Below, in pieces: positions 1-64,000 of a DNA stretch of 64,000 nt. The stretch lies in NCBI GenBank assembly GCA_051294905.1, contig CM119374.1:23746001-23810000 (forward strand), written 5' to 3'. The notes under the pieces are model-generated. The model ran no database searches and was not told where the DNA came from. It saw only the letters and a list, made by a program, of their open reading frames with translations. Source of the stretch: Botryllus schlosseri. Lineage: Eukaryota. Within the stretch, counting starts at the first letter, position 1. Every line of letters begins with the position of its first letter. Made by a program: the position numbers and the translations under genes.

Positions 1-595
1 TCATTTATCGTAACATTGCACTTCTATACTTATGAAAATAAACCACTAAACCAGTAATCGAGTAGCACGCATCATGACGTCATAGCAGAATGTAATATGT
101 CAAAGTTCAAATATGTACCTTTTATGCGACCAGAAATAATATAATACCTGTTATCCATCAATAAGATACTTCGGTATTTTTTCGACCGTACCGATTTCAT
201 TGCACTTGGTGACAATGTTGTAGGATGATCATGACTTCGGAAATGTGCTATTTCAAGTAACGTTCGTACCTTTGTACTACATTTTGTATGCTACGATACG
301 CCCAATCATGGTTTCAAGGCATCAAAAGTGACAATTGATATCGAAACTATATTTCTCTTTGATAAATTACCTTTCAGTTGCGAGGAGCGTATAATTTCTC
401 TATTCGAAAAAATCGCCGTGTACTACTCGACTCGAATCATTAAAATTAATTCTCGATTCAGATTCGAGTACTCGAATCCTTGTGACCAGCCCTAGTTATC
501 AGTCATATAATTAAATAAATTTATAAAATGAGCATGCCAGAATTATATTTTAGTAGCAATATTTCCAAAATAATGATCAGATCTATACTTCTTAC

Positions 596-3500
596 TTATG
601 CAGCTTGGAAGCCTTTCGTCGAAAGAGCCACTTTCGGTGCACCTGGATGTTTGAGTGCCTACGAGAGTGTATCCCTCCTCGCAATCGAACTGTACTTCTT
701 CCCCAATCTCGTAGAAGCTGCGGGTAGGAGAGGTGTAACCCTTTACCGGATTACCAGGAAATCCGCAGGAGACTCCTGAAGAAGGATGGCCAGACATGAG
801 ATTCCATCTATATTACTATGATTCAACCAGAACTATATGTGGATGTAGAGCCTATGTATGTAGATGTAGAGCAGTGGTGTCAAACTCAAATTGCGTCGGG
901 GGCCGGACCAGGGAACTGATTCCAAAATGTTACCTCGTGCCCTTGCATTTCACCTGAATACTTCATTATCAAGCATATGTAGATAATACGTGGATATACT
1001 AGCAAGTCGCAACACCTTTATTGGCGCATGATGGAATTGGCAGAAATACGATGATTTTGTGGTTGAAGAGCTATTTTTGGTTCATCATTTCATAAAACTC
1101 CGAGTTCGCTGTGCATTTTTCGCCTTCTCGAAATAATAATACAATAATTTATAGAGCGCCGAATATAGCAATATATCAGTACAGAATAGGCGCAGAACAG
1201 GCGCAGTACACAATAGGCAATGGAATATATAAATAAAAGATATGTATAAAATCGCGAGTGCATATAGTTGTTGGGCAGAATAAATACTACTGTAATTCGA
1301 ATGCTCGTGTAAATAAAACGGTTTTGATTTTGCGCTTGGAAACATATAGTGAGTCAGATAGTCTGATAGAAACTGGATTGATTGTTTGAAACTGATTGTT
1401 CCACAGAATGGCGGCTGATGAAGAAAAGTTTCTCTCGCCGCAGATTGATGTTTTGACTCTTGGAACTGATAAGAGTTTATGTGACTGAGAACGTAACGCC
1501 TTTATAGGATTGTAGATTGTCACTTCTCTCCATGCAATTGAAAACATACAGAGATGAGGTGTTAATGTCCCCGAATTGTTCGTTATATTGTGACCAGAGT
1601 GAAACCGGGTGGTCATACTGGTGCCTATGAACAATGAACATGCTCGACATTTGCTGTGTCGGTGGAATATTTAATGTATGAAATGCCATCTAAATATGTT
1701 ACGAATGTGATGAAAAATATAACGATTTTTCAATCTACGCAGAATTGCTTCGCTGATGAATTCGTCTGGCGGGCCGGATGCAGCCCGCGGACCGTATGTT
1801 TGACACCCCTGATGTACTGTGATGTAGAGCCTATCTATGTAGTTGGAGTTATCTAGCTATTGAAGATTGTCAGATAGTCTGAAAGCTGTGACGGATTCAA
1901 ACGCAAGAAAATAAAGGATGAGTGAATGCAAAATAACCCTGATTTTATTACTTTTGATTGCAAACACCTCCCGAATATGAACGACACAGCCAATATGAGT
2001 AATCACAATGCAATTTCATATTTCGATAAAGTTGAAAAGACAAAGCCAGATGTTTGCTTATATATGATTTCATATTATATTTTATCTGATGTATAACTGC
2101 TCAAATTTGGTTATATTCGGGAACCTATTAATCCTAAAAATGACTCATACTTTCGCAAGTTGGCGATGCTTCCGAAAATCTTCCGTTGGTACCGCACATT
2201 GATGTCCGACTCCCTGTCAGTTGATATCCTTCATCGCAGGAGAAAGTGACTTTTTGATTGTACATATACTTCGGCAAGTCAGGAGCGAAAGATCCGAACA
2301 CCGGCTTAACAGGAGGTCTACACGATTGCTCTGAAAGCATAGAGTATAGTTTCAAAGTGCTTAAAGCACGAGTATGGGTTCGCGATTGTGCTCGTTATTA
2401 CCAGAACAATTCGGCACTGCGTCTGAAAATTGGCCAGATGACAGACATGTAGCCGATGTTGATCCAACAACCTCGTAACCTCGAATGCAGGAATACGTTA
2501 CGCTGTCTCCTATTCCGTACAACGGCGAAACGGGCGAAGTAAAGCCATTGTCCGGAACACCGGGGAAAGAACAGGATACTCCTGTAAAGCGTACAGCAAT
2601 TATTATGAATATTCCCTTTCATCGCAGCAACGAACTGTCTTAGTGAATATATGAAAATATAGTTAATGATTTACTTCGATATCAGATAAGCCCACATCCC
2701 TATGAATATCAAAAGACTATAGCAAGACTGTGCGTAATAAATGAATATCCATGATTACTTTTACAAACGGCTTGGCCCTTCGAAAATTGTCCATTTGCCA
2801 AACAAACTGCTGATGTAACACCCGATATCTCGTAGTTCTTGGTGCATGAGTAGGTAACTTCATCTCCAACAGCGTATCTTGGCTGGAATGGGGAAATTAC
2901 CCCGAAGCTGGGAGCGCCTGGGTTGTCGCAGTATGCCACTGCGATAAGAAAATATGGTTAATAACAAAGTTGATCGTATGAAAGTCGACAAACTTACATT
3001 TGCATGTAGGCAGGAATCCCGAGAATCGTCCACTGTCGGAACAGCGACTAGACTCAAGTCCGACCAATCGATAACCGTCATCACACTCAAAAGTAATGAC
3101 GTCATTCACGGTGTATTCGTCTTTCTGCGGTTGCGTCTTGCCGTTATCCGGACTCCCAGGAAACTCGCAAGTGACAGCTGTGAAGAAAAACGAGTCATGC
3201 GTGAAAGGCTAGTGAATATACACAGTATATACACAAAATGTAGCTAACAATGTAATTGCCAATAAAGTTAAATATATATTCTTAATTCCATGTTTAGCAT
3301 TATATTATGTAACAAAGTAAACTATAGTTTCAAACTTACGATTGCAAGCGGGAATGGAGTCTGAAAATTCTCCGTTATCTTCACACCTTATGAAAGATGC
3401 TCCTTTCAATTCATATCCCTCCATACAACGGAACGACGCTCGTTGGCCCAAACCGTATTTTGACCGGTCTGGATAGATTTCGCCGAATCTTGGAGCGCCA

Positions 3501-6500
3501 GGATTGTCACAGGTGATCCCTAAAAATAAACAAAGTTCGATAGAGCACGATGAAACCATCACATCATTGATTATCTGAATAATAGCTAGGGAGCATCAAT
3601 TGAGCTAGGAAAGATATTCAATTGCCACCATAAAGGATGTGAAATTAGTGACTTTTTCAGTCATTGGCTACTTTGCCCAGCTATATTCAATAGAAACTTT
3701 ACTCAATACATTTGAAACAGAACTTTCATGCAAAGAAAACGTGATTGAACATGTGTGAAACCAAAGCAAAATCAAGACAATTCGTTGACGCGTTTTACGG
3801 TAGGGAATATCCAGTCCGTACCGTTATTCTCAACTCGATATCTTGATGTAGGCGTGAAGTAATGAAAGGACATGGTGTCACTTACTGCTACAAATCGGTA
3901 TTTCATCTTCGAATACACCCCCCACGCCACAAGTAGTTGATTCCAATCCGTCAACGACATAACCGGGAATGCATTCGAAGGTAATCAGACTGCCGACAGA
4001 GTAGGTTGGCCTCACTGGCTCGGTAAATCCGTTTTCGGGATTGCCAGGAAAGCGACACCCAATTTCTAAAAATGATATCGAAATTCAAAAAGACGCCAAT
4101 CCGTTGTACAAATTCCGCTAGTTATTTTCTTACCTTCACAAAGTGGTATCCTGGCAGAGAACACATTTTCGTCGACGCAGGTCGCAATGCTTGCTCCTCT
4201 TATTCTGTAGCCGTCATTGCATTTATAAGTGACGTCATCTCCCACATTATACGTAGCTTGATCTGGGGATATGGTTCCGAACGCAGGAGAGCCCGGGTTC
4301 CGACAGGTGATAGCTGGAAATCAAGTTGATAAACGTAACGCAATGTCATGCATTGATAAGAGTGGGACATCTCGAAGGAGAATGCAAAATGACACAGAGA
4401 TAGAAGCATGCTATAGACTGGCGTAATTCACAAGCCGAGATCAACATCTACAATAATAGTAAACGGAATTGTAATGCACTGCGCCTATGTATTAAAATTT
4501 GATCACAGTCTCTGAATTCTATATGCAGTTAGGCAATGTACAAAAATCTATTCACCAGAGCACATAGGTAGAGCTTGACTGAACAGTCCACTTTCGGTGC
4601 AAACGGAAAACGAAGATCCTTCCAATTTGTAGCCGTAGTCGCACGAAAACGACACCCGATCTCCAACAAAGTATTGTCGTTTTGGGGGGAATATCGATCC
4701 CGATTTGATTGAACCAGGAGACTTACATGACACTCCTGGAAAGCACGAAGACGGAGTAATCAAATGATGATCAAATTATATTGAGAAATACTTAAATGTG
4801 ATAATCACGATATTCAAATTCAACATCAATAATAAATCCTCGTACAGTCATCTTAATTCATGTAATACAGTATAAACTCATAACTGGTGCATCCTGCACA
4901 CTAAATTTGAAACCCTGGTCAGGTTAAGGGTAAGTTTAGCTTTTGTTATGGAGATTGGATTAGCTCAGAGTTTAGGTTAGTTTAGACGCGAGCCCATTAT
5001 CGTAGAGATATTTTAAATTGGTCATACTTTTGCAGAGGGGAAGTCCTTGTGAAAATTGACCACCAAGTTGACATATTGAAGACTCTGCGCCCTCCAATAC
5101 ATAACCACTCCGGCAAGAGAACTTTACTGATTCGCCAACTCTATAATTGAGCTGCTGTGGAAAGATTGTACCGAACTGTAAGAATCCTGGACTTGGGCAC
5201 GTGAAAGCTGAAATAATAAAATAAAACGTTGAATAATCATGATATTCTCTGAAGTAGCTTTGTAAACATACGTTCGCAAGTTGGAATATCCCGAGGGAAA
5301 AAGTCATCTTCTCCGCATGTAGCTGAGACCTGGCCAACCAAATTGTATCCTTCGTCGCAGGCGTATGAAATAGTGTCTCCATACTCATAAGTGGATTGCG
5401 AGGGAGTTATGTTCCCGTTCACAATTGGCCTCGGTCGCACACACGTAATACCTGCCAAATCGACAGCAATATGATACTAATTCATTTTACGTGTAATAAC
5501 TATAACATAAACCTTCGAAGTTGACTGTAATAATTGCGTTACTATTGTCGATCATGATTCATGTAAGCCGGTTTTATAATTAAAGATATTTGTGACATGT
5601 TCATTAGCTGCTACATATCACGGAGAGCTGCTGGTTATCGCTTAAACCACCAGGTGATTATGGAGTACAGTGGTGGCCCTATTAACGGGGAGGGGGGTGG
5701 AGGGTGGGTGGGCGAGACTTACCGGGGGGCCCTATAAGCATCTAATCGTAAATTCTGGGGGCTCCGCCCCCAAGACCCCCTTTCGCATCTGATGGAATTA
5801 TCTATCTTTCACTGCGTCAAAGTTTGGCCAGATGCTGGATTCGGCCATATCTATCATTGCATGTGTGCAAGGATGGGCTACATCAAAACTAAGTCATTCT
5901 ACCGCATGCAGAGACGTTATGAATATACGGATACGGGACTTTTCTAACAAATGCAGAGATTGGATGATGATTGACACATCTGTACGGAATCATATTCTTG
6001 CTTGGTACACGGTTTCCATGTTTATTCGCTATTATCCCTGAGAAAAAAGCGCATAAACCAAATAGGGGGGCCCTTCGACCAGGGGGAGCGGGCGACTGCC
6101 CACCCCGCCCACCCCCAAAAGCCACCACTGATGGAGTACCATTTCTAGGGTTGCATTTAAAACAAAAATCAATTTAAAACACACGTGTTTAAACATGGCC
6201 CTTGTTTAAAACATTTTTATTTTTTCTAGCCATGACACGCGAAACTTCAATTGTGACATCACAGTTGATTGACATTGACAATTGTAAATATACGGTAAAT
6301 ATGGCTCCTTCGACGACAAGGGCTCCCGACCACTGTCATAAACAGACACAAAATATCTTCAACTAGGACTACATCGCCATGCAACAATTTTAACGGTCAG
6401 CGATCACCATCATCAGAACACCCATTCCGTACCAATAATTATCTATATCTAATTGCTATAACTGTCGAACCAACGGCGATTGCGAGAGTTTCAACTACTC

Positions 6501-9500
6501 CATTTCGTATACATCGACTATATGGGGTGCAAATCGTCCGTAGACTCACACTACATGTACAATTATGGCATAATTATACAACGTTTGAAAAAAACACAAT
6601 TTTGTGTTTCAAGAAAAGGCGTTTGTTTAAAACACTGTTCAAGAGATGTTTAAAACACCGTTTGTTGTAAATGCAACCCTAACCGTTTCACACACTGCAG
6701 AGACTTTCTGGTCAATCGCAACATATAATAGTGTTTGTTGCTGTATATTTATAGCGATAACTATATCGTATTATCATCATCAGATCACATCGATATAGCT
6801 AAATGCACAATAGCATATCGTTCTTGTTGAAGCATGCTACACATGTTCATGTTCAGTCAGCAATGATCGAGAAGTATTGATCAATGCAAATCCACTGAAC
6901 TTACGATCGCATCGCACTTGTTCCACGTTGAACTTCCCGGATCTCAAACATTCACCGACGCTTCCGCCGACAATCTTGTAACCTGATGAGCAGGTGTAAG
7001 TAATGCCGTCTCCAATCGCATACTTTGACTTGATCGGGAAGAACGAATAAGTCGATGATGAGCTCGGTGCATTGCAAGTGATTGCTGTAATAACATTATA
7101 ATTACCGTACGAATGTATCGCACAGGTTATATACGCCATACTGTCACAGTATAATGTAATGATAAATCATATACACGAGGAATATTCAAGCAACAGTTTG
7201 ACACACCTTCACATCTTGGCGTTCTCTCTGATAATGTGCCGTCTATTTGACAAGTTGCCGTCTCAGATCCAACCAGATTGTAACCCAAATCGCATGAGAA
7301 TCTGACACTATCCTTATATGGTATTGACACTAAGCCTCGTGGCGATACGTCGCCGTCTCGGATGAAAGATGGAATTTGGCATGTTATTTCTGCAAAAAAT
7401 ATTGTTTGAAGTTTGGCAGTGCTGTTATAACCCTCGCTAAGGTTGATCGGGCCGAGTGTTGGATTATTCTGATGTTTCACAGACCTACCTTTGCATATGG
7501 GCTCGCGGAACGAGAATTGGCCTGTCGCTTGACACGTTCTGGTGCTGGTACCCTCCAAAAGAAACCCGTCGTTGCATTTATACGTTATGACGTCTTGATA
7601 CTTGAAAAAACTTGACGATTCAACCAGATAACCGTCATCGGGCGTCGACGGTCGTCCGCACGTAACAACTGCACCAATAGATGTAGACAATGAATATTAT
7701 CTTAGAGCTTGAAGGCCGAAGGGAGACAGTCAAAGATGAGCAAACGTATTCAGCAGATACATGGTGACGTCATGTTGATAGCTAAAGTTGCTTGGGGGGT
7801 TAATTCTGTTATAGCCGGTGATTTTAGGGTGTGCCGAAGTGAACGATAGGGAATAAAATTAATAAATGACTATAATACTGATTCTCTTTCTCACGGTGAA
7901 AAGTGCTATTTACCGGCTTCGGATAGCACGCAAGCCTCCTCATCATAGTCATTGATCATTCAAGGAGATGTAAAGCTAGGTAGGACCCAAGTTGTGCCCT
8001 TACACTATAATGGTGTCGGAAGGGTGTTTTACACATAATTTTACGCGGTCCTGTATTATAAAATCCAGACTAGTTGAACGTTTTCAAAGTCATACACTTA
8101 ATCAGCCCAAAAGACAAACCTTTGCACTCAGGGACTTTGTCGGAATATTGGTCTTGTCCCACACAAATCGTTTCCGCTTCACCTTCAAGCTCGTAGCCAG
8201 TATCGCAAGAGAACAGCACGGCGTCATTCAGATAATACGTCGCGCGATCGGGAAACACATCTCCATTATCTGGGACCAACGGCCGGGCGCACGTTATTCC
8301 TGAAAGTAATGTAGGATTGTTACACTATTCTGCGATATCCAGGTATCAGATATACCAGAGGCATACTAAGTAAAAGGTGACCGCTTTCCCTAGTTAAGCA
8401 GCAGTCAAACTGATAGTTCTCGGAAGCGTTTTTTGGTACGTAAGGATCCGTTATAAGTTCAGTCATCGGTCTGTCTACAACTGGGCAAGTGGACTTCTAC
8501 CGGATTCAATAAGCCTTCAATATAAATAAGTTAGAGACAAGCATGTTACAGTGTTACTACATCCACTTACTTGCGATGTCACAAATTTGTCCAACAAGTT
8601 ACCAAAATACAATATAACCATCTATTCTATATACAATCTAAGGCCAGCATAAATAATGCATAAAATGCGAGTTGTATGTAAACTCAGTATGAACCTATCC
8701 ATATTGTTGCCCGCGCTATACTAGAATATTACAAGCCAGAACGAAATTACACCAATTTGTTGAAATCCACACTAATGAACACAAGAAGCTTCGCGCTTAC
8801 GCTCGCAGATTGGTCCAGCCGGTGTGAAGGTTGCCTTATCCTCCGACGTCAGAGTGCAGGTTGACTCCTCGTTGCCGACAAGGCGATATCCAGTCCTGCA
8901 CGAGAACCTGATCGCATCCCCGATTCCGTAATCTGCCCGCAACGGCTCGACTTGGCCGTTTCGCAAACGATTTGGCCTCGCGCAGCGAATATCTAGACAA
9001 CGGAACGCCATCATTACTCAATTTCAACGCCTATGGGATTTCGCAATTGCAATGTCTGTCCTGTGGCTGTGCGTGGGGGCGAATCCAAAGACATGGAAAG
9101 GAAATATTCCACAGAAAAGCGATTTCCCAAAAACAGTGGTTCTCAACCGGGGTACTGTTTCGACTGATCAAGGCGGCCCGCGAGATCATGAGATAATGAG
9201 GGTTTCCGTGGATATAAACATTAGTGAGGACGTCGAAATACTGACAATACGGAAGTGGATCACAAAAAAGGCCATCAATAAATATGCTCCGACTCTAAGG
9301 CCGTGATTGCGATGGGCCGAATCTGAGGACCTTTTATGTCATCAGCTTTCCAAATCTTGCACTCGGGGTACTCATAGTGCCGTCGTGTCGCCGTGAACTA
9401 TTTATATCTTTCGGCGGGTATCGCGAGGTTCAGAACCACTGCCGTGAAACTATGTGGTGTAAACAAGGGCACACTCCGATCAGTTTGGAAGGGACGGATA

Positions 9501-12500
9501 ATAATTGGGGATGGGTAGCAGTAATTTGTAAACAAGGATGTGACGTCGAGGATCGGTTGTGTCTTTGTAAACATACTTATTGTGATGGTTATGCGGTCGA
9601 CAAGTTTGGAGGGTAAGGATTCGCACATTTCGCCTCTTGGTTACGCCACGGAATGGAAACAAATTCTAGTTTCGTCGCTTTATTACTAACGTTTTTAACG
9701 CACCAATGTAGACACGGGATATAATAATATAGACTTCGAGAGCAATAACATGCTCGGCGGTAATGCGCACGCTTACTTTTGCAAGACGGAATTTCGTTTG
9801 AATACAGATTTTCGTCAACGCAAATTGCTTCGCTCTGGCCGACCAATGCAAATCCGGACAGGCATTCAAACGACAGCCGATCGCCAACGTAATAAATCGA
9901 CTTCAACGGCGTAACGCGAAGGTATGTTGTCCGGGGCGGACCGTTGCAAGTCTTTCCTGTAGGGTAAATATACATGTGATTCTGTCTTAATTATATTCGA
10001 CTGTTTTTGGGACACGTACTTTCGCACAGTGGAGGCTGCGGTTGGAAGGTAAGCTTGTCACCAACTCCCACGCACGTCGACACGCTGGCCCCTACAAGTT
10101 TGTAACCCTCGTCGCATTCGTACAGTACTTTCACGCCCCGTATATAATTAGAGGTGTCGCTGACTAGTCGTCCGTTTTGGATCTCTTTCGGGTCTTCACA
10201 TCGGCGTCCTAATAAGACAGATTGACTTTCAGCATCGCTACTTCCGTCACATGGCAGTCATACGTACTTCCGCAAGTTGGCGCGCTTGGTTGAAAGGAAA
10301 GGGAGCCCAGGTCGTTGATTGTGCAAATTGAGCTGTCGCTGCCTTCAAGTTCATAATCATCGTCGCATCTGTATTGTATGGTATCGCCTTCAAAGAATTT
10401 TGGTCTCTTTTCCTTGTTTGTGATAATTCGTCCGTTCAGTATTTCTCCAGGTAGAGTACACGTAGGTATTTCTAGCAGAGGAGAAAGTTTGATTCGTATT
10501 GTGCGTAATCAGAGGTATAAAACGAATGGTAACATTTCTTTTCTCGAAGGGTCAAGCATTCGCTTCAGTCAATACAATTTAAAGCGCGGCTAACATCAGA
10601 TCATGCACCGGTAATTAAAAATGGCTCTAACAGAACACCTGTTCACAAACAAACAGTAGCAATTATGGTCCTACGTGAACTACTGGTCCGTAGCCCTATT
10701 GTATATTCGATTTTTCCACAGGTCTGGACCAGGCTATAGATGACGTGATTCGTGTTATTCAGCAGGAAGAAAATGGTACGATTGAAAGAAAGAAATGTTC
10801 ATGAAATATTCGTTAATCACTGGTAGTCAGAATCTCACTTTTAGTTTACAATTTTCGTCAATTCAAACTGGCAAAAGAATCGCGATACAGTAAAAAGAAA
10901 AGGAACAGTCGAAGGCACTGCAGTGGTTCTCAACCTTTTTGCCTTCGCGGACCCCTTTTGGACTGTCACGGATCCCCGCGGACCCCCACAAGTTTTCGTT
11001 CAAAATTAGCTGAATTATCGTGGAACTGTCATCTGTCTTGTGCAAATATTAACTGTAGGCTACTGTAAAACAAGCCACAAAATGACTTTTCGTGAAAATG
11101 GCATCATACTATCTGTAGAAATTGGGTATAGACTTATATTATTTGGAAGCGATTTTTGCAGCTGTATATTGTCTTGAGAATCTGCTTCTTCGATTTAATA
11201 TGAACGATCATGAGTGCCGAAAATGTTTCCACAAAAATAGGCGCTGAGGAAAGTAATATTACCGCGTGACGCTTCCAAAGACACCTTCTGCTGTGATCGC
11301 AACATATATGGCACCATAATTGAGAAACAGGGTTTTAAATGAACATATAACGCCCAGCCTAGTCATTTCAATAATGCATCTCATCTCGAAGTTATTCTGG
11401 AATATTCGTTATGTATATCATAGTAGAAAATGGATTTCGTGGCGAGGTTTCAATCCCTTCATTGAAATTCCGAAATTTCCATTTCAAACGTCCCCAACGA
11501 GGCAACGAAACGTCTCCAAACAGCAAAATGTTTTTATCAATAGGCTATTGGCAATTTGGCAAATAAAATGAGTTTGAACTTTATGATATTTTATCTCCGA
11601 CACCATTATTGATGTGAGTCCTTAAGTTTTAGCAATTATGAAACGAAACTGTAACATGCTTTCGCGAATTTAATTATATTACAAATTAGGTTTCAATCAT
11701 TTTACAAAAAGGTTTCGCGGACCCCCTGAAAATGCTTCGCGTACGCCCGGTTGGGAACCACTGCACTAGGTGAAGTCCATTAATTAAACTATAACCTTGG
11801 CCTACTAATACGGTACTAAAATAGAATTGCATGTTCAAAAGAGGCAATTGTACACTCATTTATAGAGAAATATCGAAAAAACATGGGCAAGCGATGAATA
11901 CAAATGTTTCTGCAAAGGGTATACAGACCCACTCGCTGGGTCAAAAATTCGATCACGTAACCTCAAAATGTAGACTAGTCACAGGAACGGTTGGTAAAAT
12001 TTACATATGGGCTATTAATATGTCTGAAAAACGTGTTGTAGGCTACATAGTTGGAGTCACCTTCGCAGGTCGGCACCTCCGCGTCAAAAATTCCCGTCTC
12101 AGTACATGTCAAAATCTTCGCTCCAACCAGTCGATACCCAGACCCGCAATCAAAGGCAATTTCGTCACCCACCAAATATATGTCTTTCACAATCGATATT
12201 ATCTTGAGAACGCCGCCTGGTGGCAACTGCGGGTTGTTACACTTGATGACAGCTGAGAGTAAAATACAGCTGTTCTTATTACTGGAAATGATTGTGCGAT
12301 CATAAGTCTCATATTTTGATACACTGCAGTGCATTTCGAGTTGTCGTTTTCGGTCTCCGTGATGGTAAGAGGAGTAAGATAGGCACTTTCCCTATCAATT
12401 CCGGATGGAATCAGACTTTTAATGTTATGTTATTAATGTCCTTGCCGAACCACTCCTCCATTATTACAGTGTTCGCAATACAGCGATGATTGTTGTGCTG

Positions 12501-15500
12501 AACATCAATACAGACAGCAACCCAGCCGAAAGCACCTGTTGTTTCCTCAGGGTTGCCATACTTTTGAATCAGGAAAGGAAGACTCTTTTTTTCAAAAATC
12601 ATAAAAGTTATCTTATTGAAACAGAAAACAACTGATTCTGAAATATTTACTGGAAATCTTGTTGCGATGACTGAATAAAAGGTCATCACTATGATTCGAC
12701 TCGCGAATGACCCACTCGAACTTCCGCATTGCCTATACGTCGCATCATTTATGTCGATTTTCAGTTAACCCCGTCCATAAGCCCAGCTGTAAAAGCTTTG
12801 AAGGAGGACGAATTGTCAAAAAGGAGGACGTTTAGGCGTCCTCGGAGGACATTGTCAATTTCCTGGAAAGGGCGGAGAAATCCTCCTAAATGAGGACGTG
12901 TGGTAACCCTAGTTTACTACTATACACAATTGCACAATACCCATATGATTATGGATTCTTACCGTTACACTGCGGAATCTCTGCAGAAAAGATCCCAGAG
13001 TCTAAGCAAGTCGCCGTATCGGATCCATCAAGCTCATAATCCGGCTCGCAACTGAAAGAGATCGATTCCCCTATGGAATATTCAGTCTTTTCCGGCACAG
13101 TGCTTCCTTGGTTCGGGCTTCCGGGGAACAAGCACTTAGTTGGAGGTTCTGCCAGGTGACATGTAATTAAAACATGGTACGAATCCTCGACAGAGGTGGT
13201 GAAAGTAGTCAGGATTGTTACCCAAATAGAAGTAGACGGACGTAATGCCGTAAATTTCTACTCAATTACAGATAGAAGTAGGAATTTCGATATATGCTGA
13301 AATACATCAGGTATAGGAAAGTGAAATGTCTGAAAAGTACTCAAGTAAGAAATTATATAAAGTAGATTTGGTCGAGTAATCGCGTACTTTATACTATTAA
13401 ATCGAAACGAATAACGCAAAATGACCGTGGCGCCACCTATTGATCAATTTTTGAAGATATGCTATGTTTCCAGGGGCTATTTCACCCGGTTGTCATGATA
13501 AACGTGATACAAACCAATCAAAAGACTACATTATGCCCTACAGAAGCCCGAGTGTAAAAAGTATGAAGGTTTTAGTCAAAAAATACTCAGTAGGAGTGGA
13601 AGTAATCTGAAATCATTACCACTTAACTAAATAGTGAAAGTACTCATACTTGGGTACTCCCAAAAGTAGAAGTATACTTCGTTACAGGCTATCTCTGGTA
13701 ATCTGGGATACAAAACATGAAGTTGAGAATATGCCTACTCACTAGGAATGCTGTGAACGTGAGATTCACGTACGCGTTCTGTGTGTGAACCTCCGAAATT
13801 TAGAGGTTCACGTTCACAAACGAACCTTGTTAGGTTCTGCACTGTGAACCATTTTCATATATTACACTTTTCACGTCATTACAATATCTTTGGTGGAAAT
13901 TTATGGCATTTCAACTGCGGACCACTCTAGACTCTATGCATGGCGCTGACAGCATAAAAAATCAACACTAAACGAGCATGCACCTTGACAATCTCAAAAA
14001 TGTTACCGGCTTTGTTGCAAAAGTTTGCTTGAAATATCCAGCTTTGTGTTTGTGAATATTTAGTGACTCTCTGCTGTGAGCTTGATCCGAAATCGCACAA
14101 CATGAAGAGTGAAATACGCTACATGTAGGTAGTCCGTGCATGATGCTTATTCAACCAATCAATGTAATTGATATCATTTTCTGATGTAAAAAAATCTAGG
14201 AATCGTACGGGGCCATCTCGATTTCATAAGTTTATTGCATCATTCATGAAATAAAAATCCGTGCGATTTTGGTGTTCACCGATGCTGTATAACTTGTTAA
14301 TGGGGTAAAACCCGTTTTACAATCAGCTCAATATCAACGCAGCAAAACTCAGACTCCGCATAAATTGTACGGTCTGTCCTAGACCATTAAGGCGTAAGCT
14401 TATATGCCCTTGCAAGTCCTCGTTGAAATTGTTGGCAAAGCGTCGGAAGATATTGATTTTATCGGATTATTATATCATTTTAATTGCTCCAGTTGATACA
14501 TTTGGCAACACTTAAAAAGTCAGTATGAACTTCAGCATTGTGGCATTATGTGGCCCGAGTCATCGCGAAGTATCGTGTACATTAATATATATCACTTCAC
14601 TGAAATGTAAGGTTGGAATTAGCAATATAACGTCAAGTGACGTCATGAGGTTCACGTTCGCGTTCACACAGAACCTTTCAAAAAGGTTCACGTTCACACG
14701 AACCTGAACCTTTCCGAGGTTCACACCATCCCTACTACTCACTAATGCAGGTTGGTATATTCCCCGAAAAGCTTCCGGACGCTGAACACGTTGTCGAATT
14801 GACTCCGGAGATCAGAAATCCAGACGAACAGCGGAACACCACCGATTCTCCGACAGCGTAAGTGGATTTCTCGGGAATAGTGTTACCGTTCGTGGGATTG
14901 CCAGGGAAATCGCAAACAACATCTGAACAAGGAAGCATACCACGTGACGCAAACACGCTGTCGAAACTATTATTACGGAACAAATTAGCGTGTAATTTTC
15001 CATGGGCAGTCAATACAAAGCGGCCAATTTATTTTTGTTTCGCTCAGACTAGACCCTGTCGTTTTGGTGATTGCTACATTCTACGTTGAGTTTTGGCAAT
15101 TTTCGCACTATTACTCCGACAGTCCGCCGTAAATACGGTCGTAATAACGCGAGGTCAGTTCCAGTAAGCTTATTGGCGTTAATAGTAGAAAATTGTTTCC
15201 GCTGTAAATAAAATCCTGACACGCACCAACTTGATAAAAGTGTTGAACGCTGTTCAGTTACCTTTTAATTGTAGTCAAACACACACGGACCATTCTCGAT
15301 ATCTAAAAGTTTGAAATCAATTAACTCTATATGCAGTTACCAACGATATAGTTCGCAAACTGCTAAGCTTGTAATTCCTATTATATATCAACAGACTTTA
15401 TTGACCGACGCATGCCCACAATGTATTTTCTACTGCTTTATAGCTTACCTTTTGAATAGTATATTCATATTGAAATGAACCCGAATATTTTCGGCTGACA

Positions 15501-18500
15501 CTCGTCAGGGGTAATCGTCAGCAACTAGTAGAGAATTCGAAAGAACAGCGTATATCAACAATCGTAACACAAAATATGACGTCACCAGCATGAAATGTCG
15601 AATACGAGAGCGTTCAATGTACTATTTTTAGATGATACACGAACTCTTTTTGTTGACACAGCCTTGGCTGGTGTATTTTGATAAAAGCCGACTCCAAGGC
15701 GCACAAATGAAAGTGTGAGCGACCCTTTCCGAGTATGCGAAATCTGTCGTCTCGATAATTTTTCGCACAGGCGGGATTATCCAACAAGTGTTTGCCAATT
15801 GCAGAATTTATGGCCTTTGATTGGTCCGCATCAATCTTGAGCGGGTGAGTTAAGGGTGAGCTTTTCATCGAGCGTGTTCTAATGAATCTAGGGACATGCT
15901 GATTTACGCGTTCCTGCAAGCGCTTTGACGTTCTTCCCACGTAGCCACAATCACAGTGGCACTTAAATTCGTAAACTACATTGCTTTGCTGAAGTGCGGG
16001 TAGCACGTCTTTACGTGTTGCGGGGAGCAGTTGCGTTGTCGTGAAAATCACGTTGGTCTTCACTGTGTCGTAACACTTATTGACCGCTGAAATCAATTGC
16101 TTTTCAAAGCGGGTGGAAATAGGCCCTATCCAAGGTAGATGGATGTAAACATCTTTGGTTGTTCGTTCGGTAGGCTCTATTGACTTTTCTGCATTGAAAT
16201 GCGTTACTTTCCTCTCTATGCCACGGTTGATGACATGTTCAGGGTAACCGTTATCAAGTAAGATTTTCCGGATATTGTCAAGTTCTGAGTTCAGTTTATT
16301 ACCCGAACATATCATCAACGCTCTATGCACGAGGGTGCCTATGAGGTTGATTTTTCTGCGGCTAGGACTAAATGAGTTCCAACGAAGGTATTGGCCAGTG
16401 AATGTCGGTTTCCGGAAGATTGATGTTTCAAATTTATTGGTATCATGTTTTTCGACTAAAACGTCCAAAAATGACAATGAGTTATTTCGTTCTTTTTCAA
16501 TTGTGAATAACAGAGCCGGGTGAAGCGAGTTTAAGTGAATGAGAAATTGATCACAGTCTATCTCATTTCTGAAAATGACAAAAGTATCGTCTACATAACG
16601 TCGGTACAACACCGGTTTGACGGACACACGCTGGGTGAGAAGCTCGACCTCATAAAATCCTACGAAAATGTTAGCCAAAGTTGGTCCCAAGGGAGATCCC
16701 ATCGATATGCCGTCTATTTGTTTATAGATAACATCGTTAAAGCTAAATTCAACAGAACATGTAGCTGCCTGTAAAAGTTCAACAAAAACTTTACGCGGCA
16801 TTGAGGGAGGTGCTAGCTTACCGCCGTAAAGCGCGTTCGCACAAATATCGATAGTCTCTTGCAGCGGAACGTTTGTAAAGAGACTAGAGATTCTTTCGAA
16901 TTCTCTACTAGTTGCTGACGATTACCCCTGACGAGTGTCAGCCGAAAATATTCGGGTTCATTTCAATATGAATATACTATTCAATTGTATATTGAAGTTC
17001 TGTACCTCAAAGAAGCTGTTCAGCTTACCTTTTCTACGACACACCGGCGTCTCGGGCTCAAATGCCCCGGACCGTGTACAATAAGATCTGGCAGATCCAT
17101 GCAGAGTGAATCCATCTTTGCATTCATACATAACGTACTCTCCAGCACTGTAGTGTCCTTTTATTTCAGACAAGGTGATCAAATATCCATTAGGTGGAGC
17201 ACCGGGAGGTGGGCATTTCGGTTGGGGTTCTGAAATGTAAAAGCTGCTTAGTTAATTGAAAAATTCGAACCGACACTTACAAGACTTGATTCATCTCATA
17301 TTAAACAGATCAAACTATATTCACAGTAATATGGTTCCTAATATGATAATACTTTGAGTATGAGAATTAGATGTAACATGCTCGCTATAATCATGTGACA
17401 AATATTCTTACTTATGCAACTTGGTACTTTATCAGAAAACAGTCGGGTTGAAAGACACTTCTGCGAAGATACTCCAACAAGGCTATACCCAGTGTCGCAA
17501 GAGAATGTTACAATGGCACCGACCGCATACGTTGCTTTCAAGGGCATTATCTGTCCGTTTGAGGGCGCTCCCGGATACGTGCAGCTTTTGCTGGTGTGTA
17601 TCACTATGACGAAATGCATTGAAAATCATAAATGCGATAACACAGGATGCTAAACAAATTCGAGACTTGATGCAGATTCAAGTATTAGTCAAAATGAAGA
17701 TTGTATGAAATGAAAAGAGTGTAAAGGTTGTCAACGTAACGTTACATATCGTATGATGTGCCGGCTTAACAACTTCCAGATTTAAGACTTCATTGTGACG
17801 TCATAACATCTATATGTATTGTAATATCCGTTATCGCAAATTTTCTTGATACAATCTCATTCGCCCTCCAGTCTACCCTTGAATGGTCAGACACGGGCTT
17901 TGTGATTGATAGCAAAGTAGCCCAAGCCAAGTCATCAACAGCAGCGCGATATCTTCTTCAAATTGAAATGATTATGCAATATGACAACGTTCTTTCTGAT
18001 AATTACAAGCAGTGTACCTTTGCAGGCGGCGGTGGAGGAGAAAAGTCCATTCGAAAGGCATGTCGCAACCCCTTGGCCGATTAAGTGATACCCATGTTCG
18101 CAACTGTAAGTGATACGCGCACTCTCTTGATAGAATGATTTTTTGGGAGTGATCACCAAGCCAGGGTACTCGGTGGGGTAGCAATAAACTTTTCGCTTTT
18201 CTGAAATGTAACGTATACATGTAATTGAGCGGCTACACCTAACCAACGGAGCATCATTGAAATTAGCTTCGCCAGTGAATTGTGACCAGAATATAATCAT
18301 TACAATGGAGATACCATCGCCCTCGTATAAATGTTGGCTTCCACTAGTGTCGCCTACTCGTCTCTATACCTCAAACGCCCTTCCACCCTGACTTAACCAA
18401 CTTGAAGATTTCCAGGTTTTCTAAATACGATTAAATTTAGAATTACAGCTTCGCATTTTTTCCGAATTAGACTAGCATTAGAATCATAGCTACGTAGTGT

Positions 18501-19646
18501 TTTTTTCGAAATTTTAGTTTGGAATTAGAAATATAGCTAAATCGGTTCTTCCAAAATTAGATTAGAATTAGCATCACTGAATCCGCCAACACTTGGAAAT
18601 CGCATCAAGTTTAGTTCGTATCAATACAGAGTCCATTCTCATAAGGTTGTACAGCAAACTTGGCTCGTTTCGCAGTATACTGTTCTTCTGTAATATTTTC
18701 GTAAAAACCAGAGATCAGATTATAATTGAAATTACAACATAGAAGCATTTCACAAGTTAGATTTGATTTAGAATTAAAGCAAAGAAACGTTTAGTAAATT
18801 TAATTAGAATTAGATTACTGGCATTTCGCTCTAATTCAGCGGTTCTTAAGCTTTTGTGATCGCGGACGCCTTTGAGTTTTGTGGGCGGCTCGCGTACCCC
18901 CAAATTAGAAAAGCCGGTGACTGGAAGGTCCTCACATCGGGCCAAACTCTATTTACGCCTAAAATGAGATAACTAATGACTATAGACAAGACAGTCACAA
19001 TTCCGCACACAAGGTGCCATTCTCACAAGATAACAGGGTAGTTTCTTGATAACGTATCGCCCGTTCACGGAACCCTAAATGGACCGCAGACCCCAGTTTA
19101 AGAGCGCCTGGTCCATTGGTCTAACTTCCTTAACTAGCTAGTTGACCAAGTCCGCTTTCACCTACCAGTCACGACTAACAAAGAACTCCAACTTACCAGC
19201 ACAGGAGACGCCACTCAAGCTCGGGCTCCATCCTCCTGCTGTACATTTCGTGGTTATCCCATCGCCATACGTTTTGTGTTGGGAAGCAATCTTATATTCG
19301 TCTTTGCAGACAACAGTTATTGACGCCCCGATGGAGTATTGCGAATATAAGCTGTAACTCGTGAAGAAATTATGCTGTCCTCTAATACCTGCGTGCGGAA
19401 TCTTCGGAACACGACAACCTGTTAAAACTGGAAGTAGAGCGCTTGTTAAAAAGAATTTCTTTGCTGCAGCATTCCGTTTATGATACCATGACAACCGACA
19501 GTTGTTAACAGCACACAGTTAAAATCAACAATGCGATTACCACATTCGAAAAATGGGATTTACTCACCTGAAAAATATGTACCCTCCGCATTGAATATAT
19601 AAATGGAAAATGTAATCAGTCCCACTAAACTCTTAATCGCATCCAT
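596..19646 (-). CDS. Gene A: signal peptide plus at least 26 tandem Sushi/CCP domains (about 1640 aa in window), 3'-incomplete
   Basis: Signal exon 19568-19646 (MDAIKSLVGLITFSIYIFNAEGTYFS). CCP exons, all GT-AG, phase 1-1, four Cys each: 19197-19427, 18018-18200, 17412-17603, 17029-17229, 14743-14922, 12963-13148, 12061-12252, 10268-10471, 10020-10208, 9777-9956, 8801-8992, 8120-8299, 7489-7668, 7207-7389, 6905-7084, 5272-5451, 5028-5207, 4556-4735, 4134-4313, 3886-4065, 3340-3519, 2998-3177, 2759-2938, 2402-2581, 2151-2330, 596-775. No junction codon is a stop. No terminal exon is seen before position 1. Confidence 0.9.
872..1811. mobile_element. hAT-type MITE with an internal LINE fragment
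   Basis: TIRs CAGTGGTGTCAAAC (872) and GTTTGACACCCCTG (ends 1811). TSD is degenerate. Confidence 0.65.
1390..1560 (-). pseudogene. Relic of a non-LTR retrotransposon ORF2 C-terminus (CR1/L2-like)
   Basis: Minus-strand peptide KALRSQSHKLLSVPRVKTSICGERNFSSSAAILWNN matches the LRS..L.VPR..T..G.R.FS..A..LWN motif of L2/CR1 ORF2. Boundaries are approximate. Confidence 0.6.
5668..6130. mobile_element. hAT-type MITE
   Basis: TIR CAGTGGTGGC...GCCACCACTG with a perfect 8-bp TSD ATGGAGTA (5660-5667, 6131-6138). Confidence 0.85.
6146..6681. mobile_element. hAT-type MITE, TAGGGTTGCATTT family
   Basis: TIR TAGGGTTGCATTTA...TAAATGCAACCCTA with TSD ACCATTTC/ACCGTTTC (7 of 8). Related copies at 44577 and 55507. 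Confidence 0.8.
9134..9441. mobile_element. hAT-type MITE, CAGTGGTTCT family
   Basis: TIR CAGTGGTTCTCAACC...GGTTCAGAACCACTG. TSD is degenerate. Confidence 0.65.
10921..11763. mobile_element. hAT-type MITE, CAGTGGTTCT family
   Basis: TIR CAGTGGTTCTCAACC...GGTTGGGAACCACTG with subterminal CGCGGACCCC repeats. No clear TSD. Confidence 0.7.
12548..12911. mobile_element. MITE of the YAGGGTTRCCA family with GAGGAC subterminal repeats
   Basis: Ends CAGGGTTGCCATA and TGTGGTAACCCTA. Homologous copies end near 39470 and lie at about 42523-42882, 51681-52090 (reverse) and 60743-61068. Confidence 0.65.
13191..13697. mobile_element. MITE of the CAGAGGTGGT family (AGTAGAAGT repeats)
   Basis: Starts CAGAGGTGGTGAAAGTAGTC with a degenerate right end. 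Homologous to 53401-55196. Confidence 0.6.
13743..14734. mobile_element. hAT-type non-autonomous element inserted at the donor of exon 14743-14922
   Basis: TIR TAGGAATGCTGTGAAC...GTTCACACCATCCCTA with GTGAAC/GTTCAC subterminal repeats and a perfect TSD CTACTCAC (13735-13742, 14735-14742). Confidence 0.85.
15479..15522 (-). ncRNA. Minimal type I hammerhead ribozyme in the pLTR (copy 1)
   Basis: ACCC-CUGACGA-GUGUCAGCC-GAAA-AUAU-UC-GGGU: intact catalytic core, stem I ACCC/GGGU, palindromic stem III AAUAUU. Penelope-like elements are known to carry such minimal hammerheads. Confidence 0.85.
15614..16888 (-). CDS. Penelope-like RT (5'-truncated) fused to GIY-YIG endonuclease
   Basis: The frame is open from SSLFTNVP (end of RT motif A, catalytic Asp cut off) through GISMGSPLGPTLANIF, YRRYVDDTF and FLDV to NVVYEFKCHCDCGYVGRT and a conserved Glu (LESAFI). 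Stop at 15614. The ORF track lists 15614-16801. Confidence 0.9.
   Translation of the reverse strand, partial: SSLFTNVPLQETIDICANALYGGKLAPPSMPRKVFVELLQAATCSVEFSFNDVIYKQIDGISMGSPLGPTLANIFVGFYEVELLTQRVSVKPVLYRRYVDDTFVIFRNEIDCDQFLIHLNSLHPALLFTIEKERNNSLSFLDVLVEKHDTNKFETSIFRKPTFTGQYLRWNSFSPSRRKINLIGTLVHRALMICSGNKLNSELDNIRKILLDNGYPEHVINRGIERKVTHFNAEKSIEPTERTTKDVYIHLPWIGPISTRFEKQLISAVNKCYDTVKTNVIFTTTQLLPATRKDVLPALQQSNVVYEFKCHCDCGYVGRTSKRLQERVNQHVPRFIRTRSMKSSPLTHPLKIDADQSKAINSAIGKHLLDNPACAKNYRDDRFRILGKGRSHFHLCALESAFIKIHQPRLCQQKEFVYHLKIVH
16914..16957 (+). ncRNA. Minimal hammerhead ribozyme in the inverted pLTR (copy 2)
   Basis: Identical to copy 1. Predicted cleavage after C16953. Confidence 0.85.
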
Positions 19647-20956
19647 ACCCAGCAGTTGGGATGTATGAGATAGTGCTAACAGTCAACTCGGTTCTTCAAA
19701 AGTATGTCTCCACCAAACCGAACCTTACAGGAGACAATCAAATATCAAAATGATCAGGGCAATGTAAAAGCGTCTATTTCACTGAACAAATTCTAATTAG
19801 CAGCAGGTACAAAATCCTGAAGGCTGCGATCATTTAGAACACCCATTCTGTTGCTACACGGAGTTGAAAAAAGCAAGTCCGCCTGGGCCAAATATCTCAC
19901 CGAAAATTTTCACACATTAAAATTCTTTCGCATAAAGACCAAGATCGTGTTAAATAATGTACATAAACATACACATGATATACGACATAACAGTGTGTGA
20001 ATATGTAATTAGTTGGGATGACGCGTGGCAATTACAGCATTAATTGCAACCGATGGTCTGTGCCTTGAGTATATTTGTTTCGGAGGTTAAACAATCAGAA
20101 GCTGCGTCACGAAACTGGTTTGATCGCAGCGATGCGAAGCGATACTTCCGTTGTGAAATAGCGTTTGTTACATCACAAACACCTCAATTATCGTCGATTT
20201 AGAAAATTCGGGTGGCAATCTCGGTTTCAGAATCACACGAAACCTGAAACTTGAGGTACTAGTTATGTGTGCAAAAGGGGTATCAGCATCTGTGCATTTC
20301 AGAGAGTCTTCGCGTAACGGCAAAAATGTACTAGATTTACGAGCAACATTTGTGCAAATGTTGAACTACGAAACGAGATATACTAGGTTTGTGCTGCAGA
20401 AAGTACTGTGTTTACTTTAATATGTCCCAATCGTAATGTGGTAGACGTTTCGAGTTCGCATGCCAAACACTCCAAACCCCAATTCTTAATTAATTACCGG
20501 TCACTCTCACTTTTGTGAAATGTTGACGCGAATCTGTCTAAAATGTTGTAGGAAAATTGAAAATCGTCGAAACTTGATACCTGGATTGTAATTTAGCATA
20601 CTAACACAGTGCTTACCCACCACTTCGCGACCCACAATGAGACTTGACAATACGAATGAAAAACAAATTAATGTGAAAAGAAACAATGTATTGTGTACAG
20701 CAGGGGTTACCAACTTGTGGACAATGGCGCCGTAGGGGGCCCATAAATGACTTGGGTAAAAGCTATCGTCTCTATGATTAGACAGATATGAATCAAAATT
20801 GAATAATAATACTAATACAGGCTATTTCTTGAACTTGAGTTTACGTTATTTGGTTTTCTTTTACATTTGAAATCATGAGTAGTTAAAAATTTGTGCAATT
20901 GCTACCCCTACAAAAAGAAGGAAGTATGATCAAATTCATCTTTAAGAGCGGCTCTA

Positions 20957-21570
20957 TCAGTATCAGTATCAGTATTAGTTTATTATTATTTTCATCATTT
21001 CAAAATACCACAAAACTGCAATACAATGAAAAGATAGCTAGGTGTCGAAACGACTTAGAATAGTCCTTGAGATCAGACACCCACCTGGGCCTAGGCGATG
21101 TAAAGAGGAGGCATGCATACTGAATGAAAGTAAAAGAAGATAATATAAAATGACCAGCGACAAAATCAGATGGCAAGTGACGGAAGCCGAGATCGATATA
21201 TCAGGTCGTGGTCCGGTGACTTGTGAGGGCTGACTAGTATTCATTCCGTAGAAATTGCTTGTATTTTGACTTGAATGTGGACATGCTCGACGACTGTAGT
21301 CGAGATACTGTTCCACACTTCAGATCCGGCATATTTGATAAAGCGATGATCTTTTTGGCCCACCACACGATAGTTGGACGACGTGGACACGCGTGTGCCA
21401 TATACTTATGCACTTTTGATACCGAGGTAAAGAAGTCATTGAAGCTTTCGGGGCAGTGACCGCAGTGGAAATGATACTTAAACTTGGCAATTTCTAGTCT
21501 CAGCATTACCGAATCCTTTGAGCAGTAGGCTAAGTATCTATACATGACACGGAATTGTACAAGCCACAAT
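20957..21570 (-). mobile_element. 3' fragment of an L2/CR1-like LINE with an (ACTGAT)n tail
   Basis: Degenerate ORF2 C-terminus (IAKFKYHF..PESFNDFF..VH.Y...SMSTFKSKYKQFL) followed by a 3'UTR and tandem tail. The 3'UTR and tail recur at about 41680-41780. Confidence 0.7.
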
Positions 21571-21619
21571 GTGCTTCATATTAAACCAATTAAAGAGTAG
21601 GCTACCCAAAGCTTGATAA

Positions 21620-21800
21620 AATTGTCATGCCACTGCTGCTGTATTTCCCATCAACTTGCCGCTGTGAATGTGGGTTTTCAACAATGTTAATTTTGAAGAT
21701 AAACCAGTGCAGTGTCTTGGGTATGCAATATGACATTCGGCTTGCTCTTTCCACCATACCAAACCAGCAATTAACAGATAGTCAGAGTAAAAGCAAGCTC
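21620..21800 (+). pseudogene. hAT (Buster/Charlie) transposase C-terminal relic
   Basis: Peptide LLLYFPSTCRCECGFSTML..K.....DIRLALS matches the hAT dimerisation-region motif LL.FPSTY.CE.GFS.M. Confidence 0.65.
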
Positions 21801-22030
21801 AATCAACATTATAAATTAATGCGTTTCATAAGAAGTAACCGTCATGCTTGTTACGTGCTGTATTTTATCGTTCTGCAAGCTGCTACTGTATAAAATAACG
21901 TTTCTCTCAGGCAAGTCGTTAGGTGCCGCCAGTGAGAAGCCAGAATTTGATGTTTTCAATCAGTGTGGATGACATAAATGTAAACGTGCGTGTAAATAGA
22001 ATGGTCATATCATGCCCCTGCAAGGTTTGC

Positions 22031-22190
22031 CGGGAAGCGAGTGGCGCAGCGTCGCGACACAAATGGCAGTGGTTCGAATCCCGGTTAGCACTAACTTCTA
22101 TGTGGCGACCGTTTTATGGGCTCCTCATCGCCGATCTCATTGCAGTGAGCCGAGCTATAAGTCGGAAGCAAAAGAACCGTTGAAGCGCGC
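22031..22190 (+). mobile_element. tRNA-derived SINE
   Basis: A-box TGGCGCAGCG (22042), B-box GGTTCGAATCC (22071), and GCTATAAGTCGG shared with the SINE at 57350. No complete cloverleaf. Confidence 0.6.
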
Positions 22191-22445
22191 CTGACAGAGA
22201 CTGCATGAGAGAGTGCAAGAGAATGAAAGTCCTAAAGAAATGCATCGAACTGTACTAAATATTGACATGTCGTGGATCACGAAGTCTTCAAAAGGCTATA
22301 AGCACCGCTGTTTTGTGTAATAATCATCATGTCCAAGCGAAGTCACAAGGTGTAGCGCTGTCCTGCATCCGATAATGTATGAATCTGCGTCATATGAAGA
22401 CACGTAAGCTATATGCATCGCATTTCAGTAAATATGATCCGTCCA

Positions 22446-22512
22446 ATGGAGTTACTTTTGTGCTTGCTATTGACACTGGCCTACATTGGAATTACAAAAC
22501 TGCCTTTATCAA
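22446..22512 (+). CDS. Candidate signal-peptide exon of gene B
   Basis: MELLLCLLLTLAYIGITKLPLS followed by a phase-1 but weak donor A|GTTATC. It is the best candidate found upstream of 24934 and is unconfirmed. Confidence 0.35.
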
Positions 22513-24201
22513 GTTATCAATCACGCTTACCGTGTAATTACATAAGAAATACAAGCATATGTCGTGATCCGACCACCGCCGTTGTGAAAATTTTGAGACC
22601 TGAGAAGCTTATACTACACATGTTATGTCTCTCTGCCACAACTAAAAACACGACCGATAAACACCAGTCCGAAATGTGGCAACATTGGAATAATAGCAAA
22701 ATTGATAAAATGCTCTTAAGTTGAATCAGGGTGTGCTCCGTTAATAGTACTTTTCGATTGCTAGTTTGACAAACTGTGCTGCAGACCGACAATTCGGTCG
22801 CATATACCGGTATATGTCAAAACGCTAATCGGCGATTGAAATACATATATTTCGCTAGCCTTGGATGTGACCATAACTCATTCGAGTATCCAAAAATAAC
22901 CCATGCTCCGATCGATTATACCGCAATTGTGATTCTATAATGTACCAGAAAGATGAATGCGCACAATGACATAAAACAGTAATTATTACGTTGATTTAAT
23001 GACGTCTTTGATTGAGTAAAACGAGCTTTAGGCTGGAAAGTGATTATCGATTTACGTGTCGCCGAACCAAAACAGATTCAGTCATTGCAAATAATAATTT
23101 AAATACTTTGCTCGCGATCATTTTCAATTTCCTCTGGAGATAGCTGACATCGTTAGTGAGACATCGTGGATACTCTGTCTTTGGTGGTGGACTATCTCGA
23201 GATGTAAGCTACGTTGTAATTCATTGTCGTTTCATGCGATGAGGTTACGATTACTCTTGTATGTGGCTATAGTTACTTTGCAGCAGGTTCGGATTGAAGC
23301 TAATGGTGAGATATTAGTTGATTTTGATTTTCCGAGTATGTAATCTATACTTTGCATGTAGCCGATAACAACAAGTTGGCACAGATAGTGAAATTTCAAA
23401 CGATATCGTAACCACAGGCATTGCACAATGCACAGTACAAGAGTCGTGTACGGTAACATCGTGAACACTGAACAGACCCTGTGGGATGTGTGGCGCCAAT
23501 GACTCGTCTGGATGTAATTATCCGTAATTGCAGAGCAGTGACAAAATGAACGCTTCAACACTATATTTCTGTGCAACTGTTTTGTAGGTTTTTCGGGACT
23601 GCAAAATGTTTTAACCTTCTCAAAAATCTCAAGGAATGTAGGACTGTAGGTTCACAGCAGCCCCGCAATAAGTCCATCTGTCAATTCCGGAAGTTGAAAT
23701 AGGATTGGCTACACTGTAGCATAATTTACGAATGTTATCATCAGTTCATATTGATGCTGTAATAAATACTAGTTCGTCAGAAAAAAAAACGAGAGTCTAA
23801 CAGCTCATCATCTGTTCTATGACTGCCTATGTTCGCTATAGCAGTTACGTTTATGATGAACTGAATTGTGAACACGCTCGTCTCTTTATATCATTGTAAG
23901 CAGCGTGCTACGCGTTCTGGTTTCGATGATATGTGGCTGCTAATTCGTGTGACTTGATGCGTGTCGAAACCTTAATCACCATAAAACCAAGGAAATATTG
24001 ATAGTTAAAACTATTGACACTATCAACACGCAGGTACCAATGTACCGGTAGAAAATCGGAATACCCATCATTCATTGCTACCAACGTATCTTTGAGTGAA
24101 ATCGGAATACCGACGAGTGTATGCATATCAGTATATTAGCTAAAATACGAGTTTGCTAATTGCTATGCAAGATGCAGGCCTATGCGTCGATGAATGTTCA
24201 T

Positions 24202-24864
24202 TAGGGCTCTTCAAAAATGACTTTTTTTCTCAAATCGTACTGGCTACTTGATAAAATCGTTAGGTTACCTAATTTAAGCCTACACACAAAATTTGGTTCA
24301 ATTCCGGCCAGTAACCGCTTTGCTACAGGAGAAGTAAGTTTCTATTTATTATATGAAAATAAATAACGAAAAATTTGAAAATTTTCTGTTCACCCCACGA
24401 AAGTGTTAGGCTGTCTATAGAAACGATGCTCACCAAATTTGGGTCAATTCCAACCAGTGGAAGCGGAGTTATTGCCGTCGAAAAATTTGGATTTGTATAT
24501 AATAGTATTTACGGTGAGCACAACTATAATAAATAAACAAAGAATCGGTCACCGTAAATACTATTTTATTCAAATCCAAATTTTTCGACGGTAATAACTC
24601 CGCTTCCGCTGGTTGGAATTGACCCAAATTTGGTGAGCATCGTTTCTATAGACAGCCTAACACTTTCATGGGGTGAACAGAAAATTTTCAAATTTTTTAT
24701 TATTCATTTTTATATAATAAATAGAAACTTACTTCTCCTGTAGCAAAGCGGTTACTGGCTGGAATTGAACCAAATTTTGTGTGTAGGCTTAAATTAGGTA
24801 ACCTAACGATTTTATCAAGTAGCCAGTACGATTTGAGAAAAAAAGTCATTTTTGAAGAGCCCTA
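24202..24864. mobile_element. Foldback MITE with two 316-bp inverted arms
   Basis: Arms 24202-24517 and 24549-24864 are about 96-97% identical by eye, with a 31-nt spacer, TAGGGCTC termini and a perfect TSD ATGTTCAT. Confidence 0.92.
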
Positions 24865-24933
24865 ATGTTCATGTCTCAAACCACAGCCTGTACGAATTAA
24901 ATTACTTCCATGTGATGACATCTCCTGTTTCAG

Positions 24934-27900
24934 ACTTGACACCTTCCTGCCCGCAACCTCCTACTTTAATGAACGGGCATTTTCGACCGTTGAAAACAGA
25001 TTTTCCCTACGGTTCTGTCGTGTTCTACAAATGTGATCCAGGATATCGACTGGAAGGGAGTAGAAAACTAGGTTGTATTGCGGCAGGAAAATGGGACGGA
25101 AAAACGCCCAGATGTTTGCAAGGTACTGCGTCAAATTCTGTGAATTTCCTCTGAGAAATGGTAGATTTTATGCATCCCTAGCTATGCTTATATGACTACC
25201 AATCTCGGCAACAGTATTGTACAATATTCGCAGAAAAGGACAACGGGAAATCAACATGTCGAATAAGTGAAACCCCTGCCAATGGTCGCGTTTTTCCGAG
25301 TCTTGGGATTACCGTCAACATTGGGAAGCGCGTAATGTATAAATGCCGGAGAGGATATAAATTGATCGGGAATTCACAAACAATATGCGTCGCTGGAAAT
25401 AGGCTGCGTGAGCCAGTGCCGCATTGTAAACGTGGTTAGTAACATTTTGATTAGCGTGAAATATTGGCCGTTTGTTTACTACCCATGCGCCTGACGTAGA
25501 CAAGGAAAGTTATGGAATTGGGAAATGAGCCATAAAGATGAATTTTTCGACCGTGTTAGCCTAGGTAATCACAGCACGCTAGGGCTAGATGATTGCATTT
25601 TAGGATGAGGAGGGATTTTCAAATAAGCTCTCAAAAATGAATATATCCCGCCCTTCTATAGACATTGAATAAAAAAACTGGCTATTCCGCTCATACTCGT
25701 ACGACATATATCCAATTCCAGAGATTGCGATTTGAAATAATTAAATGGATCTCATAACCAAGCTACTCTTGTCAGTATCGGGCGGCTGTACGATACCAAC
25801 CAGTATAAAATTTGGAAAGCTGTCACCCAACTCCGGGAAGCTCAGATACGGAGAAAAGGTTAGAGCTCGCTGCAATCGCGGGTACGTTCTGAAAGGAAGC
25901 ATGGAAAACACCTGCTTGTATAATGGATCAATATCGAATCGGCCACCGAGATGCACCAGGGTTTCCAGTCAGAGGCTTTCAGCGGCGAGATCACTTAATT
26001 TTGGTATGTTATCTTATTATTATAACGGAGTGCTGTCTTAGAAGGTATCATCGCTGCCATGGCTGGATTAACCTATAGGGAAGGTGCACACAGGGTAGTC
26101 TCCTTAGGGCCAGCCAAAAATCTAGGATACATTATCACAAGCTTATATCTTTAACCATTGCCACTAAGGTTGCATTTAAAATAAGGGCACAAAATAATTA
26201 AGTCATAATTGTGTAAATACTTTCGCGATAACATGTAGTATGAGACTTCAGACGACTCGCACTGGATATAATCGACATGTGCAATATGGAATGGTTGGAT
26301 CCCTCGAAATCGTCAGAATCTAAGCTCTAATGATGGTGACCACCTATTGTAAAATTGCTGCATGCCAAATGTAGTCATTGATAAGATATTCTTTTGTCCG
26401 TTTAAGACACGGGTCAGAATACTTGTTCGTCAAAGAGGTCATATACGCCCTATATTTTCAATTGATCTTCGTAAGGAGCGATACAACAGTGTAAATCCAC
26501 TATGACGATATTTTCCGACCAGCTCGGCTGTGTATTTTGCGTTTTTGAGAACCCCCTCTAATATCGTGAATCGCATTGAACTGGTTCAAATTCACATTCA
26601 ATCACCGGAACGGTAGTGCTGGCCATCACATGGCAATCAACCTGATAAATGCGGGACGGAGCCTTCAGACCCTCTTACCCCATCGGGAAATATCGCCACC
26701 TTTTATCCGTCCGATTGACAAACTGTGGTATACGCGATTCGCGAACGATTCGAAATAGATGTTGGAAAACGCAAGACTTATTTGGTTCTATCGACTTAAT
26801 AAGCACTAACCAGTGTTTTGAAATTCAGTGTGCAGTTATTTCTTGTCGTTTATTACAGTTACGGAATCAGATTTGTCAATATTAATAACTGCGTTGTTGA
26901 AGCATGCTGTTGCTATTTCGTGAACTCAGGTAAAGATTGTTGCTAATCGCAAGATAAGATACTGTAATCACTCACACGTACCAGACTAAACGAAAGGTGA
27001 AATTACTTTTCAATCAGCATTTGAACACGGGGAGCATTATTTTCCTCCGGGTGGCATTTGTACCACGCAGGGTTTAGATTATTCTGTGCTGTATCATATC
27101 AATATCGAAGGTTCCGGACTTCTCATGAAGTCACGTGTTCACCAAACATTCATTCACAAGTATTTGGTGTGTAGTGGCGTGGAAATGGTCAGCGCCGAAA
27201 TGCCGATGACTGTGCGCCTAGACTAAAGTATTTCAACGGCCTCAAGCGATGCTCTCGTAATTGCGAATACAGGTAGACTTATTTCAGTAAAATATGCGCA
27301 TTTCGTTCGGGAGTTGGGTATACGCAGAATGAAACCCAGAAATGCATAGTGCGACACTAAAGCGCGCGAAGCGAAGCGAGACAAAATTTTAAAATTGAAA
27401 AATTCTGCACCACGATATTCTACCTTATGCTGATTAACGATATAAGGCCGTGCCAACATCGAGTTTGCTTTACAATTAAGCTGCCATAAATTTTTTACAT
27501 TCCAAAAATGTTTTTTTTCGGGATCGTTTGTATATTCTCGCAGTCCTAAAAACTTGTCTCGCGGACCCCAAAAGGACCGCGAGCCCTTGTTAGAGAACCA
27601 CCGACTACATCTTGGCATGGTACACTTGGTTTTGTTCTACTGAGTTCACTACCGCCTGGTGCCGGCTAGTTCGTGGGTCTCTTGTGTCAATGTGTGGTAT
27701 GTCGTGTGGATCAGAGTTTGAGGATTTCTGTAGTTCACATAAAATGAAGTGAAATCGGGAGTTGTCCAGCGTAACGCTTTTCGTTTCACCGAACAACGAC
27801 AGAGACAACAATATATCATAAATGTACCGTTATATTTTTAAGGACAATCGGAAAACCCGTTACCGCAACGGCGCACGCAAGTACTTTGCCGATTACCGAG

Positions 27901-30900
27901 CCGTAGCATCAAAAACGGGATAGTGATATCCCCTGTTGACAGCGTCAGAGAAGGAGACATAATTTCGTACAAGTGCGACAAAGGATATGCAATCGAAGGC
28001 TCCGACACCAGCACATGTTTCAAAAGTGGGAATTTTTGGCCGCGGCCTCCGGTATGTGTCCGCAGAAATCGGAAATCGTCAAGGAAAGCGATATGCAACT
28101 TATACGCGTTTTTCAACGGCCGTATGACGACGTCACGAAAAAATGCGAATTTCCTCAAAGTGGGAGAAGTCGCGAGGTTTTTGTGTAACGCCGGGTACAA
28201 ACTCATGGGATATAAAAAAACGATTTGCGGCAGAGAAGGGAAATTACTGCCGGGTGGAGCTCCGCACTGCGTGAGTGAGTGTATTAAGTGTGCTCGTAGT
28301 TGGTGACTTGACTCGACTGGGACGTTGAATTCGCAGGGTATTGCGCGGCGCCTCGCACGGAGGAGAACGGCATCGTTTACGGAATCGAAAACGGGATTGT
28401 GTTCGCGGGAAAGCGAGTATTTTTCGACTGCAAGGTTGGGTACAAGCTGATTGGCTGGGATCATACAGTGTGTCGGTCAAACGGGACGTACGAGCACGAA
28501 CCGCCGCTGTGTGTTAGATGTGAGAAGGATATTTCTTTTCGTTGATATGTGCTGCATTTTATATACCAGGGTGCAGGGCTGTAACCATCAAGTCACAAGG
28601 TTCCGAGTTACAAGTCAATCTCACGTTTATGGCTTTGACTCGAGTCATTTGCAATTCACACCCGAGTCCAAGACAAGAATCGGAGGGTCGAGTGCGAGTC
28701 ATTGTGTTGAGACTCGAGTCCTAGTCTAAGTTACAGTGTTGATTGCTCATTATCAAGCGCATGTCACTTCTTTACGACTTTGTTTTGATGATATCAAGTG
28801 CCTCGCATTCATCGTATACTAATTTCCTCACACCTATAACATATATATTCAAACAGATAAAAGACTGTTTCAGACCCTATTTCTAAGTTACCACGGAATG
28901 CCTATCGCCATCAGATACATTACCAATATAAATGTACAACAGCAGTCAGTATAGTTCCAATGTCTATACCATTCTATCAGTTCGTTTCTTAATCGCAAAA
29001 AGCAGCATTACCAAACCCAGTTTCGAACGTTAATTACCCCTAAAGGTCATCCAAATCCAAATGTATGACTTGAATCGAGTTGTGATCTTGTGAAGAATGT
29101 CTTGTATCATATCACTTGGTTGAGTCGGGTACAATGTTGACTCGAGTACAAGCACAAACTGACTCGAGTCATTGCACACATTGACTCCAGTTGAGTCTGG
29201 TCATTTTCTATATTTAAAAAAATGCCTCGAGTCAAGTCGAGTCACAGAAAAAATGCGACTTAAGTCGGACTCAAGTCAACACAACCCCACCAGGGTGTAA
29301 GCTAATCCTTCAACTGCGGAAGACCCTGATTCAATATGCTAATTTTCGTATTAAGATTGCTGTAAGAAGCCGGTTATATCTGTTTTCGGGAGAATGATTG
29401 AGAACCACGAATATTACGTTAAAGGAGAGATGGTCATCTTCAAATGCGTCGAGGGCTACGAATTGGTCGGGTCTTACGCGTCGGTTTGCCATACATCCGG
29501 ACAGTTCGTACCAAACCCTCCCGTATGCAGAAGGATAGGTAAACTTTAAACGCTATACTTCGTCCATTAATTGCGGAAATCTCGGTCATATCCCGTATAT
29601 AATGAGATGGATCGTATGAGCCTTCGATAAAACCAGTCCTAAAAATATTGCTGAAGCAGATACGCAGAGGACTGCGTAATATTCATTACTTATTGTGGCG
29701 TGTCCTTACATCAGATCCATCAGTAAACATCACGTGTCCTAGTGATCGAATACGATTCCAATTCACGACTTGACTGGATGTATAAATTTACCCAGCATAA
29801 ATTGGTATCAAATTAGTAACACTGTTTGTATGGTGATTTTTCGGACAACAAACACTAAGCTTGTGTCTGCATGATTCGTGGTAGTGGACATAAAATTTCA
29901 ATGTCACCCTGAATTAGACAAGACAGTTAAATAAGTTGACAACATCCCGTCATCCATGCCTTGTAGTTAATAGAATACTATCCATTTCTTAAATATTTAA
30001 TGCCACGAATACGCATTGCGGCTCTGTGCAGATAATTATATGAACTGAATAGTACTACTGTTCTTGCAAACCAGGCGCGCAACATGTAATACCGACGTCC
30101 TGCGAAATCGGCAAGATAGACCCTGCCGTGAAAATAGAGCCTGACCGAAAGGTTTTCGCGATCGGATCGTTAGCAGCCTTTTCGTGCGAAGCAACTAGCG
30201 AATTGCACGGACCGAACACCGCTGTATGCGAATTGGACGGGCGATTTCACGTGACACTACCTAAATGTAAGTGAAGGGTGATATAGATCATATTCAGAGT
30301 TTACCCTGGAGCCCACCCTGGAAAAATCGTAAATGCTATCCTCCACTGTAGTGTACATATCGTAAATCCGTGTTGTTGTTGTTGTTGCTGTTGTTGTATG
30401 AGTTTAATATTGGTTCCCGACTTCTAATGGCTTTTGCACCAGCTCTAATGAGAGTATTATATATCGTTTCGTGTCTTTGTAAATCTTGACCAGTTAGTAC
30501 AGGGGTGGGCAACATACGGCCCGCGGGCCGGATCCGGCCCGCGAAGGGATTTTGTCCGGCCCGCGGACAGTTTTCCGTCTTACATGATAATGTGGCCCCC
30601 GGCCCCAGTCTTCCGAGATACTTGCTTACATACGTCGCATTTTAGTGACTGTATGTCATTATACACATTTATGCGCAGCGAGCGAGGGTGGCGCTTATAC
30701 GCGTAAGTTCGTCGAAGCGAGAAGACTTGTTGCATTATCGCCATTTACGATATACTAAACCCTAATGTCATTTGTGGTAATTATGGTGTCTGTCGACTAC
30801 AATGGTCATTTACACCAGGCCGTTTTTTTTAATTTTTGATTCCGTAACCGTTGACTTGTAGCACGGCACACGTGCAGGCTTCTGTAAGACACCGCTTATG

Positions 30901-31884
30901 CCAGGGGTCGCCAACTTAACACGGGTCGGGCGCCACTTTTAAATTTCGTAGAGGCCGCGGGTCGCATGAATTCAATATCGAGATAAAATTGGCCACACAG
31001 TTGAACAACCACGCTGTCTCGTCACCTACTAAACTTCAAGGAATTGATATCTTAGAACATTTGGGGTACAGGGCTTATCGAATGCCTCGAAATCCTAATT
31101 AAGGATTGCATCGTGTGTTGATTGATCAGAGAGAAGCAGACACGGTGGTGCCTGTATGACAATGCTGTTCTCAAATCCACATTGTCTTCGTCATTATTGG
31201 CGAAAAATGGCTTTAAAGTTACATAGCTGTCGTTAAAATACCGTCATTAAATACGATTTATTCCTCTATAGGTGGATAAATGGGCGAATAATGTATCGAT
31301 TCAGCAATCCGGCCCGCCAAGTTCCTAATTTTCCTATATCCGGCCCGCCGACTGGAGAAGTTGCCCGCCCCTGAGTTAGTAGGACATATTCTAACAGAGT
31401 ACCCAGCATGGTGATAGGATTAACCAGGAATGTTTCCGAGCGGAACGAAACCGCGTCTCTTGTTTGGTCTTGCAGATAGGCTGCTGTCGAGGGTCTTCAT
31501 ATTTGGTGCAGTGAATGACTAAATGTTCAACTGTTTCAGGTACCCCACGTAAATCTGTGCCGGCTAAAAAGACATCTTGGCAATTTCTAATTCTTTTCAC
31601 TGATATATGTGGATTAGCTGGCAATAATAATAGCCATCAATATGTCTAGGTGTTGACGCACTGATAAAACAACACCGTCCATTCAGGTTTAGCAATACGC
31701 AAGAAATGCTCTCTTCCGAAGCTCGAAGAAGACGTGACCGTCGACCCAAGTCATACCGAATACGATCCCGGAGCAGAAGTCAAATTTTCGTGTGGAAAAA
31801 ACTTTCTGAAAATCGACGGCCCGGTGTCCGGTAAATGCCGGGACAACGGCGAATTCGATATCAAGCGGATGCCGAGATGCGCCC
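24934..31884 (+). CDS. Gene B: 9 Sushi/CCP domains (first and last exons uncertain)
   Basis: Phase 1-1 GT-AG exons: 24934-25122, 25234-25434, 25776-26003, 27843-28274 (two CCPs), 28337-28519, 29356-29538, 30075-30266, 31687-31884. Candidate signal exon 22446-22512 and candidate terminal exon 32454-32872. Confidence 0.82.
28574..29289. mobile_element. hAT-type MITE with GACTC/GAGTC subterminal repeats
   Basis: Perfect TSD CCAGGGTG (28566-28573, 29290-29297). Same family as 54390-54898. Confidence 0.8.
30500..31373. mobile_element. hAT (Buster/Charlie-type) MITE with nested SINE and MITE fragments
   Basis: TIR CAGGGGTGGGCAAC...GTTGCCCGCCCCTG, GGCCCGC subterminal motifs and a perfect TSD AGTTAGTA. 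Contains a SINE tail at about 30770-30900 and a CAGGGGTCGCCAAC end at 30902. Confidence 0.85.
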
Positions 31885-32107
31885 GTAAGTGATTGGCTGG
31901 CGGAAGCATATGGATTGTACCATATATCCTGATTCGAGCACCAGAAAATGTTTGTTACATATAATAATTAGTAGGGCGGGTACTCGAATTCGATTCGATT
32001 ATTATCAATTCTGATAAGTATTGCGAATTTACCTTGCGAATTTACCCTTGCGAATTTACCAACGAGAATCATAGTTTATTGGTCGCCGTAAGTGGAACTG
32101 GAAATTA

Positions 32108-32346
32108 TTGTTGTTTGTGGTTTTCATGGTGTTTGTCGACTACTTTGGTCATTTACATCACGCCAGCTGTTTTCGTAGCTATTAAGTAGCTACCGACTTG
32201 TCTCACGGCCATCTTCTAGGCCTTTATAGGAGACGCTTACACGGATGATATGGCGAAGAGGGGCCTAGATAAACCTCCAACACTGAGGTAGGAATTCTCG
32301 AGTCGACCTCAGTCGGATTCGAACCCGCAACCCGATGGTGTTGCAG
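32108..32346 (-). mobile_element. tRNA-derived SINE
   Basis: Reverse-complement homolog of 57350-57585 plus 59228-59275, including B-box GGGTTCGAATCC and the tail ATGACC..AGTAGTCGACAAACACCATGAAAACCACAAAC. Confidence 0.75.
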
Positions 32347-35300
32347 CTTTTAATTATACCACTATGCATGAAAGTTACAGCTTTACAGTTTCCGCATCAT
32401 TTATCGTGTTATGACGTCATAACAAGGGATACAAGAATATTGAACTCGCCTAGAAGTAGTAACTACACGATCGCATCATTATGTGCAAAAAACCTGTACA
32501 GTGTGCGGCACCGCGACTCCGATGAAGAATACTCAATGTGAAAACGTAGCAGCGCAGCATCATTATGAGTACATTTGTCCCACTCACGAGTTGCGGTGTC
32601 GACGGACACACTATCCGTCATTTTATATAGCGTATAACAGCGTTCTCATGTCTACACATCGTCTTAATTTCAGTGTCATGGTCACTGCTCGCTCTCCTCG
32701 GGTGATTAGCATGCATCTGCTATCAACAAGCACACGGCGGGATCACACCCTTCGCGGCACGGGAAGAACCAAGAACTTCAATCCGCCAATGTTATATTTT
32801 GACACACGGTCATTGATACCGTTGCTTTTGATATACGAGCCAAACTGTTCATCAGGAGACAACTGTATATAATTCCGTAATGTATGCAATATGCATACAT
32901 GTTCTTGAATTTTCTGGCAAATGACATCGATTACGATTACGTTCTTCCGTCGTTCTTCCGTTATTATTCATGGTTATATCTATTCCAGTTGCGTTCAAAA
33001 TACAGCTACATGTCGAATATAATTCATAAAAAGACCTCTATAGTCAAGCATTCATTCTGTATTGGATGGTAAAAAGTGAAGAATAAAATGACGTATTGCT
33101 CCTATTGCATCAGAAAAAAATGACTGTCAATTACTTGATACTAACACATAGCTGATGGGTAGTCTAGTTGTCAGAAACGAGGTAGGCCTACTTATTTACT
33201 TTTCGAAGTATTACAAGTAGATATGCCTATTTACTGCTTCATCAGGTGGTTGCCATTTTTGACTACTTCTACTTCTACTTGACAGTGGTCAGTTTGAGAG
33301 GTGCCCGCAATTCCAGCCAGTAAAATCTTGAGCAACGTGCAGTCCTGCATGTAAATACGGATAGTCGGATTTTATTTGATTCAAGATCGTATTGGCGGTG
33401 TCGCCGATTAAAAGGTCACCAACTCGTCCTAGCTATCCACATGTGCGGAGCTCGTCGACCAGCTCACATTCTGCAACCTGCGTGAGGTTTGAGGTTTTGG
33501 AAAATTTATGATAATGTATCATTTAAATTCTGAGATTAATTTAGATTCGCGAGGATGAAAAATATCACGGTAATATCATCTCATACGCTCACCTCAGTCA
33601 GTCTTAAATTGGCTGATATCAAGGAATGGGTGTTGAATTGATATGTAAATGAGGCAGAAGCAAAACAATGACCCAGCCACCAACGCACACCGTGTGGCTT
33701 TCTCTTATTAGGTGCTCAGTATTATTTACTCTAAAGTGCGCATTACTCTGTAGTACATGTATAGTCAATATTTATTCATTAAGTTGAGATCATTTATTAT
33801 AATATCTGAGAACAGAAAGTGCATAGACAAAGCAGGATATTTTATGGAAAGAAAGCGTATACCTGCTGTTTGCTTTCCGAGTGCGATGACCAAACGTCTC
33901 ATCTTCTTTGGAACCAAACTATTGCTTCCAGAAATACCATGCACGCAGTGTTAGTCAGTATTACGCAAGGAGAGATTACAAATTTCACCGGAGCACTAAA
34001 CACAAGTTTTGTGACAGGAAGTGTCTAATTAGGCAACGCAACTTTCTTCTGAATTTCAACGGAGTTAAAAATTCGATGCTAATTTATCTGCCTAACGCTC
34101 GTCAACCGTAGAAGCACTATGGACTACTTGGTCGCTGCTAATCGTTTTCATACATCGCGCGTGGCTCATAATACAAAACGAAAAGCCAAGGCTCATCATA
34201 ATATATGATATTATAGACTTTTATTCTCGTTTCTTCAATATAGTAAGTAATTGTACCTGTGGCACGAGTTCGAGCAGTGACCCAGTATCGTACAATAGTC
34301 GCTAAAGTGTATTGAAGGCCGCAGCCACTTTCATGGTGAAAAAGCGGATATTTACCAGTTTTTAGTATGTGACCACAGGCAAAGACTGTTTTTCTCGTGT
34401 AAGCATTGTCTGATGATAAATGTTAAATGGATATACTGAGATAGCCGGGCCTTCAGAATATATGTGTGCATCAATGTGCGATGGCTAAATCATTATGAAA
34501 TTCCAGTATAGAGTCAAGATCTGTACTTGCTGATTACGATCTTAAAACGTATGGTTCGACTCGCCGACTAGAGATAATTGCAGAGATTTGTTACCAGAAA
34601 CTGGTCTTCCTATCTCTTTGCGCTCATTATCCTGATAAATGTTTAAAGAGGCAATTTTCGGTCGTGGAATACCGTCACTGTCACAGGTTATAGCAACATC
34701 CTGACATCAACCGACGGTCAATCTTTGCATGGATTTGACGCCAACACCCATGATATCTCGATTGGCATCTGCAGGAGCGAATATATAATCCCTCATGCTC
34801 TGATTTGTACGACTTCAATGCTTGGTCAGTATTTAGAAATGCGACTTAGCTGTTTGAAGATGCGGATGATGTATCCATTACATGGGCTTCTCTTCTTTGT
34901 ATCTCCACGCGATCCGTACATGTATCCATATCCGCATCTGCATAGTCTATATCAGTGCTTGCCGATATTTTTCGTCGTGGTACACCCTTTTAACGTTAAC
35001 TTCAAACTCATACACCCCTCACCACATAACACACTGATTATGTATAGTAAGCCTGATCCAGGGGTGTTCGACCTTTTTTCTATTCACAGCCTTACTTCGA
35101 TTCAATATATATAGGACATATGGCCCATCTGGACGTCATATACTCATATTAAATTGACTACTGGGGACTTCGCATCGCGGAGAGCCCTTGTGGTATCATC
35201 ACTGAATTCTTGAGATATACCTTGTGTATAAAAGTTTACACTTGCAGCGGCACAACATTCCCGCAGACTTACTATCTTTGCACAAAAATTGGAAGTGTTA

Positions 35301-37147
35301 TCTGGATTCCCTCTCTAGTCGCGCGGAGCGCGAACAATTTTTCCACCTTGAAAGTTAATCGAAATTTTGGGCACAAAATGAGTGATGATGCATCTTCCGG
35401 TTTTCATTAATCACTTTGTTGCATTTTGTCATTTTGAAATACCACCATTAGGCATAGTCGAAATATATATTGGAATCGGCCAAACGTACGGGTGTATTAT
35501 TTTCCTTTGCGATTCGCATTGGGACGGCGGGGCTCAGATTACACCATTATATGAAAAACGAAAAATCCAATACGCCCTGAACCGCACCAATCGTGAACAA
35601 AGTTTTCGAGTCTAATTAAAATCTCTCAAAGATTTGGAACCAATTCGTTAATTCAAATTGCATATTGACGGTCGCCAACTAACGATAGTTTATTATGCTC
35701 AGAGGGCTGCATAAATATTGTTTAACTTAACGGATGCGAGCGACCGTACGTTTGCAAGGTTGGCAACTTCTGGCCCGTTGAAATAAAGGCGAACAAGGCT
35801 GCAACGGATTGGAAATGCTATACATTAATCAGGGCTCGAGGTTACAGGACCACCGTCTAGCAGAGCGGCCCTCAAACTCGACCCGCCAAGACACCCATTT
35901 TAATGTGAATCTGGTACACCCCATTACACCCCATCTAAGTGATATACACTTTCCCTTTTAAACTTTTGGTACATCCCAGGGTGAGGGTGTACGATACACC
36001 CGGTTGAAGAGCCCTGGTCTATATAGGTCATTATCTGATGGGCGCGATCAAGCGCTGTGCTGGGACGTGTAGTAATGACAGTGTTTGCCTTTGGAAATGC
36101 AAAACATGATAGAGTTTAAGCTGAAAGTCTCTAGGTAAGTGGTCGCTGTGAATCAGGACACTATCAATGTGGGACTTTAGATTGCCTAGAATCTAAACTG
36201 TTCCCATACCTTCCTTATCGCCGAAATACTGAAACTTCAGATAATTGTCAGAATGTTGCATCTGGGTGTGTGGCATTCACTTCAAGGTAATTGCATCATT
36301 ATTTGCTAAGTCATGAATATTATGATCGCGAAATTGCCAGGGTAGGCTAATATTACACCATGATGTCGCGTTTGAATCAGATTTATATTTCGATCAACAC
36401 TGCTCAGTGCTCAATGAACATCATGATGCCTTAAAGGCTATTCGTGGATTTTGTATGGTCATGCTCATAGATCATTTTTTATTGTGCTGATCGTGTTCAC
36501 AGCGCGAAGACAAAACTCCGGTACCAAAGCGCCCTCCCGAAGCCGCATATTCGACATTGTAGTTTCACGATGCTAATATAGGAAGTGAAATTGCCCGAGG
36601 TGTGCAAATTTTCACATCAGCATAAGTCACAATCAAATTACCCAAACACTTTTGACCGTCATGCACTGGCATTGCCGGATACCGATGAATCTACCGCGTG
36701 ATTTGTTTCAGCAATCTTCTATAACATATCTGCCTTGCTGCAGAATATCATTCATTCGACATAATTACGTGAAATTCCACATCCTACAATTATACTCTGA
36801 TGTATTATCATAGTAAGGTACGCATTTAATTGTGGAAGTGTTCCGCGCAATGAGGAAAATATTATATTCATGATGAGGTTCAGGGGATGTTGATCCCGTC
36901 ACAACAATCTACATACTCGAACCTTTAATTTTTTTCTGAAATTACACATAACATGACGTCGGTGTTCGCCTAAATGATCAAAAATGAATATTACCTCTAA
37001 AAGCGGATAATGATACCAAGTGACCGGTTTCGAATCCATGCATCAAATTCTTCTTCGAAAGCGAGGGTTGCTTTGAATAAAATCAGCCGGAGCGATGGGG
37101 AGCTGCGCTTTATCTAGATATCAGGCAGAAGACAACGTACAGGAAAT

Positions 37148-40100
37148 ATGTGTAGTTGGACAACATATACGATCACAAAGTTACTGCTGATTGCAATGCT
37201 AATGAGTTGGTGTCAAAATACGAATGCAAGAACAGGTGAGGTATCGAAAACGTTTCATAGCACAGTGCATCCTACGTACCTAATTTAATATGCGTCGTTC
37301 CGGCCATTAATGCATCCGAATTTTAAAAAAAGCGTCACCCTAATGTATGAACGTATGCAAATAATTGAAGTGAACATAGAGATATCAGGCATTTCAGTCT
37401 TCACAGTTAATGCTGTATAGTCATAAAATAGTTTTTTTTTGTCGGATGAGAAAGATTATTATTGTCCGCTCTTGGAGGGGCGTGTGCAGCACCGTGACAA
37501 TTATTATGCAGTATGTAGCCGGTTCCAAATTTCTACTAGTAGTTCTTACATCCGGCTATACAAGATCTCTTCAACACGCAAAGATGTGCTTCCTGCACTT
37601 CAATAAAGTAATGTAGTGTACGAATATAAGTGCCACTGTGATTGTGGCTACGTGGGAAGAACGTCAAACCGTCTGCAGGAACGCATAAACCAGAATTTCC
37701 TCAGAGTTATCAGAACAAGTGTATCACGCTCGTTGAAGAGCTCACCCTTAACTCATCCGCTTAAACTTGATGCTGACCGATCAAAGGCGGTTAATTCTGC
37801 CTTCAGCAAACATCTGTTAGATAATCCAATTTGTGCTCATAATTATCGAGACGACAGATTTCGCGTCGTTGGAAGGGGCCGTTCACACTTCCATTTGTGT
37901 GCCTTGGAGTCGAATTTTATCAAAATACACCAACCAAAACTCTGTCAACAAAATGAGTTCGTGTACCACCTAAAAATAGTACATTCAACGTTCTCTCATT
38001 CAAAATTTCATGCTGGTGGTGTCAGATTTTGCGTTACGATTGTTGATATGCAATGTTCTTTCCAATTCTTTATTAGTTGCTGACGATTACCCCTGACGAG
38101 TGTCAGCCGAAAATATTCGGGTTCATTTCAATATGAATATACTATTCAAGATTAGGATACCAGCATGACTCAAGGGGTGCGAGAATTATTGCTGTGTGTT
38201 ACATATTCCGTTTTCGACAGATCCACTGCGCTCCGGGCAGATTTGCCGAAGACCTTACATTAGAAAAGGACGGGTTGAACCTAGCTTCCCTGCATATTTC
38301 CAGCATGAGATGATAGTAATCCATTGTGCTCACCCGTACATCAAAATTGGACCCGGCGTAGCAATTTGCCAGTGGTCTGGGATCTTCACAAATTTACCGG
38401 ACTGTGTTGGTAAGTCGCATATTAGACTGGGAAATGAGTTGACGTGACCTCCTAAAGGCATCCTGGAGGCCACAATCCTACCTACAAACAAATCTATATA
38501 CATATATAGGTATGGTAATTGGTAATGGCTCTTCGACACGCATGACAGATGTCCAGTGTCCATGCCTACAAATATTCTTGTATCAACTCACTATGATTTG
38601 CATGTAATGCCAAGTGTGCTTTTGGGTTAGGCTTATCTTTCCTTTCTTTCCAGCTTAATCATTTGATTGAGTGGCTAACTACTGAATAAATGCATAACTT
38701 AGGAAGTTACATTACGCGGCACGATAGTTTTAATTATGCATTTATTTGCGATGACCTCCGAAGTGGCGCTGCCCATAGTTGCGTAAACCACGGATGGAAG
38801 TCGCCCACTAACGACAGTAATCTTCATACTGCTGAAGATACTATTTGTCAGCTCACTGTTGAGGTTAATCCAACAAGGCCACGTCTGATATGCAATCCCG
38901 GTACAGATGATATATTTACACATATAACAGACTACGGACCAACCCGTCGCTTAGTAAATCTATGGGACACGTTGATAATACAATACCATCGTGTTCCGTT
39001 AGCCCAGCAATTCTTGACGGTTTTTCTCGCACGAAACCGTAAATTTACTTGGGTGGTTTCGTGAACCCCCTAAATAGGAAAGCTGATAAGTTGATGAAAG
39101 TAGAAAGTAGAACACTTTGTCAAAATTTTCAAAATTAAAATACCGGTGGAAAATCCTTAAAAATTGATCAATTTTTCCCACTTCGTAGTCGCTTGACTAA
39201 AAAAAGGTCATCTTTCTCGCTCAGCGCCCAAGATACTGTTTTTACCTGCACTTTATCAGGTGGTTGACTAAAAAAATATAAAATAAAAAAGGTCAACTTT
39301 CGCAGAGCTCCCCCGTTAGTTCAGTGCTATTTAATGGTATCTCGGTCGAATTTTGCCCATGTTTAACCAAAATTCTAAAAAAGAGGACAAATTCTCTAAA
39401 ATGAGGACATTTAGTCGTCCTCGGAAGACATTTTCAAAAACCCGAAAAAGGAGGACGTATGGTGACCCTAATATATTGCCACCTGGTATGGTTATCGGCG
39501 GAAAAGCGACCTGATAACTGAAAAGCGGTCATGTAAGTAATAACTTTCGCTCGTGACATGCGGTAAGCGCGGAAAATATGACAAAATGAGGGTAGGCCTA
39601 TGTATAGTTTTAGTTTCAAAATTGGCCTTTCATAACCCTTTTAAACTACTCCCACAAGGTACACGGGTTGCAGACTAAAAACCCATACTTTAGGCGGCCC
39701 TATCTCAACGATTAGACGTATTGAGCTGCTTGGCAGAGCCTGTTGCCAAACGTCAATGTATCAAACGCAATGAATGAACCTGTATCTTGCAGCCTGCGTT
39801 ACACCGCGCCCTCCCAACGGATCGGTCAGACCTCGAGTAGCGAGAGTTTACCAAGACGTTGAATTCCGATGTGGTAAAGGGTACACGCTCGAAGGCGAAG
39901 CCCATCAATTCTGCAAAAGGGATGGAACTCTTTCCGGCTCACCGCCAACCTGCAATCGTAAGTACCGGTAGGAATCGACCATCATGATTGAAAAAACGTG
40001 TGTGATCACGTGCTGTATACATTTTACCCCTCGGTAAGCATAATGTAAACCAGTGGTTCTTAACCTTTTTTCCTGCGCCCTCTTTCAAAAATTGCCCGGT

Positions 40101-43100
40101 TCTGGCGATCCTCTATTTTGAGCACTGTTGTAAAAACAATGGTTAAGTGGTCGAAGTCCGGCTTCGGGTAGGTAGGGGAGATGTGGTACCGACGGATCAA
40201 AAATTGAAAAATGATCGCTGGCCCCGAAATGTTCAGCCGAAAACAGCAGATCTTTTGCTGGCTCAGCACTTTCATACAAGCTTTACCTATCGCGCACATG
40301 TACATGAATATCCGTCTTTCCAAAAAATATTTATGGACGTTCAAAATTTGTTGCTCGAACGTGTCATCGGTCCCCACCCGGTGGGTCCAATGGCACACGA
40401 CCCGGGGACCTATGAGACATACTCTCAAAATCTCAGATTTCTTGCTCAGTATTTTAATCTAAGCTACAGTAAGGCAAAGAAGAATGTTTGGTCGCAACCG
40501 TGAAAAAATAGAATAAATAATAACTCAAATGTTGCCATAAAATCACGTTTCGATTTAGGCTCGAACTTATAAATTTGAGGGTACATACATATTGCCCGAA
40601 AATCGACAGTGTGACATGCAAATACCTCGTTATAGCGATAAAACATCATATGCAATTATTACATAAAGAGTTTCTGTACGTAGGCATGTTTCAGTTGTTG
40701 GATGATTAATATGCTTGATTATTTTGCTTGATTTGGATATTGTATCATCGGGCCCCACCCTACGAATTTTATACACGAATTGAAAAAAAATCCACTCAAG
40801 GAAGGTATTGAAAAAATAATAGGTGCCATTATATAGCCTGATACAAGCCCTACACTTCACATTAAAAATGATTGCTGGTTTGTTCGTGTTGAAGGTTACA
40901 AAGAAAAATGTATGTGTCGATCGAAATTTAGTTTACACCCCCAGAAACAAAAAACATCTCTCAGAGACCCCATAGCTCGCGCACGTCGAATTTCTTTGTA
41001 TGCGAGGAAAGATTTTGCCAGCTTGCAATTGTGGAAAAGTGTGCGGAGTGTAATCATGGAATTATCATGGAGAATTTTCAAAGTATTTTCGGTCCCAGTG
41101 ATCCATCGGTACCACATCTCCCCTACTTCACTGTCAGACCACTCGACTAATTAACGGTATAATTGTATGTGCTTTTTTCGGGATCATATCCAGGTTGTTA
41201 TAACAACCATCGGTTATGGCCTCACAGCATGTGTTTCGAGATTGATGCACAGTTGTACACGTGTACACAGTGTGTACACATCCCAAATTCTCCGCTGCGA
41301 TTGACAAAACGGCGAAGTTAATTGTATTGGGTTTATTTTTATTGCTTTGTGCGACTACTAAATCAACTGAGAATGTGGTAGAGATCTTTGCTCATATTAA
41401 ATTTAGTACTGCACCAAGCTCTTAATTTTAACATGAATGGGGGTAACAACACTATACAGTATCATCCTTTATGATATGATGAACAAATATTCTGAAGATT
41501 TAATTTTGTAGCTCTTAAAAACAAGCATATTTAGTCAATCATTTCGGCCGAAAAGCTTCAAAACATCTTTAATGTACACTCGAAACTTATACAGTACAGT
41601 GCATTTTCGATTTCGATACGCAGTGCGCTGCAGGTAACAATACCTAGTTCAAAATATTTTGTGGAAAATTATCCGTGCTATCAGTATCAGTATCAGTTTA
41701 ATAATACTTTCATCATTTCAAAACACCACGAAACTGCGATACAATGAAAAGATCGGAAGGTGTCGAAACGACTTGGAGCAGTTGGCGTGACGAAAGTGTT
41801 TTAACGGGAAATATGCAATCCAAATTCTAAAGTACTCCAAATTCATTTTACATGAATTAAAATAAGCCACTGCATTCATGGAAGCATGGTCGGCGGGTAT
41901 TTCGTGATGAGCTCAATGAAAAACGTTGTGATTTGACAGATTTTGTCGATTCAGGGATATCCCTGTGTCGAATGTTAGCTTGCACTGAGAACTCGGGGAT
42001 ATATAGAACTATGGTTCTACTATATAATCATATGTCCTTACTACCCATCTACTACGCGGCCATTTTTTCAGATCCCCCCATACTGCCCCCCATTTCGCCC
42101 ACTGAGCGTTTCCGCCCCCTTCAAAATCCAAATCGCCCCATGGGGGAGGGGCTGGAGACAAGGTTAAGAACCACTAATATAAACAAACACGCAGTCGGCA
42201 GTGGCAGTGAGGTTGCGCAGATATAAACTTCGGGAATGGCAAGATATATATTATGCATTATTTATCACAGGGGTCGCCAACTTAAATCGGGTCGCGGTCC
42301 ACGTTTCCAATTTCGTAGCGGTCGTGGGCCGCATGAATGTAATATCGAGATAAATTAGGCTCCACAGTTTAGCAGCCACGTTCTTCGAACTTTACGGTAG
42401 TACAACGCTGTGCTCTCAAACATGGGCGACGGGCATAGTTGCATAGTTGATCTTGTGCGGAAGCCTTAAGTCATTTTCTAAGCGTCTTGCTTTTGGCAGT
42501 TTCTGGGCCCCTGCACGTCAAGTATGGTTACCATATTTTGGAACCGGGAAGGGAGGACACTTTCAAGATCTTCAGACTTGGAATACAGGAGTAAAATCCG
42601 GAAAAATGGTAGATTTTCCACGATATTGTAGTTAGTTGGCTAAAAATTGAAGGTCAACTTTCCGGCTCAACTCCAAAAATACAGTTTTTTTTTACACTTT
42701 ACGTTGGTTGACTAAAACAAAAGGTCGTCACTTTCGTTCAAACCACGAATTTCCTATTTAGCGTCATTTATGCTCATTTTCATTCGAATCCATCCACTAT
42801 CTTAGCTCTAAAAGCTGTAAACGAGGACGAATTGCCAAAAAGGAGAACAAATGATCCTGAAGGAGGAGGTATGGTAACCCTAACGTTAAGGCAATATTCC
42901 TATTCCACTCTGTTATATCTTGCTCCGTATAATGCTAATTCATCAGCTAACAGCTAGTGAGGAATAGTGACGTTGGGCACATAGAATAGCTTATTTTGAA
43001 CAACAAGAGCAATATTTTAAAACTGAAATCAATTTCAGTATTATAAAATTCTTTACCAAGCGTTTACTTCCGAAATCTCAAATCAGGTCGCGGGCCGCAG

Positions 43101-45486
43101 AATGTGACCTCGCGGGTCGCGTGTTGGCGACCCCTGATCTAACCTAATATAATCCTATAGCAACAACTAGCATGTGATACATGTATGATTTGACAGGAGA
43201 TCCATCATGCGTTAAGCCGGTTCTGGGATCGAACTTGAAAGCTATACCGCAAAAGGATGAATATGCAGTCGGAGACAAAATCATATACTATTGCCCTCCC
43301 CATCAAAACATATATCCCGCTAATGCTACTGTGTCAGTGTGCGGGAAGGATTCAGAGCTTAGTGGAATCATTCCAGAGAAATGCGTTAATGGTGAGTTCG
43401 AGATTGTGAAACGTTATCGTGAATGTTATATGGACATTTCCTGAATTTTGGCGGGGCATAAACTAGGGCTGTGGAGTCGGAGTCGGTGGAGTGGGAGTAG
43501 GATTAGGAGTCTTAAATTTTTTTAGCACTCTTTGGAGTCGGAATCGGAGTAGGAGTCATGAAAAAAATACTGAGTGGAGTCGGGGTAGGAGTTTGTGAAA
43601 ATGCTCCTGACTCCGACTCGACTCCGATTCCAACTTTTTCAAGAAAGCAAGTGCTTTTGAAGGTCTCTTAAATTAGTCATAATAAATAAAATAGTATTTG
43701 TATGGCCCGACAATCATTGTTATTAGTAACGGTACCGATAACATTGGACATTATATGCAAATTACAATTCATCTTCGTGACCAACGCAAAATTGCTGATG
43801 CAATCAGAAATTGGTTCAACTTTTGGAATTATGCCATGATACTGTGAAAGAGTGAATAAATCGTATAGTTTTGTAAGTGTCAACAACATATGTAAAGGCA
43901 AAATAAAAACAATATTTCTCTTAATAAGTAGTTCAGCCGCTTGGGCAGAAGAAATCTTTAATAAAGCGTGCAAGTATAGCCCTTGTGTCATGAATACTTG
44001 ACAGGTAGACATATACTAAGACTTCTCCCTAAATTTCGTTTCTGACCACCATTTATTAGTAGTGAGAGAGTGTAGGCTTGTCATCAGGATAGTGTGCAGT
44101 GAGAAAATTTGTACATCTCTGCATTAGTTGATGACTCATACACAAGAACTACACTTTTATTGTTTTTATCCACATTATAATTATACCGGATGGGATATAT
44201 TTATCATGTTTGAATGATTCATACATATCACAGAACATTCGTGGCTTGTCTATATTATAAAAACTTATAACATATGAAAAAAGGAAGGATATTTCGTAAA
44301 AAAAGACTTCCGTGTTTATTGTACGGTGACTGTTTGAAGCTATGTCAAAATGTAACAATTTTGCACGCCATCGTGAATAATCTGTTTGCATATGTTTAAT
44401 GGATATATGAAAGTCGTTACACCATCACCGTGGCATATAATAATTTTCGAAGTAAATTTGTAGTACTGTAGGAGTCGGAGTTGGAGTCGGAGTCGGAGAC
44501 GGAGTCGGTATATTGAAAATGCATGGAGTCGGAGTTGGATTTAGTAACTTTTACCACCGATAACCCCTGCTAAACCTAGGGTTGCATTTAAAGCAAATGG
44601 TGTTTTAAAACAATTTGTTTAAAACATGTTTTAAACAGTGTTTCAAAAAAGGCAATGGCCAAATGCTTGTTTTAAATTGATTTTTGTTTTAAATGCAACC
44701 CTAGCCAAACTTCCCGATTTCGTTCCAGCGACAGACCCCATTGTGTGCACTCGACCGTCGACCTTATCAGCACGCGTCAGTTTAAGACCTCACCGGGATA
44801 GATATGCAGCTGGGACTGAAGTGAAGTTCTTTTGTAAAGATACCCGTCAACGTCTGCGTGGAGAAAAAGCATCAATATGTAAAGCTGATGGCACTTTTTC
44901 GTTCGTGCGATCACCAACCTGCCTAGGTAATTGATTTTTTTTTATTAGAAGAATAGCGTTAATGATGCTATACATCGGCATAGCCATAGCCAGGTTAAAA
45001 TTTTATTGTAGTAGCAATTATGCTGTATTTTCAATCAATGACATGACGTGATATAATAAATTATTTTGAAGTGCTAAACCCATATATCATCGTATTTTCA
45101 TCACATCATAAAATTGGCGGTGAAGGTGTGTTCCTCCACCTGTAAGTGGGAGGTAGGTGGTATCTGTTTAATGGTGGCGAAATATCCTCGTGTGAGAGCT
45201 TGAGCTTATATAACCCTACTGTATTGTGATAACTCGTTGGCACCAATAACGTTAGACAACCATTTGTAATTTGGAAGCGGTGTGTGACGATATTTTTCTG
45301 ACGTGAAATACTAATAAGCCAACAATTGTTTGCGAGAATAAGCAGTCATTTGGCTTTTAATAAACCGCACTTCAAATTAATTAGCGTCATGTGACGTGAG
45401 CATATACGGCTATAGACGCCTTTAATTACATGTGACTTTGTAACTGCCTGATTTCTTAACATGTCGCTTTGTGTGTTTCAGATTGA
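37148..45486 (+). CDS. Gene C: secreted protein with signal peptide and 4 Sushi/CCP domains (about 279 aa)
   Basis: Signal exon 37148-37235 (MCSWTTYTITKLLLIAMLMSWCQNTNART). CCP exons 38221-38409, 39793-39957, 43197-43391, 44729-44926. Inferred terminal exon 45482-45486 (G|AT TGA after a TTTCAG acceptor) with AATAAA at 45568. Confidence 0.78.
37572..38149 (+). mobile_element. Decayed 3' fragment of the same Penelope-like family (GIY-YIG plus pLTR)
   Basis: VYEYKCHCDCGYVGRT..SAFSKHLLDNPIC..LESNFI is homologous to 15614-16020, with an in-frame stop near 37603. Ends ...TACTATTCAA. Lies in intron 1 of gene C. Confidence 0.88.
38079..38122 (+). ncRNA. Minimal hammerhead ribozyme (copy 3)
   Basis: Core identical to copies 1 and 2 even though the adjacent ORF has diverged. 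Confidence 0.82.
40051..42176. mobile_element. 2.1-kb hAT-type non-autonomous element with a nested LINE tail
   Basis: TIR CAGTGGTTCTTAACCTT...AAGGTTAAGAACCACTA with TSD ATGTAAAC/ATATAAAC. LINE 3' end at about 41680-41780. Confidence 0.8.
42268..43136. mobile_element. hAT-type MITE with a nested GAGGAC-family MITE
   Basis: TIR CAGGGGTCGCCAAC...GTTGGCGACCCCTG. Nested element at about 42523-42882. Confidence 0.75.
43464..44569. mobile_element. MITE with (GGAGTC)n subterminal repeats
   Basis: Starts TAGGGCTGTGGAGTCGGAGTC, has GGAGTC arrays at both ends and finishes ACCCCTG. Confidence 0.7.
44577..44703. mobile_element. Short TAGGGTTGCATTT-family MITE, 25 nt upstream of an acceptor
   Basis: TIR TAGGGTTGCATTTAAA...TTTAAATGCAACCCTA with TSD GCTAAACC/GCCAAACT. 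Confidence 0.75.
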
Positions 45487-47183
45487 GCAATCTCCTCTCG
45501 GCGACATCTCCGCTGTAAGATAGCGGTGCCGATATATCTGATATTTCTTTCTTTAAATTATTCTCAAAATAAATTCGTCCAAGTTTTTAAGAAAGTATTT
45601 TACGAGCAAAAGAAAGGGTGTTGGGTTCCATTGTCGTACAATGCGCAATGAATGTGTTCATTGCTGTTACAATATCAATGATCAAAAATTAGGCGTGGAC
45701 TTGAAGACATATACATTTAAAAATAAGTGCAACACAAGGGCAGCGTCAGTTTCAAAGCAATTACACTTGCTGCGAACGACATTGAAAATGCAAAATTTAT
45801 GAATTGTTGATGTTAACATCTAAGACAGGTGCGAAGAATCAATGCAAATGGTAACAACTTGAGAAACTGATGTTAGTTGATTTACGAATGTGAATGTCGG
45901 ATTTCTAATTTTGTTTTATAATAAATTAAGCTTTGTCAACTGAGAAAAACTCCTAGCTGGACTCACAGAAATGGAAAATCTTCTTTTATTCGTATAATTT
46001 TACATACTGATTTATAAATTGACTATATATTATTTTTGCATTCCAACACGTCAATTAATTGTGACAGTAAGAAAGGCGACACGTGAAGTTGCATTGACGT
46101 AGTCGAGTCTACAGATCTGTGACATGAACATTGTTCACTCGATGGGAAAATACAAAAATAATCATACGAATGCAGAGTGATAACTAATAAGAATGACACA
46201 TGCGTCGATACATTTTGGGAGATAATATATAGTCAGGTTATTATTGTCTCTGCAGTATAAATTTTTATTTCGTATTGATTGTGAACAGGGCAGGCTTGCG
46301 TTTCGTATGATAGATCACGAAATTCTGTAGTACAAATCCAGATTCTCGACGTTATATATGATTGAGAATCTTCATAGCCAATAATCGAACATTATTATCT
46401 CCGGTGATATATGATTGGTCAGAATAAAACAGAAATTATAGGAAAGCCAGCCACCGCTTTAGCAGTAGATAAGTGTTAATCTTATGGTGACCAAATACCC
46501 CATTGCACACGCAGATTATAAATATATAACTGCAGAAAAGGCTAAATGGGCCGAATGCTATCAAAATATCGTTTAGAAATTAGGACGTCATATGATAACG
46601 ACACTTGAATTATTGAAAATGCATTGAATTCGGGTCTTTTCACTGACCAACTAATCCAATTGCATCCTACAAGGTTGTTAATAGCCTGAGGCGAATTGAG
46701 CGCATATATCCTGTATAAGCTGGGGAATTTTACATACGCCTAGATTAAAGGTCATATTTGAGAGTCAAACTAATCCAATCTCAGGAATCCACTTTCCAAA
46801 TTAGATTTAAATTTATGTAACCGATTCCAGGAGGAGCGCCTTTACGTAATTAAGGAGATTGCGGTGGATTGCCGCAATTTATTACTATTTGTGCAACTTA
46901 CGCGTGTCTATTCCAACAACACATAAACAGTTTAACGCCAATATAGCATCACATACTATACATGTAATTGTCACATACGAAACCGGCTATGATGGCATTG
47001 AAGCTATGTCGAGGGAATAGCCTACCACTGTAAACTCCCAATAAGTTGGGTCGAATTAGTATTTGGACGACGCAAAAAGCTTGATGATTCTGAAGGAGTG
47101 GATTGGACGCTTTTCGCATATACTTCGCAATGGTCCCTAGTGCAAACCCTATACATATGTGCTGTATGTACTCATCTAGAAAT

Positions 47184-47374
47184 TGAATAGTATATTCATA
47201 TTGAAATAAAACCGAATATTTTCGGCTGACACTCGTCAGGGGTAATTGTCAGCAACTAGTAGAGAATTGGAAATAACATTGTATATCAACAAAATATGAC
47301 GTCACCAGCATGAAATTTCGAACGAGAGAGCGTTCAATTGTATATTGAAGTTTTCTACCTTCAAGAAGCTCTTT
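47184..47374 (-). mobile_element. Solo pLTR with inverted tail, Penelope-like family
   Basis: Homologous to 15452-15613. Carries the 33-nt tail shared with 16985-17017 (4 mismatches) and a TSD ATCTAG(A/G)AAT (47174-47183, 47375-47384). Confidence 0.85.
47210..47253 (-). ncRNA. Minimal hammerhead ribozyme variant (copy 4)
   Basis: Core intact. Stem I has one mismatch (ACCC/GGUU) and the upstream motif is GCUGACA instead of GCUGACG. Confidence 0.72.
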
Positions 47375-48872
47375 ATCTAGGAATATATACCAACAATGCC
47401 TACCAATGCCGGATGTGATCCAAATTACCAAAACTATGACCATAAATCGCACAAATACAGCCACCATTGTATCAAAATATGTCATCAGCTTGATCCTGGT
47501 ATAATGTTTTTGGAGCAAGCAGATAGACTCCGACGTTAAATATTGGCGGAGAGAATGACAGAGCAGTTTAAAGAAAGTCATGCAGTCACATGACTATCAT
47601 TATCCCGAATAATACAAGGAAAATTAAATATTACCGAAATATAAACCCAGACAGAGTATCTTCTGACACCATATCGGTATGCAGGCCAGATGTGCTCTAT
47701 TTTGTAATATACAGGCCAGGATAATTGCCAAATTCGCGCAGCGGAATTTGTTCCATTGATTAATGAATGCATTCATTGGAAATACAACTGCAGGGGCATG
47801 CGGAGTTTTCTGCGTATTCAAACATGGTATACATGAAGTAATGCATATACTTGTGCTTATCATGAGTCAGTGTATATGCCGCAAAAAACATCAAGGACAA
47901 AAATAAACTGCGTCCTTTCCTTTCCAATCCGAATCACAATCCGAAACCAAAGCATATGCAAGTGCATGGTATAGGATTTTCGATATAAGTTCTATGCTAA
48001 GTTCGCTGAAAGTAATCCATGATTCGATGACCATCCAAACCGACACGGCCTTACAGCAATTCGCAATGTGGGAAACATTTTCATATTAAGTTTATACGAT
48101 CTATCAGTTATATTCAAGTCTCAGTGCACGTTGAAACGATTTCGCTATTCATGGTGTGATGTCAATGTGCAGCCGAAATAATGCACCACTACTGATCGTG
48201 GCCGGACTCGCAACTTTACACGACAAAACGAAAGCAATGCCAGAAAGCAAAAGTACCTGACGCAACGAAAGCATGACATCATACAGCAGTAATAGAGTAA
48301 AACTGTGGCCACTGCTGTGTCGATATTAGCAAATGCATATAGCGGTAAATGTTATAAGCTTATTTCAACAATACTGACTTTGCGGAAATAGGTGAATCTA
48401 TTTTGAAGCTAGTCGACAAATCCGAAATTTAAAATGATCTGGCCTACCTCATTAAGAAACTCCTCTAATTTTATCCATGCACTTAAACTTAAAGTATATG
48501 AATCGCACAATAGATGACTGAGCCTGTCCCCTCCTTCAGTAGATTGCAGAAAATATTTGATGGAACAGCATCAGTGCGAAATGCTCGAAACAGCGAGCGC
48601 TTCCAAGCTAAACAACATATAATACTCCTTACGTTATGATAGCCCACAAAAATACCGGCTTACTCCCCGAAATCCCATCCTTACGAGAATAATGAAGAGC
48701 CTAATTGTTTCAATTCATCTCACGCAGGGATTACCGCTCCAAGATCTAGAGTGCATCATATAGGAAAACAATGAAGATCCCTATAAATACTCATGCAATC
48801 GAACATGCGCTGAGAAAACTCGTAACCGCACCCAGCAGGTCGAACGAAAACGTATATTCATTTGCTGTTGGA

Positions 48873-51800
48873 ATGGGAATTACTTGTGTGATATTGGCAG
48901 CGTTGGCTGTCGGGACGCACGCTCAATTCATATACCGTGAGTGAATTATGGTTAATGTCCATTGTCCACGTACTCTCTCTGTTGGTGACATAGCAAATTC
49001 GCTAGATATGAGTTAAGAAACCAAAGTCAAATTATATATCATATTGCTTGCCACAGACGCCGGTTGCAGCGACCCGGTTGTAAATACCGTCGGTTACTTC
49101 TACCCCTTGTCATCATCCGGTATCCATGAGATCGGGGCAACAATCAGGTATGGCTGTCCTGAAGGCTTCATGCTATACGGTTCCGAATACGCCAGCTGTA
49201 AAGGAAATGGACAATGGGACGCAATTCCGAAGTGTTTGGGTAGGTTTCATTGATTCTGGATTCTCGTGTATCAATGTAGTAAATATTAGTGTTCTTTCAT
49301 ACGTGTTCTTTCATAGTGTTCTTTCATACTAATTTTAGTCATACTGTCCTCTATTTGTGTTCAATTCTATCACAACGTGCAATTATATTGCATATACCTC
49401 AATTTCAGAATACTGCAATTACCCCAGTCGACCGCAACTGATAGCCATTCCAAATACAGACGCAATAACTATGGTGTACATGGCCGGTCAAAATGTATCT
49501 TTTAAATGCGAGCCAGGCTACAAACGAGTTGGACCTCCAGCCGCCACGTGTCTCGGCCGAAATCTCTGGAGCGACGAAGTCCCAAAGTGCGTGTTGGCGC
49601 AAATATACTTCGCAACTTACCTTAATCAAGGTAACATGATACGTACGAGGATGAATAATACTGATTGAATATATGATTTGCGTCGTGACGTCAAGTCTTT
49701 ACAAAAGATTGGCGGCACAGAGAATCGCGTATAATGCACATTTACATATACCATACATGAATGCGAATCCTGATTTTGTAAACCACGTAAACTCTTGGGC
49801 ATTTCCTGATCACCGCGCTCAGATCATACTATATAGTATATACGAAAGTTGTTCTTCGCCTTTACTAACCAGGCGCTAATCTTCAAGCCTTCGGTGAACC
49901 CCAAAATTTCGCCTATAGTCAGTAGAACAGTAATCTTTCACATTACACACCTGATACATTACTGTAGAAGACTGGTTCATAAAATCAATTGTGCATCAAC
50001 AACAGTGTTAAAAGAAAAGAAAAACAATAAAACTGGATATACACACAACACAAAGGATTATCATTAATATTTACTGCAAATCGCTGTGAATTTTGCTCTA
50101 TGAGTCTGATGTGAGTCTTTACCTCCAGCGAACCCATGAGACTGTCTCAGCCAACCCCAGTTAAGAACCAATGATCTATACGACCTCGGACAGAGACAGG
50201 TTGTCTTTATAAAAATGACTCATACAAATACACTGCGTCACGAAATGCAGTATAGCTATCTGTGCAAAATCGATGAAACGATCAAACCAGACTTTAATTT
50301 TTGAGGCTGAATTGAAGTTACCATAATATCGATATATCAGCTTGGTATCAGCTCTACCAATATGCCCATTTGTCCATACATAAAATGACTTCTGCAAGGT
50401 ATTACCGTCACAAAGTATCATATATACAGCAGGGTGTATATTACCGCCGTTGGACTGGTCAACCATGTCCTACGCACCAAGACCGCCGAAGAACGGTCGT
50501 TATCCAGTCGGAGCGAAAGTCACGTTCACCTGCTTTGACCGCTATAAGTTGTACGGATCGAAATACTCATATTGCTTGGAGAACGGAGAGTGGAACGCGT
50601 TGCCGGAATGTTCCGGTAATATATTTCGTCTCATTGTGGCTGTGAGCAGTGAGCACATATGACGTATGCCTGGGGTGCTCGCTACTTGGCGGGGTGCGAT
50701 GTATTTTTCTGATGCAGATGTAACCGTGATACCAACCTTCCTTTGCCGTACCCAGATCCGAATGAAATGCTAAACCTTTTCATTTATCTGTTTTTCTCCT
50801 CAGGATAAATTTTTACTAGCGAGAATTCCGAGGTTTCAACCCTTTTGCCATATATTTAGGGTTTGAATTGGTATATGACAATTATATGGTAGTAATCAAT
50901 ATGCTTCAGATATTCCCATGAATGATTGCAGTCATACATGAATTCTCAAAGACAAGTGTTACACATTGTAAACAGTCTGCTGACATGACGGAAATTTTCA
51001 GCTTATTATAACCGTTGTGCGATTTTCAGATGGCTGCTTCATGGGCAGCAGTGATCACGCTATTTTGAAACCGGCACTCGGAAAGGGAAGGATGACTTAC
51101 AATCAAGGAACGCAGGTTCGCATTGCGTGCTCAGACGGATACCGCGTTTTGGGAGCGAAGGTAGTCACGTGCAAAGAAGATGGTTCGTGGACCCATTCGC
51201 TCACATGCGCAGGTCGATCCCCTCCACACCTAAATATCGCACATAAAACATTGTGACTTGTAGTGGACTTGGAGCCAGCAACAATACATTCTGATGGCAA
51301 TCAAAAATATTTATCGTCATGCTGTTCTTTCCCGTAATTTCAGAAGTGTGCGATGCAGTTCCAAATGAAAACTTGGTGTATTTTCCGAAACCTTCCGCCG
51401 ACAATCATGTGTATAGAGTCGGGCAAACTGTGTCGTTCCGTTGCGAAGCCGGACATCGATTGGTCGGTGCAGACAAAGCCACTTGCCTAAAGAAAATCAA
51501 ATGGAACGCACCAATTCCGAGATGCGAAAGTGAGCAGAATTGCTTCGACCCAACATCGACGATGGGTCGGGTCATGTTTATTGCCTTACCGATATCGGGC
51601 TTTTGAGCCAATACCGCTAAAACCGATTACTAGCACCTTCACCAATACCCCCCATATTCAACAAACTTTTAAAAATTTGTGGTTACCATACGTCCTCTTG
51701 CAAGAGGATTTGTCCTCTGTTTTTCATAATTTGAAAGTGTCCTCGGAGGACGCCTAAACGTCCTCCTTTATGGGCTTTTGTACTCTTTACCTATAGAAAG

Positions 51801-54800
51801 TAGTAATATGCTATCATATACGCGACCCCAACGCAGTGAACGGCAGAGTTTAGTAAATAAAATAGGGTAAATCGGTAGTCGAGTCAAAGTGATGACCTTT
51901 TTTTTAGCAAACATCGTGAAAAATCGGGTAATTCGGGGGTCGAGCCGAAGTGATGACCTTTTTTATATTTTTTTGGTCAACACAGTACTATCGAAAATTT
52001 GTCAAAATCCCCGCTTTTCTTTTCCGGTGCTGGAGCTTTCATAATATTCGACAAGTGCCCTCTTTTTCGGATCTCAAAATATGGCAACCATAATCTAATT
52101 CAACTGGCATTTCCAAAACTTCGGTGCTTCATTTGAACAGCTTTGCATCCTTACTATATGATTGGACATGAAATAAACTAGAATGGCTGTATCTGTACAC
52201 CTGTACACGGACGTGGTCAGTAACGAAGCACTTATACTTTTGTATAGTACTCAAGTAGGTTTTGCATACTTTCACAACTTACTCGAGTGGGTATGATTTG
52301 AGACCAATTCTGCTTAACAATTTGTCAAGCTAAACTGGGCCTAGAATGCTGAATCTTGTTGCTTACATCGAAATCGCTAATTCCACATGTACTTGGGGCA
52401 AAATGTACGACATTACTTCTACTTCTACTTGGTCACCAACGATGACAACTTCGACCTCCACTATATTCGTAGTCTAGTGGTTGTTGATTATAGTTGTGAT
52501 GATTCCCTACTACCATGTTGTGACGTCACGGAAATTGCCCATATTTTTCTACCTTTAATGGCCGATGCCGATATTTCTTTCAAATTTTGATATCGACTTG
52601 ATATTATCGGCAAAGCGGTAATCGGTTGGGCTTTATTTATGAAAGCTACAGTAATGTAATCTGGTCAGAACTAACGAGAGTCGGGTCGATTCATATGACT
52701 ATATCACACATATTGTTTCCTGTATAAAATTTCGAAAATCAATGTATGAAACATGTAGGCTACTTCAGTACTCTAGTTTCTCCTGAATCCGTTTCGCCTT
52801 GATCAGGACATCGCTCAGCACGAAGATTGCTTTGCTTCTCGTTGCATCTAGAAATCATCACACGTTGCAGCGCGCCAACTGTTTCTCATTCGTACGCAAG
52901 CTACGCACCGAAGAAAAGACTGTATCGCGTCGGTGACACTGTCACGTGGAGCTGCGATCCTGGTTTCAAGTTGGAAGGCAGGACCGCCGCGACCTGTTCG
53001 ATTAAAGGCAAATTCTTTCCGCCACGACCCATCTGCAAAGGTTATCGTTATTGCTGATTTAGTGTTCGTGGTCGAATGGTCATTTACATCAAGCCTGTAT
53101 TTCGTATTATGATTTCTGATCCGCCGACTTGTGGCACGTCCCAGTTCGTAAAGGTAAGGCAAATGTAATGACAATATCAGGTAATTTTAGGAAGGAATTT
53201 TAACAATGAGCAAGGAGCAATGAGCATGCATCCACTTTCTAACTCTTTCTGTATAAGGGCCCTGGGTGACCCTGGCACTATCATATATCGATACCTTTGT
53301 ACATATGAGTTTGCTTATATGTGTTTTGTATGAGTGTGTTTCCATCTGTTCTTTGCGTGAAGGAATATACAATTGCATATATATATAAATCGGTAGTTAT
53401 CAGAGGTGGTCAAAGTAGTCAAGAAAGCTACTCAAGTAGAAGTAGAAGTAGCGACGAAAAAATCTACTCAAGTACGAGTAGAAGTACTTCTTCAATAAGC
53501 CATCTAAAACTACTTGAAGTAGAAGTAGAATTGACTGACTTTAAATCTACTCGAAGTAAGTAAGTAGTTTTGAAAACAGTCTTAATTCGTTCGCATGAAC
53601 TGTAAAAAGCTGCGAATTGAGCTATGCGGCAGGTGCAGACAGCTTGATTCGTATTGAGGCATCCAAGGAGGTATCAATTTTCGACAGAATAAGCATTGTT
53701 TCGCATCATGAGACGCAAATTATAGTATTGATATGAAAATGCGATACTAACCCTTTGTTTACTAGAAGACCCCGTTTTTAGAGAATATCATAGCATCGCG
53801 CCATACCCCATATTATAAGGCCCCAAGTTTAGGCGACGACCAATACTTGTATCGGATACGGTTTCATCACTTTACGCGATTAGTATACGTCAATAACAAA
53901 TATTGTGGATCGTAAAAGTGATATTCAGTGTAGCTTTATTTTCGGAAAATAGAGGCATTACTACACTTGCTTTTATGCTTCAACATGTATGTTCTGCAGA
54001 CAAAAGAACTTAAAGTAATTAGAACTCAAAGTATGATACTCGCAATTGAAAGTGAAATACAAATACCACTTCTAAAAACCGAAAAATATATTTCATGTCT
54101 TTTGTCCATAAAGCTTCGAAATTGACCTCCTAAAACAGGTGTAACGTTAAAAAAAAAGCTGGATTTTCAAGATTATCAAGACACGTAATGGGCTGTTAGA
54201 TTACGATATGATAGGTAATTGCTAGATTGCGAAACATTAGTTTCAAACGTTATGGTGGGCCATATTTACTGTGATGAAATATTTGATACGGGCGACATTG
54301 CGGTGTGAGAGGAACCAAGCAATCCGGTACCTAAATTATATTCACTGATACTTTCGTGAAAACATATTTGTCACTCCATCACTACTATGCAGCGTTGTAA
54401 ACAAGGCTCCGAGTCACAAGTCAATTTAACTTTTACAGTTTTGACTCGAGTCAAGTCGAGTCATTTTCAATTCACCACCGAGTCAAGTCCGAGTCCAAGT
54501 CCGAGTCTTTGTGTTGACTGTTCAGTTTCCAGTTAAAGTCTTGCTAAACCCACTTTTTGTTACTCTGTTTGGTGATGTTGAATGATTCGCATTGATTTTC
54601 CTCACTTTTAGCAGTTTCTGATCGCAATTTCAAGTACCAATACCCTAGACGAAATCCCAATAGCGTGGTTACTTTACTATTCTTCGAAATTACAGTGAAA
54701 TGTTGGTCTTGGCCATCTGAGTCTCTAGTCATATGACTTGGTTCGAGTCATGCTCAATGACTCGAGTCAAAGTCGAGTCAATACACAGATTGACTCGAGT

Positions 54801-57800
54801 CGAGTCGACTCATTTCCGTATTTAGAGAAAATGACTCCAGTCAAGTCGAGTCATCAGAAAATCGTGACTCGAGTCGGACTCGAGTCATTCCAACCCTGCT
54901 ACTATGCATGAAGCGCAACAAAATTTTTGGGCTATATTTGACTTTATGAATATTAAATGTTGGTATATCGTGAAAACAACCCCGAAATTCCTCAGGCTAT
55001 CTTTCGTAATGGGGGATTAAACTACTTCTACTTGACAAACTGAAAATAGCGAAAAGTAAGTAAGTAGATCACAAAATATTAGGAAGTAGAAGTAGAAGTA
55101 GAGAAAATCAGATCTACTTGAGTAAGTACCAGAAGTAGATGAGATCTACTTGAGTACTTCCAAAAAGTAGAAGTACTTCGTTACTGACCACCTCTGGTAG
55201 TTATATACGTCAATCAGTTCCATACCGGAAATTCAGTCCCGCCCGATCATTACATCGGTTAAGTGGCTGTAATCATCTAAAAAATCATGCTAAGGGTTAG
55301 GATTGCGATTCGTTTATCTTTATGGCATACGCACGATAGTAGATGTTGTATGCGACGGGGTCGCATCTTCAAGTAGAGTGGTTCGCATGGTTAACACACA
55401 TAGCCTATAACACACGACTTCAATATGAGCGAGGTTATATTGTATATAGACAATGATTTAAACTGAAGTGTACAAATTACAGCCCACATTCCCAAACATT
55501 ATTGCATAGGGTTGCATTTGAAGCAAAAATCAATTTATAACAAACATGTTTTAAACATGGCATTTTTTCTTGAAATGGCATTTATCCAAAACACCGTTTT
55601 CACAGGTTCCAAATGAAGTGTTTTAAAACACCTCTTGTGTTAAATGCAACTCTAATTGCATCCTCAAAACGAACTTCTAATCACATGGTTGTGTATAGGT
55701 ATTGGTGCCACCGTCGTAAAACCGGGATCGTATGTTGCGTCGAAGAGGGCCTGCAAACGACCGCGTGACATCCCCGGTGGTGTGATAACCCCCGTGAAGG
55801 AATACTACACGCACAGCTCCGAAGTGGAGTTCAGTTGCTTTCGCGGAAGATACCTGGTTGGCATCGCGAGAGCTACTTGCAGAATGAGAGGATTTGACGA
55901 CAATTTGCCGAAATGCGAACGTAAGCGTTGTTATGAGACTTGATGTGCCGTTTGGGATAAAACGAATCTCCTCGTCGTCATAAACAACAACCGCTGCTGT
56001 GCAATTAATTCGTGATTAGCCATGTCTGACGATACTAAATGACTGAAGCAGCGACTTATTCCGGTCAATTTGGAGGTAAGATCACAGAGACGAGTGTGAC
56101 AAGTGGCACCATCAAACACGCCGCAGACAATACCTCTGTATACGATCCGACTTTAATCAGCTGCGTTTCAAGTTACGCAACTGCGTTCTACTGCGCGATT
56201 TGTTTCGAGCCGTGTTTGCATCATCATTACCGAGAGATGTCAAATCTGGGTATATCAGAAAATTAGACAATGTTATATGCATAGCGTCACAGCAGATGTG
56301 AAAATAGTTTACCAGATTATTGTTGAGTTTTGTTGACTTAAACGCAGTATACACTGTAAACGAAAATCTTGTATTTAGCCATTTTCACCATGGGATAGGT
56401 GAACGCCACTTTTTCGTACAAAATCTTACCTGCGGTATTCCAAATATACCAATACATCAAATACACCAATTCTCGCGGACCTATATCCTAGACAGAACTA
56501 GAAGTTGTGCGTGATAAAAATCATTCGACTCCTATACTTTCTCCTGTACTGGAATAGGGTTGAAAGAACAATTGTGTACCATCAAGTGTCGATAGCCAGA
56601 TTTTCACCAGGCGCTACGATAGAAATATACTATCTCCCTCCATATATTGTCAACCCGTGTATTTTCCGTGTTGTTGTTTCATAATTTACATAGAGATCAT
56701 ATGAGCATTTCATACTATATGCGCTGCGCATACCATGAAATATGTATAACACTTGTGACGGAATATCAATAGATATCGAATAAAGACCTCAAAATTGCAC
56801 GTGCGCACTATTCTCATCCATATATCTCGTCGGGTAATTGATGGCGTCGAAGTATTGTCACTGCGTTTGATACTTATGAATCGGGATCATTCTTACCACA
56901 AACAGAAACATCCATCCAAACATACAAATCAATTCATCTGCACCTATATAGGCATCCAGTGCAACCCGCCGCGGCGCCCTGCTAATGGCGTTATTTTGGA
57001 TTTGCCGAAGAAAACGTACTTCTTTGGAGATACAGTCCGATACGTTTGCAACTCAAACTTCGTCATGTACGGGCAATCGTCGGCGAAATGTTTCGCGAAC
57101 GGTCAGTTTTTTCCGGGACCACCAGCTTGCAGACGTAAGCCGATTTTCTTTCCATTAGCGATTTTCGACTTATCAAACCAGTTTATTTCATTCTTAACGA
57201 TCATTCCAGCTTCTAAGCAAAATCAAAATATTAACAAACACGCCTTACACCATATTTACAGCGATTTCTATGTAATAGAAATTACTATCTTGATATTAAT
57301 GACCAGAATGGCATGTTGTGATTGGAATAGGGTCGAGCAAGGGTTGTGTGGCGAGATAGAGCATTGGTATTATCCGCGGTTGCAACACCAATGGGTTGCG
57401 GGTTCCAGTCCGACCGAGGTCGACTTCAGAATTCCTATACCTAAGTGTTGGAGGTTTGTCTAGGCTCCTCCTCGCCACCTCATCCGCGTACGCGGTGTCT
57501 TACCAAAAGCCTAGAAGTTGGCCGTGCTATAAGTCGGCAGTTACGAAATGAATATGAAAAATATCGGCCTGGTGTAAATGACCAATTTAGGGTTGTCCAA
57601 AATTTGGAAAATCTTACGAATCCTACGTTGCAATGTCTTATTCTATAGATTATTGATAAAAAACGACACTGAGCCTGAAAGAAGCTCACAGGAACGCCGT
57701 TAAGATTTCGTGCAAAGCGTTTGAAAGTAGCTGCCGAAGAACGGGCGTGCCACCGACCATAGAACGGCGAGAAGTCTAGCAATCACGAAACCACGACTAT

Positions 57801-59636
57801 TGATTGGCTAATCGGCTATGCTTCAATGACCACGACAGCAGCAGCTTGCTGTGAAGGTGATCAAGGAGTCTGCTACCGGCGGCGATTCTGAAGCGCATTG
57901 TATGTAGGTTGACAGATAATGATTTAGGATTGATTCAGGGTATGTTGAGGTACGAAATACATGATGAACAAACAACAGCTGCTTCACAAAAACGTCTAAA
58001 GCATGGCCGCTTTATTGTGAAGGGAATCGCCGTAGCCTATATGCCTGGTTTTCAACGAGAGAAAGCATAGGCGCTTATGCAAGTAGCGACGAATTCCTAG
58101 TTTCAGAAAGAATATATCATTATTGAATACAAAGATAAATCTTAACAATGACACTATAATTTGTGTGATCTTATTGGGCTCAGGTTGTACCACATAGTTG
58201 GAGTTTCGAAAGCTCTAATGATCGGCTGAATCAGCGGGTTATGCTTGGCGCTTGTCAGATGCTTGCATCAAAATGTATTTACTTGCAAGTGTTGTCAAAG
58301 TCCTTGATGATGACGCAGAAAAGAGGTGTAAAAGTAAGCACATACTATGCTGGACATCATATGTCAAAGTTCTTAATATCGCGCAGAAAGGGGGTGTAAA
58401 AGTAGGCACAGACAATGCTGCATAGTGCATAGCATCCAGCATAGTTTGTACATCATATCAAGCATAGTCTGTACTTGCATTTAAACATCGTTTCTGTGGC
58501 ATCATTAGGGACTTTGAAAACACTTACAAGTGAATTCAATTTGCTGTAAACATCTGACAAGTGCCAAGCCTTAGCGACGTTTGATTCAGCCGATCCCTAG
58601 AGCATTCAAAACTTCAATTATGTACTACAACATGAGCCCAATAAGATCACACAAATTGTAGCGTCATTGTTAAGCTTTATCTTTGTATTCAATAATGATA
58701 TAGCCTTTCTGAAACTAGGAATCCGTCGCTATTTGCATAAGCGCCTATGCTTCCCCTCGTTGAAAACAAGACATATAGGCTACGGCGGTTTCCTTCACAA
58801 TAAAGCGGTCACGCTTTAGACGTTTTTGTGAAGCAGCTATTGTTGTTCATCATGTATTTCGTACCTCAACATACCCTGAATCAATCCTAAATCATTATCT
58901 ATCAACCTACATACAGTGCGCTTTCAGAATCGCCGCCGGTAGCAGACTCCTTGATCACCTACACAGCAAGCTGCTGCTGTTGTGGTCATTGAAGCATAGC
59001 CGATTAGCCAATCAAGAACCGTGGTTTCGTGATTGCTAGTCTTCTTGCCGTTCTATGGTCGGTAGCACGCCCATTCTTCAGCAGCTACTTTCAAACGCTT
59101 TGCACGAAATCTTAACGGCCTTCCTGTGAGCTTCTTTCAGGCTCAGTGTCGGTTTTTATCAATAATCTATAGAATAAGACATTGCAACGTAGGATTCGTA
59201 AGATTTTCCAAATTATGGACAACCCTAATGACCATAGTAGTCAACAAACACCATGAATACCACAAACAAAGAAGAGCAAGGGTTAGTCTTGCTCCAGGAC
59301 TTCACGGTAACTAAAATATGATGTGAGCTATGATAAGGGTATGGTGGGATCACCGTTACGACAGTCCCGGTCCAAATTCTATATCCATCCAGCTCTAAGA
59401 TATTCGTAATGCGACTTCTGATCCGAATCCTTGAATCTCTTATCAGCACCATCTTGTCGTCACCATTGCGATTATAAGGAAGGGCGTCCGTGTCAATGTG
59501 ACCTTTATTGCGTGAGTCGTGGGGATTGTTGCATGGATTTCAGCAATCACTGCCGTAAGTATATGCCCCTCATCGACATGTTGTGGATTTTCCACCAAAT
59601 TTATATTTTCATACAACAGGGCGGTTAACTTACTGA
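48873..59636 (+). CDS. Gene E: signal peptide, 8 Sushi/CCP domains and a C-terminal somatomedin-B domain (about 579 aa)
   Basis: Signal exon 48873-48936 (MGITCVILAALAVGTHAQFIY). CCP exons 49057-49239, 49409-49630, 50433-50615, 51030-51212, 51344-51529, 52852-53040, 55699-55920, 56952-57134. SMB exon 59447-59554 (SCRHHCDYKEGRPCQCDLYCVSRGDCCMDFSNHC). Terminal exon 59620-59636 (RRLTY*). Exon lengths sum to 1740 nt, a multiple of 3. Confidence 0.83.
53043..53149 (-). mobile_element. 5'-truncated SINE tail inserted at a splice donor
   Basis: TGGTCATTTACATCA...CCGACTTG matches the SINE at 32108. Flanked by AAAGGT at 53037-53042 and 53150-53155. Confidence 0.6.
53401..55196. mobile_element. 1.8-kb hAT-type non-autonomous element
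   Basis: TIR CAGAGGTGGTCA...TGACCACCTCTG, AGTAGA subterminal repeats and a perfect TSD GTAGTTAT. Confidence 0.88.
54390..54898. mobile_element. GAGTC-repeat MITE nested in the 53401 element
   Basis: TIR CAGCGTTG...CAACCCTG with a perfect TSD CTACTATG. Confidence 0.85.
55507..55654. mobile_element. TAGGGTTGCATTT-family MITE
   Basis: TIR TAGGGTTGCATTT...AAATGCAACTCTA with ATTGCA on both flanks. Confidence 0.7.
57350..57585 (+). mobile_element. tRNA-derived SINE, 5' part; the tail resumes at 59228-59275
   Basis: A-box-like TGGCGAGATAG, B-box-like GGGTTCCAGTCC, and homology to 32108-32346. Split at ATGACCA by the foldback element. Confidence 0.75.
57588..59227. mobile_element. 1.64-kb foldback (almost wholly palindromic) element
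   Basis: Termini TAGGGTTGTCC/GGACAACCCTA. Arms of about 800 bp are reverse complements and decay toward a centre near 58425. The ORF track shows the same peptide on both strands (57480-57782 minus, 59126-59314 plus). Approximate TSD ATGACCA(A/T). Confidence 0.9.
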
Positions 59637-62600
59637 GGAAACGGTGAAATCTCGTCAGACAATGGACTGTTTCTTACATGAAAGGCATCTCAGGCATCCG
59701 TTTATCTACCCTATTTGTTCTGGTGCATTTCAATGATAGTGATCTTTGAACTTTGGCTGCGATTGCATTCCGAATGAATATATATCCATGGTGACTGAAA
59801 AATTGGTATGCATTGTAGTAGAAGTTATGTAGAACATTTGGTGGCATTTTACAGCATATTTTCTTCCTTTATTAATTTATCATGTTCCAATATTGCAACG
59901 GGACGACAATATAACAACGCAGATATAAGATGTAAAAATGAAATGGTGCTGAACGAGGCGTGGATGTGTAGTGAGGAAAACAGGATAGATATATAATATA
60001 CATCTTTACTGTGCGTACACAACTGCACCGTGTTGCAATTGAGAGTTTTATATGTGGATGGAAACTGTCCTGAGCTGTAAACAAAGCACATATCCATCTT
60101 AAATATATCTTATCTGTCTTTCTGCAGATATTGTGAGATGTATTTCAGTTATACTAGGATTGTCATGGAAGGCGTGGAAATATCGAACAACATGAAGCAT
60201 TGACGGGCCACTCGCAGCCACTAATTACTCATTAATTACAGCCAATACTTGCAGTGCTAGTGTACATAATACCTTAGTTCCTGAATATGCTACTTATACC
60301 TCTCAAGATAATAGATATGAACCTACCATAATCAATTAATTATATGCCTGTAGACAACACTAATTAGCATGACTGTGACCATGAGCGAATAACACGTGGA
60401 AGGTATTTGGGGTGTCGAAATATAGCGCTAGTATAGTCGTTAATCAAACCGCAGTTAAGTGGATGGTCAAAACATATTTTGACTATTGTTAATCATCAGG
60501 ATGTCCGCGCACATCTCATAATTTGGTTTGGTTAAAACTACCAAACTTGCGAGCAATTTCGTGACTTCATCGGGGATTTATGAAGTCCCTGAGTGTTGTG
60601 AAACAGATTATTATTATTACTTCGCGTAAAAACCAACAATATTGCTTCGTGTAACCGCCCTCATATCGACTGGATTGTTTCGGGGGATTTTAGCTAAATA
60701 GTTAATATATTGCAGTTAAAGGGATATAGAAATTTCAATCGTTGGGTTGCCATATTTTGGAATCAGGAAAAGAAGACACTTTCTTGAAATCAGATAAGTT
60801 AGTTTACGGCTGATTTTGCAATATTTACTAGAAATCTTGTTGTTTTGACTAAAATAAAATTGTAACTCCCGAAATTCCCTCTTTCAACTTATCAGTGTTG
60901 ACTCAAAAAAGACATTTTTCTGATTGGACTCCCGCGTAACACGTCGTCTGTCTTTTAGGCCAAAATTTAACGTCTTTCGTTGTCTTTTGGGGCATTTTAG
61001 GCGAAAAATGAGGACAAATTGTCAAAAAGAAGGACATTTGGGCGAAGCAAGGACATATGGTACCCCTAGTATACGTCAGTACCCACTACAATCCACCTGT
61101 TTCGTGACGGCTATTTGAGTAAGCCGCTGCTAAGGAAATAGCTGCAATAAAACCGGAAATCACCTATAATCATTCATTTCTTCGCCGATTCCTTCGGAAC
61201 GTAACGTGATTTATTTTACGATAAGAAGATTGAATGCCAAGGATATATACATCATCGGTCTGTACGCTCAGTTGAAAAGTGTTGCATTTGTTGTCGGATT
61301 ACTAGCGTAGCTGTCAAAGATTCTTATAGCTGATCAGTCCAGGAGCAGGATTGCATATACCACAGCTGATTGCATAAAATATTTGAATCGAAAGTGTTTG
61401 CGAAAGCGAAAGAATTGCACTGTTTCGCCCTTCCTTGGAAATGCATGAGAGGGCTGGGAAGTACCGTTTATAAATATTCGCCAACTGTCTAATTTAATGG
61501 ACTTACTGCCGTTTGTTTTTGCTTTCAGGTATCATATTCTGAAAGCACGTTCTGAATTGGATAGTATAAAACTCATTAGCAAAAATTATTATAATTGCCG
61601 CGGCATCGTAAGCAAACGAATTTGAAGAAGCGTGATAGTGGAAAGATATTGAATACTTTAATACCTCATGTTAGAGACGACTCGTTATCTGTGATGTAAA
61701 GAAGCGGCTGTTTATAGAACTTACATCACGTCGTAATGACAATGCAATCACGCGTTCGATAATTCGAGCTTAGCGACAGCATCGGCTCACTTACAATACA
61801 TTACCGACGGCTCACAGCTGCTGGACTGGTACTACAATCCGTAAGATATGGTCGAAGGAACTCATTCATACTTTATGCCTTTTGGTGAAATCATGACTTT
61901 GACGGAGAGACAAAATCGCATACTTATTACAGAAGTAATGCGGAGAGTAAAGTGATAGAGCTGATTATCTCCCACTTTCTTCATCATTTCGTGTAGTCAA
62001 TCCGTATATTCTATGGAATTATTGCGCTTCTCACTTAATGCAAATGATAAGCGGCCATTTTACATGCTGAGAATATCACCCGTTTATTTTATGCTTTGTG
62101 CAAGACACGCCGTGGTAGTCCATTGTATTGCCAATTAATTATAGAGGTGGATACTACGATATCTTAGATCCATAAGCACAGCGACCAATTCAAGTAAAAC
62201 ACATTCGCAGATTATGCATCGCCTATGCAGAATTACAAACGTTTAAAAGCATAACGCGATGTGAACTAATATTGTACGCCTGCATTAAAACTTTTCGGTT
62301 CTTGAATTAGTTTTCGTCAAAGTATTCTCATACTTATCGATATTGCGTTGGTCATGTGAAAATCCCCTCACACTGACGGTTAATTTAATGCACATAAAAT
62401 ATCCTCACATACCAGCCAACAAAACATCCGGTCATTTCCCCTCAAGGCATATCTGGTTTGGAGAATATCCACTTCGTCTTTTCTTGTTCAGAAGAAAGGA
62501 GAGAGCGCATGTAGTCGAATTGATGTTTTTAGAAGAATAATCCGTTCTTAAATCGGCCATGATCCTTATTTCACTATCGATTTGGATTTAAAAAAGCTCA

Positions 62601-62763
62601 CCTCATTACAGAAGACAAGCAGACAAAAGTCCTAGTTTCATTTGGCTATTATTAGAAGCGCCGATGTTTGGGAATACCGGATCCGTTGTATAAATTCGAC
62701 ACTGCGAAATCTGAATTGGTCATTCCAAGTTTTGCGTCCATCTATAAGCTTCCGCCGCTAAGT

Positions 62764-63388
62764 ATGAAAAGCATTGGGTATATTCTGTTGGCGGTATCTG
62801 TTGCCTTACCGTACGCCTTGACCGACGACAATGATGATATCTACACAATATACGGTAGGACTCATCACATCAGACACAGGGGCTGTACAGTGTACACTGT
62901 GCATAAATGGATGTTGTATTTATTTCAGATCTTCAAGACAGACGACCAAGGAGAGATTGTTCATACCGCGCCATTCCACACGGCATTATGGAACCCGATT
63001 CCGCAACCTACACATCTGGAACTACCGTGAGGTATTCATGCACAGTAGGGTACGCGTTGGTGGGTGCCGGAGCATCCACTTGCGAAGATGGTCGATGGAA
63101 CAGACCAGTTCCGAATTGCGATGGTATGTAAAAAGTAGCAATGACAGTTTACTAAACGACTAACCGGTTTGATTTTTGCAGTCCAATTTACTCCAACAAC
63201 CACACCCAGTACAATAGTATGCTCGTATTACGCCCCGGATGATGGTAAAGCGATACCGCAACAAAGATCATACGAGCCCGGAGTATCTGTGGCGTACGTG
63301 TGCAACACTGGATATAAGCTGGTCGGGACTTCGATCAACATTTGCCTGAAGGACGGGACATGGGTGTTGAAAGCACCGCAGTGCAATC
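62764..63388 (+). CDS. Gene D: signal peptide and at least 2 Sushi/CCP domains, 3'-incomplete
   Basis: Signal exon 62764-62854 (MKSIGYILLAVSVALPYALTDDNDDIYTIY). CCP exons 62929-63123 and 63182-63388, phase 1-1, canonical Trp retained. The last donor C|GTAAG stays open. Confidence 0.85.
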
Positions 63389-64000
63389 GTAAGATCTGCT
63401 ACATTAATCTTTTGCGTGGTAGCTATTGTTGATTTGTATATGACATCAGCACGTAATTTGTAACTGAGCGCTTAGCGTTGGAATAGTGACTCAACTGGAG
63501 AACTCTGATTTACTTTATCTACGCGGGGAATCATCACAGTTATCCAACGCATCCCAATCAAGACTCCTGATCTTCTATTAGAACTACCGTTTGAGCTGGT
63601 AAAGGTCTAATTTACGTGTAGTTTCGTAACCAGCACCAAGTCTCCCACTATCAAAGCACCTACTATTATCAAGCATTGTAGATATATTACGAAGGAGTTC
63701 ACGTAATGTCACACTAAATATGATATCTCCAGTACAACTCTACTGTAAGCTATGACCACTGACCAGCAATTGACCATGCATAAGATCAACAAACTCCATT
63801 GCCAGCAATTCATTGACCTAATTAAAATTCGCTTGACTGATTTGAAAATAGTAATTGTCATCAAGCAATATAGTTGATTATTTATGATCGAATAGATATG
63901 TTCTGATTGGTATATTCTATCTTATTCCGTCTTAGTAAAGAGCCTATTTGGTGTTTGTGTCGAAGCTGTGAGGATGTCTTCCGAGAGGATTCGCTTTGAG

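Follow-up and report, generated by a model that had tools for sequence, protein, structure and literature searches.

A tandem array of secreted CCP-module genes in Botryllus schlosseri that resembles the vertebrate RCA locus in layout

The vertebrate RCA cluster comprises CR1, CR2, factor H, C4BP, DAF and MCP, whose activity consists of C3b/C4b binding with decay-accelerating or factor-I cofactor function and is associated with an M5-M3-M1-M2(-M4) motif pattern. Among tunicates, the sister group of vertebrates, Botryllus schlosseri serves as a model in the study of allorecognition and innate immunity. Here, we analyzed a stretch of 64,000 nucleotides of its genome (contig C4, at 23.75 Mb; hereafter the window), which contains a cluster of CCP-module genes of unequal length. 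A first-pass annotation interpreted these as five genes of a candidate RCA-like locus, possibly an independently expanded family. Is this locus a tunicate counterpart of RCA? Our preferred reading, to which we assign a probability of about 0.7, is that the window captures part of a tandem array of secreted CCP-module genes of tunicates, several of which end in a somatomedin-B (SMB) domain, and that its resemblance to RCA is one of layout, not orthology.

Scanning the window with an HMM made from the locus's own modules identified 49 CCP modules. The minus strand carries 26 of them (600-19356); the other 23, all on the plus strand, fall into groups of 9 (24948-31880), 4 (38244-44922), 8 (49065-57130) and 2 (62958-63384), which reproduces exactly the counts previously given for genes A (26), B (9), C (4), E (8) and D (2). 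Sampled exons were confirmed by Pfam as Sushi (PF00084), a domain of some 60 residues with four Cys paired I-III and II-IV, with E values from 1e-15 to 1e-23. Nearly throughout the window, each CCP occupies one exon with phase-1 borders; since the CCP exons are all phase 1-1, alternative exon joinings also stay in frame. Where four clear signal-peptide exons and one candidate had been noticed, we located five signal-peptide-like first exons with a phase-1 donor, at 19646(-), 23239(+), 37148(+), 48873(+) and 62764(+). Such exons are expected by chance about once per 16 kb per strand; four of them (counting that of gene H, outside the window) lie no more than 250 nt from the first CCP exon. The head-to-head arrangement of genes A and B was also recovered, with divergent start codons 3.6 kb apart. 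As reported earlier, exons for other domains were not detected in the window: Pfam domains were limited to CCP, SMB and a Penelope-type retroelement, the 96 open segments of at least 70 aa outside CCPs matched only RVT_1 and one Sushi, and an EGF regular expression gave no match. The features of the window are as follows.

596..19646, minus strand: in-window part of gene A, signal-peptide exon and first 26 of 55 CCP exons (HMM scan)
1091..1634, minus strand: dispersed repeat in the gene A intron between CCP exons 2155-2322 and 600-767, source of the "tm" tail of a deposited cDNA
15614..16921, minus strand: Penelope-like retroelement fragment in a gene A intron, RT plus a weak GIY-YIG match (Pfam RVT_1 E 1.4e-4, GIY-YIG E 0.01)
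19568..19646, minus strand: first coding exon of gene A (signal peptide), phase-1 GTGAGT donor
19647..23238: 3.6-kb region that A and B share, bounded by their divergent start codons
23239..23305, plus strand: candidate signal-peptide exon of gene B, phase-1 GTGAGA donor, preferred over the ATG at 22434
24934..30274, plus strand: gene B, 8 CCPs
31707..31884, plus strand: ninth CCP exon assigned to B, phase-1 borders, in-frame join to the preceding exon impossible
37148..37235, plus strand: signal-peptide exon of gene C, phase-1 GTGAGG donor
38244..44937, plus strand: gene C, 4 CCP exons
48873..48936, plus strand: signal-peptide exon of gene E, phase-1 GTGAGT donor, located some 130 nt before the first CCP
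49057..57134, plus strand: gene E, 8 CCP exons, all phase-1 compatible
59447..59628 (about 59431-59628), plus strand: SMB exon of gene E, the only one in the window (Pfam PF01033, E 6.6e-8)
62764..62854, plus strand: signal-peptide exon of gene D, phase-1 donor
62956..63388, plus strand: first two CCP exons of gene D; four more follow to +67064

The earlier description holds in that this is a cluster of secreted CCP-repeat genes of very different lengths; however, A and D are cut by the window, and the array contains at least nine gene units with approximately 120 CCPs over at least 160 kb (from -55 kb to +105 kb in window coordinates). No CCP genes were found in the 185 kb to the left of it. 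The SMB domain (PF01033) is an eight-Cys knot of some 40 residues. Five SMB matches on C4 passed the cut-off of the genome scan (-24307, -23850, 59491, 84923 and 105455), and four genes of the array end in SMB: A with two such domains, and E, G and H with one each. The genes had been described as CCP-only, which does not apply to A and E and probably not to D, which would carry one SMB.

Gene A extends 24 kb beyond the left edge of the window, to coordinate -24385, which adds 29 CCP exons and a pair of SMB exons. The resulting model has 58 exons and a 10,434-nt ORF without internal stops, which encodes a protein of 3,477 aa composed of a signal peptide, 55 CCPs and two C-terminal SMB domains; the Cys pattern is kept, in open frame, in all 55 modules. 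The mostly 180-nt exons and constant four-residue linkers suggest that the product is probably a long thin rod. The position of the near-invariant CCP Trp, between Cys III and Cys IV, is occupied by Phe in 47 of the 55 modules, by Tyr in three and by Trp in two; the Trp is retained in modules of D, K, I and H and in other giant CCP proteins. A Trp-less module was predicted to adopt the CCP fold (pLDDT 97.9; TM 0.82-0.91 against solved CCPs). CR1 (CD35) is built of long homologous repeats (LHRs) of seven CCPs; repeats of this type are absent from gene A, whose mean inter-module identity is flat (0.35-0.38) at distances from 1 to 20. A membrane anchor for gene A was found neither in the genome nor in its orthologue in Styela clava.

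This orthologue (XP_077970681-3, P0001; 3,714-3,716 aa), named "CUB and sushi domain-containing protein 1/3-like" by NCBI, is colinear with gene A and 48.6% identical to it over 3,419 aa. The name is misleading, because the protein has no CUB domain; it contains 58-59 CCPs and two SMB domains and has a hydrophilic tail. Its best matches to gene A lie at a constant offset for 32 modules, and the Phe-for-Trp replacement is present in 50 of 59. A convergent CCP-EGF neighbour is located at the 3' end of the gene in both species. On the other hand, the Styela protein has about four extra N-terminal CCPs, and no CCP gene occurs within 10 kb upstream of it, whereas in Botryllus gene B starts 3.6 kb from A. 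Given that module order is conserved one-for-one, gene A, at least, is old and stable and not a recent expansion.

A part of gene A has already been deposited under a complement-related name. GenBank entry QKY88669.1, "putative C3b receptor CR1_tm [Botryllus schlosseri]", is a protein of 618 aa whose eight CCPs correspond to the gene A exons at 8805, 6909, 4138, 3344, 3002, 2763, 2406 and 2155. Mapped stretches are 92-98% identical, with 2-8% residue difference per exon; on this identity gene A is the gene behind the entry, and the complement idea for it is thus already on record. The deposited cDNA begins with an ATG located within an intron, leaves out exons and has a tail that derives from a repeat; it appears to represent only part of a much larger secreted gene. 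The repeat at 1091..1634 has 376 candidate copies in the genome (78-80% identity); the frame entering it stops near 1290, and the hydrophobic stretch of the tail does not lie in frame in this genome. The reported membrane anchor of CR1_tm is doubtful on these grounds, but a membrane-anchored isoform may arise through the exonised repeat in other alleles. The "C3b receptor" name is based on 25-32% generic CCP similarity.

In gene B, the exon that ends at 30268 lacks a phase-1 donor and runs straight into Lys-stop, and the exon at 31707..31884 is alternative or orphan. Past the last donor of gene C, a stop follows after three codons, with an AATAAA or ATTAAA signal at 45055; neither an SMB nor a recognisable terminal exon was found at the 3' ends of B and C. 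The SMB exon of E is 64% identical (tblastx) to that of gene G (84878-84985). Gene D probably continues into five more CCPs and an SMB exon at 81284-84985, giving 11 CCPs plus SMB. That the locus consists of fewer, larger genes, with B, C and E as one unit (21 CCPs plus SMB, with internal alternative promoters) and D and G as one gene of 11 CCPs plus SMB, is rather doubtful as a combined scheme. The union of D and G is likely: no signal-peptide exon precedes G, and in paralogue H a D6-like module lies directly before G1- and G2-like modules (identities 65%, 70% and 78%). The union of B, C and E does not look likely. It would account for the missing SMB or terminal exon in B and C, whose last CCP exons bear phase-1 donors; however, a good signal-peptide exon with a phase-1 donor lies a short distance upstream in both C and E, and one B exon runs into an immediate stop without an in-frame donor. 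In four RNA runs over 44000-49999, coverage was on repeats only.

How these genes relate to RCA was assessed by comparing likenesses and differences. We consider it unlikely that the array represents the counterpart, in tunicates, of the vertebrate locus, by common descent or convergence, with products that bind C3b and regulate or receive complement. Both loci have tandem CCP-module genes of differing lengths, often with one module per exon, and share the common CCP fold seen in the predicted structure of the array module, and a fragment of gene A has been deposited as a putative C3b receptor. In addition, C3, Bf and MASP are present in Botryllus, where phagocytosis is C3-dependent (PMC7565592), while "CR1" genes have been reported as expanded in Styela (PMC7540406). 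However, the deposited name reflects generic similarity, identity between RCA proteins and the array is 25-30%, and the ranking of PDB matches tracks only CCP number. PFKFB, the neighbour whose synteny had been proposed as a check, is on another chromosome: the only two 6PF2K matches are both on C6, at 21.46-21.48 Mb. LHR periodicity is absent from gene A, and Phe replaces Trp in most of its modules. No TM or GPI exon was recognised among the exons identified in the array, a set without short terminal exons for B and C, and the TM of the deposited cDNA, which derives from a repeat, is not in frame here. To our knowledge, no RCA protein has an SMB tail, which members of the array bear. The RCA-like interpretation retains the clustering and the label of one member, and loses PFKFB linkage, CR1-like repeats and CCP-only composition.

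Functions outside complement were also considered. It is possible, although we lean against it, that the products are structural or adhesive matrix proteins of the tunic, epidermis or blood vessels, SVEP1/polydom- or CSMD-like in action and unrelated to complement. SMB domains characteristically occur in adhesion and matrix proteins, gene A encodes a giant secreted rod with conserved module order, and NCBI names its orthologue CSMD1-like or SVEP1-like. SVEP1/polydom and CSMD1-3 also have very long CCP runs, but these contain VWA, EGF, pentraxin or CUB domains, and CSMD is membrane-anchored. The absence of CUB, VWA, EGF and pentraxin domains in the Styela orthologue and in the open segments of the window indicates that A, B, C, E and D are not members of these families. 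A Styela probe named "CR1" stains larval epidermis (PMC7540406), which would suit a matrix role if its target is the gene A orthologue. Complement-regulatory activity has, to some extent, been reported for polydom and CSMD1 (PMC6683126). That the array is a polymorphic family for self/non-self recognition, comparable to Ciona vCRL1 or Botryllus fester, is highly improbable. The residue differences and skipped exons of QKY88669.1 relative to this genome would suit it, as would the recent segmental duplications adjoining the window and the precedent of individuality markers with CCPs in Ciona (PMC5465252), but tunicates are generally highly heterozygous, position-by-position conservation of gene A modules with Styela fits poorly with a fast-diversifying receptor, and no membrane anchor was found. 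Ciona vCRL1 and the class C scavenger receptors (SR-C) of Drosophila and shrimp are invertebrate immune-related CCP proteins, and SR-C (CCP-MAM-SMB) also combines CCP and SMB; however, both are membrane proteins with few CCPs, with MAM in SR-C, whereas the array has no MAM or recognised TM.

Under the preferred reading of a tandem array of secreted genes, smaller predicted paralogues with their own signal-peptide exons lie divergent from A: B (8-9 CCPs), C (4), E (8 plus SMB) and D (at least 6, probably 11 plus SMB). The array has grown through duplication of genes, with recent segmental copies present immediately to the left of the window; gene A itself is old. Its products may be extracellular binding or scaffold proteins, tethered or oligomerised by an SMB tail instead of a membrane helix. 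For A, the name of its best hit points to C3b binding, as an opsonin bridge or convertase regulator, as the leading candidate activity. That the array is the working complement-control/C3b-receptor system of tunicates, in which secreted, SMB-tethered CCP rods capture C3b, is quite improbable; if true, tunicates, as the invertebrates closest to vertebrates, would have a solution specific to their lineage, and thus offer a direct handle on pre-RCA complement regulation. If C3b binding is true, the locus would represent an independent origin of complement control; if false, it is a warning against "CR1" naming from CCP similarity alone. As the only deposited Botryllus complement-receptor-like CCP gene is an apparent fragment, the corrected model alters the way in which the C3b-receptor role proposed for it on phagocytes should be tested. 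A literature search returned no paper that describes the placement of this gene in an array so long (at least 160 kb), the CCPn-SMB architecture or the Phe-for-Trp modules.

Among the 150 best CCP-rich representatives, a CCP run ending in SMB was present in four proteins, all from tunicates. Clavelina lepadiformis XP_076815314 and XP_076806012 and Ciona savignyi H2Y5C5 have a CCP run and one C-terminal SMB, as do some array members, and the tails of the Styela, Clavelina and Ciona proteins are hydrophilic. The Clavelina and Ciona proteins differ in having 11-19 CCPs, a normal Trp and no colinearity with any gene of the array, and are paralogous members of the family.

The array is a real tunicate locus of a gene family built from Sushi (CCP) modules and somatomedin-B (SMB) domains, and it is larger than the first-pass annotation described. 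We analyzed the window (C4:23746001-23810000 in the 496-Mb assembly, C4 being its contig) together with flanks of 240 kb on the left and 40 kb on the right; negative coordinates lie left of the window. CCP modules were first detected by a regex scan of the window, and an HMM trained on the locus's own modules placed 49 CCPs there, matching exactly the counts previously given. Sampled exons were Sushi by Pfam. Almost all CCPs of the locus occupy one exon per module, and the usual exon has its acceptor 8 nt upstream of Cys I and its donor 4 nt downstream of Cys IV, which places both borders in phase 1. Signal-peptide-like first exons with a phase-1 donor were sought across all 344 kb, against a background rate of about 1 per 16 kb per strand. 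Such exons were located no more than 250 nt from the first CCP in genes A, E and D, and in gene H outside the window.

600-19356, minus: 26 CCPs (gene A), own-module HMM
19646, minus: gene A signal-peptide-like exon, at most 250 nt from first CCP
23239, plus: candidate gene B signal-peptide-like exon, 1.7 kb upstream of B
24948-31880, plus: 9 CCPs (gene B), own-module HMM
37148, plus: gene C signal-peptide-like exon, 1.1 kb upstream of C
38244-44922, plus: 4 CCPs (gene C), own-module HMM
48873, plus: gene E signal-peptide-like exon, at most 250 nt from first CCP
49065-57130, plus: 8 CCPs (gene E), own-module HMM
59431-59628, plus: Somatomedin_B, Pfam
62764, plus: gene D signal-peptide-like exon, at most 250 nt from first CCP
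62958-63384, plus: 2 CCPs (gene D), own-module HMM

The scan upheld both the signal-peptide exons proposed earlier and the head-to-head arrangement of A (19646, minus) and B (23239, plus). An ATG at 22434 was a poorer candidate for the start of gene B than the exon at 23239. Pfam searches of 96 open segments of at least 70 aa outside the CCPs returned nothing beyond RVT_1 and one Sushi, and an EGF pattern had no match within the window, supporting the reported absence of lectin, EGF, protease and CUB exons there.

Gene A proved far larger than its extent in the window. Its minus-strand CCPs continue past the left edge with 29 further modules, as far as -23061, and beyond the last CCP lie two SMB exons.

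about -23850, minus: gene A SMB exon, left flank
about -24307, minus: gene A SMB exon, left flank

The resulting model joins a signal exon to 55 CCP and two SMB exons at phase-1 sites; it has 58 exons and a 10,434-nt reading frame encoding 3,477 aa with no internal stops, and 38 of its CCP exons measure exactly 180 nt. A profile built from 24 gene A modules was searched against 1.84 billion representatives and gave a single outstanding match (3,714 aa, 59 stretches, 2,915 bits), P0001, which is Styela clava XP_077970683. Despite its database name, "CUB and sushi domain-containing protein 1-like", Pfam detected no CUB domain in this protein, which consists of 58 Sushi and two SMB domains, with a hydrophilic tail downstream of the second SMB domain. 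The gene A model aligned to it at 48.6% identity in a single stretch of 3,419 residues, and 32 Styela modules had their best gene A match at one constant offset, implying that the module order was in place before the two styelid genera diverged, and that gene A modules have not been homogenised. Identity among gene A modules was flat (mean 0.35-0.38 at each spacing from 1 to 20), and no periodicity was observed over these spacings. In contrast, human CR1 has seven-module long repeats, to which gene A shows nothing comparable.

The hallmark Trp of the CCP is replaced by Phe in 47 of the 55 gene A modules and in 50 of 59 modules of the Styela orthologue, whereas Trp is kept in the giant CCP proteins compared (amphioxus, annelid, brittle-star, frog, Clavelina and Ciona). 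A Phe-for-Trp module was nevertheless predicted to fold as a CCP (pLDDT 97.9), with TM scores of 0.82-0.91 against C2, C4BP, CD55, MCP and selectin modules. Gene A modules that keep Trp include the first, the last and module 45 (in a numbering that omits the first).

CCPs of the array begin at about -55 kb and reach +102 kb or further; a stretch of 185 kb left of their start contained none, and beyond +104 kb the array was seen through one SMB match alone. In a genome-wide SMB scan, contig C4 had five SMB exons, every one within the array: the two that end gene A, and those of E (59.5 kb), G (84.9 kb) and H (105.5 kb). Left of A are gene I, with 5 CCPs and an EGF-like module, and gene K, with 12 CCPs and the same module. 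Modules of I and K are 87-93% identical in amino acids, I being a copy of parts of K. Block J, probably a pseudogene, duplicates modules 45-51 of gene A in degenerate form (88-96% amino acid identity, with Cys residues lost). The likeness of I to K and the copy in J together demonstrate recent segmental duplication.

-55230..-41186 and -30376..-14229: duplicated left-flank segments (loci L004-L006, L030-L031)
-54961..-54857, plus: EGF-like module of gene K, between CCP 1 and CCP 2
-30112..-30008, plus: EGF-like module of gene I, between CCP 1 and CCP 2
49894-50097 of Styela locus L032, minus: neighbour gene, with an EGF-like module placed as in K and I

In Styela, this neighbour, a convergent gene with 11 CCPs and EGF, is retained at the 3' end of the gene A orthologue; no CCP occurs within 10 kb upstream of that orthologue. 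The whole Botryllus genome contains 61 or more SMB exons; outside the array they form dense clusters at C15:17.30-17.54 Mb and C2:16.89-16.92 Mb, suggesting large SMB-repeat genes on these two contigs.

Borders of the plus-strand genes were defined to different degrees. All gene E exons are in phase 1, and its SMB exon is 64% identical to that of G. Gene D has six CCPs, up to +67064, and no terminal exon was found for it; no signal exon was present upstream of G in the 344-kb scan. Gene H carries a D6-like module (65% identity) directly upstream of G1-like (70%) and G2-like (78%) modules, an order that makes it probable that D and G form a single gene with 11 CCPs and an SMB domain. The gene B exon ending at 30268 runs immediately into Lys-stop and its sole donor is in phase 2, so that the "ninth" B exon (31707-31880) is not joinable in frame. 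For B and C, no terminal exon could be recognised. No SMB exon was detected for B or C and no second one for E, and tblastx comparison of the regions downstream of B, C and D showed SMB exons and repeats as their only common content. RNA reads from four runs (X1, X3, X4 and X9) on 44000-49999 were confined to three repeat patches, with zero depth over the last exon of C, the E signal exon and E CCP1-2; the match shares of RNA runs obtained earlier are thus due to repeats. Small RNA-like contig sets contain 13-23% of the words from a half-exonic gene A stretch, which is suggestive only.

The cluster had been read as a candidate invertebrate locus resembling that of the vertebrate regulators of complement activation (RCA). 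The layout does resemble RCA, but the tests run here do not support kinship. Synteny with PFKFB, the RCA neighbour proposed as a check, fails: the genome has two PFKFB (6PF2K) loci, both on contig C6, and the array is on C4. No RCA protein is known to have an SMB domain, whereas several array members do, and no membrane anchor was found. Among the 150 best CCP-rich representatives, four proteins end in SMB, all from tunicates (Styela, Clavelina and Ciona). A PDB profile search ordered its hits (CR1, CR2, factor H) by CCP number and carries no information on kinship. A motif test for RCA has been described (Ojha et al., PMC6683126). Both PFKFB-type genes (C6:21458060-21483751) are arranged head-to-head with 25 kb between them; each has its entire 6PF2K domain inside one open frame of 448-498 aa, and they may be intron-poor.

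A complement-receptor role has already been proposed for gene A, since a deposited cDNA product, P0089 (618 aa; GenBank QKY88669.1, "putative C3b receptor CR1_tm [Botryllus schlosseri]"), maps to its exons. All eight CCPs of this protein are gene A exons (mapped stretches 92-98% identical), which identifies the genome as that of Botryllus schlosseri or of a species very closely related to it. Several other exons are omitted, and the start ATG falls within an intron, 5' to the exon at 8805. The cDNA passes from exon 2155-2322 into 1091-1634 (minus strand), a dispersed repeat with 376 candidate genome copies at 78-80% identity. In the genome analyzed here, the reading frame that runs into the repeat meets a stop near 1290, and the hydrophobic "tm" stretch sits in another frame, which makes the membrane anchor doubtful. 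The "transmembrane" tail represents a dispersed repeat that was exonised or retained, and the published Botryllus CR1 receptor model needs re-checking. A homologue search with QKY88669.1 found no second close protein in its length range; the rest, including selectins, SUSD1 and bird CR1L and CR2 outside tunicates, were 22-32% identical. The cDNA was probably reported in Dev Comp Immunol 103:103530, going by its citation in PMC7565592. A review (PMC5465252) mentions "a putative CR1" and an early SCR cDNA in Botryllus, and vCRL1 of Ciona as a polymorphic CCP protein; a BLAST-based count in the Styela genome paper gave 16 "complement receptor 1" genes (PMC7540406).

Mobile elements are also present in the window.

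15614-16921, minus: Penelope-like fragment, RT and weak GIY-YIG match
37607-38083, plus: second Penelope-like fragment, similar C-terminal ORF

Across the whole window, Rfam gave no match at the gathering threshold, either to hammerheads or to any other RNA family. At the left edge, 53-496 is occupied by a repeat about 450 bp long and present in high copy number, with more than 6,000 first-look candidates at 85-89% identity.
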